Made by a program: the position numbers and the translations under genes. Of a DNA stretch of 64,000 bases, positions 1-64,000 are shown piece by piece (within the stretch, counting starts at the first letter, position 1; the number at the start of each line of letters is the position of its first letter). The notes under the pieces are model-generated. The model was not told where the DNA came from. It did not search any database and was given only the letters and a program-made list of their open reading frames with translations. The stretch comes from Candidatus Omnitrophota bacterium (lineage in GTDB: Bacteria; Omnitrophota; Gorgyraeia; Tantalellales; Tantalellaceae). The stretch lies in assembly GCA_049643885.1 (NCBI GenBank), contig JBARQV010000031.1:20949-84948 (forward strand). Direction: 5' to 3'.

Positions 1-870
1 CGCGAGAGTCGTTATGAGGCCCTGTTTCGCCAGGGGTCTTTTCTTTCCCGCGTTAAGCAGGATAAAACATCCCGTGCCATAGGTGTTCTTCATGGTTCCC
101 GGGTAAAAGCACGCCTGGCCGAAAAGCGCCGCCTGCTGGTCTCCCGCGTCGCCTGAGACGGGTATGTCCGCGGGCAGCTTCCCGGTCCTTACGGTCTTTC
201 CGAAAATACCGGAAGACCTTTTTACTTCAGGCAGCAGGGAGTGCGGTATGCCGAACCTTTTCAATATGGCGTCATCCCAGCGCAGTTTATCGATATTGTA
301 AAGCATCGTGCGCGAGGCGTTCGTGTGATCGGTAGCGTGGACCTTCCCGCCGGTGAGCTTCCAAAGGACCCAGGTGTCGGTGTTGCCGAAAAGAAGCCTG
401 CCCTTTTCCGCTTTCTTCCTCGCCCCGGGCACGTTCTTAAGTATCCACTCTACCTTTGTCGCCGAAAAATACGCGTCTATGGTAAGGCCGGTCTTTTCCC
501 TGAATTCCCGCACGGTTCTTTCGTTTTTCTTTAGTTCGCCGCACCTGGCGGCGGTCCTCCTGCACTGCCATACGATCGCTTTGTGGACGGGTTTTCCGGT
601 TATCCTATCCCATATGACCGTCGTTTCCCGCTGGTTAGTTATACCGATCGCTTCTACCCGGGCGTTTTTCGGCATTTTAGATATGACCTTCTGGATCGCG
701 GAATTGACACTTTGCCATATTTCCTCCGGATCGTGTTCGACCCATCCGGGCTTCGGGAAATATTGTTTGAATTCCCTGTAGAAACTTCCCGCCACCTTGC
801 CGTTCTTGTCATACAGGACCGCGCGGCTTCCTGTCGTGCCCTGGTCTATCGCCAAGATATATTTCATCAT
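1..870 (-). CDS. glpK: glycerol kinase, N-terminal ~290 aa; gene runs off window start
   Basis: Minus-strand translation from ATG at 870 reads [21 protein letters not shown]...[13 protein letters not shown]...[10 protein letters not shown], matching FGGY glycerol kinase motifs; SD AAGGAG upstream; no stop before the window edge. Confidence 0.9.
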
Positions 871-877
871 AAGCTCC

Positions 878-1696
878 TTATATTTTTTGTTCCAGCCAGT
901 TAAGCGTATCCTGGAAAACTTTTTCCCTGTCCAGTTCTACGGAGAGCGCGTGGCGCATTTCCGGATAACGCTTAAGGGTCTTGTCGGCAGTCTCAAGTGA
1001 ACTAAACACCCGAACGCTCGCTTCCGGGTCCACCAGCATGTCATTTCCGGCTACCTGGAAAAGGACCGGTTTTTTGATCCTGGAGGACAGGCGTCCGGAG
1101 CGGACTTGCGCGAAAAATATCTCGGTCAGCAGTTTCGACGAAGCTGTCCTGAGTTCGTCAGGATCGCGGTCCATTGCCTCGCTATACTCTTTGTCGCGCG
1201 TGCACATCCCGGAGTCAAAAGGCAGATGGAATTGTTTTTTGGGGTCGATAAAAGATGCCGAAAATATCCGTAAAAAGTCCCAGGCTGAGAATTTCAGCCT
1301 GTTCCCGAAAGCCGGCGAAAAGCAAATGAGGCCGGCGAAAAGGTCCGGATAAAGGCCCGCGGCAATGAAGGATATAAGCGCGCCCATGCTCTCTCCCAGT
1401 ATGAACACTTTGGCGGACGGGGCCTTTTTCTTAAGGACACCGCGGAGTTTTATAACGTCATCGACGTAAGTATTAAATGAATCTATGTGACCTTTGGGGG
1501 GCGGCGTTTTCCCGAACCCTTTGAGCGCGATCGCGTAGGAGGATATGCCGCGCGCGAGGAAAAACCCGGCCAGGAAATTCCACCTGCCGGTGTGGGCTCC
1601 CAGACCGTGGACAAGAAGAAGCACGGCCCTTGGATGGGTGTGCTCCCATTTTTCGTACATTATACCGGCTTCTTTATCGTCGACGATACGGCCCAC
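878..1696 (-). CDS. alpha/beta hydrolase (lysophospholipase/monoacylglycerol lipase-like)
   Basis: 272 aa ORF with HG oxyanion motif [14 protein letters not shown] and nucleophile elbow GESMGA. Confidence 0.7.
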
Positions 1697-1787
1697 ACGC
1701 GTCCTTGTTTTTAGTAATACTTATTTATTAAATATACATTATTATCGCGGGATATAGAAGGATGTAGCAGGAAAAAGATGAGGCGGA

Positions 1788-2171
1788 TCACTTTTGCAGC
1801 ATGCCTTCCTTGATACCGTCTCTCAACCCCTCGGCGTAACCTGCCTTGTAACCGTTATAGTATCCTTCCTGGTAGCCGGTGCTGTACGCGTCCTGGGGAC
1901 GCATCTGGACGACGTAATTTTCTCTCTGGACCGACTCCCCGCTGATGGCATCAAGAAGCGCCCCGCCGATGATATTCACCCCGACTCCTGCAAGAGCGCC
2001 CTTCCACACATCGCTCCCCTTAGCGCCTGAAGCGGCGCCGCCTAGCGCTCCGGCCCCGGCTCCAAGGAGGCCGGCTCTTAAAATATCTGCTGATGATTTT
2101 TGTGCCAGGCAAGGGAGTTCGGTCGACACCATTAAGGTCATTATGAGCAAAACAACGAATATTTTCTTCAT
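1788..2171 (-). CDS. secreted glycine-zipper protein
   Basis: Signal peptide MKKIFVVLLIMTLMVS; Gly/Ala zipper LLGAGAGALGGAASGAKG...AGVGVNIIGGAL; ECF-type promoter immediately upstream. Confidence 0.55.
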   Translation of the reverse strand: MKKIFVVLLIMTLMVSTELPCLAQKSSADILRAGLLGAGAGALGGAASGAKGSDVWKGALAGVGVNIIGGALLDAISGESVQRENYVVQMRPQDAYSTGYQEGYYNGYKAGYAEGLRDGIKEGMLQK

Positions 2172-2196
2172 GGCACACCCCCTTTCCTCTACTTAA

Positions 2197-2225
2197 TTAG
2201 ACAAAGTATTTGCCTAAAAAGTTCC
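2197..2225 (-). promoter_or_regulatory. ECF-sigma promoter GGAACTT-N16-GTCTAA upstream of the glycine-zipper gene
   Basis: Minus strand reads GGAACTTtttaggcaaatactttGTCTAA about 25 nt upstream of the ATG at 2171. Confidence 0.6.
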
Positions 2226-2249
2226 CATTGTGGGGTGTGGATAGGCGTG

Positions 2250-3005
2250 CTACTTTGATTCCAGGCGGCTTATTTCTTCTTTGGTCAATGCCCTGGTGAC
2301 GTAGATCAGTTTGTTTTCGGCGAGATCTCTTGTCGCTTTTGGTTCTGTCATCACCTCGACAACAGGTCTGAGGGGCAGGTCCCTGTTCGTCTTTATCACT
2401 TTGCCGATCTCCGAGGTGTTAAGCTGGACCCAGCTGCCTTTTGGGTACAGGGTGATCTCTTGCAGAAGGATCTTCGTCAAGCGGGGTTCGAAGAGGTTGA
2501 CCGTGTCAAGAAAGGACGTAATAGTCTCATATGGAGTCATTGGCTGCCTGTATTTCGGCGGGCGGGTAAGACCGTCATAGATATCCGCCAGCTTTACTAT
2601 TTCGTCCATTTCTTTGTCATGTTCGATCTTTTTTAGCACCTCTTCGGTAAATCCGTTGTCCCCTTTTGCATGCGTAAGAGCAAGAAGGGCCAGGTTTCCG
2701 AGCCGGTTTCTGTCGTATTTCAGCCTTACGCCGATCCTGACGGATACGAGGCAGACGTTCAGGGAATGAGCGAAAACATAATCTTCGTCTGAAGATTTGC
2801 TGGTGTATAACAAAAGAGAAACGTCTTCAGAGGAAAGTTTTTTAATGACGGCCACGGCAATATTTATAAGGGCGTTGACTTGATCTTCGACCTGGGATTT
2901 CCCGGCCGCCTGTTTCATGTCTTGTAAAAGCGAGTCGTAGACCTTCTCGGTTTCGCGTGCCTTGCTCTCGGATATGCTTATTTCGGGGCGGTTTTCTTCG
3001 TTCAT
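2250..3005 (-). CDS. HD-GYP-like domain protein with degenerate HD and GYP motifs
   Basis: HSLNV...LTHAKGDNG...YDGLTRPPKYRQPMTPYE pattern resembles HD-GYP but lacks the canonical HD..GK and GYP residues; operonic with a receiver. Confidence 0.45.
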   Translation of the reverse strand: MNEENRPEISISESKARETEKVYDSLLQDMKQAAGKSQVEDQVNALINIAVAVIKKLSSEDVSLLLYTSKSSDEDYVFAHSLNVCLVSVRIGVRLKYDRNRLGNLALLALTHAKGDNGFTEEVLKKIEHDKEMDEIVKLADIYDGLTRPPKYRQPMTPYETITSFLDTVNLFEPRLTKILLQEITLYPKGSWVQLNTSEIGKVIKTNRDLPLRPVVEVMTEPKATRDLAENKLIYVTRALTKEEISRLESK

Positions 3006-3370
3006 TTATCCAGGGCTTTTTTTATTTTTTCTATCAGGTCCGGAAAGTTATCTTTTCTCACGTAATCGACTACGCCGAGCTCTTGCGCGATGACCTCATC
3101 TTCCTGCTCTTTGACGCCCGTCCACACTATCACGGGTATAGACCTTGTCTTGTCGATAGTCTTCATCTTCAGGATAGCTCCGATGCCGTCAAGTTTTGGC
3201 ATGGAGATGTCCATGACGATTATTTCAGGAGAGTGTTTTGCGGCCTGTTCGATGGATTCAATGCCGTTTTTCGCTTCGATGATGTCATAGCCGGCGTCCG
3301 ACAGTTTTTTTCTCATTACCCGGAGGATGTTTACATCATCATCTACTATCAAAACAAGCGGTTTGAACAT
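3002..3370 (-). CDS. response regulator receiver domain protein (CheY-like)
   Basis: LIVDDD...MDISMP...K receiver signature in a 122 aa ORF. Confidence 0.85.
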   Translation of the reverse strand: MFKPLVLIVDDDVNILRVMRKKLSDAGYDIIEAKNGIESIEQAAKHSPEIIVMDISMPKLDGIGAILKMKTIDKTRSIPVIVWTGVKEQEDEVIAQELGVVDYVRKDNFPDLIEKIKKALDK

Positions 3371-3511
3371 GGTTTCTCCCTTTCTGGATATTTAGCGCTT
3401 TCCTGAAATCGATATATTATATCCTGTGAAGTGCAAAATGGCAAATGTGTTGTGGGGACGGTCCTGTAGGTTGCAGCCATAGATACAGAACCGTCCCTGC
3501 GGGGGTACATA

Positions 3512-4003
3512 TTACCAGCGGTGCTGTTTTCTTCCCATTTTGTCCGGGCGTTTTTTGCCGTAGTGCTTTGTCTTTTCCGTGAACTTCTCGAACTGTTCTT
3601 TGGTCAGGACGGACTTGGTGTCCATGATGGACGAGACCCTTGTATCGATGAGCTCTCCCTGCAATTCCTTTATATCCGCGACTAAACCGTTCATCTTGCG
3701 CGTGTCGGAATCGTAGCGTTCGAGTTCCTTCCGGAGCTCTTCTTTCTTTTCTTTCAGAGCTTCACGGGTCTTTTGTCGTTTTTCCCTGTTCGCTTCCCTG
3801 AGGCGGGTCATTCCCTCTTTTTGCTCATCGGTAAGGCCCAGTTCATCGAGGAATTTTTCCCTTTTTTCCATCATTTTTTCTTTGTATTCGCCTTTTTCAT
3901 GATGGCGCGTTTCGGAAAACGCGGGACAAGCCGTCAGGACAAGCCCAGCGGCAATTGCCAGAACCATGATCTGTTTCAAAGTTTGTTTCTTCATCTTGAT
4001 CAC
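3512..4003 (-). CDS. Spy/CpxP-family periplasmic protein
   Basis: Signal peptide; two LTXXQ motifs (LTDEQ, LTKEQ); coiled-coil K/E-rich; ECF promoter upstream. Confidence 0.65.
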   Translation of the reverse strand: MIKMKKQTLKQIMVLAIAAGLVLTACPAFSETRHHEKGEYKEKMMEKREKFLDELGLTDEQKEGMTRLREANREKRQKTREALKEKKEELRKELERYDSDTRKMNGLVADIKELQGELIDTRVSSIMDTKSVLTKEQFEKFTEKTKHYGKKRPDKMGRKQHRW

Positions 4004-4016
4004 CTCCCTCGCTTAA

Positions 4017-4045
4017 TTAGACAAGGGCTAATCGCAAAAAGTTCC
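4017..4045 (-). promoter_or_regulatory. ECF-sigma promoter GGAACTT-N16-GTCTAA upstream of the Spy-like gene
   Basis: Minus strand reads GGAACTTtttgcgattagcccttGTCTAAT. Confidence 0.6.
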
Positions 4046-4047
4046 TC

Positions 4048-4548
4048 TTAAAGCAGGTATTTTTCGATATCGGTGCCGAAATCCATATCGCCGATGCCCG
4101 TTCCATTTTCGCCGTTCTCTCCAAGGGCAACGAGGAATTCTGCCTGCTCAGCAAGGAAGCTGTTCACGGGATCTTCCCTTTTTAAGTAAATGTTCACCAA
4201 TATAAGAAGACAGGCTACAAGTGTTGCCACGCCTGCCGTTGCGAATGCGAGCCTGGGCCTGGTAAAAACGGCTACGAAACCTTCTTTGGTGGTTTCCAGG
4301 AAGCTTTTTCTTTCCGCTTCTTGAGCAATGGCTTCCTTTATACTGCTCCAGATCCTCTCGGGCGGAACGGCTTTCTCCGCTTTCTCAAAGGGCTCGACCG
4401 CCAGCTTCCGGAGGTTCTCTTCGAATTTCCTGCATTTCGCGCAGGCGCCCAGGTGTCCTTCTACCTCTCGCCGGTCTTTTTGGTCCAGCTCGCCGTCAAT
4501 ATAGTCATACAGCATTTTTTTGACTTTATCGCACTTCATCTCGCTCAC
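4048..4548 (-). CDS. anti-sigma factor, zf-HC2 type with one TM helix
   Basis: HLGACAKCRKFEENL zinc-finger motif; TM segment LAFATAGVATLVACLLILVNIY; overlaps the sigma gene by 23 nt. Confidence 0.6.
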   Translation of the reverse strand: MSEMKCDKVKKMLYDYIDGELDQKDRREVEGHLGACAKCRKFEENLRKLAVEPFEKAEKAVPPERIWSSIKEAIAQEAERKSFLETTKEGFVAVFTRPRLAFATAGVATLVACLLILVNIYLKREDPVNSFLAEQAEFLVALGENGENGTGIGDMDFGTDIEKYLL

Positions 4549-5092
4549 CTTCTTTTCCGAACTTTTCCAGGATCTTCGTCCTGGCTCTTTTCAACCTGGT
4601 TCTTACGGTATTGATATTGATCCTTAAAGTTTTTGCTATTTCTTCATAACTTAAACCTTCAATATTCCTTAAGACTATGCACGCCCTTTGGTCCGGGTTA
4701 AGCATGTCCAGTATCGATCTGATCAGTTTTTCGTTATCACTTTTGTATATCTCTTTCTCGGCGTTTTCGGCCGCGTGCCCGGTTTCGATACTGTCATCAT
4801 ATTCGACTGTTCTCATCTTCTCTCTTTTTCGCTTCTTGTATTTGTTTATCGCTGTATTGGCCGTAATCCTGTATATCCAGGTCTTAAAAGAGGACTGGAA
4901 GCGGAAATTCCTGAGACCCCTGTAAACCTTCATGAAGACGTCCTGTGTCACCTCTTCCGCGTCTTCCTTGCTGGCCGTTATCCGCAGCGCCGTATTATAA
5001 ACGAGGCCGGAGGACGCCCTGTATATTTCCGCAAAAGCGTCTACGTCCCCTTCCGCTGCTCGCAGTATGGTTTGCCTGGGAATATCCCTCAT
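4526..5092 (-). CDS. ECF RNA polymerase sigma-70 family factor
   Basis: Sigma70 region 2 (EVTQDVFMKVYR) and region 4 (LSYEEIAKTLRININTVRTRLKRAR) signatures. Confidence 0.9.
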   Translation of the reverse strand: MRDIPRQTILRAAEGDVDAFAEIYRASSGLVYNTALRITASKEDAEEVTQDVFMKVYRGLRNFRFQSSFKTWIYRITANTAINKYKKRKREKMRTVEYDDSIETGHAAENAEKEIYKSDNEKLIRSILDMLNPDQRACIVLRNIEGLSYEEIAKTLRININTVRTRLKRARTKILEKFGKEGERDEVR

Positions 5093-5107
5093 TTTGTCCT
5101 CGTTATA

Positions 5108-5136
5108 TTAGACAATTACAGGCGAGAAAAAGTTTC
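5108..5136 (-). promoter_or_regulatory. autoregulatory ECF-sigma promoter GAAACTT-N16-GTCTAA
   Basis: Minus strand reads TGAAACTTtttctcgcctgtaattGTCTAAT upstream of the sigma ATG at 5092. Confidence 0.55.
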
Positions 5137-5228
5137 AAAAAATACTGTTTATGACCAGCCTTCTTTATGCTGCCCTTCTTCGTTCGAGGCTGAACACGGG
5201 GTCTCAGGGCACCGGAAAATAGTATATA

Positions 5229-5738
5229 TTAAGGTTTTTCTCGAGTCAAATTTCCAAACCGCCCGTTATCTTTTGACTTTGGAAGTTTATGGATATTCTT
5301 CTCGAGCCATCCGGTCTTTATTTTTTCTTTTTTATCGAATTGAGGCACGTAGGGTTTGATGTCAAGAAGAGGCGTCCCATCGATTATATCGACATCCCGG
5401 ATATGGAGGATGTTTCCCTCGATCCTGTCAAGGCGCACCGTTGAGAGCCCTATAGGGTTTGGCCTGCACGGGCTGCGTGTCGCGAAAACGCCTCTTGGTT
5501 CATTGTCCATATATGGCACAACAGACAAAGGCGCGCTTTTAGAGAGGTGAAAATGGCATAGAAGAATTATGTGCGAAAAGCCAGCGACATCCTTTAAGCC
5601 CTTGGTAAATTCGGGGAATATTTCCACAGCCCCCTTTACGTTTTTGGCCGCAGCAGGCTGTATAGGCGTGCCGCGGGACTCTTTAAAAGGCGAATGAACG
5701 ATACCTATGGGTTTATATTTGATCTCCTTCATTAACAC
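5229..5738 (-). CDS. tsaA: tRNA (adenine37-N6)-methyltransferase TsaA/YaeB family
   Basis: IGIVHSPF...RGTPIQP...GFSHIILLCHFH YaeB-like motifs. Confidence 0.75.
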   Translation of the reverse strand: MLMKEIKYKPIGIVHSPFKESRGTPIQPAAAKNVKGAVEIFPEFTKGLKDVAGFSHIILLCHFHLSKSAPLSVVPYMDNEPRGVFATRSPCRPNPIGLSTVRLDRIEGNILHIRDVDIIDGTPLLDIKPYVPQFDKKEKIKTGWLEKNIHKLPKSKDNGRFGNLTREKP

Positions 5739-5752
5739 CCTTTTCCGCGCAA

Positions 5753-6394
5753 TTAGCGCTTTTTTATGGCGCTGACTACCACAAAACCACCCCGGCCAAA
5801 ACCCTTTGAGGTTTTATGAACAGACTTCATCTCGCCAGGCAATCTAAATATCGTTTGGTTACAAGAAATTCTAACAAATCCTGCCTTGGTCAGCAAATCT
5901 TTTACTTCTTCGACCTTCAGCAGATTCGCGTTTTTGTAAAAAGGACCTTTTTTCTTTTTATAATATCGGCCTAAAAAACTGTTCTTATCGATTATCCCGG
6001 CAATGATCTTGCCGGTTTTTCTTAAAACCCTATTGGCTTCTTTCAGGACTTTTTCCGGATCCTTGACAAAGCTTAAAGTTATAATAAGAGCCACATAATC
6101 AAACGATCCGTTATTAAAAGGCAATTTCTCGCCGGATCCCGGTTGGACATCGACGCCTCTTTTGGAAGCGATCTTGAGCATGTTCTTTGCCGGATCGATC
6201 CCATATTTGATCCCCAGAGATGCTGCAAATCTACCCGTCCCTACTCCTATCTCTAATCCTTTCCCTGTCTTCGGCAAATTTTTCCGCATAGCTTCGACTT
6301 CTGAAAGATAAGCAAATCTGTTCTTGTCATACCAGGCGTCGTATTTTTTGTAGTATTTATCGAAAATATTACTCATAGATCGAGATTTCCCCAC
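5753..6394 (-). CDS. class I SAM-dependent methyltransferase
   Basis: LEIGVGTGRF motif I and PFNNGSFDYV post-I region. Confidence 0.75.
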   Translation of the reverse strand: MGKSRSMSNIFDKYYKKYDAWYDKNRFAYLSEVEAMRKNLPKTGKGLEIGVGTGRFAASLGIKYGIDPAKNMLKIASKRGVDVQPGSGEKLPFNNGSFDYVALIITLSFVKDPEKVLKEANRVLRKTGKIIAGIIDKNSFLGRYYKKKKGPFYKNANLLKVEEVKDLLTKAGFVRISCNQTIFRLPGEMKSVHKTSKGFGRGGFVVVSAIKKR

Positions 6395-6690
6395 CAGCCG
6401 TCATAGAATCTTTTATAGTGATCGTATAGTTCTTTCTCGATCCTTGTTTCTTTGACGGATTTTTCGTTGAAAGGAAAACTAAAATTGAGACAATAATTCA
6501 TAAGGACTTCATTGGCGTGATTTATCTTTTTGAACATTTCCTCACATTCTTTTTTCTTTTCGTCTTTGCATTTGTCGGGGTGGTATTTCAATGACATTCG
6601 CCTAAAGGCTTCTTTTATGTCTTGAAATGTCGCACTTTCACCCAAGCCCAGCAATTTTCTGGCTTCGTCTATTTGTTTGTAATCAGCCAC
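6373..6690 (-). CDS. J-domain protein, probable GTG start; ORF-track call extends to 6906
   Basis: J domain DYKQIDEARKLLGLGESATFQDIKEAFRRMSLKYHPDK; GTG at 6690 with SD AGGGGA sits right after the stop of the upstream DUF5320-like ORF; the 70 aa Ala-rich N-terminal extension to 6906 overlaps that ORF in another frame. Confidence 0.5.
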   Translation of the reverse strand: MADYKQIDEARKLLGLGESATFQDIKEAFRRMSLKYHPDKCKDEKKKECEEMFKKINHANEVLMNYCLNFSFPFNEKSVKETRIEKELYDHYKRFYDGWWGNLDL

Positions 6691-6694
6691 TGTA

Positions 6695-6913
6695 TTATCC
6701 CCTGACCATTCGCTCGCCGCATTTAGGGCATTTAATGCTGTCGCATGGTACGCCTGCCTTATGCGGAACTGATAATCTACAATGGGGGCATAAGCAGATG
6801 CCGCCTGGCCCCATGCCGGGACGCTTGCCGCGCATTTTTCCATGGCCGCTTCCCATGCCTCTACCGGTTTCCGGGCCTTGTCCCCGGGGTCCTGTTCCAT
6901 CACCAAATGGCAT
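6695..6913 (-). CDS. DUF5320-like Gly-rich protein with C-terminal CxxC...CxxC zinc ribbon
   Basis: MPFGDGTGPRGQGPETGRGMG... matches the MPxGDGTGP N-terminus of the paralog at 12179..12565; CPHC...CPKCG zinc ribbon; strong SD GGAGGTG before the ATG at 6913. Confidence 0.5.
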   Translation of the reverse strand: MPFGDGTGPRGQGPETGRGMGSGHGKMRGKRPGMGPGGICLCPHCRLSVPHKAGVPCDSIKCPKCGERMVRG

Positions 6914-6931
6914 AAAGACCACCTCCAACTT

Positions 6932-7708
6932 TTAGACTTTGCCTCTTCTTTTGAGTGTATCTTTCCTGCTGACAGGTTTTACTTTTTTCTTTTTGCTTTT
7001 ATAAACCGAGATCGTATTTAACGCTTTAAAATATCTTTCGATCTCCCGCATTTTTTTCTTCGATAATGGTTTTACCGCGCATGGCCTGAGCGGTGTATTG
7101 AGCTGGATCTCGTCCGCATCGATCTTTTTCGCAAGTTGTGCTATTTCGCCGGCAAATTTTTCATTTTCTTTTATGAACATGATCTGGAGCGCCAATTTTC
7201 CGGCATAGCCGGCTGAAAACTTCTTGATGCCGTCGATCACTTTTTGCAATGTTATCCCTTTCAAAGGCCTGTTGATCTCTTTAAAGGTCTTCTCGGAAGA
7301 AGCGTCAAGTTTGGCAACGACAAGATCGGCATGCGACAGGTCTTTTCTTACGTCTTTCCTGTGCATCAAGGATGAGTTTGTCAGGACGGCGACAGGTTCT
7401 TTCCTGATGCTCTTTACGGTCTTGATCATTTCTCCCAGATTTTTGGCAAGGGTGGGTTCTCCCGCTCCGGAAAAAGTTATGTAATCTATCTTTACGGTCG
7501 GCAGAGATCTTATTTCCTGGACTATTTTTGATACAGGGACGAAGTTTTTTCTCCGGCCGGTCAGCATTTTTGTCTTGCCAAGCTGGCAATAAACACAGTC
7601 AAAGCTGCATATTTTGACTTCGGCCGAGATCGGGTCGACCCCTAAAGACCGGCCGAGTCTCCAGGAGGGCACGGGGCCGTAGATATATTTATACCTTTTT
7701 TTAGCCAT
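6932..7708 (-). CDS. radical SAM domain protein
   Basis: CxxxCxxC (CSFDCVYCQ); N-terminal YIYGPVPSWRLGRSLGVD; Lys-rich C-terminal tail; start taken at MAKKRYKY just after the upstream stop. Confidence 0.75.
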   Translation of the reverse strand: MAKKRYKYIYGPVPSWRLGRSLGVDPISAEVKICSFDCVYCQLGKTKMLTGRRKNFVPVSKIVQEIRSLPTVKIDYITFSGAGEPTLAKNLGEMIKTVKSIRKEPVAVLTNSSLMHRKDVRKDLSHADLVVAKLDASSEKTFKEINRPLKGITLQKVIDGIKKFSAGYAGKLALQIMFIKENEKFAGEIAQLAKKIDADEIQLNTPLRPCAVKPLSKKKMREIERYFKALNTISVYKSKKKKVKPVSRKDTLKRRGKV

Positions 7709-8330
7709 TTTTCTCCGCGACCAGTATCCAGTGGCATTTATGGTCAAGACTTTCGACCTTGTACCCCATTCCGGCAATGAGTGACCGCGCCTGTTCACGG
7801 TTCGCCATGGGGTGATCGTGCGCGCCGCCCTCTTCCCGGTGAGTGGAATCTATTATCTCCCTGCCTTTTTCATTGAAGTCGGCGATAATAAGCTTACCGC
7901 CCACGCGCAAGACCCTATCGGCCTCGGCAAGGACCGCGTCAATCTTCTCTAAATGATGGAACAGGTTTACGGCTATCACGTTGTCGAAGCTGGCGTCAGA
8001 AAAATCCATGTGATAAGCGTCCATCAGGTAAAATCTTGCTTTTGAAAGAAGTTTTTCGCAAGCGAGCCTGCAAGCTGTTTTTTTCAAGGCTTCCTTGTCC
8101 GTGTCGATAGAGACGAATTTGTATCCTTCCCTGGCAAGCGAAAGAGCGGTATATCCCGTGCCGGTGCCGAGTTCCAGTATGCGTCCTTCCAAAGGCCCCA
8201 TTTTTTCAAAGATGGTCTTCCTGAACCCTTCAAAGTCAAGCCCCTTTTTCTTGTAAAGAGCGATCCTTTCTTCATGGTGCCTGTGGACCTCTTGTATCTC
8301 ATTATCCGTCAATTCAGGAGTGTATTCCAT
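7701..8330 (-). CDS. class I SAM-dependent methyltransferase
   Basis: LELGTGTGYTAL motif I. Confidence 0.7.
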   Translation of the reverse strand: MEYTPELTDNEIQEVHRHHEERIALYKKKGLDFEGFRKTIFEKMGPLEGRILELGTGTGYTALSLAREGYKFVSIDTDKEALKKTACRLACEKLLSKARFYLMDAYHMDFSDASFDNVIAVNLFHHLEKIDAVLAEADRVLRVGGKLIIADFNEKGREIIDSTHREEGGAHDHPMANREQARSLIAGMGYKVESLDHKCHWILVAEKNG

Positions 8331-9160
8331 ATCTTTACGATTTCCTTTCCGGCTTTGCTGTCTTTGTATTCTATTATTGTTTTTTCCTCGACCAGTGCCT
8401 CTACTACCGCCCTGTCAAATGGTATTTCTCCAGCAAAGGGGATGTTATTATCATGGCAGTAGTCCTTTATCCGGTTTGTCATATCGACGTTCAGATCATA
8501 TTTGTTTATGACGACTTTTACGGGGATATTAAAGTGACGCGCTACTTTGATCACCCTGTCGGCGTCGTGAAGCCCCGAAAGTGTAGGTTCAGTTACTACA
8601 AGGGCGAAATCCACGCCCGAAAGAGAAGCTATAACGGGGCAACCTATGCCCGGCGAACCGTCAATGATCACCCAATCAAATCTTTGCTTCTCTGCTATTT
8701 CTTTTGCTTTTTGCCGGACCAGGGTCACGAGCTTGCCCGAGTTCTCTTCACCGATCCCTAATTTCGCGTGGACCAAAGGGCCGAACCTTGTATCGGAAAT
8801 ATACCACTCGCCCGTAGCATTCTCCTGCATTTTTATCGCGTTTACGGGACAGGCATAATAACAAAAACCGCACCCTTCGCAGGCGACAGGGTCTATCGCG
8901 TAATCTTCGCTTACGGCGTCAAAACGGCAGACAGCTACACACCTGCCGCATTCCGTGCAGAGCCTTTTATCTATAAAGGCGGTCGCGCCGCTTTTAAATT
9001 CATGCCGCTCTTTTATCGAGGGTTTTAAAAGCAGGTGCAGGTCTGCCGCGTCGACATCGCAGTCCGCCATTACCTTATTTTTGGCCAGAGCAGCGAGTGA
9101 CGCGGTGAGTACCGTTTTACCTGTGCCGCCTTTTCCGCTTATTACAACTATCTGTTTCAT
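8309..9160 (-). CDS. MinD/ParA-superfamily P-loop ATPase with inserted 2x[4Fe-4S] ferredoxin domain
   Basis: GKGGTGKT Walker A; CTECGRCVAVC and CEGCGFCYYACP ferredoxin motifs. Confidence 0.8.
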   Translation of the reverse strand: MKQIVVISGKGGTGKTVLTASLAALAKNKVMADCDVDAADLHLLLKPSIKERHEFKSGATAFIDKRLCTECGRCVAVCRFDAVSEDYAIDPVACEGCGFCYYACPVNAIKMQENATGEWYISDTRFGPLVHAKLGIGEENSGKLVTLVRQKAKEIAEKQRFDWVIIDGSPGIGCPVIASLSGVDFALVVTEPTLSGLHDADRVIKVARHFNIPVKVVINKYDLNVDMTNRIKDYCHDNNIPFAGEIPFDRAVVEALVEEKTIIEYKDSKAGKEIVKIWNTLLN

Positions 9161-9171
9161 CTTAGATCTTT

Positions 9172-10521
9172 TCAGTTCATTTTACTTGAGGCATCCTGCG
9201 CCGCTAATACGATAGCGTACTTTGTAGGTGCCGCCGTCAGATAAGGATGTGTTGCCATTTGCAGCGTCTCCAGCTCTGCAAACGAAACCCTCTGTTGGAT
9301 AGCCATACTTATGATGTTGATGATCTCGCCGGCAGACATTCCGCCTGAAACCTGCCCTCCCATAAGGATCCCCGCCTGTTTGGAAAAGATCAATTTCACT
9401 TTCAGTTTATTCGTTCCGGGTAAAGCTGCGGGATGTTTGTCCATACCTTCCGCATTTCCCACAACAATTTCAAATCCTTCCTTCTTTGCGCTGCTTTCCG
9501 TCAAGCCGGCTGAGCCCAGCACCAGGCCATCAACGTATGTGGAATATGCAGCGATCGTGCCTTTATTCTCCCGGATAAGTTTCAAGGTATATAGGTTTGC
9601 TCCGGCGATCCTTGCTTCAGCTGTTGCGGTCGAAGCAAGCCTGACCGGGGTATCCTTATGGGTATAAAAATCCCTCTTGCCCGCACAATCGCCCACTGCG
9701 AAAATGTCCTGGTCGATCGTTCTCATATATTCGTCTACCCATATACCATCACCTTTACCCAGATCCAGGCCCGCGTTCTGCGCTAATTCTGTATTTGGAA
9801 GCGAACCTATTCCCAAAATAACACTGTCTATCTCCAATTCTTTGCCGTTTTCAAAGCGTACTTTTTTTACCCTTTCATCACCCAAAAACTCTGTGACCCG
9901 ATGGTTAGTCAATACATTGACGCCGCATGCCTTCAGTCTTTGCTCCACTTGTTGCGAAAACTCCTCATCGAATGAATTAGCCAAAAGATGAGGAAGAATT
10001 TCAACCAAGTATACGTTAAGGGTTTCTATTTTCGAAACCTCATCAGCAAACTCAACACCGATAAAGCCGCCGCCGACTATCAGAACATTCCTTCCTTTTT
10101 TGATCTCTTCTATAGCTTCCTTAAGATAATCCATATCCTTTCGTATGGGATAGATCCCTTTTTTTTCAATGCCCGGGGTCCTCGGAATTATGGGCCTGGA
10201 CCCTGTAGCTATTATGAGCTTTTCGTAAGAATAACTTTCTTCGGTCAGAGTTTTTACGATTTTTTCTTTTCGGGCTATTGATGTAACTTCTCCAACAACC
10301 ACTTCAACGCCTTTTTCCTCAAGCGGTGTTGTCCCGAGTTTATTCTCATCGGGATTTTTAAGGCTTGAAAACATATAAGGGATCCCGCAGGGGATAACCC
10401 CCTCCTTCACATTTTTCAGCATCAGTATTTTCTTATCCGGATAGTATTTATGTGCCGTAACAGCACTTATCATACCGGCCGGGCCGGCTCCAATGATCAA
10501 AATATCGGTTTTTTTAGTCAC
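9172..10521 (-). CDS. FAD-dependent pyridine nucleotide-disulfide oxidoreductase (NADH oxidase/CoA-disulfide reductase family)
   Basis: ILIIGAGPAG and LIVGGGFIGVEFA Rossmann motifs; PCGIPY redox-Cys motif. Confidence 0.8.
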   Translation of the reverse strand: MTKKTDILIIGAGPAGMISAVTAHKYYPDKKILMLKNVKEGVIPCGIPYMFSSLKNPDENKLGTTPLEEKGVEVVVGEVTSIARKEKIVKTLTEESYSYEKLIIATGSRPIIPRTPGIEKKGIYPIRKDMDYLKEAIEEIKKGRNVLIVGGGFIGVEFADEVSKIETLNVYLVEILPHLLANSFDEEFSQQVEQRLKACGVNVLTNHRVTEFLGDERVKKVRFENGKELEIDSVILGIGSLPNTELAQNAGLDLGKGDGIWVDEYMRTIDQDIFAVGDCAGKRDFYTHKDTPVRLASTATAEARIAGANLYTLKLIRENKGTIAAYSTYVDGLVLGSAGLTESSAKKEGFEIVVGNAEGMDKHPAALPGTNKLKVKLIFSKQAGILMGGQVSGGMSAGEIINIISMAIQQRVSFAELETLQMATHPYLTAAPTKYAIVLAAQDASSKMN

Positions 10522-11404
10522 AGCTTTCAGCTCCTTTTACAGTTATATTTTTAAGTGTCTTTTTTATGTCTTCAAACAGCGCCTGAAACAATTTTCTATA
10601 TTCCGGAAAAGCCTCAACGATTGAAATGCCTTTAGAATAAGCAGCGGCTATTTCTCTGCTAAAAGGTATCCTGATCAGAACAGGTATTTTTTTCCTTTCA
10701 CAGTATTCGTCTGTTTTATTATTGCCTAGATCCGAGCGGTTGACGACCACTCCAAAAGGTATTTTCATTTTTCTTAAGACCTCAACGGCCAGGGTCAGGT
10801 CATAAAGCCCGAAGGGGGTAGGTTCTGTGACCAGAATGCAATAGTCCGTGCCCTGCAATGAAGCGATCACGGGACATGACGTCCCCGGCGGTGCATCGAT
10901 AATGACGGTCTTTTCCCTGTCAATACGCTTTTTAACCGCCCTTATGACCGGCGGGGAGATGGCTTCACCTATGTTTAATTTACCGTGTATAAACTCAATA
11001 TTACTCTTATTTCCTTTTTCTACAATACCTATCTTGCGGCTAGTTTCCTGTATTGCGTCTTTGGGGCAAAAATACGTGCAGGAGCCGCAGCCGTGGCAAA
11101 GTTCGGGAAATACCAGAACCTTCCCGGGATCGGATCTGTCTTTGGGAAAGATAACGGCTATGGCGTTATAAGCGCAAACTTTTTGGCACCTTCCGCAAAA
11201 GTCGCATTTTGTTTCATCCACCTCGGGCACCGGTAAATATACGTCTTCAGCGGTGGTAATATCAGGTTTTATGAAAATATGCGCATTGGGCTCTTCGACA
11301 TCGCAATCCAGCAGCTGCAAAGGGCCGTTAAGGGACATGGCTAGACTTGTAGCTATGATCGTCTTGCCCGTTCCGCCTTTTCCGCTTGCTACAGAGATGA
11401 TCAT
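10514..11404 (-). CDS. second MinD/ParA-type ATPase with 2x[4Fe-4S] insert
   Basis: GKGGTGKT; CDFCGRCQKVC and CHGCGSCTYFCP. Confidence 0.8.
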   Translation of the reverse strand: MIISVASGKGGTGKTIIATSLAMSLNGPLQLLDCDVEEPNAHIFIKPDITTAEDVYLPVPEVDETKCDFCGRCQKVCAYNAIAVIFPKDRSDPGKVLVFPELCHGCGSCTYFCPKDAIQETSRKIGIVEKGNKSNIEFIHGKLNIGEAISPPVIRAVKKRIDREKTVIIDAPPGTSCPVIASLQGTDYCILVTEPTPFGLYDLTLAVEVLRKMKIPFGVVVNRSDLGNNKTDEYCERKKIPVLIRIPFSREIAAAYSKGISIVEAFPEYRKLFQALFEDIKKTLKNITVKGAESCD

Positions 11405-11411
11405 TATATTG

Positions 11412-11774
11412 TTATACGCCGAACTTTTTATCTACGCTTGGACTCTCGGTAGCTTTTAGTTCGCCTTTTTTGTATTTTTCCAGCGCCTCTTTTACGGTGC
11501 CTGAAACCCCGGTGAATATTTTAATACCGGCAGCTTGCAGTGTTTGAAACGCGTTCGGGCCGACATTTCCGGTCAGGACCGCTTCTACCTTTTTTTCCGA
11601 CATAAGCTGGCCGGACGCTATTCCGGCTCCTCCCATCGCGCTGATGCTTGGGTTCAGGATGGTTTCGAATTCGAGCGTATCGGTGTCGGCAATAATGTAG
11701 TACTCGCACCGTCCGAAACGCCTGTCGACCTGGGAGTCAAGGCTATCTCCCTGTGAAGTAATACAGATCTTCAT
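11412..11774 (-). CDS. NifX/NifB-C (dinitrogenase FeMo-cofactor biosynthesis domain) family protein
   Basis: [10 protein letters not shown]...[10 protein letters not shown]...[11 protein letters not shown] fold signature; start at the internal M (ATGA overlap with the upstream gene). Confidence 0.65.
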
Positions 11775-12160
11775 GCTTCTTCCTCCCCGTGTTCGCATTC
11801 CGTTTTATCCAGACCGTAACCTTTGCCGGCTCCGGGCTTGCATAGACTTTCTCCGCCTTTGAGTGTTCCTTTCTGTATCTTTTCGATGATTTCTTCTATT
11901 GTACCGCTTATTCCCATTATTGTTTTGATGTTTTTCTCGGCAAACAGCATTTGGGCCCTTTGACCCATACCGCCGGCCACGATATAATCAACTCCGCTCT
12001 TGCTCAGGAATTCGGGTAAAAACCCCGGGTGATGGCCGGGGTTATCGATGACCTCTTTTTTGATCATCGTGCCGTCTTCGAAGTCAACGATGGTAAAAGA
12101 AGGACATCTTCCGAAATGGGGAGATACAGACCCTCCATCCGTGGAAATCGCTATACGCAT
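11771..12160 (-). CDS. NifX/NifB-C family protein (paralog)
   Basis: [10 protein letters not shown]...[12 protein letters not shown]...[11 protein letters not shown]. Confidence 0.65.
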
Positions 12161-12178
12161 TTTCCCTCCATATGTTGG

Positions 12179-12565
12179 TTATTTATTCTCCTGCTTCCGG
12201 GCTTCTTCCAGGGTTTTTATGCGTTCCTGGATGTCGTTAAGCTCTTCCTTGAGAGCTTCGGCCTGTTCTTTAAGCATGCTGCTTTCTTCTTCAGCTGTCG
12301 GTTCAGGCGCGTAAGGATACGCAGGGGCACCATAAGCCGGATAACCGTATCCGGCTCTCATCCAGCCCGGCAAGCCGGTCGCGTAGTACCAGTTACGCCA
12401 TCCGCGACCGCCGCCGCGGCCGAAACCGTCGCCTCTTCCCCTGGAGAACCCTCTTCCGGGAACGGGGTTCATGTAGCCAGGCACGGAGTAACCTGCACAA
12501 TATCCTGCAGCGCGACCGCTTCTTGGGCCCATACCGGCAGGACCTGTTCCATCTCCTCTAGGCAT
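12179..12565 (-). CDS. DUF5320 family protein (Gly/Arg-rich N-term, C-terminal coiled coil)
   Basis: MPRGDGTGPAGMGPRSGRAAGYCAGYSVPGY...coiled-coil LKEQAEALKEELNDIQERIKTLEE; SD AGGAGGTG; TGAtATG coupling to fur. Confidence 0.65.
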   Translation of the reverse strand: MPRGDGTGPAGMGPRSGRAAGYCAGYSVPGYMNPVPGRGFSRGRGDGFGRGGGRGWRNWYYATGLPGWMRAGYGYPAYGAPAYPYAPEPTAEEESSMLKEQAEALKEELNDIQERIKTLEEARKQENK

Positions 12566-12566
12566 A

Positions 12567-13040
12567 TCACACCTCCTTTTTTCTGCATTTTTCACATAAA
12601 CCGTGAAATTGGATTATATGGTCTTTTATTTCAAAATTATACTTTTTTGAAAGACCCTTTTCGACCTGTCTTAAAAATTCTTTTTCCGCTTCCATGAAAT
12701 CTGAATAGTTTATAACCCTCTTACATCTTGTGCAGATCAAATGGTGGTGGTGCTTCCTTTCAGGGCCGACGGTCAGTTCGTAACGAGCCCTACCGTCGCC
12801 GAAGTCAAATTTGTAGATCACACCCATTTGGACCAATAGTTCCAATGTGCGGTAAACTGTTGTAAGGCCGACATTTGGGTAAATTTTATGAACCCTTAAA
12901 TATACTTCTTCGGCGCTTAGGTGCTTTTCGGCTTTGCTCAACACCTCTAATATGGCTTTGCGCGGCATAGTCAGGCGGTATCCATGCCCTCTGAACCTGC
13001 CATGCATCCACGGTCTTCCTGTCCCGCACATTCCACGCAT
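12567..13040 (-). CDS. fur: Fur family transcriptional regulator
   Basis: RKAILEVL...SAEEVY...HHHHLICTRCKRV...HGLCEKC; strong SD AAGGGGGG before the ATG at 13040; His/Gly-rich N-terminal extension. Confidence 0.85.
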   Translation of the reverse strand: MRGMCGTGRPWMHGRFRGHGYRLTMPRKAILEVLSKAEKHLSAEEVYLRVHKIYPNVGLTTVYRTLELLVQMGVIYKFDFGDGRARYELTVGPERKHHHHLICTRCKRVINYSDFMEAEKEFLRQVEKGLSKKYNFEIKDHIIQFHGLCEKCRKKEV

Positions 13041-13069
13041 TGTTTCCCCCCTTGCTTATTGAAAATGAT

Positions 13070-13095
13070 TTCCATTATCAATTATATAGCAAAAT
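13070..13095 (-). promoter_or_regulatory. candidate Fur box
   Basis: gaaaatgatttccattatcaatta contains TGATTTCCATTATCA, a partial match to the GATAATGATAATCATTATC consensus, about 30 nt upstream of the fur ATG. Confidence 0.35.
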
Positions 13096-13188
13096 CATGG
13101 GCATGTCAAGGCGATTTTATATGATTTATTGTTTCAACTTCGGGAGTTGGTGATCCCCGAAGCTGAATGGCTGGCGGATAATGAAATT

Positions 13189-13395
13189 TTACCCTTCTTC
13201 GTCGTTGTCGAAGTAATCTTCGTTGTCGATCGAATAACCGTTTTGAAGGATCGTGAATCTAGGCGGGTGCATGCTCTTTATTTCCAGTTCAGTGTCGCAG
13301 AAACGGCACGTCATCTGGTCCCCTACTTCATAAAGAGAATTAAGTTCTATGTATTCCCCGCATTTGGGGCATTTAGCGTTATACCATTTTGCCAT
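13189..13395 (-). CDS. LysW-like zinc-ribbon amino-group carrier protein homolog
   Basis: CPKCGEYIELNSLYEVGDQMTCRFCDTELEIKSMHPPRF aligns with the LysW CPECGAEL..LENPELGELV.C..CGAELEV...PLRL pattern; acidic C-terminal tail DNEDYFDNDEEG. Confidence 0.45.
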   Translation of the reverse strand: MAKWYNAKCPKCGEYIELNSLYEVGDQMTCRFCDTELEIKSMHPPRFTILQNGYSIDNEDYFDNDEEG

Positions 13396-13431
13396 GTTTT
13401 GCCTCTTGCAAGTGTAAGTTTTCAGGTGATA

Positions 13432-13770
13432 TTAATATTCCTCGGAATAAACATAGATATAGATGATGTTTTTCTTGCCATCCTTTTCAATATAATCTAT
13501 TTCTATGTCATTTCCTTTTTTGATCTCGTTAATAGAGTCGATGTTGTCGAATTCCGCGTCCGGTGATAGATGATAGATCACGGTTTCTGTCGTCTCTTCG
13601 TCCTTTTCGACGTCGTAGTTCACCTCTTCGATCGTTATCGCATTCCCCGAGATGTCCACGACTGTCCCGGAAGCATATTCTATAGGTTCGTCTTCTTGGG
13701 CAATCGCCGTTAACGGCACGAAAACAGCGACAAGTAAGGCTAATGACAGGTAAAGAATAGTTTTTTTCAT
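13432..13770 (-). CDS. secreted acidic protein, hypothetical
   Basis: Signal peptide MKKTILYLSLALLVAVFVPLTAIA; D/E-rich mature region. Confidence 0.45.
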   Translation of the reverse strand: MKKTILYLSLALLVAVFVPLTAIAQEDEPIEYASGTVVDISGNAITIEEVNYDVEKDEETTETVIYHLSPDAEFDNIDSINEIKKGNDIEIDYIEKDGKKNIIYIYVYSEEY

Positions 13771-14102
13771 GGTTTTTTTCTCCTTTTTTGTAATTTATTC
13801 GCGTCTTTTTTGAATATTTCGACATCGGCGAGGCCTTTGGTTATGGCCGCCAGAAACTCTTTGTGGGCCTTATTGGGCGGTTTGGAAAGAAAATAATAGA
13901 CCCTGTTCCCCGCTCTTCTGTCCCCCACGATCTCGGTCAGCCTCAGGCGGGCAAGGTGCTTGGACACGCCGGACTGTTCTTTTCCCAGGACCTGGCAGAT
14001 CTCGTTAACGGACAATTCTTTTATTTTAAGCAGGTTGATTATCCTGAGGCGGGTATCGTCAGCAAGGGATTTAAGTATTATGCGTGCTTTTTTAACCTTC
14101 AT
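13767..14102 (-). CDS. ArsR/SmtB family transcriptional regulator
   Basis: LADDTRLRIINLL...ELSVNEICQVLGKEQSGVSKHLARLR HTH. Confidence 0.8.
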   Translation of the reverse strand: MKVKKARIILKSLADDTRLRIINLLKIKELSVNEICQVLGKEQSGVSKHLARLRLTEIVGDRRAGNRVYYFLSKPPNKAHKEFLAAITKGLADVEIFKKDANKLQKRRKKP

Positions 14103-14178
14103 ATCAATATGACCATATACTCATATACTATTTTAACGAAATATAGCATGTGAAGCGGTAAAAGTCAATATGATTTGT

Positions 14179-15489
14179 TTAATATTTGATGGTCTTGCGG
14201 TCGATCCCCAGTATCGCCCTCATGTTTATCATGCTGTAAAAAAGGTCTTTGTTGCTTATCGTTTCGACAGGCCGGACCTCTTTTACAAGGGCATGCATGT
14301 AAAAGACGACGAGGAACCGCAAAACTGCGGATATGAGGAAAAGGGTCAGTATCTGGAAGCCGAATAGCCCCGGGAGGAACTTGACAACAAGGCCTCCTAA
14401 CAAGGCCCCTGCCGACAGAAAAAGGCCGTTAAGGACATTGAAATAAGCTATACAGCGTGGCCGTTTTTCAGGGGTCACCGCGTCGTAAATAAAATTTGAA
14501 GTACAAAGATTGTAACCCGACCAGAGAAAACCCGAAAACATCTGGACAATGAACAAGAAGACTATATTCCGGTTTATCACCCATAACAAGGGAATCAGCC
14601 CAATGAACAATGTAGTGAACTTTATGATCTTAAGGTTCCCTATCTTGTCCGCGTGTTCTCCCCACCTGCTGATGGAAGTGTACCGGGTCAATGCAGAAGA
14701 GACCAGCATGGCACTGTATAAAAAATAACTGAGATGGAGGTCTTTCAACATAAGGACGGCGAAAAAAGGAGAAGCGATGTTCACCGAGAAGCTGAAGAGC
14801 GACACGAAGAGGACGAATCTGGTGAAATTACTTTTCTTCATATGCCCGAGGAATTCTAACAACGTGAACTGGGTGCCTTCATAGCGCAAGGGCGGTTCGT
14901 GGATTTTTCTTATGAATATCCAGCCTAACATCCTGAAGATAAAAGCGAGGCCGAACAAAATGGCGAACCCGTAAAACGCGTCTATCTTTTTCATTTGAGT
15001 CAGGAAAAACCCGGCGGTAAAGGTAGATCCCATCGTGACAAAACCGTAGATCCTGCTTCTTTTCCCGAAAAAAGTCCCCCTTATCCTGGTCTCGACCAGA
15101 TCGGATATCCAGCTACCCATGGCCGGGGTGACTACGGCGCTGCAGACGGCGTATATGGCTATCAAAGCTATAAAGAGGGATGGTTCAAGGCGTCTGAACA
15201 GAGCCGCTAGCGCTATGGCCAGCATGATCAGGCCTTCCAGAAAAACGGAGATATTCACGACCGTTTTTCTGGATTTCAGCCACGCGATGAGATCGGCGCT
15301 TTTCAGCTGGGTAAAAGCGCCCAGGAAGCTGGGGATAGCGTTAAGAAAACCTACCTGTTTTACCGTGCCGCCCAGCAGCAATATGAACGGGGTAAGGTAT
15401 TCCTGAAAAAAACCGAGCATGGCGTGAGAGAACACGCCGTTGTACAGCGAATAAGTAAGGCTTTTCTCTGTTCTTTTATCCTGGTCCAT
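14179..15489 (-). CDS. MFS transporter
   Basis: 436 aa, about 12 TM segments, GxxxDRxGRR-like loop RIRGTFFGKRSR. Confidence 0.8.
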   Translation of the reverse strand: MDQDKRTEKSLTYSLYNGVFSHAMLGFFQEYLTPFILLLGGTVKQVGFLNAIPSFLGAFTQLKSADLIAWLKSRKTVVNISVFLEGLIMLAIALAALFRRLEPSLFIALIAIYAVCSAVVTPAMGSWISDLVETRIRGTFFGKRSRIYGFVTMGSTFTAGFFLTQMKKIDAFYGFAILFGLAFIFRMLGWIFIRKIHEPPLRYEGTQFTLLEFLGHMKKSNFTRFVLFVSLFSFSVNIASPFFAVLMLKDLHLSYFLYSAMLVSSALTRYTSISRWGEHADKIGNLKIIKFTTLFIGLIPLLWVINRNIVFLFIVQMFSGFLWSGYNLCTSNFIYDAVTPEKRPRCIAYFNVLNGLFLSAGALLGGLVVKFLPGLFGFQILTLFLISAVLRFLVVFYMHALVKEVRPVETISNKDLFYSMINMRAILGIDRKTIKY

Positions 15490-15494
15490 CGATA

Positions 15495-16787
15495 TCAGAT
15501 TTCCCGGAGGTATCCCCAGGTGTGGAGGCGGTCGCAGTCTTCGAACCAGCGGTCGCCTATGTCAGTCCTATAGTACATGTTTGGGATCATTATATTCTTT
15601 ATCCTGCCATAGGCCTGGTTCTGGGCCTGTTTCATGGTAGGGCCCGTTCCCACGACCACGAGGACAACGCCGGAGGTGCCGGCGACGAGCCATTGGTTAT
15701 CTATTATTTTCACGTCTTCTATGTGTATGCCGTCGTAATTGGATTTTTTGAAGAGTACGGCCGAGTTATTGGAATAAGTATCGAAAGTCTTCTGGTCATC
15801 GAAGGGATACGGCGGAACGACGATCCTGACGCCTACCTGGAACCCTTTTTTGGCCTTAAACTCCGTGAGGCTCCCCTCGGACATCCCGTAGAGGAACTCT
15901 CCCATGGGCATCATTATCCCCTCCTGCTGGATGAATATCGTGGGGTAACCGAAACGGGCCGTAAATTCCAGCGGATATATGCCGGTCGCGTTGACCATAC
16001 AATTGATATCGATGTAACCGACATATTTTTCTTCTTTAAGTTTCGGTTCGAGTTTCTTGAGGGTGGCGTTGAAAATCTTATTGACGCCGCTCCAGTACAT
16101 GGAAGTGCCCATCTCCCCCGTCGAAGGGCCTATCTGCTTGGGAAAAAGCTTTTTGTGCTCAAAGTTGATATTTATGGGATAAATAAACTGGCTCCCATTG
16201 AAGAAAGCGCCTACGGCTATCTCTACTCCGGTGACCCGCTTCTGGAGCTGGAATACTTTGATTTCTTCGTGGACGACTTTTTTATAAGCGTCGAGGACAC
16301 GGACAACGTCATGGCCGTCTTCCTCTTCCCCTACGAAGAGCATGCGTTTTATGTTCTGAGCTTCCCCGCTTGGCTTTATAACATATTTATTGGGATTACT
16401 TTTGACATATTGAATGGCGTCATCGAAAGATGTGAACTCCTGGTAAGGGAGGATGCTTATCCCTGCTTTTTTAAGCTCTTCCTGTCCGAATGAACGGTCG
16501 TCTTCCAGGCGATCCGTGTATTCCGTTCCTCCTATGACGAGTTTTCCTTGCCGGCGCAGTTCCTGGGCGATCTTGCCCTGTCCGAGGACGTCGTCGAAGA
16601 CGATACAATCGGCCCAATCGATATCTTTTTTCCAGTTTTCGGACTTGGGAACAAAACCGTCGGCGATATCCTGGTTTTCCTCGTTTTGGATATAATATCT
16701 CGCCTCGTGACCTTCTTTAATGACCTGCCAGGCGGTGTCGCTGATCAGGCCGTCAAGCGATATGAAGAGAATCTTTTTTCTGTCCAT
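15495..16787 (-). CDS. divergent ATP-grasp protein, phosphoribosylamine--glycine ligase (PurD)-like
   Basis: C-terminal VVLVVVGTGPTMKQAQNQAYGRIKNIMIPNMYYRTDIG resembles the PurD C-domain; EFTARFGYPT resembles EFNCRFGDPE; the ATP-grasp Gly-rich loop is not conserved. Confidence 0.5.
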   Translation of the reverse strand: MDRKKILFISLDGLISDTAWQVIKEGHEARYYIQNEENQDIADGFVPKSENWKKDIDWADCIVFDDVLGQGKIAQELRRQGKLVIGGTEYTDRLEDDRSFGQEELKKAGISILPYQEFTSFDDAIQYVKSNPNKYVIKPSGEAQNIKRMLFVGEEEDGHDVVRVLDAYKKVVHEEIKVFQLQKRVTGVEIAVGAFFNGSQFIYPININFEHKKLFPKQIGPSTGEMGTSMYWSGVNKIFNATLKKLEPKLKEEKYVGYIDINCMVNATGIYPLEFTARFGYPTIFIQQEGIMMPMGEFLYGMSEGSLTEFKAKKGFQVGVRIVVPPYPFDDQKTFDTYSNNSAVLFKKSNYDGIHIEDVKIIDNQWLVAGTSGVVLVVVGTGPTMKQAQNQAYGRIKNIMIPNMYYRTDIGDRWFEDCDRLHTWGYLREI

Positions 16788-16853
16788 GTTTTTCTCCTGT
16801 GGGTTTTTTCAATACACAATTATACTATCGCGTGAAGTTTTTGTCGCCGGCTA

Positions 16854-18440
16854 TTATAAGGTTACTGCCATCTTCTCGAAAAGCACCTTTTTGTCAAAAA
16901 AAGCCTTATGCGCGATCACATACGCCGCCGCGCTTACTCCAAGGTAAGCCGCACCGCCGCTAGTGCTTTCTTTTATGGTGATCTCGCCGGAGCGGAAAAA
17001 TTTTTCCCCGGTGTTCGGGTCGACAAGAGCGCCTATCGCAGAGAGCGTTTCCACGGCATCCGGCCCCACGGATGTGACTTTTATCCTGTCGCCCTGTTTG
17101 ACACCAAGAGATCTTATCCCGATGTCGCTAAAGGCGTCCTCTTTTCTTTTTCCGGAATGGACAAAGACCATGGATCTGGCCGACCTGACGAGTTTCGCTA
17201 TTATGACCGAAGCATAAAAATCGAGCCCGTCGGGCGCCGTAAGTTCTAGCTCTACTTTTGCCCTTTTCGCTGTGTGGTATTCGAAAAAGTTTTTCTCCTC
17301 TCTTTTCTGGAGGTTGGCTTTCATGACGCCGTTAAGGAATCTAGAGGCCCGTTCTTTTTCTCCGAGCCCTGCCAGAACGCCGGCGTATGGACCAGTATAC
17401 CATGACCATAGGCCGCCGTTATGGAAATGACCGACATATTCCTTGAAGCGGAACTGGTGCAGCCGGAGAGACTTGAAAGTCTCTTCCGGGAAAAAGGGAT
17501 AATGGGCCGGTACTAGCGGGTATTTATTTACTGATATCTCGTCGATGAAATTCAGGATGTCCCGGGCCTGCTCGCCAGTGGGGATACCCGCAAGTAGAGC
17601 AAGTATGTTCCCGAAAGCGTCAAATATACCGCAAGGATGCCCAAAATCCGAAGAGCTCAGGTCGGGAGAATAATAAAAATGGATAAAATAACCCACTTTT
17701 TCAAAATCAAATTTCCCCGACACCCTGCGGTAGATATCTTCTTTTGTCCGGTCAAGATTTTTGATCCAGAATTTTTCCCTGATGATATTTTTGACTTTGG
17801 CGGCTTTTTCCCTGTATTTGCCGGGGCCGGGTTCTCCAGCTTTTTCAAGAATGTCGGCGAACTCGTTAAGGGCCATATGCCATAGTACTTCATCATACAG
17901 GACGAATCCCTGCTGGAGGTATTCATCGGCCCAGTTGCCCGCCCGGGGGATGTACAAGAGGCCCAGATCTTTGTTTTCCCAGTTGTTTTCAAGGTATTCG
18001 ATGGCTTTTTTGACCGGTTTGAGATATTTTTCGATTATGTCCCTTTCCGGATAGCGTTTGCCGAATCTGCCGCACCCGATTATAAAAAGGGTTGTCGGAT
18101 CTACCCTCGGATTGATTATGCCATAGCTTACCCTGCCCTCAGGCGAGACGTTGCTGGGTATGGCGCCGTCTTCTCTCTGGTTCGCCGAGAGGGTCGCGAA
18201 ACTGTCCTCGCAGGCCCTGAGAAGGTCTTCTTCTTCGGAGAGGATACTGGCCATGCATATCCAAAAAGCATCCCGGGCGAAAAGACGTTTATAATTGTCC
18301 TTTTGCGCGGAAGAGGCAAAGAACCCGATCGAATTGTTTTCGGGGCCGGCGATAAGGCTTTTCAATAGCGCGATGGACTCGCGGTAAGCCTCTTGATGCC
18401 GGGTGGTTGAGATCTCGCTGATCTTGCTTTCGCTACTCAA
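16854..18440 (-). CDS. six-hairpin glycoside hydrolase-like protein (GH100/GDE_C-like) with C-terminal extension
   Basis: DGAIPS...RAGNWADEYLQQGFVLYDEVLWHMAL...FHNGGLWSWYTGPYA motifs typical of (alpha/alpha)6 glycosidases. Confidence 0.45.
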   Translation of the reverse strand: MSSESKISEISTTRHQEAYRESIALLKSLIAGPENNSIGFFASSAQKDNYKRLFARDAFWICMASILSEEEDLLRACEDSFATLSANQREDGAIPSNVSPEGRVSYGIINPRVDPTTLFIIGCGRFGKRYPERDIIEKYLKPVKKAIEYLENNWENKDLGLLYIPRAGNWADEYLQQGFVLYDEVLWHMALNEFADILEKAGEPGPGKYREKAAKVKNIIREKFWIKNLDRTKEDIYRRVSGKFDFEKVGYFIHFYYSPDLSSSDFGHPCGIFDAFGNILALLAGIPTGEQARDILNFIDEISVNKYPLVPAHYPFFPEETFKSLRLHQFRFKEYVGHFHNGGLWSWYTGPYAGVLAGLGEKERASRFLNGVMKANLQKREEKNFFEYHTAKRAKVELELTAPDGLDFYASVIIAKLVRSARSMVFVHSGKRKEDAFSDIGIRSLGVKQGDRIKVTSVGPDAVETLSAIGALVDPNTGEKFFRSGEITIKESTSGGAAYLGVSAAAYVIAHKAFFDKKVLFEKMAVTL

Positions 18441-18455
18441 TTTATCTGCTTCCTA

Positions 18456-19514
18456 TTATTCGAACAACTTTTTGTATTCGCCGTAACCTTCTTTTTCAAG
18501 GTCTTCTTTGGGGATGAAGCGAAGGGCTGCCGAGTTGATGCAGTAGCGCAAGCCGGTCGGCTGCAGCCCGTCGTTAAATACGTGGCCAAGGTGAGAATCG
18601 CTGAGTTTGCTCCTCACCTCCGTTCTTTTCATGAAAAGACTCCTGTCTTCTTTTTCAACGATCTTTTCAGATGCAAGAGGCTTGGTGAAACACGGCCAGC
18701 CGGTGCCGGATTCGAATTTATCGTGAGAGCTGAACAGGGGTTCCCCGGAAACAATATCCACGTATATTCCCTCTTTTTTGTTGTCCCAGTATTCGTTGTC
18801 GAAAGGCCTTTCCGTGGCGTTCTCCTGGGTTACCTTGTACTGTACGGGAGAGAGCTTTTTTCTAAGTTCTTTTTTGTCCGGTTTGACAAAATCATCCGAC
18901 CATTTTTGTTTCAGGAAATCTTCACGGCCGGAACCCTTTTTATAGATATTATATCGAACAGGGTTCTTTTTGTAATAGTCCTGGTGGTATTCTTCCGCTT
19001 TATAAAATTCACCAGCTTGCAAAATAGGGGTAACTATGGGCTTGTCGAATTTGCCGGACGATTCAAGTTCCTTTTTGGAATCTTCCGCTAGCCTCTTCTG
19101 GTCCTCATTGTGGTAAAAGATGGCGGTTTTGTACTGGGAGCCCCTGTCGGCGAACTGGCCGTCCGTGTCGGTCGGATCGATGTTTTTCCAGTAAATATCC
19201 AGCAATTTTTCGTATTGGACCTTTGAGGGATCGTATACTATTTGAATGGCCTCCACGTGTCCTGTTGCGCCCGATGAGACTTCTTCATAAGTGGGGATCT
19301 CTTTTGTTCCGCCGGTATAGCCGCTCGTTACCTCTATGACCCCGCTCAGGTTTTGAAAAACTGGCTCCATGCACCAGAAACACCCGCCAGCAAATGTCGC
19401 CTTTTCCTGCTTCATTTCTACCTCGCTATGCGATGTTGGCACGATCATGCTTAATATTGTAAGAAAGAGAAAAACAACTTTCATTTTTTGGGGCAGATCC
19501 CCTACTCTTTGCAT
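18456..19514 (-). CDS. msrAB: bifunctional peptide-methionine sulfoxide reductase MsrA/MsrB, secreted
   Basis: GCFWC MsrA active site; RYCINSAAL MsrB motif; N-terminal signal/TM. Confidence 0.9.
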
Positions 19515-20143
19515 GGTTCATTTTCGGAGGAAGGCCTGGCATGTTCCGCGGTCCCTGTGGTATCACAAGCCGGCATTTCAGAGATATTTTTAATTGCTTC
19601 GTGGCCTTCGACGATCTTGGTGTATTTTTCGTGTATAAGTTTTCTGTCGAACTCGTAAGACTCCTCGAGCATCTTATCTTTCTCTTGTTCATCAAAATAA
19701 TCCATAACGGGGATGAAGAAGTGTTTATCTTCCTTTTCGATATGTTCCGGGTAGAATTTTACAAGTGTTTCCATGTTCGAGACGATCTCGTTCAGCGCGG
19801 CCTTATTCCCCCCAACATAACCTTCTTTCGCAGCGATGAGTTTCTTGACATTGTTCCTGCCCATGACATGTTCCTGGATCAATTCTTCCATGACCCGCCT
19901 GTGTTCTCCCGAAAGGGGTTTCTTGTCCAGGCCCCTGAAGAGGATATCCTCTTCCTTGCCGTGGTGGCATCTGTCGGCATAAGTTCTCAGAAAATCCACC
20001 GCGGTATCAATAAAAGAAGCGTCGACCTCGTTGGTGTCTTTTATTTTGACGAGTTCAAGGTCCATCAGTCTTACCATGCGTTCGATAAGCCTGTGTTCGA
20101 TCATCAAAGGGCCTATGGGGAGCATTTTTTCATTTTTATTCAT
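19502..20143 (-). CDS. hemerythrin HHE cation-binding domain protein
   Basis: [15 protein letters not shown]...[12 protein letters not shown]...[10 protein letters not shown] His/Glu ligand pattern; start at MNKNEK with SD AGGAGA (the ORF-track extension to 20299 overlaps the upstream gene). Confidence 0.7.
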
Positions 20144-20148
20144 TGTTA

Positions 20149-20754
20149 TTATTCTCCTTGTTTTTGCCCCAGTATTGTTCCGAAAAAGCTGAAAACTTTC
20201 TTTAAAAAACGGAACATTGTCTTCAAGAACCATATCGAGAAGACGATAAATGAAAGGACAAGTATCCCGGCGATGACCGGGTGCTTCATTATAAGCCACA
20301 ACGCGACGATGACCAGGGCGTCTTCAGAAATGCTGGCCACGGTATTAGTGACCGGTTCCGGAGATGTATTGATAGCAACTCGCGCGGTCGCTTTTGTCAG
20401 GTGAGCGTCAAGCGCCACGACGCCGCATAACATAGCCAGGGAGAGCTGGATCCCGGGGGCTTTTCCGGAAAGAGCCATGAATGCGAGCACCAGGCATGCT
20501 GCCGGTCTTATGGCAGTGTGAACGGAGTCCCAGGCTGAATCCACATAGGGTATTTTATCGGCGAAGAACTCGACAAGATATAATATGATGGCTACCCCTA
20601 TGACCAGGGGGTTTGCAAGGACATCAAGGCCGCCGGGTAAGTCTATAAGGCCAAGCCGGCCCGCGATCCCCAAGCCGGCTATGGTGAGATAAAGATTTAT
20701 CCCGGTAGCCCAGGCGCCTCCTAGGAGCATCCCGAGATTGCTTACAACATTCAT
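20149..20754 (-). CDS. membrane protein (DUF4126-like)
   Basis: 201 aa, 5-6 TM helices, GINLYLTIAGLGIAGRLGLIDLP. Confidence 0.45.
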   Translation of the reverse strand: MNVVSNLGMLLGGAWATGINLYLTIAGLGIAGRLGLIDLPGGLDVLANPLVIGVAIILYLVEFFADKIPYVDSAWDSVHTAIRPAACLVLAFMALSGKAPGIQLSLAMLCGVVALDAHLTKATARVAINTSPEPVTNTVASISEDALVIVALWLIMKHPVIAGILVLSFIVFSIWFLKTMFRFLKKVFSFFGTILGQKQGE

Positions 20755-20757
20755 TTT

Positions 20758-22191
20758 TTATTGCGGTTTTTTCGGCAACTCTTCGGCGAATTTCCTGAGC
20801 CAGTCGTTGTCGGCGCCAGTCCCCATGTATAGGGTCCTGTGCGGGAACGGGATCTCGATATCGAGTTCGTCGAAACGGTTCTTCAGTCGTCTTCTGAATT
20901 CCCTTGAGACCTCCCATTGTTTTATCGGGAGCGTTTTTATCCGGAATTTTATGGTGACCTGGGAATCGGCGAAATCGTCTACGCCTAGCATCTCAAGGTC
21001 CCCGATGATCAGTTTCCCGAAATAGGGGTCCTGCCTCATCTCTTTGCCGATCTCTTTTATGACATCCATCACCCTGTCGACATTTTCCTTATAAGCGACG
21101 CCTATATTCAGAAGGGCCTGCGCGTATTCCCTGGTGAAATTGACGACGGTTTTGACCTCTCCGTTGGGTATTATTATCACCCTGCCCGCAAGGTCCCGTA
21201 GAGTAGTAATTCGGAGGTTTATGTCTTCTACTAAGCCGCCGTATTCGCCGATCTTTACCACGTCTTTTATCCTGTACTGTCCTTCTAGTAATATGAACAG
21301 GCCGTTGATGAGGTCCCGTATAAGATACTGGCCGCCGAAACCGAAAGCTATGCCTACGATGCCGGCGCCGGCAAGAAGCGGGGCCAGGTTCATGCCGAAA
21401 TTATCGAGGACTATGTAAATGACCGTGCCGGTGATCACGAATCCGCCGAGCCAGTTGATAAGCCTGTTAAAGGTTTTTACTCTTAACGTAAACTCGTCTT
21501 CCCGCAATACTTCTTTTTTGCTTATTGCTCTTTCAACTTGTTTGAGAACCAGCTTTAGCAGTAAAAATAAGATTACGCCTATTATTATCGCGATGCCTGA
21601 GAGGATTATTTTTTCTCTAAGGGTCAATCTGGCGGATTTTTGCGCTTTTAAGTCGATCAGCGCCTTTTTGAGCTCATCTATCTTGGCCTTGTTGGTTTCG
21701 GTTGCCTGCAGGATCAGCTGTTCTTTCTTTTCGACCTCTTCTGTTTCTTTCTTTTCGACCACGACTTCTTTTTCAAGTTTTTTTACTTCTTCCTCGAGTT
21801 TCTTGACTTCTTTTTGGGCGCCCGCTTCTTTTGTCGCTTCGGCTTTCTTTTTCGCGGCCTCCAGCTCAGCCTGCGCCACTATAAGCTGAGTTTCTTTCAG
21901 CCTGTCCTCTTTTGCTTCGGTCTCTTTCTTCTCTTTGACCTTTTCAAGTGTCTCTTCAGCGGCTTTGACCTCTTCCGCTTTTTCTTGTATTGCAGTCTTG
22001 GTTTGTTTTTCCTGTTTTTTCAGTTCCTCAATTTCTTCTTTTCTCTGTTCCTTGAGGATCGCATTTGCTTCTGTAGTTTTCTCTCCTGAGGTCTTTCCTT
22101 CCTGGGAAAAAGCCCCGCAGGAGAAAAAGCAAGCTAAGATCACAAAAAACGATAAAAATAAAACTTTTTTTCCTGCAAATCTTAAGTTCAT
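20758..22191 (-). CDS. mechanosensitive ion channel, MscS family, with long N-terminal coiled-coil
   Basis: MscS core GEYGGLVEDINLRITTLRDLAGRVIIIPNGEV; K/E-rich coiled-coil N-terminal half; SD AGGAGA. Confidence 0.85.
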   Translation of the reverse strand: MNLRFAGKKVLFLSFFVILACFFSCGAFSQEGKTSGEKTTEANAILKEQRKEEIEELKKQEKQTKTAIQEKAEEVKAAEETLEKVKEKKETEAKEDRLKETQLIVAQAELEAAKKKAEATKEAGAQKEVKKLEEEVKKLEKEVVVEKKETEEVEKKEQLILQATETNKAKIDELKKALIDLKAQKSARLTLREKIILSGIAIIIGVILFLLLKLVLKQVERAISKKEVLREDEFTLRVKTFNRLINWLGGFVITGTVIYIVLDNFGMNLAPLLAGAGIVGIAFGFGGQYLIRDLINGLFILLEGQYRIKDVVKIGEYGGLVEDINLRITTLRDLAGRVIIIPNGEVKTVVNFTREYAQALLNIGVAYKENVDRVMDVIKEIGKEMRQDPYFGKLIIGDLEMLGVDDFADSQVTIKFRIKTLPIKQWEVSREFRRRLKNRFDELDIEIPFPHRTLYMGTGADNDWLRKFAEELPKKPQ

Positions 22192-22204
22192 GATATGTTT
22201 CTCC

Positions 22205-23530
22205 TATGTTAAAAGTCAATCTTTCTACTCAAAAGACTTTATTTCATTAGCCGTTACTCGCGACTAATTTGTAATTAGTAAAATCCTCGAACACCCAGTC
22301 ATTCTTCAGTGTTCTATAAATTATCGTTAATAGCTTCCTCGAGGTTGCTATTATTGCTTTGCCGCTTCCTTTTTTAGCCTTCAATCTGTCATAAAAGCTT
22401 CTCAAGTACGGATTATACCTTATTGCTATAAGTGTTGATTGTACCAAGGCCGTTCTTGCGGTCTTGTTTCCCATCTTTGTGATACGGCCATAGTGACTCG
22501 TCTCATTCGATACGCTCACCCTTGGCACAATTCCAAAATATGCGGCCAGCTTCTTATCATCCGCAAAATCCTCTACATTCCCTATAGTGCTGAGAAGAAT
22601 AGTTGCGTTAGTATCGCCTATACCTTTTATTGAGGTAAGATTCTCATGTCCCTTAAGTTTCCTGCCTCTAGAGTTCAGTTCTTTGCTTATTTCATCTATA
22701 GACTTATTGAGACTTTTTATCTGGCGAACAACTATCTCTAACTCAAATATATATTCTCCGTCCAAGTCCATCTGGCATACTTTATCCAGAGCTTTCTCAG
22801 AACTGAACACCTCTTTTTTTGTTACTATACCATTGGCGTTAAGTATGTTGTGAACCTTATTCTTCATGGCCGTTCTAAGCTTAACGAACTTGTCTCTTGT
22901 TCCTATTAAACTCGCTATCCTCGCCTGTTCTTTACTTCTCATCCGCACCTCTGGTATCAAACCTTTACTTAAGTATCTTGCTATCGTTATCGCATCATGT
23001 TCATCCGTCTTTTTTACTGAATGCGATATTATCTTAAATTGCGTCGGATTTATTATCGCTACTTTCTTTACCGTTGGTTTTATCTCCCTCGCAAAATATC
23101 CGGTATTCCCTGTTGATTCTACCGCTACCGCATCTGTTTTCTTTAGACTGTCCTTGAAACTTGTAATGCCTTCCGGGCTTACCCTAAACTCTCTTAGATC
23201 GTGTTTGCCCTTCGTCATATAACAAACTGTAAAACAGTTCTTGTGAAGGTCCACTCCGATTGATCTAGCCATCTCTACCCCCTTTTCTTTAGGTTGTAGC
23301 CTTCGGAGTAGAACTATTGTCGGTGAACACCATCCTCCTATCCAGGCTCTCATTCGGCCTATGGTGACTATTCGGTCAGAGGTTTGATTAATCTCCTTTA
23401 CGAGGTCAATTAAGCCCCAGAAAAACAATACAACCAATGACCTATCTACTCCGGACCACTTTATTACATCTTACAATAATCCAGAGCTTTTCACCGCTCT
23501 ATCTGACTTTTATCGTATCATCTCCTTTTT
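22205..23530. mobile_element. IS110-family insertion sequence, boundaries approximate
   Basis: Transposase gene sits between the MscS RBS (22197-22203) and the upstream gene stop (23532); IS110 elements lack terminal IRs, so the ends were not resolved. Confidence 0.5.
22247..23272 (-). CDS. IS110 family transposase
   Basis: MARSIGVDLHKNCFTVC N-terminal DEDD domain; C-terminal LTSIKGIGDTNATILLSTIG...YFGIVP...SG; SD AAGGGGG; the ORF stays open upstream to 23437 (read-through extension). Confidence 0.85.
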   Translation of the reverse strand: MARSIGVDLHKNCFTVCYMTKGKHDLREFRVSPEGITSFKDSLKKTDAVAVESTGNTGYFAREIKPTVKKVAIINPTQFKIISHSVKKTDEHDAITIARYLSKGLIPEVRMRSKEQARIASLIGTRDKFVKLRTAMKNKVHNILNANGIVTKKEVFSSEKALDKVCQMDLDGEYIFELEIVVRQIKSLNKSIDEISKELNSRGRKLKGHENLTSIKGIGDTNATILLSTIGNVEDFADDKKLAAYFGIVPRVSVSNETSHYGRITKMGNKTARTALVQSTLIAIRYNPYLRSFYDRLKAKKGSGKAIIATSRKLLTIIYRTLKNDWVFEDFTNYKLVASNG

Positions 23531-23531
23531 T

Positions 23532-24554
23532 TTAGTTTTGCCTTAACAGGTCAGGCGCGAAGCCAAGGCCCCGTATAGCGAAAGGACCTTTTTTCCTGAG
23601 CAAGATGGTATAGTTTCTTTTGCTCTTTATCCGCTTGCCTGCTTTCAATTGTTTGGCGGCGTGGACCATTGAGTAAGCGGTGAGCTTGACGATGTGGTCC
23701 GGGACGCCGTCTTTGCTTTCGGACTTTGCTTCCATGTCACACTGGTCGTTCACATAATCGATGGCCACGAAACGGGGTTTGCCTGGCTTTTTATCGATGG
23801 CTATCTCGGTCGAGAACCAGACCATCTTGGACATATTTGCGATTTTTGTGGCGATCTTCACAAGCGGCGTAAGCCTGTATCTTCTGAACTCTTCGTTGGT
23901 CACGTGTTCGTACCACGACGTCCTGTCGTCCCACCAGCAAGGGATTATTGTATCAAATACGTGGAATACGCGGAACCAGGCCCGTTTTTTACTTAGTTCT
24001 ATCGGAAATATCTTTTCCTGGAGCAGGAAGTTGTCACCGCGGTCGAAATTACGCGCTTCGGCGATCTGGCGTATCGTGCCGGTCGCATTATATGCCACGC
24101 CGCGGTGTCCCCAGCCGCATCCGGGCTTGATGATGAACGGGATGCCGAGCTTCTCTCTTTCTATGGGGTTCAATTTGTAGGTAGAGGGTTCCCAGTTTCG
24201 GATCACTACCGTGTAAGGGGTGTCGATCTCGGAGTCCATAAGTTCATAGTACATCACGGCTTTGTCCACCGCAATGCGTGCTCTGTCAGGGTCGTTGATG
24301 ACCACGCCGCCGCCGTCTTTTACGGCGTAACAAAGCCGGGCATAAAGATTGCCCGGTATGTCGTAAGTGGCCTCGGTGTCAAGAAGCAGGTTTATGCTGA
24401 TCTCATGCGCTTCCAGTTTCTTTACTATATCCCTTACTTTGTTCTCGGTGATCCGAAGAAACGAGAGGTCTTTTTCCCTGCAATCAGAGACTAGGGTGTC
24501 CGTGAAAATACATTTATTTTTGTCCCAGCTTAACGCGAAATCATAACTTTTCAA
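23532..24554 (-). CDS. ATP-grasp-like domain protein, hypothetical
   Basis: GIPFIIKPGCGWGHRGV resembles ATP-grasp; otherwise unassigned. Confidence 0.35.
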   Translation of the reverse strand: MKSYDFALSWDKNKCIFTDTLVSDCREKDLSFLRITENKVRDIVKKLEAHEISINLLLDTEATYDIPGNLYARLCYAVKDGGGVVINDPDRARIAVDKAVMYYELMDSEIDTPYTVVIRNWEPSTYKLNPIEREKLGIPFIIKPGCGWGHRGVAYNATGTIRQIAEARNFDRGDNFLLQEKIFPIELSKKRAWFRVFHVFDTIIPCWWDDRTSWYEHVTNEEFRRYRLTPLVKIATKIANMSKMVWFSTEIAIDKKPGKPRFVAIDYVNDQCDMEAKSESKDGVPDHIVKLTAYSMVHAAKQLKAGKRIKSKRNYTILLRKKGPFAIRGLGFAPDLLRQN

Positions 24555-24633
24555 TTTTACGTCTCCTGTTTGCCCCCGAACATGTCCCTATTCTACACAA
24601 ATAAGGCTATTTCTGCAAATAAGTTATGCGTGG

Positions 24634-24819
24634 TTATACGGTCGCGGGGACGAGGAGCGTGTAGGCTATTTTTCTCAGGAATGCCGGGAATTCTTCAAGC
24701 TTTTCTTCTAAGGGTTTGCCGTGGGTCTTGTAAGAGATGTGCTGGGAATACGAGCAGCACGGGCAGTGAATGTATTTCTTGCATGCGGGGCTTGAGTTTT
24801 TTGCTATTTTTTTGATCAT
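24634..24819 (-). CDS. small Cys-rich hypothetical protein (61 aa)
   Basis: CPCC and SPAC motifs; SD AGGGGG upstream. Confidence 0.25.
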   Translation of the reverse strand: MIKKIAKNSSPACKKYIHCPCCSYSQHISYKTHGKPLEEKLEEFPAFLRKIAYTLLVPATV

Positions 24820-24894
24820 TTCCCCCTAAAAATAAAAAAAGCAACTGCATAATACAATTGCCAAGCTTAAAATGTATTAAGGATCTGAAAAAAT

Positions 24895-24922
24895 AAAGCC
24901 CGGCATTATAATGCCGGGCTTT
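24895..24922 (-). terminator. intrinsic terminator downstream of cspA (bidirectional-type)
   Basis: A-run + aaagcccggcatt-ataa-tgccgggcttt + T-run on the minus strand. Confidence 0.75.
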
Positions 24923-24931
24923 ATCCGCGTG

Positions 24932-25129
24932 TTACAGTTTTACTACGTTCACGGCTTGCGGACCTTTGGGGCCCTGCTCGACGTCGAACTCGACTTGCTG
25001 GCCCTCTTCCAAGGACTTGTAGCCTTCTCCCTGGATCGCGCTGTGATGTACGAATACATCTTCGCCGGACTCAGGGGTAATAAACCCATAACCTTTTTGA
25101 TTATTGAACCACTTTACTGTTCCCTTCAC
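24932..25129 (-). CDS. cspA: cold-shock protein CspA family
   Basis: [17 protein letters not shown]...[11 protein letters not shown] motifs; about 110 nt 5' UTR. Confidence 0.95.
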
Positions 25130-25231
25130 GACTACTTACTACCTCCGTTTTAAAGTTTAACTTCTATAACATAATAGTATATATAACCTTACATGAAAGT
25201 CAATAAAATAGTTAATTTTTTTGATGTGCAG

Positions 25232-25372
25232 GATAATAAGCTCATTTTATCCTTTTAAGCATTTTGGCTGCTTTTTTCTTTATCTCTTCCTGCCGTTCGG
25301 TGCGGACCGGGCGCTTAAGTGCTACTTTCAGCTCACGGACCGTGCCTTCCTTCATCTTAAGTTTTTTATAAA
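25232..25372 (-). CDS. small basic hypothetical protein (46 aa), tentative
   Basis: MAVVYKKLKMKEGTVRELKVALKRPVRTERQEEIKKKAAKMLKRIK; weak SD. Confidence 0.2.
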
Positions 25373-25397
25373 CGACTGCCATTTCATAACGGCCTTT

Positions 25398-25805
25398 TTA
25401 TGAAGATTTTACCCAGTGGGCTATCAATTCAGCGGCGCTTATTATAAACAGGATGGCTGCCAGGCCCCAGAGGATGATCTCGCCCTTTAACGGTATGGCG
25501 AGATTCCCGAAAACAAGCCAGAAAGCCAGCGCTAAAGCTCCGCACAGATTGATGGCAATTGCCCCGGCCAGGCCGAGCCCGTAAGGCCCTTGCGCTCCAC
25601 CGAAATATTCAATAAGCAGCGCTACGCCTATGCCAAAAAGCACCGCCCCGAGTACACTCGGATAGAACACGTGTTCGACCGGGGGCGCGCCGACCATTTG
25701 GAGCAGTTTCTGGGGAAAAGCGATAAGGAGCAACCCCAGCACCAGGTCGAAAATAGCGTCGATTACCAGTAATTCTTTATCCATTTTCACTCCTTTTGAC
25801 GTCAT
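25398..25805 (-). CDS. membrane protein, hypothetical
   Basis: 135 aa, 4 TM helices. Confidence 0.45.
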   Translation of the reverse strand: MTSKGVKMDKELLVIDAIFDLVLGLLLIAFPQKLLQMVGAPPVEHVFYPSVLGAVLFGIGVALLIEYFGGAQGPYGLGLAGAIAINLCGALALAFWLVFGNLAIPLKGEIILWGLAAILFIISAAELIAHWVKSS

Positions 25806-26878
25806 GAAGTTATTTCGATCAACTCGTATTCCGTACTCCCTATACCGATCTCTACGGCATGCTTAAGTTGTTTCATGCCGTCTCTCTCGGGATGGACTTC
25901 CCGGAATATATCTTTTCCCGCGGCTTCTATAGTCAGGTCCAAACATGCCTTATCGAGAGCTACGGGGTCAACTGAAGCCAGTATACCGATGTCGGGTGCG
26001 ATGCGCGGATCGTCCTGGGCCAGGCAATCGCATTCTTTGGTTATTTTTATCGCAAAATTTATATGGATGCTTTCTCCTTTACGGTTGTCAAGAACGGCTT
26101 TTGCGTATTCGGTCATTTTCTCCTGGATAGTATCGCCGCCCGCTTCCCACATTACGCCCATCGCTCCCGTGGGGCACGCGGCTATGCAGCTGGCGCAGCC
26201 TATGCATTTTTCGGCGTCGATCCGTGCTTTTTCTTTGATGATAACGATAGCGTCTGCAGGGCACACTTTTACGCATTCACCGCAGCCGATACAGGTATCC
26301 ACAAATACGGTAGGAGTCATGTCCGTATGCTGTTCCAGCTTGCCCTCGCGCGTGGCGCATCCCATGCCTATGTTCTTCAGGACGCCCCCGAACCCCGTCA
26401 TCATGTGGCCTTTAAAATGGGCGACGCTTATCAGAACGTCCGCGTCGGTAAATAACCGCACGACCTTGGCCGTTTTGACGAATTTCTGGTTTATGGCGAA
26501 CCTGGCAGCGTTGTCTTCTTTCTTGTCATCCGGTATGAATACTTCCGCTCCGGCTTTCCGGGGTGTGAATCCGTGTTTGCGCGCGAGCTTGAGATGGTCG
26601 GAGCAGTTCATCCTTTTGCCCTTGTAAAGGGTGTTGGTGTCGGAAAGCGCCACTTCAACTCCCGCTTCGGCCAGTTTTTCGGAAAGGACCTTAACGCAAT
26701 CGGGTTTTACAAACCCGGTGTTACCTTCTTCCCCGAAATGGATCTTGATCACGGCCTTATCTCCGTTCGAGATCCCATCCAGGATCCCGCTCTTATCCAG
26801 GAGTTTCGAGAATTTGTTTTTTATAGAGGCGGGCTTGTCCTTATCAGCGGTCTTTATGAAATATACTTTGCTTTTCAT
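25802..26878 (-). CDS. DUF362 domain protein with 2x[4Fe-4S] ferredoxin
   Basis: CIGCGECVKVCPADAI and CIGCASCIAACPTGAM. Confidence 0.7.
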   Translation of the reverse strand: MKSKVYFIKTADKDKPASIKNKFSKLLDKSGILDGISNGDKAVIKIHFGEEGNTGFVKPDCVKVLSEKLAEAGVEVALSDTNTLYKGKRMNCSDHLKLARKHGFTPRKAGAEVFIPDDKKEDNAARFAINQKFVKTAKVVRLFTDADVLISVAHFKGHMMTGFGGVLKNIGMGCATREGKLEQHTDMTPTVFVDTCIGCGECVKVCPADAIVIIKEKARIDAEKCIGCASCIAACPTGAMGVMWEAGGDTIQEKMTEYAKAVLDNRKGESIHINFAIKITKECDCLAQDDPRIAPDIGILASVDPVALDKACLDLTIEAAGKDIFREVHPERDGMKQLKHAVEIGIGSTEYELIEITS

Positions 26879-26896
26879 GTCGGTTTTATGACAAGC

Positions 26897-28429
26897 TTAA
26901 ACTATAAAAAGGCTTCTTGTCGCGAAATTCGGTTCACTGGTGAGATTCACTCCAAGTTTGCGTAAACCTGCTTCATCGCCCGGCGTGGGCATGTGGGTAA
27001 GATGGACGTCACAGCCGCGCAGCGCTTTTAGTTTTTCCATGGCCATCTGGGCGGTTGGGCTTGTTGCCGCGCTTATGCTGAGAGCTATCAGTGTTTCTTC
27101 AAGGTCAAGGCTTATGGTCTTACTTCTCGCTATCCCTTCCTTGAGTTTTCCGATGGATCCTATTATGGCCGGCGATAATAGATGTATTTTATCGGGTATC
27201 TCAGCGATAGTTTTCACGGCGTTCAGGACGAGGCTTGAAGAAGCATGCATTATTGGTGAATTTTTCCCTGTTACGATAGACCCGTCAGGCAGCTGTATGG
27301 CCGCGCCGCAGAATATGCCCCCGTGCCCTTCTCCTTCTTCCTGCGCTTCGATCATGGCCTGTCTGGCCGGCTTGACTACCAGCCTGTCCTCGGGCTTCAT
27401 GCCGATCTCTTCGACGATGAGCTTCGCCCGGTCGACCGTTTCTTTGTCCATAAATCCCATCGCGTATTCACACGAGTATCTGAAATACCTTCTTATGATC
27501 TCCTGTTTGGCGGCTTCCTGGACCGCCTCGTCGTCAACTATGCCAAAACCGGCGCGGTTGACGCCCATATCGGTTGGAGATTTATAGACCGTATCGTCTC
27601 CCATTATTTTCTCGAGTATCCTCCTGAGGAGCGGGAACGCTTCCACGTCACGGTTGTAATTGATAGCGGTCTCGCCATAAGCTTCCAGGTGAAAAGGATC
27701 GATCATGTTGAAGTCCCTCAGGTCGGCGGTAGCCGCTTCGTACGCAATATTTACGGGATGCTTTAGCGGTATGTTCCATATGGGGAAGGTCTCGAACTTG
27801 GCGTATCCCGCGTTGACCCCTCTTTTATGCTCGTGGTAAACCTGGGAAAGGCTGGTTGCAAGTTTCCCGCTGCCGGGGCCGGGACCGGTCACGACGACGA
27901 GGGGTTTTGTGGTCTCGATGTATTCATTGGCTCCATATCCTTCATCGCTTACTATAAGATCGACGTCGGTCGGATAGCCTTTCGTGTAGCAATGGGTGCA
28001 GACCTTTATGCCGCGGCGTTCAAGTTTGTTCTTGAAGATTTTAGCTGAAGGCTGGCCCTCAAAACGAGTGACCACGACTCCCGCTATGTGCAGCCCTCTG
28101 TCTCTCAGCTCATCGATCATCCGGAGCGCGTCGAAATCGTAGGTAATGCCGAAATCTGCTCTCATCTTTTTTCTTTCAATATCACCCGCATAAATACACA
28201 GTATTATCTCCGCCTTGTCCGCCAGCCTCTCGAGAAGCTGCATCTTGACGTCGGGAGCAAACCCAGGCAGGACCCTGGAGGCGTGATAGTCATAAACGAT
28301 CTTGCCCCCGAATTCGAGATACAACTTGTCGTTATACTGTTTTACCCTATCAAGTATGGCCTGAGTCTGCTCCTTGAGATATTTTTCGTTATTAAAACCG
28401 GTTTTTTTCGTCATTGCTTGCGACATCAT
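26897..28429 (-). CDS. DUF1846 (UPF0371) family protein
   Basis: [22 protein letters not shown]...[15 protein letters not shown] signature of UPF0371. Confidence 0.65.
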
Positions 28430-28435
28430 GTATTA

Positions 28436-28897
28436 TTACCACCTTCTGCCTTTTTTGGCGCCTGTTGTTCCAGCAGCTTTTTTAGCGCCTTTCTCATCTC
28501 TTTTTGCTTCTCTTTTGGTTTTTCGCTCCGCTTTCTTTGCGCCTATCTTCGCTTTTTTCTGTTCCTTCATCGTCTTCTTGAGCTGTTTCACCTGTGCGCT
28601 TATGGCTTCTTGCTGCTGCGTGTACTGAAGCTGTAATTGTTTTTTCTGCGCCCTTTTCTGTTCGAGCAGTTTTTTCTTGCCCGCGGTGTCTTTCGGGTCG
28701 AGCTTTTTAAACTGTTCCATGTATGACTTATCCGCCGACTGCATCTGCTCTTTATAGGCGTCCCTGGACTGTTTCATCTGCTGGTCGAGCTGGCCCAGCT
28801 GGGCGTCGTATTGCTCGCGGGTCATTTCCGCGGCATAAGAAAGCCCGCAAGAAAGGACGAAAAATACGGCAAAAATCGCAGTTACCTTCTTGAACAT
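28436..28897 (-). CDS. secreted K/Q-rich coiled-coil protein, hypothetical
   Basis: Signal peptide; KKQLQLQYTQQQE repeats. Confidence 0.45.
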   Translation of the reverse strand: MFKKVTAIFAVFFVLSCGLSYAAEMTREQYDAQLGQLDQQMKQSRDAYKEQMQSADKSYMEQFKKLDPKDTAGKKKLLEQKRAQKKQLQLQYTQQQEAISAQVKQLKKTMKEQKKAKIGAKKAERKTKREAKRDEKGAKKAAGTTGAKKGRRW

Positions 28898-28937
28898 GTT
28901 TACTCCTTTCGGTTGTTTTAAAAGTTAAAACTGTTCC

Positions 28938-30251
28938 CTATTTTTTGAAGAGGCCCTTCAAGGAATCAAGGGTCTTCCCTGCGCCCCCGCCTTCTTTTCC
29001 GCTTTCGCCGGTTTCTTTCTTTATTAATCCCTTAAGAATGCCTTCTCCTTCCTTTTTAAGGCTCTCTTCCATGTAGGGCTTTATGATCTTCATGAGGGAA
29101 TCCTCAAATCCGGTAAATTTGGGGTTTTCAGTGGTCCCGGTTATTTTGAAGTTAAGCTTTACCGGATCTACCTGGTTCAAGGCCTGGCATATGACAGGCA
29201 TGGTAGCGGCCCCGACAGAGACTTGGGGCCCGCCCTTGGGTTGGATGTCCTGGCCGGTAAGGACAAGGGAATTCTTAGAGTCCAGCTGGTCATTTACGAT
29301 AACGGTGTTAGAATCGAGAGAAAGCACACCCTTATTGACATCCACCGGAAGAGAATTTTCGTAAACAAAGCTTATTGCCGTAAGGTCGATCTTCTCGGCC
29401 GAGACGTTAGCCAGGGTCGTGTTGCCTTTCTGTGTGTATGTAATTGAAAAATCGCCGGCAGCTTTTCCTTCTTTTTCGAGCCTGCCAGCCAGGATAAGCC
29501 TGTCGAAGCGGGCCCCTTTTTTCGGGTCTACCCCTACACCTCGCATGAGGACGCTGCTTCTTTTTACGTCCACTGTCCTGCCGCGGTCCGCTTCCACGTG
29601 TATATTGGCGTTTCTTACTTTCAAGAAGCCTATTTCAAGGAGGTAGCCTCCCCTGACCGGGGTGAACTTTACTCTCCTGCCTCTCGGCAGTTCCTGGACA
29701 TCTTTTACTATTTTTTTGGCGCCCTTTTCTTTCTGCGCTTTTTTGTCGGCGGCTTCCTTTGACGACCTTCTCTTGACCATGTCGAACACCCTGCCAAACC
29801 AGTCTTGCTTGCCCCTGAAACGGTCGAAGATCGAAGAGCCCGCCCGGTCCTCTTCCGTGCCGCCCGCTATTTTCTGGATGTTGAAGCCGCCGTCCGGCTC
29901 GCCTTTTAAGTTGATGTCCGCGTCGGATACGTTTATGCTGGATACGACCAGGCGCTTTGAAAGAAGCCCTATCAGGCTGAGGCGTATGGATGCCTTTTTA
30001 ATGCCTATCATCTTTTTAGAAGGATCATCGGGATCGAATATCTTAAGGTCGCTGAGGGACGCGGACAGTGTGAGGGGCCAAACGCTTACCCTTCCAGCCG
30101 ATATTTTTGCCTCGGTGTGCTTGTTTATCTGGTCTATTACGATCTGACTTGCGATAGGCGAGATAACAAGGCCGGATACGATCTGGGCCGCGAAGAGGAT
30201 CACAATAAGTATGATGATGCCTTTTATATTAAAAAACTTCATTTTCATCAT
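28938..30251 (-). CDS. AsmA-like family protein
   Basis: N-terminal TM anchor, then a long beta-rich periplasmic region resembling the AsmA N-terminus; K/G-rich C-terminus. Confidence 0.5.
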   Translation of the reverse strand: MMKMKFFNIKGIIILIVILFAAQIVSGLVISPIASQIVIDQINKHTEAKISAGRVSVWPLTLSASLSDLKIFDPDDPSKKMIGIKKASIRLSLIGLLSKRLVVSSINVSDADINLKGEPDGGFNIQKIAGGTEEDRAGSSIFDRFRGKQDWFGRVFDMVKRRSSKEAADKKAQKEKGAKKIVKDVQELPRGRRVKFTPVRGGYLLEIGFLKVRNANIHVEADRGRTVDVKRSSVLMRGVGVDPKKGARFDRLILAGRLEKEGKAAGDFSITYTQKGNTTLANVSAEKIDLTAISFVYENSLPVDVNKGVLSLDSNTVIVNDQLDSKNSLVLTGQDIQPKGGPQVSVGAATMPVICQALNQVDPVKLNFKITGTTENPKFTGFEDSLMKIIKPYMEESLKKEGEGILKGLIKKETGESGKEGGGAGKTLDSLKGLFKK

Positions 30252-30787
30252 TCCGGATTCACCACCTTCAAGACGAGGTCAGCCAATTTCCCTATCAGGG
30301 GCAGTTTTTTGAACCATTTGATGAACTTGGAATCCTTTACCTTGTCGAAATATTTCTCTCTGAGAAGTATGATGCCCTTTTGGGAACCGATATATACAGG
30401 ATAGCACAGGATGAGTGAGATCGTGAGGCCGCCCGTAACAAGCGTGTTGTTCAGGTCGAGATACGCTATGATCGGTAAAGACACGATAAAATTCCAGAAC
30501 GCCGTAAGAAATTCCGTCTTTATAAGAAGGATCCCCCCTAGCCAGTCAGCTAGATAACTTACGCCAAAGACGTAGAAAAGCTTGAACACAGGGAGGGCGA
30601 GCATTGATGCCAGGCGGTTTACCTTGAACAGGAAGAGGCAAATGAAGAGGAATAATGTTATAGGCCCGTTCATGGGGACAAAGCCGATGAAAAGCCCCAG
30701 GCAAACACCCGCAGCAACCTCGCTGGGCGAGACGTTGGAGGTAAAAAGTTTTACGATCTTTACGGGTAGATTTATAAAAGGAATCAT
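30248..30787 (-). CDS. DUF2062 membrane protein
   Basis: SPSEVAAGVCLGLFIGFVPMNGP...NRLASMLAL signature. Confidence 0.6.
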   Translation of the reverse strand: MIPFINLPVKIVKLFTSNVSPSEVAAGVCLGLFIGFVPMNGPITLFLFICLFLFKVNRLASMLALPVFKLFYVFGVSYLADWLGGILLIKTEFLTAFWNFIVSLPIIAYLDLNNTLVTGGLTISLILCYPVYIGSQKGIILLREKYFDKVKDSKFIKWFKKLPLIGKLADLVLKVVNPE

Positions 30788-30859
30788 ATTGTTGCTATTT
30801 TATCTTAAATGAAACCTGCGGGCAATATAAAAGTTTTATTACCTGTTATAATTGTGTCT

Positions 30860-31222
30860 TTATGATTCAATCCAGTTCCAAGCTTCGTCGAGCTGATTTT
30901 TGTTGAATTTCTTTACTTCGGCCTTGATGAAAAGACCGGCTAATTTAGTTGTCCACTGGACCCATTTGGGGCCGCCTACTATGGCTACCTTATCGAATTG
31001 ATCGCTGTGGGCACTGGCGTATTTGGCGTCATCCCACAAAGCGCCGAGCTCAAAACCTTCAAATTCATCCGAGAGGTAATAAAGAAATCTGCCTGTTGCA
31101 TGTTCGGAGAGGAGGTCATTGACCTTCGGGATGAGCACTTTCTCATAGTCGACGGCGGTGACTTTGCCGCTGGCTTTTATCCCCAGAACATTATCATGGC
31201 TTTTGGAAAGAACTTCGATCAT
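30860..31222 (-). CDS. STAS/SpoIIAA-like domain protein (DUF3478)
   Basis: LGIKASGKVTAVDYEKV...FDKVAIVGGPKWVQW. Confidence 0.55.
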   Translation of the reverse strand: MIEVLSKSHDNVLGIKASGKVTAVDYEKVLIPKVNDLLSEHATGRFLYYLSDEFEGFELGALWDDAKYASAHSDQFDKVAIVGGPKWVQWTTKLAGLFIKAEVKKFNKNQLDEAWNWIES

Positions 31223-31299
31223 ATCGGCCTCCTTGGTTAGGGGGAGTTACCACATTATTTTACATAATTTAAAAGGCATTTGCAAATAAGATGTTGGAA

Positions 31300-31710
31300 G
31301 TTGGTTGTTGCAGAGCTGTTTTTCGCTCGGATGTAAGTTGCGCAGTGCGGCATATTCCCTACCAGGGCCCCTCCGCCCGGTGTGGATCCTCCCTGTACGG
31401 GAACATGCTGCACTGCGATCTTTACTTCCTCGCTCTCACCGAAAGTAAACCACAGGTGAACCGTGCCCGCTTGGAAATTTAAAGTCCTGTACGGAACGGA
31501 CCAGGCGATAAAATCCTCGATCCGTTTATCTTATTTCTAAGTTGCGCGGCAAAATGTTTGTCCTGTTTTGGACGGGGCGTAATTTTTCCGAGTGGCCACG
31601 GTTCCCGAAGGATCGAAGATCCTGAGGGAGAGCGAGGAAAAATTTTGAGTGAATTTTCCTCGGTGGGGAAAATGAACGTCCCCGGTAAAAACAGGACAAA
31701 CATTTTAAAT
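31300..31710. other. highly structured intergenic region / candidate sRNA locus
   Basis: 530 nt gap with no credible ORF; 26 bp inverted repeat (31552-31577 / 31680-31706), nested GAGGAAAA...TTTTCCTC hairpin, gcagtgcggcat / atgctgcactgc stem, and a 40 nt core shared with 59518-59556. Confidence 0.3.
31359..31399 (+). repeat. conserved 40 nt core CTACCAGGGCCCCTCCGCCCGGTGTGGATCCTCCCTGTACG (copy A)
   Basis: About 37/40 identical to the reverse complement of 59518-59556; in both loci it is embedded between locus-specific inverted-repeat arms. Confidence 0.6.
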
Positions 31711-31752
31711 AGGCAACGGGGGAATTGACCGTTTCTGCGAAAGAAGGGTTGA

Positions 31753-32475
31753 TCATCCATGAAGCGTACAAAAGACGAAGTATTTCCAGATGATAAAGGC
31801 GGTGAGGCCGTGGGATAAGGCCGGGCACCAGATGTTGTCGAAGTATTCGTAAATATAGCCCCAGATCGCCCCGGCAAGGGCTATAAGACCCAAAAAGACA
31901 AACCCGTCCTTGACCGGGACGACAAAAAACAGGTAGGAATGGACCAGACCATAGATAACCGCAGTTATCCATATAGAGAAGTTTTTCGGGATAGAGTTCG
32001 AAAGTTTTCTCTGGATAAATCCTCGCCAGAATATTTCCTCGCCCAGTCCGACCAAAAAGAGGCAATAGCCAAGATATGATAGGAACCCTTTTACTCTATC
32101 CCCTGCTAAGAGAAGCTTGTACCCAACCTCTCCCTGGAAAGTGAGTTTTACCGGTAAGGTGCTGAGAAAACTGTTTATTTCATGCACCTTGTCCATGGAG
32201 TAGCCTGTCATTCCCAGGGCCTTCAGGAAAAATCCCCCTGAAAAAGCAATGATGAGGCCTGTTAAGATGCCTGCGAGGGCGACCGGCCAGAAAGATCTTC
32301 TTTTAAGACCGACGGAGCCAATACCCTTACCCAGAATGCCGACCTGCCAGAACAAAGGGATGGAAAAAGTGAAAGAAAAAGTGCCGTATACCCCGAAGCA
32401 CAAAAGTATTAAAGGAATAACAATCGCGGCTATGGCTAACGCGAGACGAGATAATGGGATCGGGGTTGTTATCAT
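31753..32475 (-). CDS. CPBP family intramembrane glutamic endopeptidase (CAAX protease-like)
   Basis: EEIFWRGF motif 1, HSYLFF, HG motif; 7 TM helices. Confidence 0.75.
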   Translation of the reverse strand: MITTPIPLSRLALAIAAIVIPLILLCFGVYGTFSFTFSIPLFWQVGILGKGIGSVGLKRRSFWPVALAGILTGLIIAFSGGFFLKALGMTGYSMDKVHEINSFLSTLPVKLTFQGEVGYKLLLAGDRVKGFLSYLGYCLFLVGLGEEIFWRGFIQRKLSNSIPKNFSIWITAVIYGLVHSYLFFVVPVKDGFVFLGLIALAGAIWGYIYEYFDNIWCPALSHGLTAFIIWKYFVFCTLHG

Positions 32476-32495
32476 GTTCCCTATTCTACAGTTTG

Positions 32496-33212
32496 CTACT
32501 GCTGGGCTTCCAGCGCAGCGTGGACTTTGTCTCTCAAGAGGACGAAATCGCCCGGTTTAAAACCAGAGGTTTCGATCGCGGGCAGGGCTTTGACCCGGGC
32601 GTTGACTTTTGTTTCGAAAAGCCATCCGCCCTTGGGTATCGCGTCCCTTGTCCCGTCAATAAAGATGGGAAGTATCGGCTTATTTTCTTTTATAGCAAGC
32701 TTGAAAGCTCCGTTTTGAAAGCGTTTTATTTTTCCGGTTTCGCTGCGGGTCCCTTCAGGGAAGAATAAGACCGAGATATCTTTTTTCAGCCAGTCAGCGG
32801 CTTCCTGGTAGGCCGTTTTGATGCTTCCGAACCGGCCTCTTTTAAGCTTGATATGTTTGGTAAGCGAGAGGCACCAGCCGAGGAAAGGGACTTTAAACAG
32901 GGATTCTTTCGCTACCCATTTAAACTGCATGTGGATCTTGTAAAGGACGACTATATCTGCCAGGCTCTGGTGGTTGGCTATTACCACGTATGTCCTTTCA
33001 GGATCGATATTCTCCAGTCCGCTGACGGTTAGATCCCAGAACGGGTTTAATCCGATGAGAGCGTTCGCCCACCAGTAGCACTGGGCGTGCGCAACTTTTC
33101 TCTTTTTATCAAAGGGATAAAGGACGCCAGTCAAGAAAAGCTCGACAAAAAATAAAATGACCGTCAGGAACGAACCGCTTGCCCAGATCGCTATGGATGT
33201 TATATATACCAT
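32496..33212 (-). CDS. plsC: 1-acyl-sn-glycerol-3-phosphate acyltransferase
   Basis: VIANHQSLADI (HX4D) and FPEGTRS motifs. Confidence 0.85.
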   Translation of the reverse strand: MVYITSIAIWASGSFLTVILFFVELFLTGVLYPFDKKRKVAHAQCYWWANALIGLNPFWDLTVSGLENIDPERTYVVIANHQSLADIVVLYKIHMQFKWVAKESLFKVPFLGWCLSLTKHIKLKRGRFGSIKTAYQEAADWLKKDISVLFFPEGTRSETGKIKRFQNGAFKLAIKENKPILPIFIDGTRDAIPKGGWLFETKVNARVKALPAIETSGFKPGDFVLLRDKVHAALEAQQ

Positions 33213-33304
33213 CAGTATTTGTTACGGAATCCTTCGGGGAAACCGTCCTTTTGTTTTTAGATGTTAACTTTATTTATTTTAATTTGAAAAGACAGAAAAA
33301 AGAA

Positions 33305-34426
33305 TCAAATTTTCAGAGGCAATGTGAAGATGAAAAGATTGCCTTCGCCGGGTTTGCTTTCAGCCCATATTTTTCCGCCGTGAGCTTCTATCGCCATTTT
33401 ACAGAAGGTGAGTCCTAGACCACGGCCGGTTTTTGGCCTATCGCTTTCAATGTGTATGAACTTGTCGAAGATCCTGGCTATATGTTTCTCGGATATAGGT
33501 TTCCCGGAATCCTTTACCCGGACATAAAAATTCTTTTCTTCTTCATTGTACCCTGCCTTTACGCCTATCTTATCTCCCGGGGAGGTAAATTTTATCGCGT
33601 TGCTTACCAGGTTAGTAATAACGCGTTTTACCAGTTCCCTGTCCGCTGACGCCTCGGGCATTCTATTTGGGGTCTCCAGCGACAGGGTTCTGTTTTCATA
33701 GATTGCTAACGGCCGCATCTGGTTCACGACCTCTTCCGCCAGTGCGTTAAGATCGAATTTTTCGTAATGCAGATCGATCCTGCCCTCTTCCATCTTATTT
33801 ATGTCCAGCAGATTAGAGATCATTCTTCTCAAGTCCTCGCTTGCCATGAGCGCAGTATCGAGGTCACTTTTTTGTTCTTCGGTGAGGTTTTCCTTTGATT
33901 CTTCTCGCAGGATCTCGAGCCTTACTGAGATAGCGGTCAGAGGGTTGTTCAGGTCGTGAACTATCATGTGCATAAGATTGTTTTTCATTTTTTCTAACTC
34001 TTTTAATTTAGTATAGTTGTGCTCTAATCGGTCGTGGAGGGATTTGATCTTTAAAAGGGACCTTACTCTTGCCAGAAGTTCGTCCTGATCGTATGGCTTG
34101 CTTACAAAATCATCCGCGCCCGCCTCTATCCCTTTTATTTTATCCTCTTTTCCCTTAAGGGACGTGACCATTATTACGGGGATGAACTGGGTTTCTTTAC
34201 CGGATTTCAGCCTGCTGCAGACTTCATATCCGTTGAGGCTGGGCATCAAGATATCAAGAAGAACGAGGTCTGGAGTGCTTTCTCTTGCGATCTTGAGGGC
34301 CGTTTCACCGTCGTGTGCAGCGATCACCCCATAGCCGTTCACCTGAAGAAGTTTTGTAGCCAGCTTTACGTTCAGGGGTTCGTCATCGACGACAAGGATT
34401 ATTTTTCCGTTTTCCTTCTCTTTCAT
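33305..34426 (-). CDS. hybrid response-regulator receiver / histidine kinase
   Basis: N-terminal receiver (ILVVDDEP...LLDILMP); H-box HDLNNPLTAIS; N-box NLVSNAIKF; G2 GRGLGLTFCKMAIEAHGG. Confidence 0.85.
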   Translation of the reverse strand: MKEKENGKIILVVDDEPLNVKLATKLLQVNGYGVIAAHDGETALKIARESTPDLVLLDILMPSLNGYEVCSRLKSGKETQFIPVIMVTSLKGKEDKIKGIEAGADDFVSKPYDQDELLARVRSLLKIKSLHDRLEHNYTKLKELEKMKNNLMHMIVHDLNNPLTAISVRLEILREESKENLTEEQKSDLDTALMASEDLRRMISNLLDINKMEEGRIDLHYEKFDLNALAEEVVNQMRPLAIYENRTLSLETPNRMPEASADRELVKRVITNLVSNAIKFTSPGDKIGVKAGYNEEEKNFYVRVKDSGKPISEKHIARIFDKFIHIESDRPKTGRGLGLTFCKMAIEAHGGKIWAESKPGEGNLFIFTLPLKI

Positions 34427-34467
34427 TTCTAGTATTTTACACCTAAGTTTCAGCTTTTCAAGATTTT

Positions 34468-35340
34468 TTAGCTTTTTTTCTTATATAACACGCTTGCCCA
34501 CCCGTCACCCCTGGCGATCTTCAAGCAGCGCAGTTTTTTTGTGTCGAAATTTTTGCGGAAGCCCCGGTAATTTTCCTCTGATATTCCCGACACTGCAAGG
34601 TATTTACCCGGTTGAACGAGTTTTATGAGTTTATCCCTGTTCTTTAGAAGTTCCTGGGTATCAAGGTTTGCGGCCACGAAGTCAAAAGCAGCGTTTTCAC
34701 GGAACGACTCAATGTCTACCTTCTTCAAATATTCTGAGCGATAGCCGTTCTCTTTGAGGTTATGATGTGTGGTTCTTATCGCTTCCTTGTCGATGTCTAT
34801 TCCCCAGATCTTCCGGGCGCCGCATTTACCGGCAATGACTGAAAGTATACCAGACCCTGTTCCTATATCGAGAAAATCTCTAAAAGAACCCTCTTTCATT
34901 TCGATAAACCGGGACATGGTCCTTGTTGTAAAATGAAGACCTGTTCCGAAAGGTAGGCCTGTATCCAGGTATATGACCTTTTTCGCCCTTGTTTTATAAC
35001 TATTCCTCATCCACATGGGAACAAGAAGGATGTGTTTTGTTATTTTAAACGGCCGGTATGTCTCTTTCCATTTTTCTTTCCAGTCGGCGTCCCTGAAAGA
35101 TTCGACCCTGGCCGTTACTCCTTTTAGACCGAGGTTTTCGATCTTTTTATCAAGCGAAAGGGCTTTTTTTCTTGACCTGGTGTAGAAAGATATATAGGTT
35201 TTGCCGCCTTGAAGGGTCTCGACCAGCCGCTCAGAGGGGATGCCTATTCCCTTGAGGACCAGCCTCAGGATCTCTGTCTTGCCAAGGTCGGCCTGTTTCA
35301 AGCGAAGGTCGATCTTATATATTTTGTTCTTTGAGCTCAT
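34468..35340 (-). CDS. ribosomal protein L11 methyltransferase (PrmA)-like methyltransferase
   Basis: LDTGLPFGTGLHFTTR and FLDIGTGSGILSVIAGKCGARKIWGIDIDKEAI. Confidence 0.65.
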   Translation of the reverse strand: MSSKNKIYKIDLRLKQADLGKTEILRLVLKGIGIPSERLVETLQGGKTYISFYTRSRKKALSLDKKIENLGLKGVTARVESFRDADWKEKWKETYRPFKITKHILLVPMWMRNSYKTRAKKVIYLDTGLPFGTGLHFTTRTMSRFIEMKEGSFRDFLDIGTGSGILSVIAGKCGARKIWGIDIDKEAIRTTHHNLKENGYRSEYLKKVDIESFRENAAFDFVAANLDTQELLKNRDKLIKLVQPGKYLAVSGISEENYRGFRKNFDTKKLRCLKIARGDGWASVLYKKKS

Positions 35341-35351
35341 CGTTTGTTGAC

Positions 35352-35390
35352 AAAAAAGGGACGGTTCTGCAAATAAGAGCCGCCCCTTTT
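35352..35390 (-). terminator. intrinsic terminator (imperfect)
   Basis: aaaaaa gggacggttct gcaaataa gagccgcccc tttt, just downstream of the gene ending at 35413. Confidence 0.45.
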
Positions 35391-35412
35391 AAATTGCGGG
35401 AATGTCAATGGA

Positions 35413-35670
35413 TCACTTCAAGTATTTGGTGCTGCTTTTTGTCGTCGTCGTTGTTGTCGTTGCTGTTCCCTGGGTCTGTTTGGTCCCCGTCGGGCTCAGG
35501 TCCTTATACGTGTTGGGTATCTTGTCCATTACGAGCTCGCCGAGATCAGTAAAGAATTTGTGGATCGTGGAGCCGGCCTTATCCATCTCCTCCTGCATTG
35601 TTCCGGCGAATGCAGCCGTGCAGCCCATGACAAGCATGGTCACTAAAAGCAGCGCGATTCCTCTTCTCAT
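35413..35670 (-). CDS. small secreted lipoprotein, paralog family 1 of 3
   Basis: Lipobox VMGC; shares the KFFTDLGxLxxxKIPxT motif with 36315..36557; poly-Thr tract. Confidence 0.45.
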   Translation of the reverse strand: MRRGIALLLVTMLVMGCTAAFAGTMQEEMDKAGSTIHKFFTDLGELVMDKIPNTYKDLSPTGTKQTQGTATTTTTTTKSSTKYLK

Positions 35671-35780
35671 AATCTCCCCCTTTATTTACGATAATTCAAT
35701 ATTATTACAATTTGAGTATACTATGAAAAAACGAAATTTCAAGTTTCTTCTTAAATTTTTAATTAAGCAGTGAACCGCGG

Positions 35781-36152
35781 TCAGGCGATCAACGGTTCAG
35801 GGTGGAAGTTTTCGGCCATCCTGCTAAGCAGTTCCCTGTCTTCGTCCTCGATCTCAGTATAAACTGCGGCTATCAGATACATATGAGGTATTTCCTCGAC
35901 ACGGACCACCTTTCCGACACAGTCTAATGAAGTGTCGGGGTTATGAAGGTATATCTTCAGCTCAAGAAGCATATCGGGTTCCACTCTGTTTTTGTGATAA
36001 AAAAGAACACCGCCGGCGCCGATATTGAGTACCGCGCCCATTTCCCATTCACTGGGGATCGTCCCGACATTTTCCGGCACTTTTTGCTGGAACCTTATTA
36101 TGGCGGGTTTTCTCATCCTCTTGTGTTTTCGCTTTTCTTTCTGGTTTGACAT
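35781..36152 (-). CDS. PilZ domain protein
   Basis: RKHKRMRKP (RxxxR) and NIGAGGVLF (D/NxSxxG) c-di-GMP binding motifs. Confidence 0.6.
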   Translation of the reverse strand: MSNQKEKRKHKRMRKPAIIRFQQKVPENVGTIPSEWEMGAVLNIGAGGVLFYHKNRVEPDMLLELKIYLHNPDTSLDCVGKVVRVEEIPHMYLIAAVYTEIEDEDRELLSRMAENFHPEPLIA

Positions 36153-36314
36153 TAGAGATACCCTCCCCTGTTATTTATTCCTTTTTTATATTTTACACTT
36201 TAGAGGGAGAAAGGCAAGGTTTCTTTTAATCGCATAAAAGCAGAACAAAAAGAACCCAGATAGGAAAACTGGGTTCTTTTTTAGAACTAAAAAAATAATT
36301 ATTTGGTCGACCGC

Positions 36315-36557
36315 TCAATAGGAACTTTTTTGGGTGCTTGGCTCCCTGGTATCCCACGGCTGCTTGGAACTCCTTTGTTCAGGAGTTTCGGGAATCTTTC
36401 TTGTAATAAGATTTCCGAGGTCGGTAAAGAATTTTTTTATCATGGTTCCGACCTTTTCCCCAGGTGTCTGTGTCGCTTTCGTTGGTGTTTCGGCGAAAGC
36501 GGCTACGCAGCCTACGATAAACACGAAGACCACCAACATTGCCACTACCTTTTTCAT
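36315..36557 (-). CDS. small secreted lipoprotein, paralog 2 of 3
   Basis: Lipobox IVGC; KKFFTDLGNLITRKIPET. Confidence 0.45.
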   Translation of the reverse strand: MKKVVAMLVVFVFIVGCVAAFAETPTKATQTPGEKVGTMIKKFFTDLGNLITRKIPETPEQRSSKQPWDTREPSTQKSSY

Positions 36558-36638
36558 TCTACCCTCCTTATTACTGATATGAATAATAACAAAAGTAAGT
36601 ATACTATGAATTAACGGGAATGCAAGTTTGGAATGCTT

Positions 36639-37805
36639 TTATTTGAACCCCCGCAGTACCAGGTAATCAACATCGTCTTTTGTTTTCATCAAAAAAAGGC
36701 GTCTATTAGTGTGAGGTTTTTTACCCAGAACACGTATGTAGACGTCATCGAAATATGCCGGTTCTTCCAGATAGTAACCATGCCTATAACTGGCTGTATT
36801 TATCGGCGTCACGTCGACCACCGCGAATTTATCCGGTTCTAAAGATTTAAGATATAAAAGATCTTTCGCCTCTTCAAACTGCTGGTGTTCTTTTATTCTC
36901 TGGAGGCCGAATTTCTTTTCCTGGTCGATCCATCCGCTTATGAGCAAAGCTTCATCGTCTGAAGAGACGTATGCTGTTAGGTTGTCGGAAAGCGCGGTCA
37001 GTTCTTTCTGGAACCGGTTATCGAACTCATCTTTGTTAACATCGGGAGCGGCCATAACGACATTGGCTATTTCAACCTCTTTGTCGCTCAGGTCATCGTA
37101 TTTATACATGTACTCGAAAGCGTCGCATACGACCTGGCAGCCCAGGCTTGAAGAATGGATCCATAGCTTTTCAGGTTTTACTTTACGGATGACCGCAGTC
37201 AGGAGCTCTCCTAGATAAGGACCGGAAGCTGTAGCCAGACGCTGCGCTTTTTTGTAACCGGAAATGCTTACCGGCTGGTCTCCCGGCCAGCCGAACAAAA
37301 GAACAGGCGTGTTGACATCCAGTAGATAAGAGAAATAAGCGGCCTTTATCGCGGTAGATTCAAAATTGTCTTTATAGCCGAAGACGAGGACAAGAAGGGA
37401 TCTATGGGGAGCGGCTTTCACCGCTTCGGCCACTTTTTTCAAAAAGACATCTTCCTTTAACTCCCGGATATCCTGCACGTTTACCAGCTCTTCTCTTTTT
37501 AATCTTTCCGGCGACATCTTTCCTATCCGTATCCTCGGGTCTATCCTGACGTCCGTCTGGCCATATGTCGGTTCTTTTGCGAGTTCGGGGCAAAAGTACA
37601 ACGAAGAATCCTCTTTTATTTCGGCTTTCTGGCTTGTCGCGTAAAAGATGCCGGTCGTCCTGTAAAAGCCTTCTTTCTTATACTGGACGCGGCTGTACAG
37701 GTCTTCGACGTAAGCGCGTGTTTTCTGCATGGGTAAAGATGAACATCCTGCCAAAAACATAACGGAAAGAATGACGACGAGAACGGGTCTGATCTTTGAA
37801 CACAT
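36639..37805 (-). CDS. lipoprotein, alpha/beta hydrolase (DUF900-like)
   Basis: Lipobox LAGCSS; LLVLVFGYKDN...WIHSSSLGCQV (nucleophile elbow variant). Confidence 0.55.
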   Translation of the reverse strand: MCSKIRPVLVVILSVMFLAGCSSLPMQKTRAYVEDLYSRVQYKKEGFYRTTGIFYATSQKAEIKEDSSLYFCPELAKEPTYGQTDVRIDPRIRIGKMSPERLKREELVNVQDIRELKEDVFLKKVAEAVKAAPHRSLLVLVFGYKDNFESTAIKAAYFSYLLDVNTPVLLFGWPGDQPVSISGYKKAQRLATASGPYLGELLTAVIRKVKPEKLWIHSSSLGCQVVCDAFEYMYKYDDLSDKEVEIANVVMAAPDVNKDEFDNRFQKELTALSDNLTAYVSSDDEALLISGWIDQEKKFGLQRIKEHQQFEEAKDLLYLKSLEPDKFAVVDVTPINTASYRHGYYLEEPAYFDDVYIRVLGKKPHTNRRLFLMKTKDDVDYLVLRGFK

Positions 37806-37841
37806 TTCAGATTCCTCCTGATCGGCGGTGGATATTTTATT

Positions 37842-37880
37842 AAAAAAGGGACGGTTCTTTATGCGGGAACCGTCCCTTTT
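37842..37880 (-). terminator. intrinsic terminator (bidirectional-type)
   Basis: aaaaaa gggacggttc tttatgcg ggaaccgtccc tttt; 10 bp GC-rich stem followed by a T-run on the minus strand. Confidence 0.7.
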
Positions 37881-37937
37881 GTTTGGTCCCGGATAATCCT
37901 TCGCTTCGCTCAGGATTTCCGGGATGACACTGGATTA

Positions 37938-38249
37938 TTACCAGCTTCTGCCTTTTACTGTTTTGTCGGTGTTCTGGCCGGCTTTGTATATCGTTTCGCC
38001 GCTTTTTTCAACAGGGTCGGTCACGACCTTTTCGGGTCTTCCTTTGCCCGTCAAAAAGTTCCAGAGCGCCTCGATCGGGCTGACCGCTGCTTTGGTGGTT
38101 CCTTCGGCGGCCTCACCGACTGTTTTTACCGAGCCGGTGATAACATTACCGGAGTACTGCACGGGATCTTTTGCTTCGGCCGCGAAGCCGGTGGTGGCAA
38201 AAGCGCATACTACGATAACTGCTACAAATAAAAGTGCCATTTTTTTCAT
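37938..38249 (-). CDS. small secreted protein, distant paralog 3 of 3
   Basis: Signal peptide MKKMALLFVAVIVVCAFATTGFA; EALWNFLTGKGRP is a weak match to the KFFTDLG family motif. Confidence 0.4.
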   Translation of the reverse strand: MKKMALLFVAVIVVCAFATTGFAAEAKDPVQYSGNVITGSVKTVGEAAEGTTKAAVSPIEALWNFLTGKGRPEKVVTDPVEKSGETIYKAGQNTDKTVKGRSW

Positions 38250-38313
38250 CTTCTCTCCTCCTTTTTAGCGAGAATTTTGATATATTATACATAAATGTTA
38301 TGCCTTCTGCAAA

Positions 38314-38862
38314 TTATATTATGGAAACGGCGATGCTCGCGGCAATAGCCAGGGCATTCGCGACAAAACCCCAGGCTTGCCGGGTGTTCGCTCTTCCTTT
38401 AAGTTCCTTGGCTATTATGTCCACGGCTGTCAGGTGAACGATTCTTTTAGTGTTCTCCTCTTCGGTCAGAGAAGATACCGGCATGTATTTATGTCTCTTG
38501 GATTTGATGTCGAGCGTGTCATAAACAACTAGAAGTTCTTCGTCCGTCCATTTTTTAATATCTATTTTTTCATATTTAAGATCGTATACGCCCGAATTCT
38601 TCAGATATTTCGAGTTTCTCTTTTTTAACAGTTCCGTGTATTTTTCAATGGAAAGGTGCTTCGCGACGCTCTCTTCATATGTTTCAGCCGGCGCATTATA
38701 GAGCATGACTACCATCTTGAGGGCGTGGTCATCGTCAAGGTCTTCAAAATTCACGTATTCTTTCCCCTCGACCTTGTATCCGTGGTTTTGCATGGTAGTA
38801 GCGCATCCGGATAAGGCGAGCGACGCGCAAAGCATGATTATCAGAAGACGATAAGTTCGCAT
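38314..38862 (-). CDS. lipoprotein, hypothetical
   Basis: Lipobox LSGCAT; 182 aa. Confidence 0.45.
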   Translation of the reverse strand: MRTYRLLIIMLCASLALSGCATTMQNHGYKVEGKEYVNFEDLDDDHALKMVVMLYNAPAETYEESVAKHLSIEKYTELLKKRNSKYLKNSGVYDLKYEKIDIKKWTDEELLVVYDTLDIKSKRHKYMPVSSLTEEENTKRIVHLTAVDIIAKELKGRANTRQAWGFVANALAIAASIAVSII

Positions 38863-38863
38863 A

Positions 38864-41572
38864 TTATCCCGAGCCGCTGGTGTCGATGACAGAACCTGCC
38901 CACGATTCGACCCATTTTGAGATCAGGACACCAAGAAACCCCGCCAAAGTGGCCATGAAGATAAGGATCCCCCACGCGGGCATATCAAGCTGCTGGAGCC
39001 CGAAAAAACTGTTTACATCGGGAGTGTATATGATAAAAAGCTGGAGAATAACAGCCACGCCGAGAGATATGACCAGCCACGGGTTTGACCAGAACTTCAG
39101 GGTGTCGAAGGTCCTTATTACGAAGATGCGGACGAACGAGTAAAGTATGATCCCGGTAAAAGCCATGGTCTGGGCATAGTGAAGGCGCTCGGGACCCGGC
39201 AGGGTTTTTCCAAGCCAGTAATAACCGGCCAGGAAGACCCCGAAAAGCATAAATCCTTTTTTAAGACCGATGAAAAGAGTTGTAAGAAGCAAGGGCTTGT
39301 TAAGGATCGGTTCGTCGTGCGGCCTGGGTTTTCGTTTCATCAGTCCGGGGTTCGCCGGGTCCACGGCAAGCGAGATCGCGGGAAGGACGTCGGTAAGTAT
39401 GTTCACCCAGAGGACCATGATGGCCGTCACAGGCTGGAGCCCCCATAAAGCTCCGAGCATGACGGTGAGGACTTCGCCGATGTTACATGTAAGAAGATAA
39501 TTTACGAATTTACGTATATTGTCGAAGATCCTTCTGCCCTCTTCCACCGCGGAGACTATTGTAGCGTAATTGTCGTCAAGAAGGACCAGCCCCGCGGCTT
39601 CTTTTGCCGCGTCCGTTCCCCGCAGGCCCATTGCCACGCCTACGTCAGCCTGCTTTAATGCCGGGGAGTCGTTTACACCGTCGCCGGTCATGGCGGAGAA
39701 GTGTTTGTTTCTTTGCAGGGCCTGGAGGACGCGCAGTTTATCTATAGGCGTCGCCCGGGCGACGATGTCGATGTTCGGGATCTGCTTAGTAAGCTCATCA
39801 TCGCTCATCACGTCGACATCACGGCCGTTAACCGCGTTCTGTCCCATTCCGAGGCGCCCTGCTATAGCCATGGCAGTAAGGGCATGGTCGCCGGTTATCA
39901 TGACCGTTCTGATCCCCGCTCCTTTCGCTTCGGCCAGGGCGGTCCGGACTTCCGGACGAGGTGGGTCGATCATGCCGGTAAGCCCCAGGAAAGTAAGGTC
40001 TTGCTCTATCGAGTCTTTACCCTCTCCCTCGGAAATGGTCCGGTCGGCGACGGCGAGGATCCGCAAGGCGTCGTTTTCAAGATTTTCGAGAGTTTTGGAT
40101 ATCTCCCCGCGGGTTTCCTCGTCTATCGGGACTTTTTCCCCGTCTTTGGCGATATGCGTGCATTCTTTCAGGATGACTTCAGGCGCGCCTTTACAGACGG
40201 CGGTCTTCTTGCCATTGATATTATGTATCGTTGTCATCATTTGCCGTTCGCTGGTGAAGGGTATTTCGTCAAGCCGGGGATAACGCGAAAGAGTATCTTT
40301 TAGATCGAGGCCGCCCTTTTCTCCTGCCACAAGAAGAGCGATCTCCGTCGGGTCGCCGAGGTAAACGTCTTTGTTACCCTTCGTGGTCTTTTTCGCGTCG
40401 TTACAAAGCGCGATGGCTGTAAGGAGGCGGGCCAGGGCTTCCTTTTTTCCTTCATGAAGATGTTCGATCTGTCCGTGAGTCGGATCATACCCTTCTCCCG
40501 TTACGTGATAGACGCCGTGCCCGGGCATGAAGATCGCCTGAACGGTCATTTCGTTCTTCGTTAAAGTCCCGGTTTTATCCGAACCTATGACATCAATTGA
40601 ACCGAGCGATTCCACTATGGCGAGCCGGCGCGCGAGTGCTTTCCTCTGGGCCATCTGCTGGGCGCCCATCGCAAGAGCAAATGAAAGGACGACGGGCAAA
40701 CTTTCAGGGATAGCGCCGACGCCTAAACTCAGCGAAAAGATCGCGATATCCGGCAGCGGCATACTGTGGCGGAAAAAAAGAAGCGCGGCGACGCCTGCCA
40801 CAAGAAAAAGAATTGAGAAGGTGATATTTTTAGACATCTTGTCTACTTCTACTTCGAAAGGCGTCGGGGGAGTTTTGGTCTCGACCAGAGCCTGGGCGAT
40901 CTTGCCGAGTTCAGTTTTCATGGCCGTGGCGACGATGACAGCTTTTCCGGTCCCGCGGACGACAGTCGTTCCCGCATAGAGCATGTCTTTCCTGTCGCCG
41001 AGGTCGGCGTCCTCTTTTACGGTATCGATCATTTTATCCACCGGCGCGGATTCACCCGTAAGCATTGATTCATCCACGCGGAGAGCATGGACTTCAAGAA
41101 GCCTGGCGTCGGCGGGGACCTCTTCGCCCTCTTCCAGTTCTATAATATCTCCGGGAACTACCAGCGAGACGTCTATTTCATCGGTCTGGCCGTCCCTGTC
41201 CACTTTGACCTTCTCGGTCAGAAACTGTTTCAGGGCTTCCATGGCCCTGCTGGCCTTGTATTCCTGGAAAAAGGACAATGTCGTGTTGAGGATCAGGATA
41301 GCGACTATGAATATCCCGTCCGGGAGCTTGTGCGCCCAGAAAGCGATCACTGCGGCGATATAAAGGACGATATTGAAAAATCCTTTGAGCTGCCTGAAAA
41401 GTATCGCCCATCCGGATATGGGTTTTTCTTCGCGTATCTTGTTAGGGCCGTATTTTTCGAGCCTTTTCTTTGCGTCCGCCGATGAAAGACCCCCGGCGCC
41501 GGTTTCAAGGTGTTTAAGGACATCCTCTTTATCCAGGGCATGCCAGCTCATTGTTTTTTCATCGCCTGTCAT
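38864..41572 (-). CDS. cation-transporting P-type ATPase (type II, Ca2+/Mg2+-type)
   Basis: DKTGTLT phosphorylation motif, TGES-like, GDGVNDSPALKQADVGVAMG hinge; 10 TM helices. Confidence 0.9.
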   Translation of the reverse strand: MTGDEKTMSWHALDKEDVLKHLETGAGGLSSADAKKRLEKYGPNKIREEKPISGWAILFRQLKGFFNIVLYIAAVIAFWAHKLPDGIFIVAILILNTTLSFFQEYKASRAMEALKQFLTEKVKVDRDGQTDEIDVSLVVPGDIIELEEGEEVPADARLLEVHALRVDESMLTGESAPVDKMIDTVKEDADLGDRKDMLYAGTTVVRGTGKAVIVATAMKTELGKIAQALVETKTPPTPFEVEVDKMSKNITFSILFLVAGVAALLFFRHSMPLPDIAIFSLSLGVGAIPESLPVVLSFALAMGAQQMAQRKALARRLAIVESLGSIDVIGSDKTGTLTKNEMTVQAIFMPGHGVYHVTGEGYDPTHGQIEHLHEGKKEALARLLTAIALCNDAKKTTKGNKDVYLGDPTEIALLVAGEKGGLDLKDTLSRYPRLDEIPFTSERQMMTTIHNINGKKTAVCKGAPEVILKECTHIAKDGEKVPIDEETRGEISKTLENLENDALRILAVADRTISEGEGKDSIEQDLTFLGLTGMIDPPRPEVRTALAEAKGAGIRTVMITGDHALTAMAIAGRLGMGQNAVNGRDVDVMSDDELTKQIPNIDIVARATPIDKLRVLQALQRNKHFSAMTGDGVNDSPALKQADVGVAMGLRGTDAAKEAAGLVLLDDNYATIVSAVEEGRRIFDNIRKFVNYLLTCNIGEVLTVMLGALWGLQPVTAIMVLWVNILTDVLPAISLAVDPANPGLMKRKPRPHDEPILNKPLLLTTLFIGLKKGFMLFGVFLAGYYWLGKTLPGPERLHYAQTMAFTGIILYSFVRIFVIRTFDTLKFWSNPWLVISLGVAVILQLFIIYTPDVNSFFGLQQLDMPAWGILIFMATLAGFLGVLISKWVESWAGSVIDTSGSG

Positions 41573-42030
41573 AAATCCTCTTTTCCCTTTCCAAGCCGGC
41601 CCCTGGCCTTTTCTTTGGCATTCATAAGCTCATCGACACTGGTCTTTGTTTTAACTTGTTCGGCTCCCGGCGCAGGCGCGGATCTCAACCGTAATTTTTT
41701 TACTTGTTCGGCGATCCAGTTCATGCTTGCGGCGAACTTTTCTTTGGTGATGTCCGCCAGGGACTTTTCGCCCACGCGCCGGGTAATGACCCTGTTGTTG
41801 ACTTCGAACTGGACGAAGTCTTCCCCTATTCCAATCACCTTCGCGTTACCGATCATGTCGCCTTCCTGGACCGTTATTCCGTCAACGACCGCCATAGGCC
41901 GTTTGGCGGAAATGATCCCCGTCACTTTAAGATCAGGCCCCGCGAAGGTCTGGGCCTGAAGGCATAAGCTTATCAGGATGGTCAATATTGCTATCTTTTT
42001 CATACTAAATGAACGATCAGTGTCCCCCAT
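41569..42030 (-). CDS. secreted protein, hypothetical (4 nt overlap with the ATPase gene)
   Basis: Signal peptide MKKIAILTILISLCLQAQTFA. Confidence 0.45.
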   Translation of the reverse strand: MGDTDRSFSMKKIAILTILISLCLQAQTFAGPDLKVTGIISAKRPMAVVDGITVQEGDMIGNAKVIGIGEDFVQFEVNNRVITRRVGEKSLADITKEKFAASMNWIAEQVKKLRLRSAPAPGAEQVKTKTSVDELMNAKEKARGRLGKGKEDL

Positions 42031-43682
42031 ATAGTTAAGATAAAATTTCCGAACGCGTATGGAATAGTGAATCCAAGCGCCGGCAAAGAGCTGTCCGAGC
42101 TTTCTTTTAAAGCATTAAGCGCCGGGGTCGCCGTGCCCGCGCCGGTAAGTCCTCCGAATAGCAGGACCGGGTTCATCTTGAGCACGACTCTTCCGAAAAG
42201 GATTCCGAAGATATGAGGCACTAGGGTCAGGATGACGCCGGCGATAAATATTGACGCACCGGTTGTCTTCAGGGCATCAAGCGCTTTAGGGCCTGCTATC
42301 AGGCCTACACAGGCTATAAAAAGGTTCAGGCCGAAGTCGGTGAATATCCATTGAGCCCCGCCCGGGATCTGTCCGAAGGTGGGATGAACGGAACGGAGCC
42401 ACCCGCATACCAGGCCTGATAGTAGGACACCTCCGCCGATGCCCAGTGTCAAAGGTATTCCAAACACCGTGACCGCCGCGAGTCCCAGCAAGGTGCCCAG
42501 GACGCAGCCTATGCCCACCATGATCAGGTCGGTGGCCACTGTCGGTCTCTCGGGATATCCCAGGTATTTGACCAGTCTTTCCACTCTTTTTTGGACGCCG
42601 GCTACGTAAAAGACGTCGCATTTATCAACAACGGTATTTTTGGTAAGAGGCATGTCGTGCCCCTGGCGGGACAGTTTTCTCAAGGAAATGCCATGGCCGT
42701 AAGCACGGTCGATCTCGTCGAGAGTTTTGCCCACTGCATCAGGATTGAGAACGCATATCTTCAGCATTTCCCCTATAAGGCCAACGACGTCTTTATCATC
42801 GACTTCCGGTCCGATCACCGTGTCGGTTTTTATAAATGCTTCGCGGCGTCCGACAAGCGCAATGATATCACCGGACTGGATCACTGTGTCCGGCTTCGGG
42901 TCGATTATATCGAGGCCGCGTTTGATCCTGTCTATGGAGGTGTCTAACGGGAAGGTCTTTTCTATTTCGCTTACCGTTTTTCCCTTGATGGTCTCGCTGG
43001 TGACCTTATACGCGCGCAAGTTCAGTTGGTTCCGCCATGAAAATAATTCCGTAGCCAGTTCGGCTTCGTCAGTAACGCCTGACATCTCTTTTTCAAGCTT
43101 TTTGGCTTCATCCTTAAGATTTATTCTAAGAATGCGCGGGACGAGTTTGTAGAAGATGATGAGTCCCGCAACCCCGAAGATGTAAGTGATGGCGTAAGAT
43201 ATGGCAACATTACTTTCCATAGTTGTCTTTTGTGCCGCCGGCACCAAAAGATGGGTTATTGCCCCGTCAGCCGTGCCGATCACAGAAGACTGTGTTAGCG
43301 CTCCCCCGATTATGCCTGCAGTGGTGCCCGGGTCGAAATGGAAAGCTTTTCCCAGGATAACGGCTGTTATGAGCCCTACCACGGCAAAGAAAAGCGACAG
43401 CCAGATGTATTTAAGCCCTTCGCTTTTGAGCGCGCCAAAGAATTGCGGGCCGACTTTGTAGCCTATGGTAAAAATGAAAAGAGCAAAGCCGATAGCTTTT
43501 GCCAGGTCGGGGACTTGTATGTGCATCTGGCCGAGGACCAGCGCGGCAATAAGCGTTCCCGCGGTAGCGCCGAGACTTAAGCCGTAGATCTTGATCTTAC
43601 CTATACAGTAGCCGATAGCCAGCGCGAGGAAGATCGGGATCTGGGGGTAGTTGCGGCAAAGGTCGATAAAACCATGAAACAT
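42000..43682 (-). CDS. AAE-family transporter (AspT/YidE/YbjL type) with central TrkA-C domains
   Basis: MFHGFIDLCRNYPQIPIFLALAIGYCIGKIKI... duplicated membrane domains flanking two RCK_C-like segments. Confidence 0.75.
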   Translation of the reverse strand: MFHGFIDLCRNYPQIPIFLALAIGYCIGKIKIYGLSLGATAGTLIAALVLGQMHIQVPDLAKAIGFALFIFTIGYKVGPQFFGALKSEGLKYIWLSLFFAVVGLITAVILGKAFHFDPGTTAGIIGGALTQSSVIGTADGAITHLLVPAAQKTTMESNVAISYAITYIFGVAGLIIFYKLVPRILRINLKDEAKKLEKEMSGVTDEAELATELFSWRNQLNLRAYKVTSETIKGKTVSEIEKTFPLDTSIDRIKRGLDIIDPKPDTVIQSGDIIALVGRREAFIKTDTVIGPEVDDKDVVGLIGEMLKICVLNPDAVGKTLDEIDRAYGHGISLRKLSRQGHDMPLTKNTVVDKCDVFYVAGVQKRVERLVKYLGYPERPTVATDLIMVGIGCVLGTLLGLAAVTVFGIPLTLGIGGGVLLSGLVCGWLRSVHPTFGQIPGGAQWIFTDFGLNLFIACVGLIAGPKALDALKTTGASIFIAGVILTLVPHIFGILFGRVVLKMNPVLLFGGLTGAGTATPALNALKESSDSSLPALGFTIPYAFGNFILTIWGTLIVHLV

Positions 43683-45271
43683 TATTTACCCCCTTCCCAG
43701 CGCTTGTGGTAATCGGCCAGGAGGTCGCTTATTCCTTTGCCGATGTTTTCATATGCTTCATCGGGGAGATTGGCGAGCGAGACGCGGACCGACATGTTCG
43801 GGGCGTCGAATCCCCCGCCGTCCATGAGGATGATGGATTTTTCTTCCGCCAGTCGCCAGACGAAATCGATCGGCTCATAATCTTTTACCAGGTGTTTCGC
43901 GAATTTTTCGCCATAACGTTCTTTGGCCAGCGTGGGGATGTCGATGGTCGTGTAGTAATGCGCGTCGTACTGGTTTTCGGGATGCGGGATCCCGACCGCT
44001 TTGTAGAGCGTCTGGAACCTTTTCATCACGATATTCTGGGCTTGTTTTTTATATTCCCCTTTTTCATCGGTCAGGCAATAAAGCGAGAAAAGCACCATCA
44101 GGACCTGCTGGGGCGTCGAGAGGCCGGCAGTGTGATGGAGGGCTACCGAACGGCTGTCGGCGACCATCCTGTCGATGAGTTTCATGCTGTCGGGGTCAAG
44201 CGCCACGGTGCTGTAGCGCTTGTGAAGGGCTTCCCTGTCCTTTTTGGGAAGTGCGGCTATTTTTTTGTCGAAAACGTTGTCTTCGTGGATACCGATAACG
44301 CCCAGCCGCCATCCTGTCGCGCCGAAATATTTCGAGAAGGAATAGACCAGTATCGTGTTATACGGAGCGACCGCGGCGATAGAATTGAAACCGTTCACGA
44401 ATGTGCCGTAAACGTCATCGGTAAGGATGATAAGGTCGTTCCTCTTCTTTTTGACAAGCTGCCCTATTCTTTTGAGCGTGCTGTTCTGTATGCTGACGGA
44501 CGTGGGATTGGATGGGTTGACCAGAAAGAAAGCTTTTACTTTCGGATCAGCAAGCTTCTCTATTTCGGAGTCAGGGTATTGCCAGTCTGAATTTTCGTCC
44601 TGCTCTACTTCAAGTTCCACAAATTCGTAATCATTCAGGCGCGGTATTTCCAGGTACGGCGTGAAAATAGGCGTTCCGAGGGCGATCTTGTCCCCTTTAT
44701 GCAGGAGCTTGTTCTCCACCAGGCTGGTAAAGATGTAATCCATCGCCGCCGTTCCGCCTTCCGTCGCGAAAAGGTCGAATTTTCCTTTCGGGGGTTTTCC
44801 TCCGCACATCTCCTGATCGAGATATTTGTGGACTATTCTTTCACTCGAAGTAAGCATCCTGTCCGGTGTCGGGTAATGGTCGCCGAGAATAGCGTCTACC
44901 ATTTCGCCCACAAATTCGTCGGGATCAAGTTTAAGTTCATCGCAGACGTAGCTATATGCCTTTTGAAGGAACTTGACGCCCGGGGCGAAGAGGTTTTTTA
45001 TAAGGTAATGCTCGTATCTTTTTGCTATGCCTTTTTTCTCGGGCGTGCTTCCAAGCCCGGGGCGGTGAGGCCTGTTTTGTGATTCTTCAAGGGCGAAGGC
45101 GCCGATCTGCAGAAATCCCTGGCGCGGTGTTATGGCCACCCAGTTGGGGTTGCCCCTGCCGGCGTTAAGCATCATGCGCTCGTGGTGCGTCTGGGCCATA
45201 CTGATGAGTTTATTTTTGAGCTCAAAGGGACTAAGGTCTTCATAGCGTTTTTCTTCGGTCTTCCGGGGCAT
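43682..45271 (-). CDS. asdA: PLP-dependent aspartate 4-decarboxylase (AsdA-like aminotransferase class I/II)
   Basis: N-terminal LSPFELKNKLISMA...MMLNAGRGNPNWVAITPRQGF matches the AsdA N-terminal motif; ~530 aa; adjacent AspT-family transporter. Confidence 0.75.
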   Translation of the reverse strand: MPRKTEEKRYEDLSPFELKNKLISMAQTHHERMMLNAGRGNPNWVAITPRQGFLQIGAFALEESQNRPHRPGLGSTPEKKGIAKRYEHYLIKNLFAPGVKFLQKAYSYVCDELKLDPDEFVGEMVDAILGDHYPTPDRMLTSSERIVHKYLDQEMCGGKPPKGKFDLFATEGGTAAMDYIFTSLVENKLLHKGDKIALGTPIFTPYLEIPRLNDYEFVELEVEQDENSDWQYPDSEIEKLADPKVKAFFLVNPSNPTSVSIQNSTLKRIGQLVKKKRNDLIILTDDVYGTFVNGFNSIAAVAPYNTILVYSFSKYFGATGWRLGVIGIHEDNVFDKKIAALPKKDREALHKRYSTVALDPDSMKLIDRMVADSRSVALHHTAGLSTPQQVLMVLFSLYCLTDEKGEYKKQAQNIVMKRFQTLYKAVGIPHPENQYDAHYYTTIDIPTLAKERYGEKFAKHLVKDYEPIDFVWRLAEEKSIILMDGGGFDAPNMSVRVSLANLPDEAYENIGKGISDLLADYHKRWEGGK

Positions 45272-45427
45272 GGTCCGCTCCTTTCTATTTTAGCGGATGA
45301 ATAATAATTATACTTCGTATTGTATATAAAAACGGACGGCTCTGCAAGGTCGGACTTGTTCACTCATATGTTTGACTTATCTGAATGTTGGAAAGGTCCG
45401 GGGGTGTATTCCGTGCTCAGACAGTCC

Positions 45428-45458
45428 AAAAAAAAGCGACCTAAAATCGCTTTTTTTT
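45428..45458. terminator. bidirectional A8-hairpin-T8 terminator nested in an 16 bp inverted repeat
   Basis: aaaaaaaa gcgac ctaaaa tcgc tttttttt; outer IR aaaggtccgggggtgt (45393-45408) / acacccccggaccttt (45476-45491). Confidence 0.55.
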
Positions 45459-45952
45459 GGAAACTCGCACTAAACACACCCCCGGACCTTTCCGTAACCT
45501 TGACAAGCGCAACATCTGACTGAAGAAATTCCTGATTTTTATTGTCTGTCTGTTTCTACCAGGAACGTCCGATTTTCCTCGGCGTTTGTTAAATGTCAAT
45601 AACGGCGAATATATGCCTTCCGTCCCGACAAAAATTCTTAACGCTTTTCGGGACATTTTGAACTGACATGGCAAAACTCGCCCCTCGTTACAGGAATACT
45701 CGGGGCTCGGACAGTTGCCCTGCCTGCACATGTCTAATAGCCACGATAACTTCAGCTTAAAATGCCCGTAAAAGCTAAATTTTTGTAATGGTCCGTCAGG
45801 CATATATTCACCGTCACGGCTATTTATCTCTCTCTGGCGCGGGTTCGGGGAATTATATTCGGCAAAAACAATAAAATCATGGGAAAGATTTTATTGTTTT
45901 GCAGAGCTAATCGCCGTGCCACTCTGACCCTTCCTTCAATTTTTGTAAGGGT

Positions 45953-46029
45953 GGGTGGCGCGACAGTGTCCGAGCACAGCACAAATGAAATGCGGATGCG
46001 CGCAGGACACTGAGCGACAGGACCCGCCC
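45953..46029. repeat. R element copy 1: ~80 nt GC-rich imperfect hairpin repeat
   Basis: GGGTGGCGCGACAGTGTCCGAGCAC...GCGCAGGACACTGAGCGACAGGACCCGCCC; about 85% identical to 61128-61206; lies 20 nt past the giant-gene stop. Confidence 0.7.
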
Positions 46030-46050
46030 TTACGATGGTCGATGGACGAA

Positions 46051-49000
46051 TTACGCTGCTATGAGTAGGCGCCTGAGCGTGGCGTAGGATTTGATAAGCC
46101 TGCTCTTGTCGTATCGCTTGGCGTTGGGCAGGAGTTTGAACACGAGAGTCTTTGCGTCTTCCTTATTAATGGACTCTATGTTCAACTCATCAAGGTTGAG
46201 TGTTTTGTTGCGTATCGTGAGCCTGTTCTTGATACCCGTTTCACCGAGGACGGATTCGCAGTAATCTGCCAGTGTTATCACTACCACCTCAGCGATCGGA
46301 AAATAAGCGTCAGGATGGAATTCTTTATGGTCTATGTACGAAGAATGCACCTGTGATTCGATGTTTCTTAAGTCTTTCCTCGACTCCGTTGACGCAAATA
46401 CAAACACTTCTGTATTTTTATCCGCGATGTGTTCAGCAAGCTCAGTAGGCATGTTTTTGGAGTCGGCCGGAACTATCACGAGATTGTTCAGTATAGCCGC
46501 GTTGGCTTCGTCCTCTTTAAGCTCCCGCAACGCTTCCATGAGGCGTCCCAGAGGATCTTCGTTTGAACCTGCGGCGACTTTCGTGTCAAACGCAAGGACG
46601 ATCTTTTTGTTGAATGTCAGCGAAAGCGCTGCCTCCCTGAGACACTTGGCGAGTTTCTCGGGGATCGTAAGGTCACGCAGGGTTTCATCCGACGTGCTTT
46701 CATCCGGAGGCAGATATCCACCGCCGAAGACATACCATTTATCACCTTTGAAATAGAGCATGTTAGCTCTTGCTAATTCTAATGCTTCTTTGAAATCTAT
46801 GATTCTTAAAACTCCTTTGGGGTCACCAGTAATATCTATAACCTCAAGAGTAGATGCTAACCCTAAATCGCGAATAGAAATAATTTTTTCTACAGCCCTT
46901 TCCCCTCTGATCACGTCTTCGTCCGAATCAAGACCAAGATCTCTAAATTTATCAATGGCCTCCTGAGGTTTCGCTATTTTAATTTTCACTGACAATGAAT
47001 CCGGGGAAAAGCTCGCGGACATAACGTTATCGTCGTTCATGGTCTCCATTTTCTTCTCTCCAAGTCCTTCGTGTTCCGTCAATGCCCTGCATGTATTAGT
47101 GGACAGGTCCCAGAATTTTACATACCCTTCCTTGTCTGCTGAAATGAACTGGTTATCGCCGTATCTTGTTATTGAAGAGACCTTGGAATCATGTCCTTTG
47201 AATAACGAAACCTCTTTAGCATCGAGGTCCCAAACTCTTATTGTCCCGTCTTTGTGGCCAGTTACAATTTTCTTGTCGGTCAGGACCGCCAGAGAAGAAA
47301 CCGATTTGAGCGTTTCGCCCGTAAGGGCCCTGCCAATAAACTTTGTATTTCTATATATCCCCACGGTACCCATGTCCTGGTGGTCATCGTTTTTTCGGCT
47401 GGTGGCTACCAGGTAACTGACCTCTCTTCTGGTTTTGCTGCCACTCTCGCGCCTCATGACGAAGTTCCCATCCGGCAATAATGCCTCTAAAGTGAGAAAA
47501 ACATTACTCCTGGATAATGCAGGAGGTGGATATGCCAAGATGCGTACCTCTCCGGATGCCGTATCTAAAATACCGATATTTCTTTCCTTTTGTATCAACT
47601 GATTAAAACCGATCTTTTCTTCGGAAAGCGGTGTAATAGAACGTATTTTTTCACTTCTATCTTTTGTGGTGGATAAATAGGTTTTAATTGTTTTCGCGGT
47701 AAAATTCATTATCTCGATCTTTGCTCTGGCATAGCTTGTGATAATATTCCCTGAAGGTGACACTTCGAGCGATTTCACTTCTCCGGGACCCTTCATAAGT
47801 ATGTAAACCTTGTTCTTGGTGATATTCCATAATCTTATTGCCCCGTCCCTATGCCCCGTTACGATCCTTTTGTCGCGAGTCTCCAGGGTATCGAGTATTG
47901 CAGTTTTTGTGATAGGACTTGCATACCCGCTGAAAGTGACTTCTATTTCCGTTTCTGTGTTTTTTGTGAATAACATTTGCGCGCTATTGTCCTCCACGGG
48001 AGGGGTCCAACGTTCTTTTGTCTCGAATTTTGAAAGAAGGTCATCCGTATAAAGAAGCCATTCACCATCACTTCTCTGGTTTACCACCGGCCCCGTTATC
48101 TTAGATTCTGCGTCAGGGTCAAGTTTAAAAGGAATGGATTTTGATTCTTGTTTAACCGGCTCCGGTTTGTCGGGTCCGGCAGAGGGTATGTCCGCCGCGC
48201 CGCGCAATGCTGCCTCGGTAGCCGTCATAATGCGGTATATGCCGTTTTCAGCTATTCTTGAGTCCCCCGCAATAATGGTTGCTTCTGAAAGTTCGTTACC
48301 GGACCACCTGAGTTTAAGGCCGGGAGACACGCGGCAGATAATATTCACCTTAAATACCGGTTCGCGCATGCTTTCCGGCCAGAGTATTTCTGAAATAGTG
48401 GATATAATATAATCTTCTGAATCCTGATCTCTTGTGAAGATAACGTCGCCTACCTGGAGAAAATCTAATCTTTCTCTAAAGAGGATTTTGTACACGCATT
48501 CGGCATTTTTGCGGATAAACTTGGAGAGTTGCACCATATCCTGGGGAATGCCTACCACAGCGGTCATGTCACCGGTAGCGATGAAACGTTTTAGATCCGT
48601 AAAGGCCTGGCTCCTTGTTTCATCAAACTGTTCTCTATCCATGATACGGTAGACGCGGCCGGATCTTAATTGATCTTCTGGGATAGAAGATTCCTTTTCA
48701 GTTCCTGGAATCGGTACGAATTCTCTGGGTCCCCGCGCGAAGAGAACTTTATAACCCAGTTTCCCGTCTTCCAGGAGTTTTGTTACAAGGAAGACATATT
48801 CCAATAGATTAGTATTAATGAAATAAATAATGTCACCCTCTTTAAGGTCGTCTGTTTTATCTATTGATGCCGCGGGGTCGACAATACACTCAGCGTTTGC
48901 TTTGATCAGCCGGTTGGCGTCAAAATTTTCGATCGGCATATCAGGCATGTTCGCGATATCGCCGGTAGCGAGAACGCGCAGGAACAGCCGGTAATCACCC

Positions 49001-52000
49001 GTTGAAGTTATCTCCCAGCGTTTTATTCTGCCCTTATTATCAAGGGTTACAACATCTCCGTCAGGCGTCAAATCCACATATTTATGAATGAGAGCGTTTT
49101 CTTCTTTTATTGTCGTGATAAGCTTTCCGTTCAGATCCCAGAGCCTTGCACAGCTATCGCCGTCGGTGGTGCAGATAATGGTATTATTTAATACCCCCGC
49201 CGAATAACAACCTCCTATAGTGATGAATTCACCCTCTAGTGCGCCTTCTATCGGTTCTCCGTCAGGGGTCCACAAAAAAGCATGAGCTTCGAATTTATCT
49301 TCATCAGCGCGAAGCCTCCCTAGAATATTTCCGTTTGGAAGAATTATGGGGGCTTCAATAAATTCGCGCCAATTGTAGCCAAACCAGTTCTCGATCTTTA
49401 AAGTTGCAATAGGGTCACCCTTGGAGGTCCAGATCCTTACTCTGTTATCACTATCAAAGGTAAGGACATTGCCGTTAGGGAGGTTTGCCATGCCTTTTGC
49501 TCCCGCCATTACTAGTTCGATTTCCATAGGTGATAATGAGACTGAAAGATTGGTTGCGTATTTATTGCTACTGTTCCACGCTCGTCCTGATGCAAATATC
49601 CACCCGATTGAAGTGGATATCACATATTTCCATACAGCATCTTTGGAAGAAATTCCCCCTTCTAATCTTGGTGATGTTTGCTCGCCGTCTTCGCTGAAAA
49701 CCGTTTGTTTTCCGTCTTTATCGTAAGTGATATATCTTCCGTCATCAAGACGCGCCGCACCGTAATAGGCCATCTCGGTATTAAGTTTTCCCGGACTCAA
49801 GTCTAATCTTAGTTTACCGTATTGGGTCCATACTCTCGCGTGTTCGTCACTATCGGATGTGAGGATCTCGCCATCAGGAAAGACTGTCGCGCCGTAGGCT
49901 CCCACTATAACTTTATCGACTTTTAAAGCGTCTAAGAGATTGCCGCCCTGGTCCCAGAGCCTTGCACTGTCGTTGTCGATGGTAAGGATATTGCCGTCAG
50001 GGAGGACTTCTATGCCCCGTTCTGCTACTGTGATGTTTCCGGACCACAATATGGCCCACCAGCTTTGCTTTTCCACCCTTTCGGTAGAGAACGCGTCTTT
50101 TATAATAACCCCGTTCTTATCCCATAGCCTGACCTTGCCTTCACTGTCCCGGGTGAGTATGTTACCGCTTGGGAGGATCTCCAGAAACGTAATTTCTCCC
50201 GTATCCTCGAATTTTCCCTTTTTCCCCGGGCCTATTTGGCCTTTCCTTGTGTATAGAGTCGGCAAAGTTCTAATATCCAAAGTTGTCGTATCCATAACAG
50301 GCTTCGGAACCACGCAGGTAAATTTGCCGGCCGGTGTATAGAAGACGATCCTGTTTTCACTGTCGCGAATTATCAAATTGCCGTTGGGGTGGACCTTAAA
50401 TGGTATGTCTCCAACGAGCATCCTGCCTGAAAATTTAAAATCAAAATCCACCACTTTTTGAGCCGTAGAAAGCGGCCCAGTCAGTTTAGGCGTTTCTTCC
50501 GACGCGGAAACTGGAGGTTCGGGTTTTTTGAATTTCAGGACGGAAATATGTCCTATCTCTGCCGCGTTGGCAACGTAGACAGTGTCATCTTTATCTATGG
50601 CCAGGCCTCGCGGTTGTTTGAATTTTCCTTGCAACTGATCTATGATCCCGTTGTCGCCAAAAGCGGGGTTCCGGCTTTTTCCATCCGGATTCAGGACTAT
50701 CATTGCTTCGGCATTACTTATGATCACGTAGATATTCCCTTTACTATCTATGCCTATGCCTTGTTTTACCACTTCCAACAGCTTTCTTTCCCCCAAGTCT
50801 TCAAAATCAAGGGGTATTGTCCCGTCATTTCCAAAAGCCGTATTAAGGCTTCCATCCGGCTTCAGAACGGATATTGTGCCGTTGCCGTCGTTGAGCACAA
50901 AGATATTGCCTTTATTATCTAATGCTATGCCGACAGGTTTACTGAATTTACCGGTTTCCTTTGGTATTGTTCCTGATGACGCGAACCCTGTTTTCAGGGT
51001 CAGATCGGGGTTAAGAACGGTCAGCGATTCGTTCCTCGCATCGACAACCAGGAAATTTCCTTCCTTGTCCCTGACCATGTCAACGGGCGTACTAAGGCCC
51101 AATGGTTCATAATCTACCAGTCCTTTATTGCCGAAATAGCGGTTTAGCTTCTTCCCATCAGGATTTAGGACGGAAAAGTTTCTTCTCCGGTTAACGCCAA
51201 TGATATTACCGGCATCATCTATAACTGCGCATATCAGCCGTTCGATCTTGCCCGATATGATCCCTTTCTTACCGAAATTTCGGTTTAGAGCTTTCTCGTC
51301 CGAATTAACAACCGACATCCAATCGCCTTCGTTACTTACGAAAATATTTCCTTGTTTGTCGACAGCTACATTGAATGGCATTACAAAGTTGCCCGTTTCC
51401 CGCGGGATCACGCTTACTTCCAGCTCGCACTTGACTGTAGTCGGAGATCCGGGTTCTGCCGGCGATTTGACGGGAGTTTTTTCTTCTCCGGGGCGTGGTT
51501 CGATCAAGGCCTCTTCGCCGTATGAATTTTTCAAAGAGTCGCCGGTTTCGCCCGGAACGCCGGGGGCTTCTGCGACGGATACGGCGGACTTTTCCACCGG
51601 GACCTCCACCCAGAACCAGGTCTTGCCTTCTTCCACATCGAAGTTTGTTTCTATGCCGAGTGAATCAAGCTCAAGTTTAGCTTTAAGGAATCCCTGGAGA
51701 GCGCGGGGTGCTGTTTTTTCGATCTCTTCCGCGTTCTCGTATTTTGTCGCGAAAATATGCCGCTGGAGGAATTTGCTGAACCCGGAATTGTAACCGATAG
51801 CTACACATAAACCCCCGTCACTCTGGCCCGCAGCTAATCCCACGAGTTTTCCGGCCTCTTGTGCTTCCTTAAGACGGTCCGGAAGGCTTTCAGGGAGAGA
51901 TTCCCAGTAATCTTTTATCACCATCCTGTCCTTTTCGTAAAGAAAAGACTCAAAATTGGCTCTTTTTGTGATCCTTACAGTTTCTTTTATCCAGCCATCC

Positions 52001-55000
52001 AGCGCTTTCTTTTTCTCGTCCGGGGCTTTGGCGACTATTTCCTTTCGTCCCGCGTTTGCCTCTTTATCTTTGCTGCGGAAATCGGGACTGGTCAATACGA
52101 AATTATCGGTAAGCTGTGAGGGATCAATGGCTTTCCCTGCGCCTATCGCGACTTCTTTTCTGAAACCGAATATCTCTTCCAGGTCGCCTATCGTGATCGC
52201 TTCGGCAGGTCTTTCCTTAAAGCGCTCGGCAATACCCGTTATTGCGGCCCTGTCCCGCTCGCCCAGTTCTTCGACTTCTTGCGCTTCTTCCCGCTTTTGA
52301 TGTTCAAAAACGATCTTTCCTTTTTCAAATTTCGCCGTTATCGTGTCGCCCCTTCGTATAGCGGCTATATTTTGTGTCATGTAAGTTGAAAGCGGGTTCT
52401 CAAAATGCCTTTTTACTGCGTCTGCCATGGGACGCGCGCCGTATTCAGCTATGTATCCTTTTTCGGCAAGCATCCTGTTGATGCTGGCTTTTTCCTCATC
52501 ATTCCGGCCGATAACGAGGTTTATTCCCTGCTTATCCCTGAAGCGTTCCATCGTTTCCGACAAGAAGAGCTGGACTATCTTTGTGAGCGAATCCAGGGGA
52601 AGCGGGTTAAATACCAGCGTGCCATCGAGGCGGTTCAGAAATTCCGGTCTGAAGAACCTTTTCACGGCATTGCTGACCGAAACGTTCATTTTTTCTATGA
52701 ACGCTTTTATCTTTTCCGGGTCACCGCTTTTGACGGCTTCTTCCATTTCTGGATATAACGATACGGGATGAGGCCTGCCGCCCTCTATCACGATGTCCTT
52801 CATTCCCAGGTTCGTGGTAAGTATGATGATCGATTCATTGAACTTCACGGTGTCGCCCCGGTTTGAGGTAAGCCTTCCGTCTTCCATCACCTGGAGAAGT
52901 ATATTCATCACATCAGCGGCCGCTTTGTCTATTTCGTCGAAAACGATAACCGTCTTCGGATATTTTTTCATATGTTCAAAAAGGTAACCCTCGCCTTCAT
53001 CATATCCCACGAATCCCGGGGGAGCGCCTATAAGCCGTGAAAGGTCTTCCCTGGTCTTGTATTCGCTCATGTCGATCCGGAGCATTTTCATGCCCAGTGT
53101 ATCGGCAAGCGTTTGAGCGGTCTGTGTCTTGCCCACCCCGGTAGGCCCGGCGAAAACAAATGCCCCAAGAGGCGCTTTCGGTGACTTCAGCCCCGCCTTG
53201 GCGACCCTTACTACACTGCTTACGGTTGAAAGCGAGTCATCCTGGCCGACTACGCGGTTCTTGAGGTTGTCCTCAAGAGCGAGGAAGTTCGCCCTTTCGT
53301 CCCGCTTTAATGAATCCGTATCGATCTCTACCTGGCCTCTCCTTGCTTCAAGCTCGCTTATAAATTCAAGCGCCTCATCCTGCCCGATGGCGGGTGACGA
53401 TTTTTCTCCCATTCTTTCCTTGGAAGCGTTGACGCGCCGGACAAGCGTCTTTATTTCATCGATCCCTAAAAGGTCTTCTTCTGAAACTTCTTCGTTCGCG
53501 GCGGCGTCCTGGAGTTCTTCTTTGAGCTGTTCCAGGCTGTCCCTGAGTTCCACCGCGACGCGCGATTCTTTCTGCCGCCTTTCGAGGGCGAGCCCGCTGA
53601 ACCACCTGTTAAGCACCTCTACCGCAGAATATGACGAGAAATACTGTTCCCACAGCCGGACCGCCACGCGCATGGCTTCAAAACTTATCTGGATACCGGG
53701 CTTGCCGTTACTTGTCTTTTTCTCTATATAATCCTTTATAAAGAGATGCAGGTTTTCCATTACGGCGCTTGCTTCCTGCGGGAGCATGTCGACCAGCGTA
53801 AAATGCTGGTCAAAGGAATCGTCTTCGGTGATCGACTGGCGCGACGATGTCATGACAAAAGAGACCGTCTTGAGTCCCCTGAACATCCTCAGGAAATACC
53901 CGAGCATGAACGGGTTTACCCTTACCTTTTCAAGCTCGTCCTTGACGTCGTCAAAATCGATCACAATGATGGTCTTGAGGCCTTTTTTCTCGCCGTCTTT
54001 TTCGATAAGCTCGGCCAGTTCTCTCATCTTTATCTCGAAATAACCCACCATGGAGAAGTAACTTTTAAGGGACTCCAGTTTCAAGCGAAGGATACGGGTA
54101 TCAGTAAATCCTGAGATCTCCCCGCGCGACGCGCGCGCGACAAAACTGTCGACCACCATCCTCTTGGCCAGGATAGAATCGCTCAGGACCAAAGGATAAT
54201 TCCTTCTTTTCTGGTTAAGGACGGATGAAAGGCGGCCGATAGTCTCGAACGGCGGGTAAAGGTCTTCTAAAACGCCTTCGGCCGCGTCAAGGCTCAGGTT
54301 CTCAAACGCCCCGTTCAGTTCCTTGCGGAGCTTCTCCTGTTCCGCTATCGACTGCTCTTGCATTTCGTCCTGCATTTTCCTGGCGCTTTCTTCATTGCCG
54401 CTTTTTCTGGTCGCCAGTATCGTCCTTTTCCTTACCAGGAGTTCAAGCTCCGTCCGTTCTTTTATCATCCTTTCCGATATTGCCTGCTTCTGCGAATCGC
54501 TGCTTGTCCTGCGCAGCTGGTTGTCCATTATCTTCTGGTTGGCCTGCAGCTCCTGTATCCTTACTTCGATCTTTTTGAGTTCAGTGTCGATATTTTCGGG
54601 ACTTAAGTCCATTTCCGGCAGGCTTTCGGGGTCGGCGATGTCTATTTCGTATTTTTTACGCATATCTTCAAGCAGTGTCTGCCGGATCTCCATTGCCCTC
54701 GAGTCTTCTTTATCTGGGACCGAGAATGATTTAGCCATGACCTGAATTGATATATTTTTGATGTCGAGCAGTTCATATAATTTCTCGGCAGGCGTTTCTT
54801 TAGTCCCTTCTTTCTTTAAACGGTCTATGGCCTTCCTGTGCCGTGCCTGTTCTGTTTCCTGTTTTTCTTTTTTGGTCTTAAATATGGCTTTTCCGTCTGA
54901 AACGTCAGCTTCTATTGTTTCTCCTTTATTTATAGAGTCGGCAAGGATAAGGTCAGCCAGCGGGGCCAGCACTATCCTTTTTAAAGACCTTTCCAGGGGC

Positions 55001-58000
55001 CTGGCGCCGTTCGTGACATCGTATCCTTCCTCCAGGACCTTTTCGCGAAGAGTTTGACTCAGGCGAAGTTCCCCGTAACCTTCCGCGGAAAGGAGTTTAT
55101 TGACGTTCTTGAGCTTTATATCCAGTATTTTTTCCAGGTCTTCCTTTGAAAGAGGATTAAAATTGATTATGTTCGGCAGGCCTATGCGGCCGATCAATTC
55201 CGGCCGCAAGCCGGCTTTTACGGCTGCAATGACTTCATCTCTTACTTTCCGCCTTAGGGCTTCCAGTTCTTCCAGCGCCTCTTCTCCTCCCCGGTCCTTG
55301 AGCATGGCGATCTTGACATACTTTTCGTTGAGCGCTCTTGTTCTCTCCGGGTCGGCCGCATACCCTTCGCTGAAACCTATATTCGAAGTCATTATTATGA
55401 TAGTGTTCCTGAAGTTGGCCATTCTTCCCTTCCCGTCGCGAAGCTCGCCGTTATTAAGGACCTGCAGGAGCAGGTCGAGCGTCTTGGGATGGGCTTTTTC
55501 CACCTCATCCAGAAGGACGACGCTGTATGGCCTTTTCAGGACGTGATTGGTAAGTTGCCCGCCTTCTTCGTACCCGACGTATCCCGGGGGCGAGCCGATC
55601 AGTTTATATGAATCGCTCTGGTTCATGTATTCACTCATGTCGATGCGCACCATGGCGTCTTCCGAGCCGAACATGTGCCGGGCAAGGGAACGCGCGAATT
55701 CCGTTTTTCCCACACCGGTAGGCCCGACAAGGAGGAATGCCCCGATAGGCAGGTTCCCGCTCGCGCCGATCACTCTTCTGCGCGAGAATGCCTGGTAGCT
55801 GTCATTGATGGCTTTGTCCTGGCCGATAAGCATGCCCTGGAGTTTAGGGACATAATCCTTGAGAAGCTCGTCTTCGGAAGCAAGTATCTCGTAGAGCGGG
55901 ACGCCGCTGTCTTCGGATATCTGTTTAGCTATTGTCTCTATAGTTATTTCCCATTTTTTGCTTTTGGTGATGTCTTCTATGAATTGCCGGTTCTCTTCCA
56001 GCTCCTTCTCGACCGCTTCCTGCTCGCTCAAAAGCCTGTCCAATGAAAGTTCCAGGAATTTTTGCTGCTCAGCGTCTTTCTCGTCCGCGCCGCACTTTAT
56101 CAGTTCTTTTGATGTCCTCAGTATCCTTTCCAGTATATCCGCTCTTTTTGCTTCAAGCCTTGATGCGGTCGTGAACGCGCGCGTGATTATCCTGTCGATG
56201 ACTTCCTGAAGTTTGTTTACCGAAAGCCCCTGTGGATAATGCTTCTGGCTCAGTCTGAGGGCTTCATCGAGGATCTTTCTTGGAACCTGGACTTTTACGC
56301 CTTCGGGGATGATGTCTTTATACGCGGAATTTATCCTGCGGGTGAAACTCTTCGCGATCCTCAACAGGTCATATTCCGGGGGCGCCCGCATGTCCAGGAC
56401 AGAAAACTTCGGTTCAAGGCGCTTGTCTTTCGCGAGGACAGTATCATAAAGCTGCGGATTGCCCAGGATGACCACGCTTATATTTTCGTTTTCGATTGCT
56501 TCCTTCAGCTGGAAATACAAGCTGGCCATCATGCCCGATTTCATTTTCTGGACGTCATAAAAATCCTGGAAGTTCAGGACAAGGACTGATCTTTCGTTCT
56601 TGCGCGCGGCCTTTAACGCGCTTGTTAGCTTGGCCAGTTCCATTTCAAGCTGGCCGGGTATAGCGAGATTCTCGGCGAATCGGGCGGTATTTATCTCGAA
56701 AAATTTCGCTTTTCTCAAGTTATCAAGCCCTGTTGAAGTCTCCCCTTTGCGCACTACTATTCCTTCTATCAATCCCTGGCATGCGATAGGGTCGCCTACG
56801 ATCATGACGTTGTTCATCTCCGGGTCCGTGATCTGGTCGTTCAGAAAAGCCGCGTAATTCGCCACGTAATACGTGTCGTCTATCTTTCCGTCTTCAACCA
56901 GTTCATCCAGGTCGTTGGTGTATTGTTTGATGTAATCGGGATTCGCTTGACCCTGGCCTTGAGGCCCGGCAGGAACACTCTCGCCTAATTCGAGCAGGAT
57001 CAATATAGGCGCAGCTATTATCCCCGCTAAGAACATCCATTCAAGAGGCATGATCCCGGCTGTTGTCGCGTTCACTCCCAGGTCAAGGGTCATCCCGAAG
57101 CCATGCTTAAGTGTAAAATAAGCCCCGATGCCGATCCACCATAACATATGATGGTGGTGATGGCCGCTCAGATGCTGTTTTAAGTGCGCCAGTTTTTGCG
57201 CGAGAATGGATCCTGTGGTTTGTTGGGCAGCCCCGTCGGTTCCGTTAGGTTTATCGTCACTTTCGCCGGGCGTGATCTCCTTGCCGGCTTTTTCGTATAT
57301 CCTTTCAAGGGCTCCCCTGCCCCTGTCGCTTCTTAAAACCTTGCCTATCGCGGCCGGGTTATCCTGGACCAGGACTTTTTGCTGGATAGCCTGGATCACC
57401 GCGCCCATTACTTCCTCAAAGTTCTTGTCTTTTTTATCGGACCTTAAATAACGGACAACCGTCTTTATCGTTACTTCCCTTATATCGTGCTTCTCCTCAT
57501 CGCTTACCTCGGTTTCCAGGTCATCTTCGCCCTCTTCTTCAAGGGCGTCGGCAAGTTCGTCCAGTTCTTCGCCCATCTCTTCGACGGCTTTCTCGACCTC
57601 TTCGACGATCCTGTCGGCATCTTCTTCGTTTTCTTCCTTTTCTTTTTCCCGTCTCAATGCTTCCAGATAGTACATCCTGTCGCATATGCTTAATATTGAT
57701 GGGACCAGAACGGCAAGAAGAATGACCACTATCGGCAGGCCGCCTATCATTGACGCGCCGGCCGTGTGGCAACCGGTCATGAATGAGCCGCCTATAACGG
57801 CCAGGATAAGCCCAAGAAGGGTCTTTCCGGGGCCGGATTTCTTTTCTTTAGCGGGTATTTTCTGGTCTATAAAGATCCTTAGGGCTTTGCCCAATAATCC
57901 CTTACTCATCCCCTTTCCGGGAAAATGGTCCGGAAAGAACTCCTGCTGGGCAAGGATAGCGTGGTAATGGCTAAGAGTCGGGCAGATAAGTTCATGCAGA

Positions 58001-58842
58001 AGATACTCGTCGATCAGATGCGGGCGGCACATATTTTCAAGTTCCGCGATAAAGTCAGTGGCAAGGAAGATCTCCTTATCTCCGGGGTAATGACGTCCCA
58101 GGAAGAAATCATCTTTTCCTTCTACGATAGATTTTAACCCATAGATCGTGTATCCACCGCTTTCTATTTTTTCTATTAATTCTTCAAGCGCCCTTCTGTG
58201 TTCAGGAGCCAGGCTGAATAGGCTGACGCCTTGAGTGAATTTTTCAAGCAGGCTTACCAGTCGTTCTTTATACTCGTCGGTTATGTCTTCTTTCGGGGCT
58301 TGTTCGAACTTTTTAGCGGACAATTCGCCCTGATGGATAAACCCGTCGCCCGTTTTCCCTTCTTCTGCTGTTTTTTCATCTATTTCGGGCTTGCTTTCGG
58401 GTTCTGCGGGTTCAGCCGCGGCCGGCTTTTCGCCTTTCTTTCTTATCGCGGTATCAAAATCGTTTTCAGGGTCTATCACGACTTCGAATTCAATAAAATC
58501 TTTTTTGCCCGGGATGATCCATTTTCCGGTTTCGTCCTGCCTCTTTTCATTGCTGTCAAAGAATAAATGCACTTTTTCACCGTTCACTTCAGGAAAAAGG
58601 TGTTCAGTGATCTCTTCAAAGGGTTTATGGAGGCCGCGCAAGTAAACCTGCACGGCAACCTGGACCGAAAAAAGATTTGCGGGTTCCCAAAAGTTGCTGG
58701 CAGCACTAAGATACATATTTGCCGCGCCTCTCTGGAATATGTCAGGATTCGCCCATGTAACGTTGTTAACAGTGAACAGGCACACTATCACCACGGCTAT
58801 TATCTTTATCCATGCCCTATTCCTGTTTTTCGCGTTTTCCAT
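46051..58842 (-). CDS. giant membrane-anchored multidomain protein (~4263 aa): 2x ClpB-like AAA+ modules (degenerate NBD1 + intact NBD2), NHL beta-propeller, multiple WD40-like repeats, unknown C-terminal domain
   Basis: Start ATG 58842 with SD AAGGTGA (the longest ORF runs to 59061, but that extension passes through the leader hairpins and repeats). Signal-anchor AWIKIIAVVIVCLFTV plus two TM hairpins. Degenerate NBD1 NNVMIVGDPIACQGL. Walker A GPTGVGKT at nt ~55702-55725 and ~53130-53153; Walker B VVLLDEVEKAHP and VIVFDEIDKAA; GARPLER and GARPMAD sensor-2. NHL repeats at nt ~50450-51450. WD40-like repeats (e.g. HRDGAIRLWN, HKDGTIRVWD) at nt ~47100-50400. Confidence 0.85.
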   Translation of the reverse strand: MENAKNRNRAWIKIIAVVIVCLFTVNNVTWANPDIFQRGAANMYLSAASNFWEPANLFSVQVAVQVYLRGLHKPFEEITEHLFPEVNGEKVHLFFDSNEKRQDETGKWIIPGKKDFIEFEVVIDPENDFDTAIRKKGEKPAAAEPAEPESKPEIDEKTAEEGKTGDGFIHQGELSAKKFEQAPKEDITDEYKERLVSLLEKFTQGVSLFSLAPEHRRALEELIEKIESGGYTIYGLKSIVEGKDDFFLGRHYPGDKEIFLATDFIAELENMCRPHLIDEYLLHELICPTLSHYHAILAQQEFFPDHFPGKGMSKGLLGKALRIFIDQKIPAKEKKSGPGKTLLGLILAVIGGSFMTGCHTAGASMIGGLPIVVILLAVLVPSILSICDRMYYLEALRREKEKEENEEDADRIVEEVEKAVEEMGEELDELADALEEEGEDDLETEVSDEEKHDIREVTIKTVVRYLRSDKKDKNFEEVMGAVIQAIQQKVLVQDNPAAIGKVLRSDRGRGALERIYEKAGKEITPGESDDKPNGTDGAAQQTTGSILAQKLAHLKQHLSGHHHHHMLWWIGIGAYFTLKHGFGMTLDLGVNATTAGIMPLEWMFLAGIIAAPILILLELGESVPAGPQGQGQANPDYIKQYTNDLDELVEDGKIDDTYYVANYAAFLNDQITDPEMNNVMIVGDPIACQGLIEGIVVRKGETSTGLDNLRKAKFFEINTARFAENLAIPGQLEMELAKLTSALKAARKNERSVLVLNFQDFYDVQKMKSGMMASLYFQLKEAIENENISVVILGNPQLYDTVLAKDKRLEPKFSVLDMRAPPEYDLLRIAKSFTRRINSAYKDIIPEGVKVQVPRKILDEALRLSQKHYPQGLSVNKLQEVIDRIITRAFTTASRLEAKRADILERILRTSKELIKCGADEKDAEQQKFLELSLDRLLSEQEAVEKELEENRQFIEDITKSKKWEITIETIAKQISEDSGVPLYEILASEDELLKDYVPKLQGMLIGQDKAINDSYQAFSRRRVIGASGNLPIGAFLLVGPTGVGKTEFARSLARHMFGSEDAMVRIDMSEYMNQSDSYKLIGSPPGYVGYEEGGQLTNHVLKRPYSVVLLDEVEKAHPKTLDLLLQVLNNGELRDGKGRMANFRNTIIIMTSNIGFSEGYAADPERTRALNEKYVKIAMLKDRGGEEALEELEALRRKVRDEVIAAVKAGLRPELIGRIGLPNIINFNPLSKEDLEKILDIKLKNVNKLLSAEGYGELRLSQTLREKVLEEGYDVTNGARPLERSLKRIVLAPLADLILADSINKGETIEADVSDGKAIFKTKKEKQETEQARHRKAIDRLKKEGTKETPAEKLYELLDIKNISIQVMAKSFSVPDKEDSRAMEIRQTLLEDMRKKYEIDIADPESLPEMDLSPENIDTELKKIEVRIQELQANQKIMDNQLRRTSSDSQKQAISERMIKERTELELLVRKRTILATRKSGNEESARKMQDEMQEQSIAEQEKLRKELNGAFENLSLDAAEGVLEDLYPPFETIGRLSSVLNQKRRNYPLVLSDSILAKRMVVDSFVARASRGEISGFTDTRILRLKLESLKSYFSMVGYFEIKMRELAELIEKDGEKKGLKTIIVIDFDDVKDELEKVRVNPFMLGYFLRMFRGLKTVSFVMTSSRQSITEDDSFDQHFTLVDMLPQEASAVMENLHLFIKDYIEKKTSNGKPGIQISFEAMRVAVRLWEQYFSSYSAVEVLNRWFSGLALERRQKESRVAVELRDSLEQLKEELQDAAANEEVSEEDLLGIDEIKTLVRRVNASKERMGEKSSPAIGQDEALEFISELEARRGQVEIDTDSLKRDERANFLALEDNLKNRVVGQDDSLSTVSSVVRVAKAGLKSPKAPLGAFVFAGPTGVGKTQTAQTLADTLGMKMLRIDMSEYKTREDLSRLIGAPPGFVGYDEGEGYLFEHMKKYPKTVIVFDEIDKAAADVMNILLQVMEDGRLTSNRGDTVKFNESIIILTTNLGMKDIVIEGGRPHPVSLYPEMEEAVKSGDPEKIKAFIEKMNVSVSNAVKRFFRPEFLNRLDGTLVFNPLPLDSLTKIVQLFLSETMERFRDKQGINLVIGRNDEEKASINRMLAEKGYIAEYGARPMADAVKRHFENPLSTYMTQNIAAIRRGDTITAKFEKGKIVFEHQKREEAQEVEELGERDRAAITGIAERFKERPAEAITIGDLEEIFGFRKEVAIGAGKAIDPSQLTDNFVLTSPDFRSKDKEANAGRKEIVAKAPDEKKKALDGWIKETVRITKRANFESFLYEKDRMVIKDYWESLPESLPDRLKEAQEAGKLVGLAAGQSDGGLCVAIGYNSGFSKFLQRHIFATKYENAEEIEKTAPRALQGFLKAKLELDSLGIETNFDVEEGKTWFWVEVPVEKSAVSVAEAPGVPGETGDSLKNSYGEEALIEPRPGEEKTPVKSPAEPGSPTTVKCELEVSVIPRETGNFVMPFNVAVDKQGNIFVSNEGDWMSVVNSDEKALNRNFGKKGIISGKIERLICAVIDDAGNIIGVNRRRNFSVLNPDGKKLNRYFGNKGLVDYEPLGLSTPVDMVRDKEGNFLVVDARNESLTVLNPDLTLKTGFASSGTIPKETGKFSKPVGIALDNKGNIFVLNDGNGTISVLKPDGSLNTAFGNDGTIPLDFEDLGERKLLEVVKQGIGIDSKGNIYVIISNAEAMIVLNPDGKSRNPAFGDNGIIDQLQGKFKQPRGLAIDKDDTVYVANAAEIGHISVLKFKKPEPPVSASEETPKLTGPLSTAQKVVDFDFKFSGRMLVGDIPFKVHPNGNLIIRDSENRIVFYTPAGKFTCVVPKPVMDTTTLDIRTLPTLYTRKGQIGPGKKGKFEDTGEITFLEILPSGNILTRDSEGKVRLWDKNGVIIKDAFSTERVEKQSWWAILWSGNITVAERGIEVLPDGNILTIDNDSARLWDQGGNLLDALKVDKVIVGAYGATVFPDGEILTSDSDEHARVWTQYGKLRLDLSPGKLNTEMAYYGAARLDDGRYITYDKDGKQTVFSEDGEQTSPRLEGGISSKDAVWKYVISTSIGWIFASGRAWNSSNKYATNLSVSLSPMEIELVMAGAKGMANLPNGNVLTFDSDNRVRIWTSKGDPIATLKIENWFGYNWREFIEAPIILPNGNILGRLRADEDKFEAHAFLWTPDGEPIEGALEGEFITIGGCYSAGVLNNTIICTTDGDSCARLWDLNGKLITTIKEENALIHKYVDLTPDGDVVTLDNKGRIKRWEITSTGDYRLFLRVLATGDIANMPDMPIENFDANRLIKANAECIVDPAASIDKTDDLKEGDIIYFINTNLLEYVFLVTKLLEDGKLGYKVLFARGPREFVPIPGTEKESSIPEDQLRSGRVYRIMDREQFDETRSQAFTDLKRFIATGDMTAVVGIPQDMVQLSKFIRKNAECVYKILFRERLDFLQVGDVIFTRDQDSEDYIISTISEILWPESMREPVFKVNIICRVSPGLKLRWSGNELSEATIIAGDSRIAENGIYRIMTATEAALRGAADIPSAGPDKPEPVKQESKSIPFKLDPDAESKITGPVVNQRSDGEWLLYTDDLLSKFETKERWTPPVEDNSAQMLFTKNTETEIEVTFSGYASPITKTAILDTLETRDKRIVTGHRDGAIRLWNITKNKVYILMKGPGEVKSLEVSPSGNIITSYARAKIEIMNFTAKTIKTYLSTTKDRSEKIRSITPLSEEKIGFNQLIQKERNIGILDTASGEVRILAYPPPALSRSNVFLTLEALLPDGNFVMRRESGSKTRREVSYLVATSRKNDDHQDMGTVGIYRNTKFIGRALTGETLKSVSSLAVLTDKKIVTGHKDGTIRVWDLDAKEVSLFKGHDSKVSSITRYGDNQFISADKEGYVKFWDLSTNTCRALTEHEGLGEKKMETMNDDNVMSASFSPDSLSVKIKIAKPQEAIDKFRDLGLDSDEDVIRGERAVEKIISIRDLGLASTLEVIDITGDPKGVLRIIDFKEALELARANMLYFKGDKWYVFGGGYLPPDESTSDETLRDLTIPEKLAKCLREAALSLTFNKKIVLAFDTKVAAGSNEDPLGRLMEALRELKEDEANAAILNNLVIVPADSKNMPTELAEHIADKNTEVFVFASTESRKDLRNIESQVHSSYIDHKEFHPDAYFPIAEVVVITLADYCESVLGETGIKNRLTIRNKTLNLDELNIESINKEDAKTLVFKLLPNAKRYDKSRLIKSYATLRRLLIAA

Positions 58843-58857
58843 ATTGTTGTCACCTTT

Positions 58858-58883
58858 TAGCTCGATAAATCGAGCAACTACAT
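58858..58883. promoter_or_regulatory. palindromic hairpin motif copy 1 (GCTCGA-TAAA-TCGAGCAACTAC) in the giant-gene leader
   Basis: Part of a 29 nt direct repeat ttttagctcgataaatcgagcaactacat that occurs twice, 47 nt apart, directly upstream of the RBS. Confidence 0.6.
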
Positions 58884-58902
58884 TTGTTGTATCGGGTCGT
58901 TT

Positions 58903-58930
58903 TTTAGCTCGATAAATCGAGCAACTACAT
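58903..58930. promoter_or_regulatory. palindromic hairpin motif copy 2
   Basis: Identical 29 nt repeat. Confidence 0.6.
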
Positions 58931-58932
58931 CC

Positions 58933-59002
58933 CACGAACGACGAACTACGACCGACTACCGACGATCGACGAACCACGATCGACGAAATACGACCGACGA
59001 TT
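58933..59002. repeat. 10x tandem heptanucleotide repeat (ACGANCG)
   Basis: acgaacg acgaact acgaccg actaccg acgatcg acgaacc acgatcg acgaaat acgaccg acgattc; perfect 7 nt periodicity over 70 nt in the giant-gene leader. Confidence 0.8.
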
Positions 59003-59003
59003 C

Positions 59004-59059
59004 CGGTCTGGGGTGGTATTAACCAGCGCAGGAGGTTAATACCACCTTTATACCAGACC
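59004..59059. other. leader hairpin (imperfect 22 bp inverted repeat) with AGGAGG in the loop
   Basis: ccggtctggggtggtattaacc ... ggttaataccacctttataccagacc. Confidence 0.5.
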
Positions 59060-59063
59060 ATGT

Positions 59064-59085
59064 ATCCCTTCGCTTCGCTCAGGAT
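59064..59085. repeat. 19 nt motif CCTTCGCTTCGCTCAGGAT (copy 2; copy 1 at 37888-37910)
   Basis: Exact 19 nt match between two intergenic regions. Confidence 0.5.
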
Positions 59086-59095
59086 AATTCGACTA

Positions 59096-59127
59096 GCGGT
59101 TTGCGTTCGCTGTGCTTCGCAAACCGC
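59096..59127. other. perfect 10 bp inverted repeat gcggtttgcg / cgcaaaccgc hairpin
   Basis: Seen directly in the sequence. Confidence 0.5.
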
Positions 59128-59136
59128 AGTCTCATT

Positions 59137-59178
59137 AAAAAAAAGCCAGGCTGACCTTCTTTAGGTAGCCTGGCTTTC
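59137..59178 (-). terminator. intrinsic terminator on the minus strand (A8 - agccaggct...agcctggct)
   Basis: 9 bp GC-rich stem followed by T8 on the minus strand; would terminate a minus-strand transcript starting near 59580. Confidence 0.6.
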
Positions 59179-59499
59179 TAGAAAACAATTTCATCTAGAC
59201 CCTGCGCTTTGCGCCCCTACGTCACCATAGGTTTGCCCCGTTAGAGATTTATCCCGTTAGAGTTTATTTTCTAATGGGATGTTCTCCCTAACGTGGCTCG
59301 CCCCATCATCTCTAACGGGGTTTGCCTTTATCTAGAATTGTATATTATTCTACCACAAATTAAAGTTAGGTCAAGAGAAAGTAAGTTAGCTATTTTATTC
59401 TTAACGGGATGTAAGTTATTTATTCATGTGAGTTAGGGAGGTGTAATTGCCGGATGCACAATACACGTACGAGTTTCTATTTGTGGAACGAAGCATTAA

Positions 59500-59575
59500 C
59501 GGGATATGGGGGTGTTTCGTACGGGAGGATCCACACCAGGCGGAGGGGCCCGGTAGAAACACCCCCATATCCCGT
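59500..59575. repeat. hairpin B carrying conserved 40 nt core copy B (59518-59556) between 19 bp arms
   Basis: cgggatatgggggtgtttcg [core] gaaacacccccatatcccg; the core reverse-complement matches 31359-31399. Confidence 0.6.
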
Positions 59576-59691
59576 ATTAAATTGAGCACAAACCTGTTCT
59601 GATTTTAAAACTAAAACTGTACCCTTTTCTCTGGGGACGGTTTCTAAATTGATCCTAGACCCACCCCTATGTAAATACGTATAATATACAC

Positions 59692-61011
59692 GTGAAAATA
59701 CGGGCTGAAATGAGGAAGATCTTTACGAACGTTTTTGTATTCCTGGTAGTTTTTATTCTGATCTCGGAATGCGCCGATCTTTTCTACGTTTATAAGAACA
59801 CCACCGATATGCCCGGAAAATTCGGATGGGAAGACCGGGCTGACTTCAGCGTGTACTGGGAAGCAGGGTTCAATCTATCTCAAAGGGACATGTCCCACCG
59901 GGACAGGTCAGATTACCCGGTTTACGACCTGAACGAGCCCTTTCATCACTTCAGGTACTCCCCTTTCTTCGCGTTCCTCATGATCCCCTTCGGCATGATC
60001 CGTTATTCGCGTGAAGCTTTGTTCTGGTGGTACTTGCTCCTTAATATCCTGTTCCTGGCATCATTTTTTCTATTTTCAAAAGAACTCCGGTTGGATTTTA
60101 AGGCACGAGAGGGCCAAAGATGTATTGTCATGTGGGCTGCTTTTATCGGGACCCTGAGATACTACCTGATGAACATGAGGCAGGGTCAGACGGATGTCAT
60201 AGTGGCTTTTCTTTTCGCGCTTCTTCTCGTATCCTATCTCAGGGATCGGGATCTTGTATCCGGCCTTATCATTGCCTTGATACTCCAGATGAAACCGTCA
60301 TTTTTTCCTGTTTTGATCTATTTTCTATTCATAAGAAAGATCAGGATCGCCGTATACACGGTTATTATATTCGCCTTGCTGCAGCTTTTGCCGGCGTTCC
60401 TGGTCGGTATTAACGAAGCAGTTATGCTTTTCAAGGAGTGGATCGATATGCTGCGGATGTCGGTCCCGTCGCAGGTCCTTAATTTCAAGAACTATTCCGT
60501 GCCTTATGCCGTAACCGTCCAGCTCATGAAGATCAATGTGATAAGGGCTATTATATCTCCGAGGGCGCTTATCTATGCACTGAGCGCGATATCCGCCCTG
60601 GCTGTTTACGCGCTTACCGCCCGGTTCAGGCGAAGGGTCCTTGAACGTGACGAGAAACGATTCAGGTATCTGGAAATATCTATACTTATAATGACCTCCC
60701 TTCTCTTTTCTTCTTTGACCTGGGAAGCACATTTTACGGCTCTTCTAGTTCCTATCGGGACAGCTGTCTATTTCGCGATGAATAGCAGTAAACAAAAAGT
60801 AATTTACGCCGCCTTGGGCGCGTACCTGGCGCTAAGCCTTTTTGGGACGGATCTTACGACGTGGATCCCCGTAATTGGAGGCGTGAGATTCATTAATATT
60901 TCAATAGCGACGTTTTTCCTGGCATTCGCGGTGGTGTTGGGGTACAGGGACAACATTCTGTCCACCGTCGACAGTCCACAGTCCACGGCGTCAGGTAGAG
61001 GTAGAGATTGA
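59692..61011 (+). CDS. polytopic membrane protein, GT-C-type glycosyltransferase-like (DUF2029/GT87-like)
   Basis: About 12 TM helices; FHHFRYSPFFAFLMIPF motif region typical of DUF2029; the only plus-strand gene. Confidence 0.5.
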   Translation: MKIRAEMRKIFTNVFVFLVVFILISECADLFYVYKNTTDMPGKFGWEDRADFSVYWEAGFNLSQRDMSHRDRSDYPVYDLNEPFHHFRYSPFFAFLMIPFGMIRYSREALFWWYLLLNILFLASFFLFSKELRLDFKAREGQRCIVMWAAFIGTLRYYLMNMRQGQTDVIVAFLFALLLVSYLRDRDLVSGLIIALILQMKPSFFPVLIYFLFIRKIRIAVYTVIIFALLQLLPAFLVGINEAVMLFKEWIDMLRMSVPSQVLNFKNYSVPYAVTVQLMKINVIRAIISPRALIYALSAISALAVYALTARFRRRVLERDEKRFRYLEISILIMTSLLFSSLTWEAHFTALLVPIGTAVYFAMNSSKQKVIYAALGAYLALSLFGTDLTTWIPVIGGVRFINISIATFFLAFAVVLGYRDNILSTVDSPQSTASGRGRD

Positions 61012-61022
61012 TGACGCGGGGA
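60993..61022. repeat. direct repeat copy 1 (includes the last codons and stop of the 59692..61011 gene)
   Basis: aggtagaggtagagattgatgacgcgggga; about 27/30 identical to 61235-61266. Confidence 0.65.
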
Positions 61023-61234
61023 AATTTTCCTTCTGTAAAAACAATAAAATCAAAGGGACCCATACTGGATCCTCGATACTCAAGCGCGTAGCGTAAAGAG
61101 CATAGCGCAGAGCGGTCTGCGGTGGGCGGGCGGCGCTACAGTGTCCGAGCACCGCACAAGCCAGTGGCGCGGAGGCGCGCAGGACACTGAGCGACAGGAC
61201 CCGCCCACTAGATGCTCCACGAACCACACCAGAT
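61023..61234. mobile_element. MITE-like ~212 bp insert flanked by ~30 bp direct repeats and carrying R element copy 2
   Basis: Bracketed by direct repeats 60993-61022 and 61235-61266; contains the structured R2 repeat; no ORF. Confidence 0.3.
61128..61206. repeat. R element copy 2
   Basis: GGGCGGCGCTACAGTGTCCGAGCACCGCACAAGCCAGTGGCGCGGAGGCGCGCAGGACACTGAGCGACAGGACCCGCCC. Confidence 0.7.
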
Positions 61235-61266
61235 AGAGGTATAGGTAGAGATTGATGACGCGGGGA
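61235..61266. repeat. direct repeat copy 2
   Basis: agaggtataggtagagattgatgacgcgggga. Confidence 0.65.
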
Positions 61267-61291
61267 GTTGCCCGATAAATCGGGCAACTAC
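61267..61291. promoter_or_regulatory. palindromic hairpin motif copy 3 (GTTGCCCGA-TAAA-TCGGGCAAC) with a compensatory change
   Basis: Perfect 9 bp palindrome; relative to copies 1 and 2, the T/A pair is replaced by C/G on both arms; overlaps the stop of the 61288..61701 gene. Confidence 0.55.
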
Positions 61292-61701
61292 TTGATGACC
61301 CGGAAGGAATGGAAGCTTCTTCTGCTCTTTCCGACGCCTCGGTAAACTTGCCGCAATGACCAGGTATAGACCTTCCCCGGCAGGAACATTTCCGCGTCCA
61401 GAGAGATCTCATATTTATTGCCTGGAACGCGTTCTTTGAATAACAGTGTGCGTTCGAGCATGTCAAAGCCTTCGTATAACCTGAAGTCGTAATATTTTCT
61501 TCCGAGACGCAAGCCCTCATGCGGGCTCCACTTGAATTCAAGTGCTTCTTTTCCCGAGAGGTTTACTTCTGTTGTGGTAGGCGAGAGCAGTCTGGGCATT
61601 GGGACATAATCGGCCCTGCCACCGTAGCTTGACATGCTTACCTGGGCGTAAGCATAGGTGGCTAGTAATAAGATAGCTGCGGAAAATATCGCCTTTTTCA
61701 T
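61288..61701 (-). CDS. secreted protein, hypothetical
   Basis: Signal peptide MKKAIFSAAILLLATYAYAQ. Confidence 0.45.
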   Translation of the reverse strand: MKKAIFSAAILLLATYAYAQVSMSSYGGRADYVPMPRLLSPTTTEVNLSGKEALEFKWSPHEGLRLGRKYYDFRLYEGFDMLERTLLFKERVPGNKYEISLDAEMFLPGKVYTWSLRQVYRGVGKSRRSFHSFRVIK

Positions 61702-61738
61702 AATATAGATTCCCGCTTTCGCGGGAATGACAACGGGG

Positions 61739-63397
61739 TCATTCTACTGATATGTCCTCTTCCACTTCAAAATGCCTGAAAACTTCAATGTCGCAAGTGA
61801 GTTCCGAGACTTTAAACTGCCCGTCATGCGCCCCTTCATTTACTTTTTTCTCGCGGAATTTCTGGAATTCACCTGATTTTACTACTTTCAGAACAGGATG
61901 GCAGAGCCTTTGGGATCTCCGCTTAGACTCGTATTCGCAATTGGTCTTGCAGAGTTCTTCGTCGATAGATATCAGGAAATCTTTTTTCTTGTGATGCGGC
62001 AGCACTTCGGCAAACTCGACCAGAAAAGAATAACCCACCTTGTCTTCCGTCTGGATGCAGGCGGTAAAAAACCTTAATGGCATCTGGTGTTTCTCTACAG
62101 CCTTGTGGACGGCTTCGACTACCTGGGATTCGTAGAGCTTTTCACCGGTAACCGAAGAAACGTTGAGCCCTTTTTGGACGAATTCGATCACAGGCGTTTT
62201 ATTAAAAAATCCCGTGACGCGTATGATGTCGTCGATGTTATACCTGTACAGGCCCGCCGTCGTGGTCGCGATAATAAAGTATTCTTTGCCGGCTTCCAGC
62301 TGATCACAGAGCAGGATCCGTTTTTTCCGTTTGCCCATATCCTCTTTCAGTATGAATTCGTAAAAATTCGTTTTGATAGCCAAGACGCCACCCGCGCCGG
62401 CATCGCTTACAGGGACAGAACCGCGAAGCTCGCTGGCCAGGTATCCAAAATCCCTGATCGGGATATCACCGAAGTATTTCGGGAATTCCTTTAGATAAAG
62501 ACCTACCGTTCCGCCCTTCCAGCATTCTATCAATCTCATGTTCGGCCAAATGTCTTTTGGCAGCAATTCTCCCTTTTCTTCAAGAATGGCTTTTAACGCG
62601 TGCGCCCTTTCGGAATTCGGCCGTAGGCGTTCATCTATTCGCTCTCTTGTCTCTTCAAGAATATCAAGGTCTTTCTTGAGCATTCCCTTCTCGATGTCTT
62701 CTATGATATCTTCTTTCATCTTATCGATCTTCTGGCACAAAAGGACTATGGTGCTGGGGTTCATGGAGGCTATAGTGGTGATATTTTCTTCCATGGCTAT
62801 TCTAAGGATACAGTAATATTTCGCCTCGTAATCTTTGATCTCGAATACCTCGTAGGGAATAGCGTAAAGGATTTTTACAACGTCGGGCAGGTTTCTGTAC
62901 CCGTGGCCGGACTCAGACCCGAAGGGCGTGCCGGATCCCGTGTATCCTTCTATTTCGGGGCTTACTATCGCGAGTATCTTGCCGTCGAATATATCAGGAT
63001 GGTCTTTTGAAATATAGTAGATCCAGAGGTCCATGACATCGCTCTTTTTTACCCGTGAATAGCCCGTAATAGGAATGAATTTCTGGCGGCCCGTGGTCCC
63101 GCTCGTCGTGCCGAACAGGATAGGCTTATCAACAGTGAGAATGTTCTTTTCGCCCTTTTTCATTTTTTCTATATACGGCTCCAAGGACTCGTAATCGTTC
63201 AAAGGGACGTTTTTCTGGTATTCGTCTATGGTGCTTATGGCGGCGAATTTATGTTCCTGGCCGTACAAGGTCTTCTCGTTGCGCGTAAGGCACTCCAGAA
63301 GGACTTTTTTCTGCGCTTCTATGGGGTCTTTCGTGGCCTCTTCGAACGCCGCTGCTTTAGGCATCAGGATCTTCAGTATGTAATGTATTATGTTCAT
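61739..63397 (-). CDS. GH3 family (auxin-responsive GH3-like) adenylate-forming amido synthetase homolog
   Basis: TTSGTTGRQKFIPIT AMP-binding motif and overall GH3 architecture, 552 aa. Confidence 0.8.
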   Translation of the reverse strand: MNIIHYILKILMPKAAAFEEATKDPIEAQKKVLLECLTRNEKTLYGQEHKFAAISTIDEYQKNVPLNDYESLEPYIEKMKKGEKNILTVDKPILFGTTSGTTGRQKFIPITGYSRVKKSDVMDLWIYYISKDHPDIFDGKILAIVSPEIEGYTGSGTPFGSESGHGYRNLPDVVKILYAIPYEVFEIKDYEAKYYCILRIAMEENITTIASMNPSTIVLLCQKIDKMKEDIIEDIEKGMLKKDLDILEETRERIDERLRPNSERAHALKAILEEKGELLPKDIWPNMRLIECWKGGTVGLYLKEFPKYFGDIPIRDFGYLASELRGSVPVSDAGAGGVLAIKTNFYEFILKEDMGKRKKRILLCDQLEAGKEYFIIATTTAGLYRYNIDDIIRVTGFFNKTPVIEFVQKGLNVSSVTGEKLYESQVVEAVHKAVEKHQMPLRFFTACIQTEDKVGYSFLVEFAEVLPHHKKKDFLISIDEELCKTNCEYESKRRSQRLCHPVLKVVKSGEFQKFREKKVNEGAHDGQFKVSELTCDIEVFRHFEVEEDISVE

Positions 63398-63401
63398 GAT
63401 C

Positions 63402-64000
63402 TTACCTCCCCAAAGTCGCTTTGTTCACTGTGTATTTTTCCAGGACATTATCCAAAACGTGTATACCGAGACCGGGGCCATCTATCGTTCCCGCTTTTCC
63501 TCCCCAGGCGAACGTCATGTTCTCTTTTGTAACGTCTTCCTTCAAGAGGAACTTCCCGTACGAACCTTCGAAATATTCTATGTCTTCAAATCCGCGGGCG
63601 AAATGCCTTCCCGCGGCCGAAAGGACACCCGATTCCCCTACCTGGCATCCCAGCTGGTAACGGAGCTGACTGTTTTTAGCTATGCCGGCTATTTTAAACG
63701 CGTTAAGCAATCCCCCGCATTTTGAGATCCGGATATTGAACATGTTACACGCTTTCTCGGAAGATAATCTCTTCGCGTCCTCGATCGTCCGCAGGGATTC
63801 ATCCGCAATGATGGCCTCGGGGACGGACCCGGTGACTTTCTTAAGGCCTTCTATATCATCCGCCTTGACAGGCTGTTCGACGGCGCTTATATCGAACAAC
63901 CTCAGTTCGCCGATATTTTTTATCGCCTCATCGGCGCTCCAGGCGCAATTAGCGTCGATCCTTATGTCCGTCTTTTCTCCCAGGATCTTGCGGATAATAT
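63402..64000 (-). CDS. enolase-superfamily enzyme (MR/MLE, dipeptide-epimerase-like), C-terminal part; gene continues beyond window end
   Basis: IRIDANCAW...KLRYQLGCQVGESGV...; the reading frame is open to the window edge. Confidence 0.7.
   Translation of the reverse strand, partial: IIRKILGEKTDIRIDANCAWSADEAIKNIGELRLFDISAVEQPVKADDIEGLKKVTGSVPEAIIADESLRTIEDAKRLSSEKACNMFNIRISKCGGLLNAFKIAGIAKNSQLRYQLGCQVGESGVLSAAGRHFARGFEDIEYFEGSYGKFLLKEDVTKENMTFAWGGKAGTIDGPGLGIHVLDNVLEKYTVNKATLGR

Follow-up and report, generated by a model that had tools for sequence, protein, structure and literature searches.

The window analysed here, a 64,000-nt stretch of DNA from a Candidatus Omnitrophota genome, contains two hairpins with a common tip and unrelated arms. 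The balance of the evidence tips towards a palindromic repeat element, non-autonomous and dispersed through the genomes of Candidatus Omnitrophota, of which both loci are ordinary copies. By analogy, the best reading is that this element is of the same general kind as the REP/BIME, ERIC, Correia and Rickettsia RPE elements.

The two copies in the window

Exactly two occurrences of the 29-nt core GGGCCCCTCCGCCYGGTGTGGATCCTCCC are found in the window, at 31365–31393 on the plus strand and at 59523–59551 on the minus strand; the inverted cores are separated by 28,129 nt. None of 100 shuffles contained a core match, and none is expected by chance. The cores of the two copies, A and B, are identical at 28 of 29 positions, the difference being one loop substitution. 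Over the extended 40-nt stretch TACC(A)GGGCC...TCCC(T)GTACG the copies differ by two 1-nt indels and a substitution, leaving about 37/40 positions identical. The features referred to below are as follows.

31337..31421, minus strand: copy A, complete type-1 hairpin element, 85 nt (arms 31337–31367 and 31391–31421)
31365..31393, plus strand: invariant 29-nt core of copy A, GGGCCCCTCCGCCCGGTGTGGATCCTCCC
31286–31257, minus strand: promoter-like site from a promoter scan; copy A lies upstream of it
59496..59578, plus strand: copy B, type-1 hairpin element, 83 nt (arms approximately 59496–59525 and 59549–59578)
59523..59551, minus strand: core of copy B, GGGCCCCTCCGCCTGGTGTGGATCCTCCC, which differs from that of copy A by a single substitution in the loop
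59374–59347, minus strand: promoter-like site for the riboswitch and giant gene, from a promoter scan; between copy B and the riboswitch
59656–59685, plus strand: promoter-like site for the GT87 gene, from a promoter scan
59247–59161, minus strand: c-di-GMP-I riboswitch, RF01051 (53.6 bits; gathering score 35)

Long hairpins carry the cores at their tips, and the arms of one locus bear no relation to those of the other. The RNA folding energy was −57.7 kcal/mol for copy A (z = −7.3) and −51.8 kcal/mol for copy B (z = −6.6), and in both cases none of 200 shuffles was equally stable. Copy B has lost the A-T pair at stem position 4 and carries a C-to-T change in the tip loop. The core of copy A is written on the plus strand and that of copy B reads on the minus strand; the strands that appear to fold are minus and plus, respectively. 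A covariance model (R1) matched copy B with 75.9 bits (E = 5e-17, 59493–59581, minus strand); its match to copy A (86.9 bits, E = 7e-20, 31334–31424) holds by construction, copy A being among the 55 copies from which the model was built. The search of the window with R1 retrieved only these two copies, both outside predicted transcripts.

Copy A is located in a gene-free spacer of 530 nt (31223–31752) between a SpoIIAA-like gene (30860–31222, minus strand) and a CAAX-protease gene (31753–32475, minus strand), and copy B in a gene-free spacer of 630 nt (59062–59691). The original prediction was right in describing an oppositely oriented two-copy core within hairpins with locus-specific stems, in ORF-free spacers longer than 500 nt; the core is at the hairpin tip, and the arms, moreover, compensate. 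Promoter scans place both copies upstream of predicted promoters, copy B between two divergent promoter-like sites. The c-di-GMP-I riboswitch, which leads a gene of 4336 aa, was the sole Rfam match in the window at the gathering threshold, with none for the core. With the threshold relaxed to E = 10, the elements matched only miRNA-precursor models, that is, generic hairpins, and the Rfam check suggested with the original prediction therefore yielded no family for either element. A tRNA/tmRNA scan was negative. The idea of a restriction-site decoy was dropped, as the GGGCCC, CCGG and GGATCC sites of the core are not avoided in the window.

Architecture, folding strand and distribution of the family

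The window-type unit is about 85 nt long and has sharp ends. Its parts are two arms of 31 positions, an internal loop of invariant 3x3 form with TAC facing TAC, a stem of 5 bp and a non-palindromic 23-nt tip. Arm pairing is 85–100% out to position 31 and then drops to about 30% at position 32; beyond position 31 there is no conserved motif, and the one place where GTAG appears is within the complement strand's internal loop. Overall, 93.4% of cells are paired, versus 70.6% in shuffled and about 40% in slid controls. For pairs changed on both sides the value was 23/33 (410 cells), and none of 500 shuffles was as high; one-sided G·U intermediates are rare relative to such double changes. The central 29 nt hardly vary in any genome, and the arms are lineage-specific yet complementary, with the outer ends the most variable part. 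The 'clamp' base of type-2 elements is also found with other tips, and two such hairpins are present in the window. The complement strand contains two GGAGG motifs, and the core strand two CCUCC motifs and a GGAUC-CUCC stretch, which we take to resemble the 16S 3' end.

The assignment of the folding strand is based on a stricter per-genome mismatch test, earlier attempts having been noisy or confounded by related copies. On the core-forward strand, isolated transition mismatches in the stem were A·C in 33 cases versus G·T in 6 (p = 1.4e-5); the lean was towards A·C in 13 genomes and in the opposite direction in none. With A·C dominating over G·T among these mismatches, it is apparently the strand opposite to the core as originally written that folds, contrary to the orientation first given. 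Compensatory changes combined with wobble tolerated on one strand only are the mark of a structured single-stranded element (RNA or ssDNA), and the strand asymmetry suggests a single-stranded fold rather than duplex recognition.

A scan with a 20-nt core pattern, which also gave 6 chance matches, identified at least 120 family copies in 32 species genomes and the window, all counts being among the matches listed; the search of related MAGs proposed earlier was thus strongly positive. Among the matches listed, nearly all hosts are Candidatus Omnitrophota, a few host MAGs are labelled as other phyla, and each genome has a single arm type. The largest count in one MAG is at least 37 copies. At least five unrelated arm lineages carry the 29-nt core at the top, and within genomes there are subfamilies with near-identical arms as well as recombinants. 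The core form of copy A is common to at least 105 copies, and only 4 diverged cores were found among about 120 copies, in a search covering 811 kb of sequence selected for containing exact copies. No match was found for the element in plasmid or phage records. The arms of both window copies and the core had no exact match in viral contigs either, and a role of the arms as guides against phages was rejected on these grounds. We found no paper mentioning the sequence or a palindromic repeat in Omnitrophota.

Most copies are intergenic, with every intergenic type used and no preferred orientation relative to neighbouring genes (23 co-directional, 21 antisense, 15 divergent, 10 convergent). Alignment to solved homologues places in-frame copies in inter-domain linkers of RimO and of a CCA-adding/poly(A) polymerase enzyme; CobQ and a cytochrome c assembly protein are further candidates annotated by eye. 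The in-gene copies use three frames and both orientations and are all GC-rich type-2 variants; no frame-breaking ones were found. Peptides predicted to arise from such copies are GPLRPVWILP, GPSARCGSS and APPPGVDPP. Intron-like removal from mRNA was rejected, because all candidate split genes proved to be adjacent complete genes.

Mobility and competing explanations

Copies differ in presence at orthologous sites in three comparisons (L009 vs L089, L077 vs L092, L060 vs L077), made between species only about 70% identical and offering no clean empty site that would fix the exact ends. Contigs from the same strain break off inside the core, a number of MAG contigs terminate where a copy lies, and no gene recurs beside the copies; like the lack of orientation bias and the in-frame copies within genes, these features fit a mobile repeat. 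We suggest that multiplication of the element within genomes passes through single-stranded DNA or RNA, and that the strand folding there is 5'-GGGAGGATCCACACCGGGCGGAGGGGCCC-3', complementary to the core as originally written. The invariant tip and internal loop would then serve as the recognition module for a putative factor encoded elsewhere; the leading guess is a single-strand (HUH/Y1-type) transposase or another recombinase. Selection for folding may keep the arms complementary, probably aided by correction of quasi-palindromes through template switching. The window copies, which are opposite in orientation on one replichore, would be independent insertions into permissive spacers and not functional partners.

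Several observations count against mobility. There is no linked transposase, no target duplication and no clean empty site. Clustering and Pfam searches found no transposase or recombinase beside the copies among 1309 open frames (at least 100 aa) within 2.5 kb of them; such frames as did recur belonged to housekeeping families. No ORF lies between the closest inverted pair of copies, and flanking direct repeats of at least 3 nt, as a target-site duplication would leave, were absent at every offset. A tblastn with CsrA, IS608 TnpA and RAYT queries gave no match, which carries no weight as evidence. A copy shared by two species in one orthologous spacer, upstream of the same gene, is also an argument against mobility; for copy A, synteny around the SpoIIAA-like gene is not conserved in relatives. 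The single arm lineage per genome looks like long vertical residence and not recent invasion. Judging from sequence comparison, the core appears conserved far beyond what neutrally decaying selfish copies would retain; this points away from mobility and towards purifying selection on most copies or concerted evolution. By a crude proxy, orientation shows no bias with respect to GC skew or the majority coding strand (active strand G-rich in 42 cases, C-rich in 59; p = 0.11), and so lends no support to lagging-strand targeting of the IS200/IS605 type.

The strongest alternative, to which we give clearly less credence, is a host-functional RNA module at work in transcripts, where it might govern processing or stability or be bound by a conserved RNA-binding protein or the ribosome; purifying selection would then hold the tip invariant in every copy. 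It would account for the extreme conservation of 29 nt across the phylum and a few MAGs labelled otherwise while the arms diverge, for the strong covariation, for the strand-asymmetric wobble tolerance typical of a single-stranded fold, for non-palindromic loops kept though quasi-palindrome correction would erase them, and for the copy that two species share upstream of the same gene. However, where both neighbours run the same way, the folding strand agrees with them in 21 cases and opposes them in 23, so that half of the copies would be misread. The 85-nt GC-rich hairpin is too small for a promoter of its own, and the window copies lie upstream of predicted promoters. The scarcity of one-sided G·U intermediates, the in-ORF copies in several frames and both orientations and the lack of an Rfam family also speak against this role.

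Somewhat less probable again is that the 29-nt core is an autonomous functional module, under purifying selection in essentially every copy and riding interchangeable hairpin scaffolds. One possibility is an element of a new kind, directed at hairpin tips or substituting for them. Alternatively, the host may have recruited the core as a single-stranded ligand of, say, a ribosome-associated or RNA-binding factor, a form suggested by the paired GGAGG/CCUCC motifs.

We regard as improbable a DNA-level architectural or protein-binding site resembling the BIMEs that bind IHF and gyrase, with the duplex or cruciform core bound by a conserved protein. An invariant sequence irrespective of gene orientation, the intergenic bias and palindromic arms that could extrude as a cruciform agree with such a site, but the strand asymmetry of mismatches favours a single-stranded fold, and copies occur in frame within genes. 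The bound protein would be a hypothetical one; GATCCACA within the core is presumably close to a DnaA-box core.

The original prediction interpreted the two loci as a small family of structured sRNAs or cis-regulatory RNAs, with copy B followed by the terminator 59137–59178. Such a family, the sRNAs acting in trans and copy B ending at the terminator, is largely refuted and now very unlikely. The hairpins are indeed stable and located in long spacers, and the terminator downstream of copy B on the same strand is genuine, but it is the expression platform of the c-di-GMP-I riboswitch, about 270 nt from copy B, and a promoter-like site intervenes. The strand of copy B that appears to fold is the opposite one. 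Neither window element has the features of an sRNA gene, with no promoter-like site before it and no U-tract terminator after it, and at least 120 copies in 33 genomes, randomly oriented and sometimes within genes, do not fit such a family. Finally, that the inverted cores are the ends of an invertible or transposable 28-kb segment is scarcely credible despite their spacing and orientation, given that the interval is uniform in composition, encodes housekeeping functions (PrmA, PilZ, a P-type ATPase, a permease, an aminotransferase, a giant AAA/WD40 protein) and no recombinase, and that more than 100 unrelated loci carry this core as a single copy.

Significance and comparison with known repeat systems

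Omnitrophota are uncultivated nanobacteria whose genomes assemble poorly, and the phylum has no genetic system. Annotation and binning pipelines should know the repeat, because it accounts for some of the breaks between contigs and inserts peptides into annotated proteins. Most palindromic repeats are conserved in their stem or at their ends, whereas this one has an invariant tip, freely covarying arms and exchangeable modules. This pattern points to a highly conserved trans-acting partner, and finding it would show how the elements move, or what their role is. Enrichment of the strand GGGAGGAUCC... regardless of context would favour an RNA role. More than 100 compensating hairpins also form a natural set for studying how palindromes stay complementary.

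The dispersed repeat proposed here resembles IS200/IS605 ends and integron attC sites in that one strand folds, unpaired bases give polarity and there is no target duplication; as in attC, structure is conserved and the arms vary. In contrast to these systems, there is no adjacent TnpA/TnpB or IntI, no cassette array and, by the same crude proxy, no GC-skew orientation bias, and attC conserves the outer boxes and not the tip.

ERIC/IRU and Correia (NEMIS) elements are likewise imperfect palindromes, of 100–150 nt, found in spacers in either orientation and regarded as MITE-like. ERIC has a conserved central inverted repeat, and ERIC and Correia RNA affects mRNA processing when transcribed. These elements share no sequence similarity with the Omnitrophota element and have conserved terminal inverted repeats and a TA duplication, whereas here the outer ends are the most variable part, and the DDE-type ends and target duplication of a classical MITE are lacking.

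Rickettsia RPEs are palindromic repeats of about 100 nt located in spacers and in frame in ORFs, where they are read through; in-frame insertion with predicted read-through is also seen here, in RimO and the polymerase. The analogy is functional only, with no evident sequence similarity; the phylum is another one, and most copies here are intergenic.

The Omnitrophota unit differs from REP in its length (85 nt versus 20–40 nt), in its invariant tip and variable arms (in REP the stem is conserved), in having no 5' GTAG-type tetranucleotide before the stem, in the occurrence of in-gene copies and in that no RAYT gene flanked by copies was found in 811 kb. Nevertheless, like REP, BIME and REPIN sequences, which are short, extragenic and present in tens to hundreds of copies, it is an imperfectly palindromic repeat, with tens of copies per genome, most of them extragenic, species-specific sequence variants, stems kept complementary, asymmetric bulges that give the hairpin polarity, and no target duplication. 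In the REP/RAYT system (TnpA_REP, HUH-Y1) a mover encoded elsewhere acts on single-stranded hairpins, as we propose for the Omnitrophota element.

Core hairpins of the window and the riboswitch beside copy B

Two copies of the 29-mer GGGCCCCTCCGCCYGGTGTGGATCCTCCC are present in the window, in inverted orientation, and 100 shuffles yielded no match. When the adjacent TACC...GTACG is counted, about 37 of 40 positions agree between the copies, as the original prediction stated. Its placement of the cores in hairpins with locus-specific stems holds as well: the arms at each core are mutually complementary, yet unrelated between the two loci, and the fold energies are −58 (copy A) and −52 kcal/mol (copy B), with z about −7. 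Both spacers are long, also as described there.

Features of the window around the two copies
31337–31421: hairpin copy A, core 31365–31393 (+); in a 530-nt spacer flanked by a CAAX-protease gene and a SpoIIAA-like gene
59496–59578: hairpin copy B, core 59523–59551 (−); in a 630-nt spacer flanked by the 4336-aa gene and a GT87 glycosyltransferase gene
59374–59347 (−): good sigma-70-like promoter-like site, TTGACC-16-TGnTAGAAT, between copy B and the riboswitch
59247–59161 (−): c-di-GMP-I riboswitch, 53.6 bits, the only Rfam family matched in the whole window
59137–59178: hairpin and U-run, the expression platform of this riboswitch, 76 nt ahead of the 4336-aa ORF start
46051–59061 (−): 4336-aa ORF with two ClpB-type AAA+ modules and NHL/WD40 beta-propellers

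The terminator predicted to follow copy B at 59137–59178 is a real hairpin with a U-run, but it belongs to the riboswitch, and the promoter-like site intervenes. Since this site and the riboswitch both lie beyond copy B, the element precedes that transcript and does not end at its terminator; the reading of the copies as small RNAs with a terminator is thereby essentially excluded. The 4336-aa product is a giant protein, apparently under c-di-GMP control. A PilZ-domain gene is located at 35781–36152. Upstream of the riboswitch, in the same transcript, a 12-nt stretch within 59290–59330, CCCCGUUAGAGA, could pair by complementarity with the start of the aptamer, UCUCUAACGGGG (within 59225–59247); such leader pairing may compete with aptamer folding. 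Within its first 70 codons, the giant ORF has an exact 29-nt tandem duplicate (58855–58883 and 58902–58930) with a small hairpin (GCTCGATAAATCGAGC), and a third, 76% similar copy of the unit lies at 61265–61293. The true start codon of this gene may be further downstream.

The spacer of copy A also contains, next to the element, a branched hairpin of high stability, about 160 nt long (31550–31706, −71 kcal/mol, z −9.4), and further long palindromes are found at 45356–45527 and 45590–45826; long intergenic palindromes seem abundant in the source genome. Four occurrences of a TAACGGGAT-like motif lie around copy B (59253–59261, 59406–59415, 59497–59506 and 59566–59575), two of them being the outer ends of its arms. 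They may be relics of earlier copies, or operator-like sites in the divergent promoter region.

Family size, architecture and folding strand

Scanning one genome per species with the pattern CCTCCGCCNGGTGTGGATCC listed at least 113 stretches. Together with the window, there are at least 126 matches, six of them chance matches in unrelated coding DNA and at least 120 with family flanks. The further copies anticipated in related MAGs are thus found: besides the window, at least 32 genomes carry the element, and the fragmented MAG JBDRFA alone has 37 copies or more. Among the matches listed, nearly every host belongs to Candidatus Omnitrophota, as the window itself does, or is a MAG named 'Planctomycetia' or 'bacterium' in which the elements are the same; a few hosts are MAGs labelled Deltaproteobacteria or Bdellovibrionota. 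Nothing similar was found in viral contigs, phage records or plasmid records, and no mention of the element was found in the published literature.

Two architectures were observed, a single one per genome among the matches listed. Type 1 (at least 73 copies, including both in the window) has the layout ...CCTACC[A/C]GGGCC-core-TCCC[T/G]GTACGG..., with an invariant 3×3 internal loop, TAC opposite TAC, at positions 6–8. In 55 distinct copies, counted outward from the GGG/CCC pairs, pairing is 85–100% out to position 31 and about 30% at position 32; hence the unit is sharp-ended and 85 nt long. In the type-1 alignment, pairing is found in 93.4% of cells, compared with 70.6% in shuffles and 36–48% for slid partners. 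Both sides have changed in 23 of 33 pairs (410 cells), and the covariation score is 0.572 vs 0.152, with none of 500 shuffles as high. Apart from generic hairpins below 27 bits, the derived covariance model detects just copies A and B in the window, scoring 86.9 bits for copy A, which is one of its training rows, and 75.9 bits for copy B.

Type 2 and other copies (at least 47) have unrelated arms, many with a second conserved basal clamp, GCGGGTCCTG[T/C]C...G[T/C]CACCCGC. A second hairpin repeat of the window, about 100 nt long (45945–46050 and 61120–61228, 85–89% identical), one copy of which begins immediately past the giant gene's stop codon, has on the minus strand the base GGGCGGGTCCTGTCGC...GCGCCACCCGCC, which is the clamp of type-2 elements in other Omnitrophota; its tip differs. 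Clamp hairpins with other tips are also present at another fetched locus (L013). Apical core and basal clamp are therefore separable modules, and the core caps hairpins of no fewer than five arm lineages that are unrelated to one another.

Core conservation is far above that of the arms, which differ at many positions between copies of the same genome. The 811 kb of fetched loci, picked around exact copies and so not fully unbiased, contain 105 exact cores, 14 with one difference and six with two; these differences mainly affect the outer GGG/CCC pairs or belong to recombinants. The core center has genuinely diverged in only four copies, one with six changes.

For the folding strand, only isolated transition mismatches with three Watson-Crick pairs on each side were counted, once per genome and context; less strict counting suffers from noise or from relatedness among copies. 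The core-forward strand has 33 A·C vs 6 G·T mismatches (p = 1.4e-5), with 13 genomes leaning toward A·C excess, none the opposite way and two ties. As A·C mismatches are G·U/G·T wobbles on the complement, we infer that what shaped the hairpin was folding of a single strand, 5'-...GGGAGGATCCACACCGGGCGGAGGGGCCC...-3', which is the minus strand for copy A and the plus strand for copy B. The orientation of this folding strand agrees neither with GC skew nor with the majority coding strand.

Signs of turnover or mobility, and genomic context

In three orthologous gene pairs, the two genes directly adjoin each other in one species, and an element-bearing spacer separates them in the other (loci L089 vs L009, L092 vs L077, L077 vs L060). 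In one orthologous spacer both species have a copy, with the arm type of the respective genome, and subfamilies with near-identical arms exist alongside singletons. In two places of JBDRFA the core is joined at the common GCCCCTCCG to a third repeat family (...CACCATTCACCATAAACTATTCACGGATCAGGCTGCCCCTCCGGGAACACCC...; L016 2440–2560, L104, L027 3853, L090 3847, L100 1231, L065 2498), a pattern suggestive of recombination at microhomology between two such families. Independent assemblies of the strain that the window comes from (four Logan contigs, L115–L118) all end inside the copy A core, and a copy also marks the end of several MAG contigs. In practice, the repeat causes fragmentation of Omnitrophota assemblies.

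By crude gene calls, 23 copies are co-directional with neighboring genes, 21 antisense, 15 divergent and 10 convergent, so element orientation shows no preference. No protein family recurs beside the copies, the few recurring genes being housekeeping ones, and no flanking direct repeat of 3 nt or more surrounds the unit. Several type-2 copies lie inside long ORFs, in three forward frames and one reverse frame. Homologues of RimO (L042) and of CCA-adding/poly(A) polymerase (L012) align with solved structures on both sides of an extra linker, which is the element. In-gene copies are probably read through, as in Rickettsia RPEs. Candidate split genes proved to be adjacent complete genes, hence there is no sign of frame-breaking insertions or RNA-level removal.

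Interpretation and comparison with known repeats

The best fit, on balance probable, is a non-autonomous dispersed palindromic element: the copies are numerous, randomly oriented and sharp-ended, are tolerated in frame within genes, are present or absent at orthologous sites, encode no protein in cis and have a single-stranded folding polarity. Selection on folding, combined with the established mechanism of template-switch correction of quasi-palindromes, could preserve the complementarity of the arms. The mobile-element reading accounts poorly for the near-invariance of the 29-nt tip in nearly all copies, for the identity of this tip across lineages whose arms have nothing in common, and for the fact that no mover was found. 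The same three observations leave some room for a host function, which we consider unlikely with an RNA ligand and more doubtful still with a DNA ligand, and for a tip module that would move between hairpin scaffolds. The two cores as ends of a 28-kb invertible segment are essentially excluded, the interval being housekeeping.

As a dispersed palindromic element, the core hairpin works like REP/BIME, ERIC and RPE elements. It departs from REP in size and in having no 5' tetranucleotide, and no RAYT linkage was seen in the 811 kb of fetched loci; it is also without the conserved termini and target duplication of classical MITEs. The Rfam search proposed in the original prediction matched the element to no family; it is a new family, unusual among REP/ERIC/RPE-like repeats.

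Follow-up and report, generated by a model that had tools for sequence, protein, structure and literature searches.

The ERIC/IRU elements of Enterobacteria and Vibrio are imperfect palindromes of about 70–127 nt that lie in transcribed intergenic regions and 3' UTRs in either orientation. They occur at low to moderate copy number, their presence varies between related genomes, and they presumably influence mRNA stability by forming hairpins in the RNA. Correia elements (CREE/NEMIS) of Neisseria and similar MITEs are non-coding palindromes of about 100–150 nt by genes, are co-transcribed as long mRNA hairpins, and break short-read assemblies. REP sequences and REPINs, which are linked to RAYT, are GC-rich extragenic palindromes located at operon ends and between cistrons; the inverted doublets of REPINs fold into hairpins of about 80–110 nt, and in RNA these hairpins shield the mRNA upstream of them. 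Integron attC sites, such as the Vibrio cholerae repeats (VCR), are imperfect hairpins of 60–140 nt that are highly similar within a genome, directly oriented, and bracket genes. To our knowledge, no palindromic intergenic repeats of this kind have been catalogued in the phylum Omnitrophota, whose giant genes are notoriously fragmented. Here, we describe R, a repeat from an uncultivated Candidatus Omnitrophota MAG lineage that, like these elements, is an imperfect palindrome next to genes and is probably of the same kind as the first three.

The R unit and its place in the window

The window, that is, the whole 64,000-nt stretch of DNA that was analysed, contains two copies of R in the following setting.

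45937..46047, plus strand: R1 extended unit, from an alignment and from blastn (45942–46044 to R4, 45949–46047 to R2)
45949..46029, plus strand: R1 hairpin core, 81 nt (covariance model 101.7 bits, E 8e-19)
46051..59061, minus strand: giant ORF flanked by R1 and R2, with 4336 aa as an ORF and 4263 aa as called in public assemblies
59161..59247, minus strand: c-di-GMP-I riboswitch in the giant-gene leader, as context (53.6 bits against a gathering score of 35)
59710..61011, plus strand: GT87 (DUF2029) glycosyltransferase gene, as context
61106..61224, plus strand: R2 extended palindromic unit, by homology (61118–61212 to R3, 61124–61216 to R4)
61124..61206, plus strand: R2 hairpin core, 83 nt (covariance model 114.4 bits, E 2e-21)
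61288..61701, minus strand: gene for a 137-aa protein with a signal-peptide-like N-terminus, as context

The pair of same-strand GC-rich hairpins proposed in the first-pass annotation is present. Their ends, 46029 and 61206, were retained, while the true cores start 4 nt earlier than proposed, at 45949 and 61124. Both copies lie on the plus strand in direct orientation, 15,175 nt apart, and the GC content of R is 71–75%, against about 47% for the genome. The mean column identity over a 119-column alignment, 85%, agrees with the figure of about 85% given earlier, and blastn yields 79% over 101 nt with the 3' tail included; overall, the copies are about 80–85% identical. The longest perfectly identical run is 32 nt. 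A 30-mer, GCGCAGGACACTGAGCGACAGGACCCGCCC, is the same in both copies and occurs twice in the window, against 0.00 expected occurrences (100 shuffles). The sequence of R2 is unchanged in six other assemblies.

On either strand, R1 and R2 form long imperfect hairpins (about 83 nt; −46 to −57 kcal/mol, z −5.0 to −6.5) with the stems described previously, an inner CAGTGTCC/GGACACTG and an outer GGGYGGG/CCCGCCC. The conserved unit exceeds the earlier hairpin call, reaching about 115–120 nt with flanking extensions. In R1, it consists of the hairpin, a diverged left extension, and a conserved right extension, TTAC-GATGGTCGATGG, and the stop codon of the giant gene lies 3 nt from its right end. In R2, the two extensions, GAGCGGTCTGCGGT on the left and ACTAGATGCTC on the right, pair with each other, and the fold of 61105–61240 has a free energy of −64.8 kcal/mol (z −4.1). 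The right extension of the unit reads NNNN-GATGCTGGATG, and the short left extension is TTGGATYNNTGG in R3 and R4, two further copies described below, and diverged in R1 and R2. The hairpin is maintained across copies, with standard pairs in 97.8% of pair cells against 32–51% with slid partners, and with three compensated pairs, including in the apical stem. The 5' flanks of the four copies are TGTAA, GCGGT, CATTG, and TCGTG, and ORF and gene calls gave no credible ORF within the unit.

As described at first, R1 and R2 flank the giant gene, its leader, and the GT87/DUF2029 gene, and each sits 3' of a minus-strand gene: R1 starts 21 nt from the stop of the giant ORF, and R2 lies 81 nt past the stop of the 137-aa gene. 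The giant ORF, which carries AAA_2/AAA_5/ClpB_D2-small and WD40/beta-propeller domains, is context of R and not part of it. The GT87 gene on the plus strand and the 137-aa gene on the minus strand converge on R2, which is sense to the GT87 gene and 112 nt past its stop. R2 is placed between the minus-strand stop of the 137-aa gene and a terminator-like hairpin with a U-tract found by a terminator scan, and R1 between a stop codon and a similar terminator-like site read by eye. These separate sites lie about 45–55 nt beyond R on the minus strand. No T-run directly follows R on either strand, so R itself does not have the form of an intrinsic (Rho-independent) terminator.

Two further modules accompany R1 and R2, designated U and X.

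45847..45900, minus strand: U1, containing a 34-nt module common to the R2 locus (45847–45879, 82%, E 2e-4)
61019..61072, minus strand: U2, the counterpart of U1, a terminator-like hairpin (61072–61056) followed by CTTTGATTTTATTGTTTTT
61000..61022, plus strand: X1, a 23-nt exact direct repeat covering the last codons and stop of the GT87 gene
61244..61266, plus strand: X2, the second X copy, on the opposite side of R2 and 244 nt from X1

U1 contains an exact 16-mer shared with the R2 locus (45864–45879). On the minus strand, it forms an AT-rich hairpin with arms at 45865–45878 and 45887–45900 (a 14-nt inverted match), and its second arm runs on into a T-rich stretch, TGATTTTATTGTTTTT. U1 may thus be the terminator-like site downstream of R1, as read by eye and not called by the terminator scan. 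U lies upstream of R with similar spacing at both loci (85 nt for R1 and 87 nt for R2), and the 70 nt that separate U from R show no relationship between the two loci. For the exact 23-nt X repeat, 0 occurrences are expected by chance; when extended, it is identical at 28 of 29 positions, and its flank alignment score of 53 was reached in 0 of 500 shuffles. A long target duplication is one possible origin of X, and a scar of patch-copying another. Together, the shared U module and the R2-flanking X duplication (23–29 nt) are unexplained by a simple 120-nt mobile unit.

Further copies and probable insertion at gene junctions

The first-pass annotation had called for a search for more copies of R, and two were found in this organism at a second, unrelated locus. 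A six-frame peptide query with R matched a partial GT9 protein at its N-terminus, which had been mistranslated, and this match led to R3 and R4.

L022:8656-8744: R3 (103 bits against the covariance model)
L022:10455-10543: R4 (97 bits against the covariance model)

R3 and R4 are about 89–95% identical to R2 and lie between cistrons of one LPS-core heptosyltransferase operon on scaffold L022, which is other than that of the window. They form a direct pair that brackets GT9b and Macro. The two repeats are about 89% identical, whereas the proteins of the adjoining downstream genes, GT9b and GT9c, are only 28% identical, which argues against a joint duplication of repeats and genes. In the window, R occupies the antisense strand, which is poor in G, and in L022 it occupies the sense strand, which is rich in G; the orientation of R3 and R4 relative to transcription and GC skew is therefore opposite to that of R1 and R2. 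Four copies at two loci were thus seen directly in about 99 kb of genome. They are placed where genes meet or in spacers resembling 3' UTRs, and they point either way with respect to transcription and strand composition.

MAG and Logan contigs end inside R1, R2, and R3, and R thereby breaks short-read assemblies beside a giant gene. Within R2, Logan contigs stop at 61161 and others begin at 61180, where the 30-mers are absent from R1, R3, and R4. Since Logan assembly uses k = 31, these breaks point to at least one more near-identical copy, and we infer a fifth copy from these contig ends.

The closest relative without R offers a comparison for the second locus. Its whole operon is syntenic, with GT9b 69% identical, and its genes are separated by gaps of only 2 nt (GT9a–GT9b) and 1 nt (Macro–GT9c). 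At the same junctions, the R-bearing genome has gaps of 124 and 296 nt, which contain R3 and R4. The covariance model of R gave no match to the relative's operon. The most plausible interpretation of R3 and R4 is thus insertion at the borders between genes, the bracketed genes being inherited rather than cargo; this comparison of filled and empty sites rests on one relative, with its polarity (gain here versus loss there) set by parsimony. A hairpin of about −50 kcal/mol between LPS cistrons that abut in the relative should change their relative expression. The option of a REP-like family, raised at the outset, is supported by these findings, as the additional copies occur at an unrelated locus, in the other orientation, and at junctions 1–2 nt long in a syntenic relative without R.

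Alignments of left against right flanks, compared with shuffles, showed no target-site duplication common to the copies: R1 and R3 had no flank match, R4 had a weak 21-nt match (3 of 500 shuffles), and R2 had the 23–29-nt repeat spaced 244 nt apart. No cognate transposase for R was found in the roughly 99 kb covered. The only transposase in the window belongs to the IS110 family (22247–23437), and the element shares at most 8 nt with R, no better than shuffles, giving no sequence link. The covariance model also found no copies in two other loci of relatives (L023 and L024). Exact 19–22-mers of R gave chance matches only in GTDB representative genomes, JGI metagenomes, and IMG/VR, nothing was found in plasmid and phage collections, and Rfam 15 showed no overlapping match at the gathering threshold or at E values up to 10. 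R is best read as a lineage-restricted family, and it is a previously undescribed one, which taken alone is a modest result.

Insertion family or functional element

We consider it likely that R is a lineage-restricted, non-coding, dispersed palindromic repeat of Candidatus Omnitrophota, of the ERIC/Correia/REPIN kind. Its copies would arrive by insertion, through non-autonomous transposition or patch-wise copying, and would be co-transcribed with neighbouring genes, appearing within mRNAs as a very stable hairpin. By analogy with REP, ERIC, and Correia elements, an RNA hairpin of −46 to −65 kcal/mol may act as a barrier to 3'-to-5' decay; it might also serve as a partial terminator or processing site and break the translational coupling between neighbouring cistrons. 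The direct flanking of the giant and GT87 genes by R1 and R2 would then be a coincidence of two independent insertions, and the pair would be at most a weak substrate for rare homologous deletion. Purely random insertion, however, does not predict that three of the four copies adjoin glycosyltransferase genes, and both known pairs are in direct orientation.

Alternatively, R could be a structured RNA that functions on one strand only, its own plus strand, as a cis-regulatory element or small RNA tied to cell-envelope glycosylation genes. We regard this as unlikely. R2 (next to GT87), R3 (next to GT9a/GT9b), and R4 (next to GT9c) each have the sense orientation of the adjoining glycosyltransferase genes, and R3 and R4 end 17 nt and about 20 nt, respectively, ahead of the downstream start codon. 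Single substitutions giving G-U wobbles number three on the plus strand and one on the minus strand, and the apical stem contains compensated pairs. However, R1 is antisense to all its neighbours, the 680 nt upstream of it are free of plus-strand genes, and it lacks a convincing promoter. The wobble asymmetry of three to one is not significant, and covariation has almost no power among copies that are 80–95% identical. Furthermore, the adjacency to glycosyltransferase genes stems from two independent loci only, and R3 and R4 are missing from the orthologous operon of a relative, which argues against a conserved regulator. The small-RNA option put forward earlier found no support, given that R has no fixed strand and no Rfam match even at E values up to 10.

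It is improbable that a 15 kb module comprising the giant gene, the riboswitch, and GT87 has R1 and R2 as its functional boundaries, that is, as recombination sites for excision, integration, or inversion, whether site-specific, attC-like, or derived from Campbell-type integration of a circle carrying one R–U copy. The two copies are in direct orientation, their homology extends past the hairpin, and U lies at 85–87 nt in both loci, a pattern that a crossover within R–U would leave. The second locus is likewise a direct pair, R3 and R4 around GT9b and Macro. Additionally, the gene order past the GH3 gene differs in relatives at 70–72% identity, suggesting that the neighbourhood is fluid, and mobile-element flanks have been described at many Omnitrophota giant-gene loci (2026 preprint, 10.64898/2026.06.07.730766). 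Nevertheless, among contigs from at least eight assemblies, none has an empty site or joins R1 to R2 in a way that would mark a deletion or a circle; those spanning R junctions all have the order of the window, and the remaining ones stop inside R. In the relative without R, synteny extends over the genes that R3 and R4 bracket, which are tightly packed, so bracketing is no mark of cargo there. Gene lists contain no integrase or recombinase within or beside the R1–R2 segment, the attC core sites RYYYAAC and GTTRRRY are absent from R, perfect R1–R2 identity reaches 32 nt at most, and the GC content of the segment is unremarkable. The excision, inversion, or duplication that was at first suggested as a possible effect of R1 and R2 found no support, as the spanning contigs all keep the window's arrangement and the second pair brackets vertically inherited genes. 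As a caution, two flanking repeats should not be taken as evidence of a mobile giant-gene locus.

We give very little credence to the idea that R is a dedicated signal of this lineage, placed at loci for the cell surface (those of the giant protein, GT87, and the LPS-core GT9 proteins). Its copies could then work in pairs, as sites of recombination or phase variation, or could present a common hairpin, in RNA or DNA, to a single factor that coordinates the expression of envelope and giant-protein genes. The direct pairing and the R–U spacing would then be functional, and such a paired signal, specific to surface-structure loci, would provide a handle on the way in which these bacteria vary or regulate giant surface proteins.

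That R1 and R2 are remnants of a local segmental duplication of about 215 nt, covering one 3' UTR with its terminator, with no mobile family, is also very improbable: their homology spans U, R, and the tail at conserved spacing, and both lie between a minus-strand stop and a terminator-like site (by scan for R2, by eye for R1), but R3 and R4 are on a different scaffold and share only the unit of about 105–120 nt with them, R2 is nearer to R3 and R4 (92–95%) than to R1 (79%), the 70-nt U–R spacer is unrelated in the two loci, and the R3 and R4 junctions are just 1–2 nt in a relative, so that R3 and R4 largely refute this origin for the R core, although it could still hold for the U module.

Comparison with known repeat families

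Compared with attC sites, R has hairpin ends of GGGYGGG/CCCGCCC in place of R'' (RYYYAAC) and R' (GTTRRRY), with GTTAAGT only in the tail of R4. It occurs in both orientations relative to genes, the gene lists contain no integrase (intI), and the bracketed GT9b and Macro genes are syntenic in a relative without R. Unlike REP sequences, R has no GTAG-type GT(A/G)G head, and its arms are not self-palindromic. No RAYT (Y1_Tnp) was present among the Pfam calls for about 99 kb, where R was observed at four copies, whereas REP and REPIN sequences number tens to hundreds of copies per genome. Correia elements occur in hundreds of copies and have defined terminal inverted repeats of 26 nt, a TA duplication, and an IHF site; in contrast, R shows no consistent duplication, and neither a parent IS nor termini could be defined from the roughly 99 kb covered. 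ERIC shares no sequence similarity with R and is not GC-extreme, and no TA-type target duplication is seen for R. As in MITEs, R is short (<300 nt) and non-coding, its whole unit is an imperfect palindrome, and, for R3 and R4, filled and empty sites are found between related genomes.

Distribution of the R repeat

The first-pass annotation described two look-alike, GC-rich palindromic elements on the same strand, R1 and R2, flanking a 15 kb segment that holds a giant gene and a DUF2029-like gene. Sequence, shared words and folding bore out both this description and the gene context assigned to the pair. The copies are separated by 15,175 nt and have in common an identical 30-mer (longest run, 32 nt), which occurs exactly twice in the window, with zero occurrences expected by chance. 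On either strand, the predicted fold of each copy is a long imperfect hairpin of -46 to -57 kcal/mol (z -5.0 to -6.5). To extend the search, the six-frame translations of R1 and R2 were joined as a protein query, which returned a single match, a "partial" GT9 glycosyltransferase with translated R as its N-terminus. Members of this protein cluster led to 19.7 kb of ZINK19-1 scaffold_24 (L022), which carries an LPS-core heptosyltransferase operon, where a covariance model derived from R1, R2, and R3 identified two full copies, R3 and R4.

The four copies of R (L022 coordinates refer to the LPS-core scaffold)
45949-46029, plus strand: R1 hairpin core, starting 21 nt beyond the stop of the 4336-aa minus-strand ORF of the giant gene
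61124-61206, plus strand: R2 hairpin core, flanked by the GT87 (DUF2029) gene and, convergent with it, a 137-aa gene
L022:8656-8744, sense strand of the LPS-core operon: R3, full copy between GT9a and GT9b
L022:10455-10543, sense strand of the LPS-core operon: R4, full copy between the Macro-domain gene and GT9c

Four MAG contigs (L019, L020, L021, and L025) also carry R3 and R4. Both copies are 92-95% identical to R2, as against only 79% for R1. R1 and R2 were the only copies in a whole-window covariance model scan with filters off, and the same model detected none in the 7.7 kb added on each side. In the ~99 kb covered, the organism thus has four copies, three of which adjoin glycosyltransferase genes, although these represent only two independent loci. 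The presence of R3 and R4 at operon junctions of a second locus supports the earlier suggestion of a REP-like family. By exact protein matches, the window belongs to a Candidatus Omnitrophota lineage that has been assembled repeatedly (GCA_049642145.1, GCA_049645405.1, GCA_049644805.1, GCA_049644745.1, GCA_049645485.1, ERZ23498717, and several Logan runs). In several runs, Logan assemblies have contigs ending at 61161 and others starting at 61180, where the 30-mers are missing from R1, R3, and R4. Given that Logan assembly uses k=31, these ends point to at least one additional copy that differs little from R2; alternatively, R2 itself may vary within the population.

Beyond this lineage, exact scans with 19-22-mers of R across GTDB representative genomes, JGI metagenomes, and IMG/VR returned chance matches only, which fell in coding regions or unrelated contexts; the first 19-mer was blind to the R3 and R4 variants. 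No match was obtained by blastn against plasmids and phages or by Rfam in either gathering or E-value mode, and a literature search found no repeats of this kind in Omnitrophota. R is missing from the loci of relatives with a 70-72% identical GH3 gene, where gene order downstream of GH3 also differs. R is shown to be a dispersed palindromic repeat that occupies gene-boundary sites and is restricted to this lineage.

Homology among the four copies spans ~93-105 nt. The unit comprises an 83-nt hairpin with an extension on each side: on the right NNNN-GATGCTGGATG, discernible in every copy, and on the left TTGGATYNNTGG, which is present in R3 and R4 and diverged in R2 and R1. Because the extensions prolong the predicted stem, the unit is an imperfect palindrome of ~115-120 nt. 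Standard pairs fill 97.8% of pair cells in the consensus structure, compared with 32-51% after sliding of the partners. Compensation is seen at three apical positions, among copies too alike for covariation to weigh much. Single substitutions yield three G-U pairs on the plus strand and one on the minus strand, a difference that is not significant and carries no real strand signal, so a strand-specific RNA is not supported. A possible decayed fragment of R lies at 45679-45730, in the non-coding stretch preceding R1, where the sequence weakly matches the R core in inverted orientation (55 nt at 67% identity to R2, blastn E 0.03, with a similar match to R3).

Repeats as putative boundaries of mobile cargo

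It had also been proposed that direct repeats such as R1 and R2 could mediate excision, inversion, or duplication of the 15 kb segment. Four tests argue against R as a boundary of mobile cargo. All public contigs spanning either end of the segment keep the window arrangement, the remaining ones end within R1, R2, or R3, and no deletion or circle junction was seen among them. R3 and R4 are ~89% identical, whereas the adjoining GT9b and GT9c proteins share 28% identity; the repeats are thus far younger than the genes beside them, which rules out joint duplication of R with GT9 genes. Gene order from Lip_A_acyltrans through PfkB is unchanged in L040 (GCA_046759285.1), the nearest relative available for comparison, whose GT9b shares 69% identity. 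L040 lacks R; its GT9a-GT9b and Macro-GT9c junctions measure 2 nt and 1 nt, against 124 nt with R3 and 296 nt with R4 in the R-bearing genome. The genes bracketed by R3 and R4 were therefore inherited, and insertion at a gene boundary is the best reading of both repeats. Finally, R occupies the G-poor, antisense strand in the window but the G-rich, sense strand in L022. R consequently has no fixed relation to transcription or replication, and a replication-strand bias of the IS200/IS605 kind is ruled out. Taken together, the excision proposal is unsupported.

Two features nevertheless keep a small probability alive for recombination between R1 and R2: a 34-nt module, U, near each copy, and a 23-nt exact direct repeat, X (~40 nt loosely), around R2.

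Residual repeats around R1 and R2
45847-45879: U module, 85 nt upstream of R1
61019-61052: U module, 87 nt upstream of R2
61000-61022: left copy of X, comprising the final codons and stop of the GT87 gene
61244-61266: right copy of X, at a spacing of 244 nt

The U copies contain an exact 16-mer, AAAAACAATAAAATCA, and, read on the minus strand, contribute the U-tract to terminator-like hairpins. Between U and R, the two loci have unrelated spacer sequences. X may have arisen as a long target duplication or as a scar of patch copying. U and X together suggest that a ~215-244 nt patch, R plus terminator, was copied between loci, or that a crossover occurred within R-U. R4, too, has a flanking direct repeat, reminiscent of X at R2: a weak 21-nt match (GATGATCAGTTTATTAGGAAG and GATGTTAAGTTTATGATGAAG) at L022:10339-10359 and L022:10551-10571, ~210 nt apart. 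It is equaled in 3 of 500 shuffles, and its right copy overlaps the GT9c start.

The giant gene and neighboring repeats

The giant gene (46051-59061, minus strand) encodes a product of 4263-4336 aa with two ClpB-like AAA modules (AAA_2, AAA_5, and ClpB_D2-small) and WD40/beta-propeller arrays. Since its leader contains a c-di-GMP-I riboswitch (59161-59247, minus strand; 53.6 bits), this giant Omnitrophota protein appears to be under c-di-GMP control. Its neighborhood is evolutionarily fluid. In two relatives at 70-72% identity, the conserved GH3 gene is followed by an unrelated gene of >1900 aa (L024:3157-8894) and by ion-channel and ATPase genes (L023:11660-21659), respectively; conservation of the giant gene beside GH3 was rejected, as the large L024 gene at that place is unrelated.

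Other repeats were observed in this region. A second family has two intergenic copies, at 59499-59575 (plus strand) and, inverted, at 31340-31418, with a shared GC-rich core of ~38 nt, GTACRGGGAGGATCCACACCRGGCGGAGGGGCCCKGGTA (97% identity over 29 nt). This core is enclosed by perfect stems of 19-20 bp whose sequences are unrelated between copies, which points either to full compensation of the stem or to insertion of the core into older palindromes. A small hairpin motif, GTTGC(T/C)CGATAAATCG(A/G)GCAAC, with one compensated pair (T-A vs C-G), occurs as a tandem pair immediately upstream of the giant gene's called start (58855-58883 and 58902-58930) and once more at 61265-61293, where it overlaps the 137-aa gene's stop. 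One MAG contig, L033, begins at 58860, within the tandem pair. In the 780-nt non-coding gap from R1 to the aspartate decarboxylase gene, a long imperfect inverted repeat (45356-45527; arms of 61 nt with 72% complementarity) encloses a terminator-like site, AAAAAAAAGCGAcctaaaaTCGCTTTTTTTT, which could be bidirectional; Logan contigs L014 and L017 break inside it, at 45427.

Predicted action in RNA and comparison with known repeats

All four R copies occupy positions where transcription would be expected. R2 is bounded by the stop codon of a minus-strand gene and, downstream, by a terminator-like hairpin carrying a U-tract. R1 has a stop codon on one side and, on the other, a comparable site recognized by eye, and R3 and R4 separate cistrons of a single operon. 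REP, ERIC, and Correia hairpins in RNA slow 3'-exonucleolytic decay, reduce read-through, and break the translational coupling of neighboring cistrons. By analogy, an R hairpin of ~-50 kcal/mol would be expected to have all three effects.

The only transposase in the window is the following.
22247-23437, minus strand: IS110-family transposase ORF (DEDD_Tnp_IS110 and Transposase_20), in a low-GC stretch (41.6%)

As two MAG contigs and ENA scaffold_70 stop at ~23.0-23.5 kb, the element is probably multi-copy. Its kinship with R was rejected, the longest common words being 6-8 nt, no better than shuffles. Sequence features likewise rule out R as attC, ops/JUMPstart, or an intrinsic terminator: R has neither the core sites and cassettes of attC nor a terminator's U-tract, and the GTAG head that defines REP-RAYT was not found. 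R resembles MITEs in size, palindrome, dispersal, and filled versus empty sites, but no target-site duplication is consistent across the four copies. R falls outside every named family. It works like the ERIC/Correia/REPIN class of palindromic intergenic repeats, with which it is best filed.

Follow-up and report, generated by a model that had tools for sequence, protein, structure and literature searches.

Few bacterial machines have been studied as well as the Clp/Hsp100 unfoldases, which in all known cases are soluble proteins with a single module and a length of about 750–950 aa. Human CLPB (Skd3) is an NBD2-type Hsp100 motor that is independent of ClpP and carries ankyrin repeats, and FtsH is an AAA+ unfoldase on the inner membrane, in which the transmembrane (TM) segments flank an extracytoplasmic loop domain and the motor is cytoplasmic. 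In Pex1/Pex6, an inactive D1 ring is combined with an active D2 ring that has threading pore loops, the subunits alternate, and the complex is recruited to a membrane (PMC9265785). The Omnitrophota are known to fuse unrelated domains very freely (10.64898/2026.06.07.730766), and the giant proteins described from this phylum are of the archaeovorin/dockerin, multi-enzyme and tandem-repeat types.

Here we describe a gene in a 64,000-nucleotide stretch of DNA from a Candidatus Omnitrophota bacterium (the whole stretch is referred to as the window), whose giant product joins two Clp-like ATPase modules to membrane segments, a GHKL-fold domain and propellers. Each module resembles ClpC, ClpB, ClpG and ClpK in aligning over the width of ClpC, in its NBD2 motifs and in its middle region, which is short as in ClpC; the ClpP loop is absent from both modules, as it is from ClpB and ClpG. 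Unlike the class I Hsp100 proteins, the giant protein lacks Clp_N, has dead NBD1s and two modules per chain, is membrane-anchored, and has a GHKL domain and propellers added. CLPB/Skd3, which matches module 1 (E 1.7e-41), differs in having a single NBD with the ankyrin repeats N-terminal to the motor, in its location in the mitochondrial intermembrane space and in its length (~700 aa). FtsH shares the membrane tether, and a metalloprotease also occurs in some relatives of the giant protein (Peptidase_M50 in P0124); in contrast, FtsH has one classic-clade AAA module followed by a C-terminal M41 protease, whereas Pfam recognises no protease domain in the giant protein. Pex1/Pex6 is a functional analogue only: the likeness lies in the dead and live ring domains, the two diverged paralogues and the membrane, with a hexamer and alternation being hypothetical here, and Pex1/Pex6 is eukaryotic, belongs to the classic AAA/NSF-Cdc48 clade and consists of separate polypeptides recruited by Pex15/PEX26. 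The described Omnitrophota giants share with our protein the phylum, an N-terminal membrane anchor and a mosaic multi-domain build, but Clp/AAA_2 modules are not mentioned in those papers, our protein is much shorter than those giants that reach 10,000 aa or more, and the conserved part here is an ATPase core in place of beta-helix, dockerin or CAZyme content. Our preferred reading, which we hold with moderate confidence, is that the protein would be an ATP-driven unfoldase or remodeller of the Clp/Hsp100 type that is induced by c-di-GMP, is tethered to the inner membrane and acts independently of ClpP on the cytoplasmic side, with its propellers as substrate adaptors.

Coding sequence, domains and leader

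The features of the locus, in the order of transcription, are as follows (the codon of residue i starts at window position 58842-3(i-1)).

59347..59374, minus strand: promoter-like TTGACC-16-TG-TAGAAT upstream of the riboswitch (consensus match only)
59161..59247, minus strand: c-di-GMP-I riboswitch aptamer (RF01051), located ~320 nt ahead of the start codon
59137..59179, minus strand: intrinsic terminator hairpin plus U8 (dG -25.4 kcal/mol, z -5.3)
58855..59001, minus strand: leader repeats, heptamer-based at 58913-59001, plus two 29-nt hairpin units
46051..58842, minus strand: whole coding sequence, a single ORF of 4,263 aa plus stop codon
58759..58815, minus strand: N-terminal signal-anchor-like hydrophobic segment (aa 10-28), preceded by K/R-rich MENAKNRNR
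57838..58758, minus strand: orphan N-terminal domain (aa 29-335), possibly extracytoplasmic, containing LLHELICPTLSHYH; no family match
57685..57825, minus strand: two adjacent strong hydrophobic segments (aa 340-386) that may form a hairpin; the family motif CDRMYY comes next
57148..57681, minus strand: acidic helical "coil" domain (aa 388-565, net charge -20), conserved; the family core begins here
56983..57147, minus strand: a weak and a strong hydrophobic segment (aa 566-620), the final membrane passage ahead of the ATPases
55843..56925, minus strand: module 1 pseudo-NBD1 and short ClpC-like middle region (aa 640-1000)
54853..55842, minus strand: module 1 NBD2 (AAA_2) and D2-small (aa 1001-1330)
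54343..54852, minus strand: inter-module linker (aa 1331-1500), charged, helix-rich and family-conserved
53263..54342, minus strand: module 2 pseudo-NBD1 (aa 1501-1860), with SDSILAKRM for Walker A and DF for Walker B
52303..53262, minus strand: module 2 NBD2 (AAA_2) and D2-small (aa 1861-2180)
51568..52290, minus strand: family-conserved GHKL-fold (RsbW/SpoIIAB/SiaB-like) domain (aa 2185-2425), assigned by fold comparison
50473..51408, minus strand: six NHL repeats forming one beta-propeller (aa 2479-2790), from Pfam and repeat motifs
48973..50445, minus strand: about nine "LPDGNILT-D-RLW" repeats (aa 2800-3290), propeller-like, family uncertain
48163..48972, minus strand: an orphan domain of ~130 aa, present as two copies in tandem (aa 3291-3560; halves alike, E 2e-06)
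46993..48012, minus strand: WD40 propeller (aa 3611-3950), from Pfam
46054..46992, minus strand: orphan C-terminal domain (aa 3951-4263), predicted alternating alpha/beta

The frame 46051..58842 contains no internal stops, and an open frame of 4,263 codons cannot have arisen by chance. The longest frame from a first ATG is 46051..59061 (4,336 aa). However, the start at 58842 is preceded, 7 nt upstream, by the Shine-Dalgarno sequence (SD) AAGGTG, and the NCBI annotation of a 99.5% identical contig from a sister MAG (L001) places the start at the identical codon. Within the 73-codon extension upstream of 58842, L001 has a 47-nt deletion, by which this extension would be frameshifted there. Because of these three lines of evidence, the start at 58842 (4,263 aa) is judged better than that at 59061 (4,336 aa), and the single giant ORF of ~4263 aa reported in the initial annotation is upheld. 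The Pfam searches recover AAA_2, ClpB_D2-small, NHL and WD40 in this ORF, and together with the ClpC and motif alignments they agree with the domain order given there. Features not listed in that annotation are the stop codon of L001, the ~130-aa duplication and the GHKL fold, all described below.

The aptamer in the leader was identified with the Rfam covariance model as a full-length match on the gene's own strand (53.6 bits against a gathering threshold of 35, E 1e-9), and it is identical in L001. The terminator uses the aptamer's 3' strand as its 5' arm (19 nt are common to both), which makes it the expression platform. Given this overlap of the aptamer 3' strand with a strong terminator, the riboswitch is probably an ON switch, in which bound c-di-GMP would block the terminator and so activate the gene when c-di-GMP is high, in the attached or sessile state. 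No c-di-GMP-I riboswitch is present upstream of three more distant relatives (L002–L004), and hence the predicted control by c-di-GMP is lineage-specific. The two copies of the 29-nt hairpin unit are spaced by 47 nt and the second holds the SD; the leader of L001 has one repeat unit fewer.

Clp-like modules and the GHKL-fold domain

Both modules align with ClpC, ClpG and ClpK from NBD1 through NBD2; the alignment with ClpC extends over NBD1 and the whole of NBD2 including D2-small (E 6e-80), and profile alignments with ClpB, ClpA, ClpG and ClpK also run from NBD1 to NBD2. Pfam identifies AAA_2 and ClpB_D2-small in module 1 (aa ~1032–1311; E 1.7e-52 and 5.9e-17) and in module 2 (aa ~1891–2168; E 2.2e-47 and 8.3e-11), and no Pfam model, including AAA and AAA_lid_9, matches either NBD1. 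In alignment with ClpC and ClpB, both NBD1s lack the Lys/Thr of Walker A and the Glu of Walker B (DF vs. DE), and with them nucleotide binding and catalysis, and they also lack the Tyr of the pore loop and the Arg fingers; in module 1, GDPIACQG stands in place of Walker A. The replacement of the NBD1 motifs also holds across the family of giant proteins described below. The NBD2s retain GPTGVGKT, the DE of Walker B, the sensor-1 Asn, the RPE..R Arg finger, GARP and a G[YF]VG pore loop, the variable ones among these reading LLDEVEKA, TSN, RPELIGR and GYVGY in module 1 and VFDEIDKA, TTN, RPEFLNR and GFVGY in module 2. Hence, the degenerate NBD1 and intact NBD2 that had been noted earlier in each module are borne out by Pfam and by the motif alignment.

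A ClpP-docking [ILV]-G-[FL] loop is found in neither NBD2, the position of the ClpC GVGF loop being occupied by unrelated insertions, and Pfam finds no Clp_N domain (Clp_R, PF02861), which every ClpC match found carries. The long coiled-coil M-domain with which ClpB/Hsp104 disaggregases dock DnaK/Hsp70 is absent as well: the ~70-column insertion of the ClpB-type proteins P0063 and P0088 is missing from both modules and from the ClpC-type references. The scores against NCBIfam equivalogs all fall far below the cut-offs (322.6 and 310.9 bits vs. 1,232 for ClpB; 269 and 279 vs. 993 for ClpA; 256 vs. 885 for ClpV). In PADLOC, the AAA_2 part alone gives matches (to DolB and PDC-M37B, generic AAA) and the propellers and flanks give none.

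Directly behind module 2 lies the domain of aa 2185–2425, which fold comparison assigns to the Bergerat fold. Sequence searches with this region found nothing in Pfam at E up to 1, HATPase_c included, and nothing in a PDB profile search; in the family alignment, with the boxes placed by eye, a candidate N-box Asn is present in most members, but conservation does not extend to the Asp of G1 (DxGxG) or the glycines of G2 (GxxGxG). Unlike the RsbW/SpoIIAB/SiaB GHKL serine kinases, to which it has no sequence-level match, it is fused behind an AAA+ D2-small.

These observations bear on an alternative that we consider unlikely, viz. that the protein is a regulatory scaffold or membrane signalling hub tied to c-di-GMP, in which the modules serve as nucleotide switches or platforms like plant SMAX1/D53, the GHKL domain binds by partner switching as RsbW does and the propellers provide docking sites. 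Two of the four AAA+ domains have already become pseudo-enzymes, the sister gene has a faint Pfam match to NBD_SMAX1, a PDB search gave a weak match to SMAX1, and the gene is located behind a riboswitch, all of which are consistent with such a role. However, the NBD2s retain the pore-loop aromatic, the Arg finger and both sensors, which are required for threading and go beyond nucleotide binding; the GHKL domain has degenerate ATP motifs; and partner genes of the sigma factor, STAS or PP2C kind are absent from the neighbourhood.

The Omnitrophota family and its variable flanks

With a full HMMER search and E below 1e-10, we recovered 19 clusters, and lengths of 3,000–7,800 aa are frequent among them. 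All of the named members are from Candidatus Omnitrophota, where they are annotated in sequence databases merely as "AAA family ATPase" or "ClpA", and on the basis of these matches the proteins constitute an undescribed family that is confined almost entirely to this phylum. A profile search of genome and metagenome contigs with a two-sequence alignment gave no related loci, and a genome scan with an 11-sequence alignment gave four. The members share a collinear core of ~2,050 aa, consisting of the acidic coil, the His cluster in which it terminates (GHHHHH here), a membrane segment, two modules of a dead NBD1 and a live NBD2, and the 240-aa domain, with 29–51% identity across the family and variable N- and C-terminal flanks. 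The order of the core is identical in at least eight independent giant relatives, one of which is from a single-cell genome. Each full-length member has exactly two copies of GPTGVGKT except P0139, whose module 1 reads AGTGVGKT, which is still a Walker A. Across the family, modules in the same position (first with first, second with second) are ~45–50% identical, whereas modules 1 and 2 are only 24–27% identical to each other (26% for the two in the giant protein), and hence the duplication of the module is, by this comparison, older than the family. The initial annotation could name no precedent for such a fusion. This holds for the literature searched, in which we found nothing on Clp-like giants or riboswitch-controlled giants in Omnitrophota, but not for the databases, which hold giant Omnitrophota proteins with the two-module core, some with NHL or WD40; the double-module core is thus already known in databases and undescribed in the literature searched.

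The part downstream of the core is a mosaic. The NHL match (E 9.4e-17; 60.6 bits vs. a gathering threshold of 20) is accompanied by six motifs at aa 2489–2770, in agreement with the six or so repeats previously counted, and the region has 37% identity with its NHL counterpart in P0124. It is followed at aa 2826–3280 by about nine repeats of the type LPDGNILT..D...RLW, whose NHL/WD40 scores are weak and below gathering (18 bits). The WD40 propeller matches Pfam with E 7.3e-15 at aa ~3620–3950 (55.2 bits vs. a gathering threshold of 27, for aa 3400–4263). No relatives of the duplicated ~130-aa domain were found in a homologue search with the mid, tandem and C-terminal domains joined; this search and another with the N-terminal 650 aa returned only the near-identical fragments P0001 and P0122. 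For the C-terminal ~310 aa, neither the homologue search nor Pfam, NCBIfam and PADLOC gave a match, as anticipated for a domain said to have no recognisable motif, and AF2 prediction from the single sequence gives a pLDDT of 48. A likeness by eye of this domain to the C-termini of P0124, P0132, P0136 and P0137 was not recovered by hmmsearch or hhalign.

The flanks of the relatives include M50 protease, GNAT/HEAT, NHL or WD40, and members named for enzymes include trehalose-6-phosphate synthase and Fic. This complete difference of flanks among members, along with the multi-enzyme long proteins described in Omnitrophota (10.64898/2026.06.07.730766), is consistent with a "Rosetta-stone" concatenation, in which the Clp-like core would function on its own in the membrane as a chaperone or quality-control unit and the propellers and orphan domains would be passengers with roles of their own, possibly freed by proteolysis; a split at codon 488 is also tolerated in the sister MAG. 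We regard this explanation as distinctly improbable, since there is no evidence of processing sites and propellers recur downstream of the core (NHL in P0124, WD40 in P0137 and both here), which hints at a preferred partnership. The substrate-adaptor role assigned to the propellers in our preferred reading is to be qualified nevertheless: given how freely Omnitrophota fuse unrelated domains, the propellers may not cooperate with the motors.

Cellular location and proposed function

The hydrophobicity scan of the protein identified strong hydrophobic segments at aa 10–28, 340–356, 366–386 and 600–620, a weak one at aa 566–584, and none from aa 620 onward. Of the signal anchor and two TM hairpins proposed earlier, the anchor and the first hairpin are strong, and the second hairpin is less certain because its aa 566–584 segment is weak. 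The region of aa 29–335 has no Pfam family match and no significant match to family members, its sole relative in the search with the N-terminal 650 aa being the 99% identical P0001. A zincin-like "HE.." motif at aa 215–320, which by eye resembles HExxH regions of relatives, gave a best E of 0.1–3; this is not significant, and no metalloprotease domain is claimed for the giant protein. If all five hydrophobic segments span and the N-terminus is inside, then the ATPases would be outside; the family members hint conflictingly at the side of the coil domain, and hydrophobicity, flanking charges and family comparison do not single out one topology. However, the motors need ATP, and hence the ~3,600 residues past the last membrane segment are most likely cytoplasmic, with the protein acting inside the cell; the propellers would share the compartment of the motors, as no hydrophobic segment follows aa 620. 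The extracytoplasmic part would comprise at most aa 29–335 and perhaps the acidic coil (aa 388–565).

The initial annotation had suggested a surface-exposed remodelling or attack machine; on this view, most of the protein, ATPases and propellers included, would lie outside the cytoplasmic membrane, or be secreted, and act on prey or host cells. The signal-anchor-like N-terminus, the outside C-terminus that results if all five segments span, the frequency of NHL and WD40 propellers in surface proteins and the fit of c-di-GMP control with an attachment-linked role are compatible with this proposal, as is the prediction of a signal peptide together with TM helices in ~39% of long Omnitrophota proteins. 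Giant proteins of the phylum have also been proposed as extracellular effectors (10.1101/2023.11.21.568195). Nonetheless, we consider it very improbable: the two motors need cytoplasmic ATP, and the NBD2 catalytic motifs kept intact family-wide would be senseless without ATP; the fifth hydrophobic segment is weak; and the relatives P0002/P0168 have the same core without any signal sequence. The hallmarks of predatory giants (West-Roberts et al.) are likewise missing, in that Pfam found no adhesion or cell-wall-degrading domains and the protein is without their beta-helix, dockerin and carbohydrate-degrading content, while the gene neighbours are a GT87, a GH3-family ligase, an aminotransferase and transporters, with no secretion, pilus or glycoside hydrolase genes in the flanks.

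The integrity of the gene was assessed by comparison with L001, which is collinear with the ORF over 5.9 kb without one indel. Between the window and L001, aa 640–1947 differ by one non-synonymous and four synonymous codons, and we infer that the ATPase part is under purifying selection. L001 has a TAA stop at codon 488, the next ATG being codon 566 without a preceding Shine-Dalgarno sequence, so that the intact fusion may be dispensable. Although this stop and the C-terminal 1,840 aa, for which a second assembly gives no confirmation, could point to a decaying gene or an assembly chimera, without expression of the long ORF as a single protein, such an explanation is extremely improbable in view of the 12.8-kb frame open in the window, the indel-free collinearity, the excess of synonymous changes, the core order kept in independent relatives and the bridging of module 2 and the GHKL domain by P0122 (83–87% identity).

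For the membrane-tethered unfoldase that we prefer, the membrane segments would keep it fixed to the inner membrane, and aa 29–335 and/or the acidic coil would possibly be extracytoplasmic. The dead NBD1s would serve as scaffold or entry rings while the NBD2s thread the substrate, and the GHKL-like domain and C-terminal propellers would select or dock substrates or partners. The two non-redundant modules may alternate in one ring (a Pex1/Pex6-like trimer of covalent dimers) or form two rings. A more far-reaching version, which we put forward as tentative and rather unlikely, is that the core represents a new bacterial AAA+ class, i.e. a Pex1/Pex6-like alternating double ring built as a trimer of covalent dimers and set into the inner membrane by the coil, His cluster and TM segment, which extracts or unfolds proteins recruited by a GHKL pseudo-kinase and exchangeable adaptors (here the NHL and WD40 propellers) and in this lineage is turned on by c-di-GMP at attachment of the ultra-small cell to a surface or host.

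In comparison to the known unfoldases, the family would represent a conserved lineage, restricted nearly to one phylum, in which tandem Hsp100 modules with NBD1s retired to a structural role are combined with a tie to the membrane and exchangeable adaptors. If the modules alternate in one ring, they would provide a bacterial, covalently linked counterpart of Pex1/Pex6 and a system for studying the division of labour between dead and live AAA+ domains. The c-di-GMP riboswitch offers a testable handle on when an uncultured Omnitrophota makes a very long protein, and the finding tempers the default view of the long proteins of this phylum as extracellular weapons.

Reading frame and domain content of the giant protein

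The giant gene is a single minus-strand ORF (46051..59061 in the ORF listing; 4,336 aa counted from the first ATG). Its translation contains no internal stops, which bears out the one uninterrupted frame described in the initial annotation. The start chosen there, at 58842 (MENAKNRNR..., 4,263 aa), is credible, since a Shine-Dalgarno-like AAGGTG lies 7 nt upstream of it, the NCBI annotation of the 99.5% identical contig L001 (product P0001) uses the same start, and L001 lacks 47 nt within the 73-codon upstream extension. Because this deletion would shift the frame, the extension represents leader RNA and not protein.

The domains proposed from the sequence are recovered by Pfam, viz. AAA_2 and ClpB_D2-small (each twice; E 1.7e-52 and 5.9e-17 in module 1, 2.2e-47 and 8.3e-11 in module 2), NHL (E 9.4e-17) and WD40 (E 7.3e-15). 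A motif scan counts six NHL units at aa 2489-2770, in agreement with the approximately six that had been claimed, followed by about 9 units of the type 'LPDGNILT..D...RLW' at aa 2826-3280 and by canonical WD repeats at aa 3640-3920. The C-terminal domain, described earlier as having no recognisable motif, indeed has no match over the last ~310 aa in Pfam, NCBIfam, PADLOC or the protein database. One further feature, for which no relatives were found, separates the second propeller region from the WD40 propeller:

48163-48972 (aa 3291-3560): tandem orphan domain, two copies of ~130 aa, halves alike (E 2e-06)

No significant relatives were found for the N-terminal, tandem and C-terminal domains of the giant protein.

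Structures of ClpC align to module 1 (aa 640-1330) across NBD1 (D1), a short middle region and NBD2 (D2) with an E value of 6e-80, and modules 1 and 2 share 26% identity. The NCBIfam profiles for ClpB, ClpA, ClpG and ClpK span both NBDs of both modules, at scores that are a quarter of the equivalog cut-offs. When both modules are aligned with four typical ClpC/ClpB proteins, neither NBD1 still has the Lys/Thr of Walker A (module 1 reads GDP-IACQG there, module 2 SDSILAKRM) or the Glu of Walker B (DF instead of DE), and the pore-loop Tyr and the Arg fingers are gone from both as well. Both NBD2s retain GPTGVGKT, the hhhhDE Walker B, the sensor-1 Asn, the RPE..R arginine finger, the GARP sensor-2 and the G[YF]VG pore loop, so that the degenerate NBD1 and intact NBD2 reported earlier for each module are upheld. 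Unlike ClpC, which has the ClpP-docking VGF loop, the modules carry unrelated sequence in its place, and Pfam finds no Clp_N domain in the giant protein. Taken together, these motif losses and retentions indicate that the modules are Hsp100-derived and ClpP-independent, with D1 as scaffold and D2 as motor. Their assignment to ClpB, ClpC or ClpA proper was rejected in view of the dead NBD1s, the replaced VGF loop and the missing Clp_N.

A family of giant relatives

Word-indexed searches retrieved only fragments, viz. P0001 (the same gene in the NCBI MAG GCA_049645405.1), P0002 (a fragment of 1,051 aa, 52-59% identical to the giant protein) and P0122 (83-87% identical); for module 1, the matches listed comprise P0002 and otherwise ordinary ClpC/ClpB at roughly 30-40% identity. 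With aa 388-1010 as the query, an exhaustive HMMER search identified 19 cluster representatives (E < 1e-10), whose sizes include 7,819, 5,570, 5,016, 4,896, 4,718, 4,189, 3,304 and 2,881 aa. By BLASTP, the family shares a collinear core that corresponds to aa ~370-2420 of the giant protein (29-51% identity). Its first element is a 'CDRMYY' motif just behind a membrane segment, after which come an acidic coil, a His cluster and one or two hydrophobic segments. Next is module 1, separated from module 2 by a charged linker, and a 240-aa domain stands last. In comparisons between family members, each module matches its positional counterpart (1 with 1, 2 with 2), indicating that the duplication of the modules predates the family. 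Every full-length member but P0139, whose module 1 P-loop (AGTGVGKT) is still a Walker A, has exactly two canonical P-loops.

All of the named members belong to Candidatus Omnitrophota and go by the names 'AAA family ATPase, partial' or 'ClpA'. Among 185,579 species-representative genomes scanned, four family loci were identified, three of them from Omnitrophota (one a single-cell genome). The fourth, L008 (CAZOWS010000305.1), belongs to a bin that carries the label 'uncultured Actinomycetota bacterium'; as this contig is only 6.7 kb long, the label may reflect a binning error and not a true occurrence outside Omnitrophota.

The regions flanking the core are varied. P0124 has Peptidase_M50 at its N-terminus and NHL near its C-terminus (37% identical to the NHL region of the giant protein), P0125 has GNAT and HEAT, and P0137 has a WD40 region of seven repeats. 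In P0124 (L004 480-1169), and also in P0126, the Peptidase_M50 (site-2 protease) membrane domain is directly upstream of the coil and the ATPase core, an AAA+/intramembrane-protease fusion that deserves separate study. P0123 has a very long N-terminal extension, and, by name alone, NCBI lists a 'Fic family protein' in the P0139 cluster and P0135 as 'trehalose-6-phosphate synthase'; this extension and these names indicate that the core is embedded in very different mosaics.

Sequence methods gave no match for the conserved 240-aa domain. An AlphaFold2 model based on a nine-sequence family alignment is confident (pLDDT 83, pTM 0.74) and predicts a GHKL fold of the anti-sigma serine-kinase type. 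Judged by eye, the family alignment conserves neither the G1 Asp nor the G2 glycines, and the domain is probably a pseudo-kinase or a partner-binding module.

The leader of the giant gene

The leader contains the following features:

59247..59161 (-), the gene's strand: complete c-di-GMP-I aptamer (Rfam, 53.6 bits; gathering score 35)
59137-59179 (-): strong terminator hairpin followed by U8 (dG -25.4 kcal/mol, z -5.3)
58855-59001 (-): heptamer-based repeats (TCGTCGN-like) and two 29-nt hairpin units at 47-nt spacing

The aptamer is the only Rfam match across the whole 64-kb window, is identical in L001 and has no counterpart upstream of three more distantly related family members. A promoter-like TTGACC-16-TG-TAGAAT lies ~100 nt upstream of it. 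The 5' arm of the terminator is formed by the last 19 nt of the aptamer, and their foldings are therefore mutually exclusive; since the shared strand is the 3' strand of the aptamer, c-di-GMP probably allows read-through, making this an ON switch for the giant gene. The interval from the terminator to the start codon holds several long hairpins as well as the repeats, and the second 29-nt unit bears the Shine-Dalgarno sequence; the leader of L001 has one hairpin unit fewer.

Two other observations concern the region upstream of the aptamer. At 59290-59330 (-), GGCAAACCCCGUUAGAGAUGAUGGGGCGAGCC is similar to the first helix of a c-di-GMP-I aptamer and CCCGTTAG recurs several times (repeat D3, inverted repeat I3); this stretch, where Rfam makes no call, may be what is left of a tandem aptamer. 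At 59499-59575, between the giant-gene promoter and the GT87 gene, which is transcribed divergently, lies an inverted repeat of 27 nt (89% complementary, 23-nt spacer).

Membrane topology and proposed function

Strong hydrophobic segments are present at aa 10-28, 340-356, 366-386 and 600-620. Of the signal anchor and two hairpins predicted initially, the anchor and the pair at aa 340-386 are matched by strong segments, and one member of the second pair (aa 566-584) is weaker. With the N-terminus inside and the four strong segments crossing the membrane, aa 29-335 and the acidic coil would be extracytoplasmic loops and the protein would be cytoplasmic from aa ~620 onwards; should the paired segments be hairpins, the coil too would lie in the cytoplasm. 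Hints from the family are mixed (an M50 domain before the coil in P0124, no TM before it in P0128, a single TM after the signal-anchor in P0125). Every model in which the conserved intact ATPase sites have access to ATP places the motors in the cytoplasm, and the lack of any hydrophobic segment after aa 620 places the GHKL domain and all propellers there as well.

We favor, with moderate confidence, a c-di-GMP-induced, inner-membrane-tethered, ClpP-independent unfoldase or remodeller of Hsp100 type, in which the dead NBD1s would serve as scaffold or entry rings, the NBD2s of two non-redundant modules as motors, and the GHKL-like domain and C-terminal propellers would recruit substrates or partners. 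FtsH provides an analogy for membrane tethering, and human CLPB/Skd3, to which a sequence match was found, one for the combination of interaction repeats with a single motor of NBD2 type; neither implies membership. The nearest functional analogue is Pex1/Pex6, a membrane-bound pair of diverged paralogues with inactive D1 and active D2 (PMC9265785).

A regulatory scaffold is a possible but doubtful alternative. A fusion of loosely integrated parts, typical of this phylum, in which mosaic giant proteins are commonplace, appears somewhat less probable still. The surface-exposed attack machine suggested initially is unsupported and very unlikely, since the motors need ATP, everything past aa 620 is placed in the cytoplasm, and nothing in the neighbouring genes (GT87 glycosyltransferase, GH3-family ligase, aminotransferase, Asp-Al_Ex permease and P-type ATPase) points to secretion or predation.

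Over 5.9 kb of the giant gene, L001 and the window are collinear (28 substitutions, no indels). Codon 488, inside the acidic coil, is CAA in the window (57381) and TAA in L001 (3753), splitting the gene there into a 487-aa membrane protein and a remainder, whose next gene call starts at Met566 with no Shine-Dalgarno before it; this stop in GCA_049645405.1 may be a real polymorphism, strain inactivation or an error. Amino-acid changes cluster at 58405-58481 (aa 121-146, a Pro/Glu/Ala/Lys-rich low-complexity linker) and 57064-57129 (aa 572-593, the loop that joins the last two hydrophobic segments); in the ATPase region covered (aa 640-1947), four of the codon changes are synonymous and the one replacement is conservative. 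A decaying gene or an assembly chimera is the least probable explanation.

The initial statement that the architecture has no precedent holds for the literature searched, in which two papers on Omnitrophota giant genes make no mention of Clp, AAA_2 or ClpB modules; it does not hold for public databases, where the family is already present, solely under generic names. Full-text searches for such Clp-type giant architectures found nothing, and the literature searched contains no description of a tandem dead-D1/live-D2 membrane-anchored family. The parts and the principle are already known, and what is new relative to that literature is a membrane-anchored pair of tandem dead-D1/live-D2 modules combined with exchangeable adaptors and a probable GHKL pseudo-kinase. 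Notable features of the giant protein are its conserved core, its Pex1/Pex6-like logic and its riboswitch.
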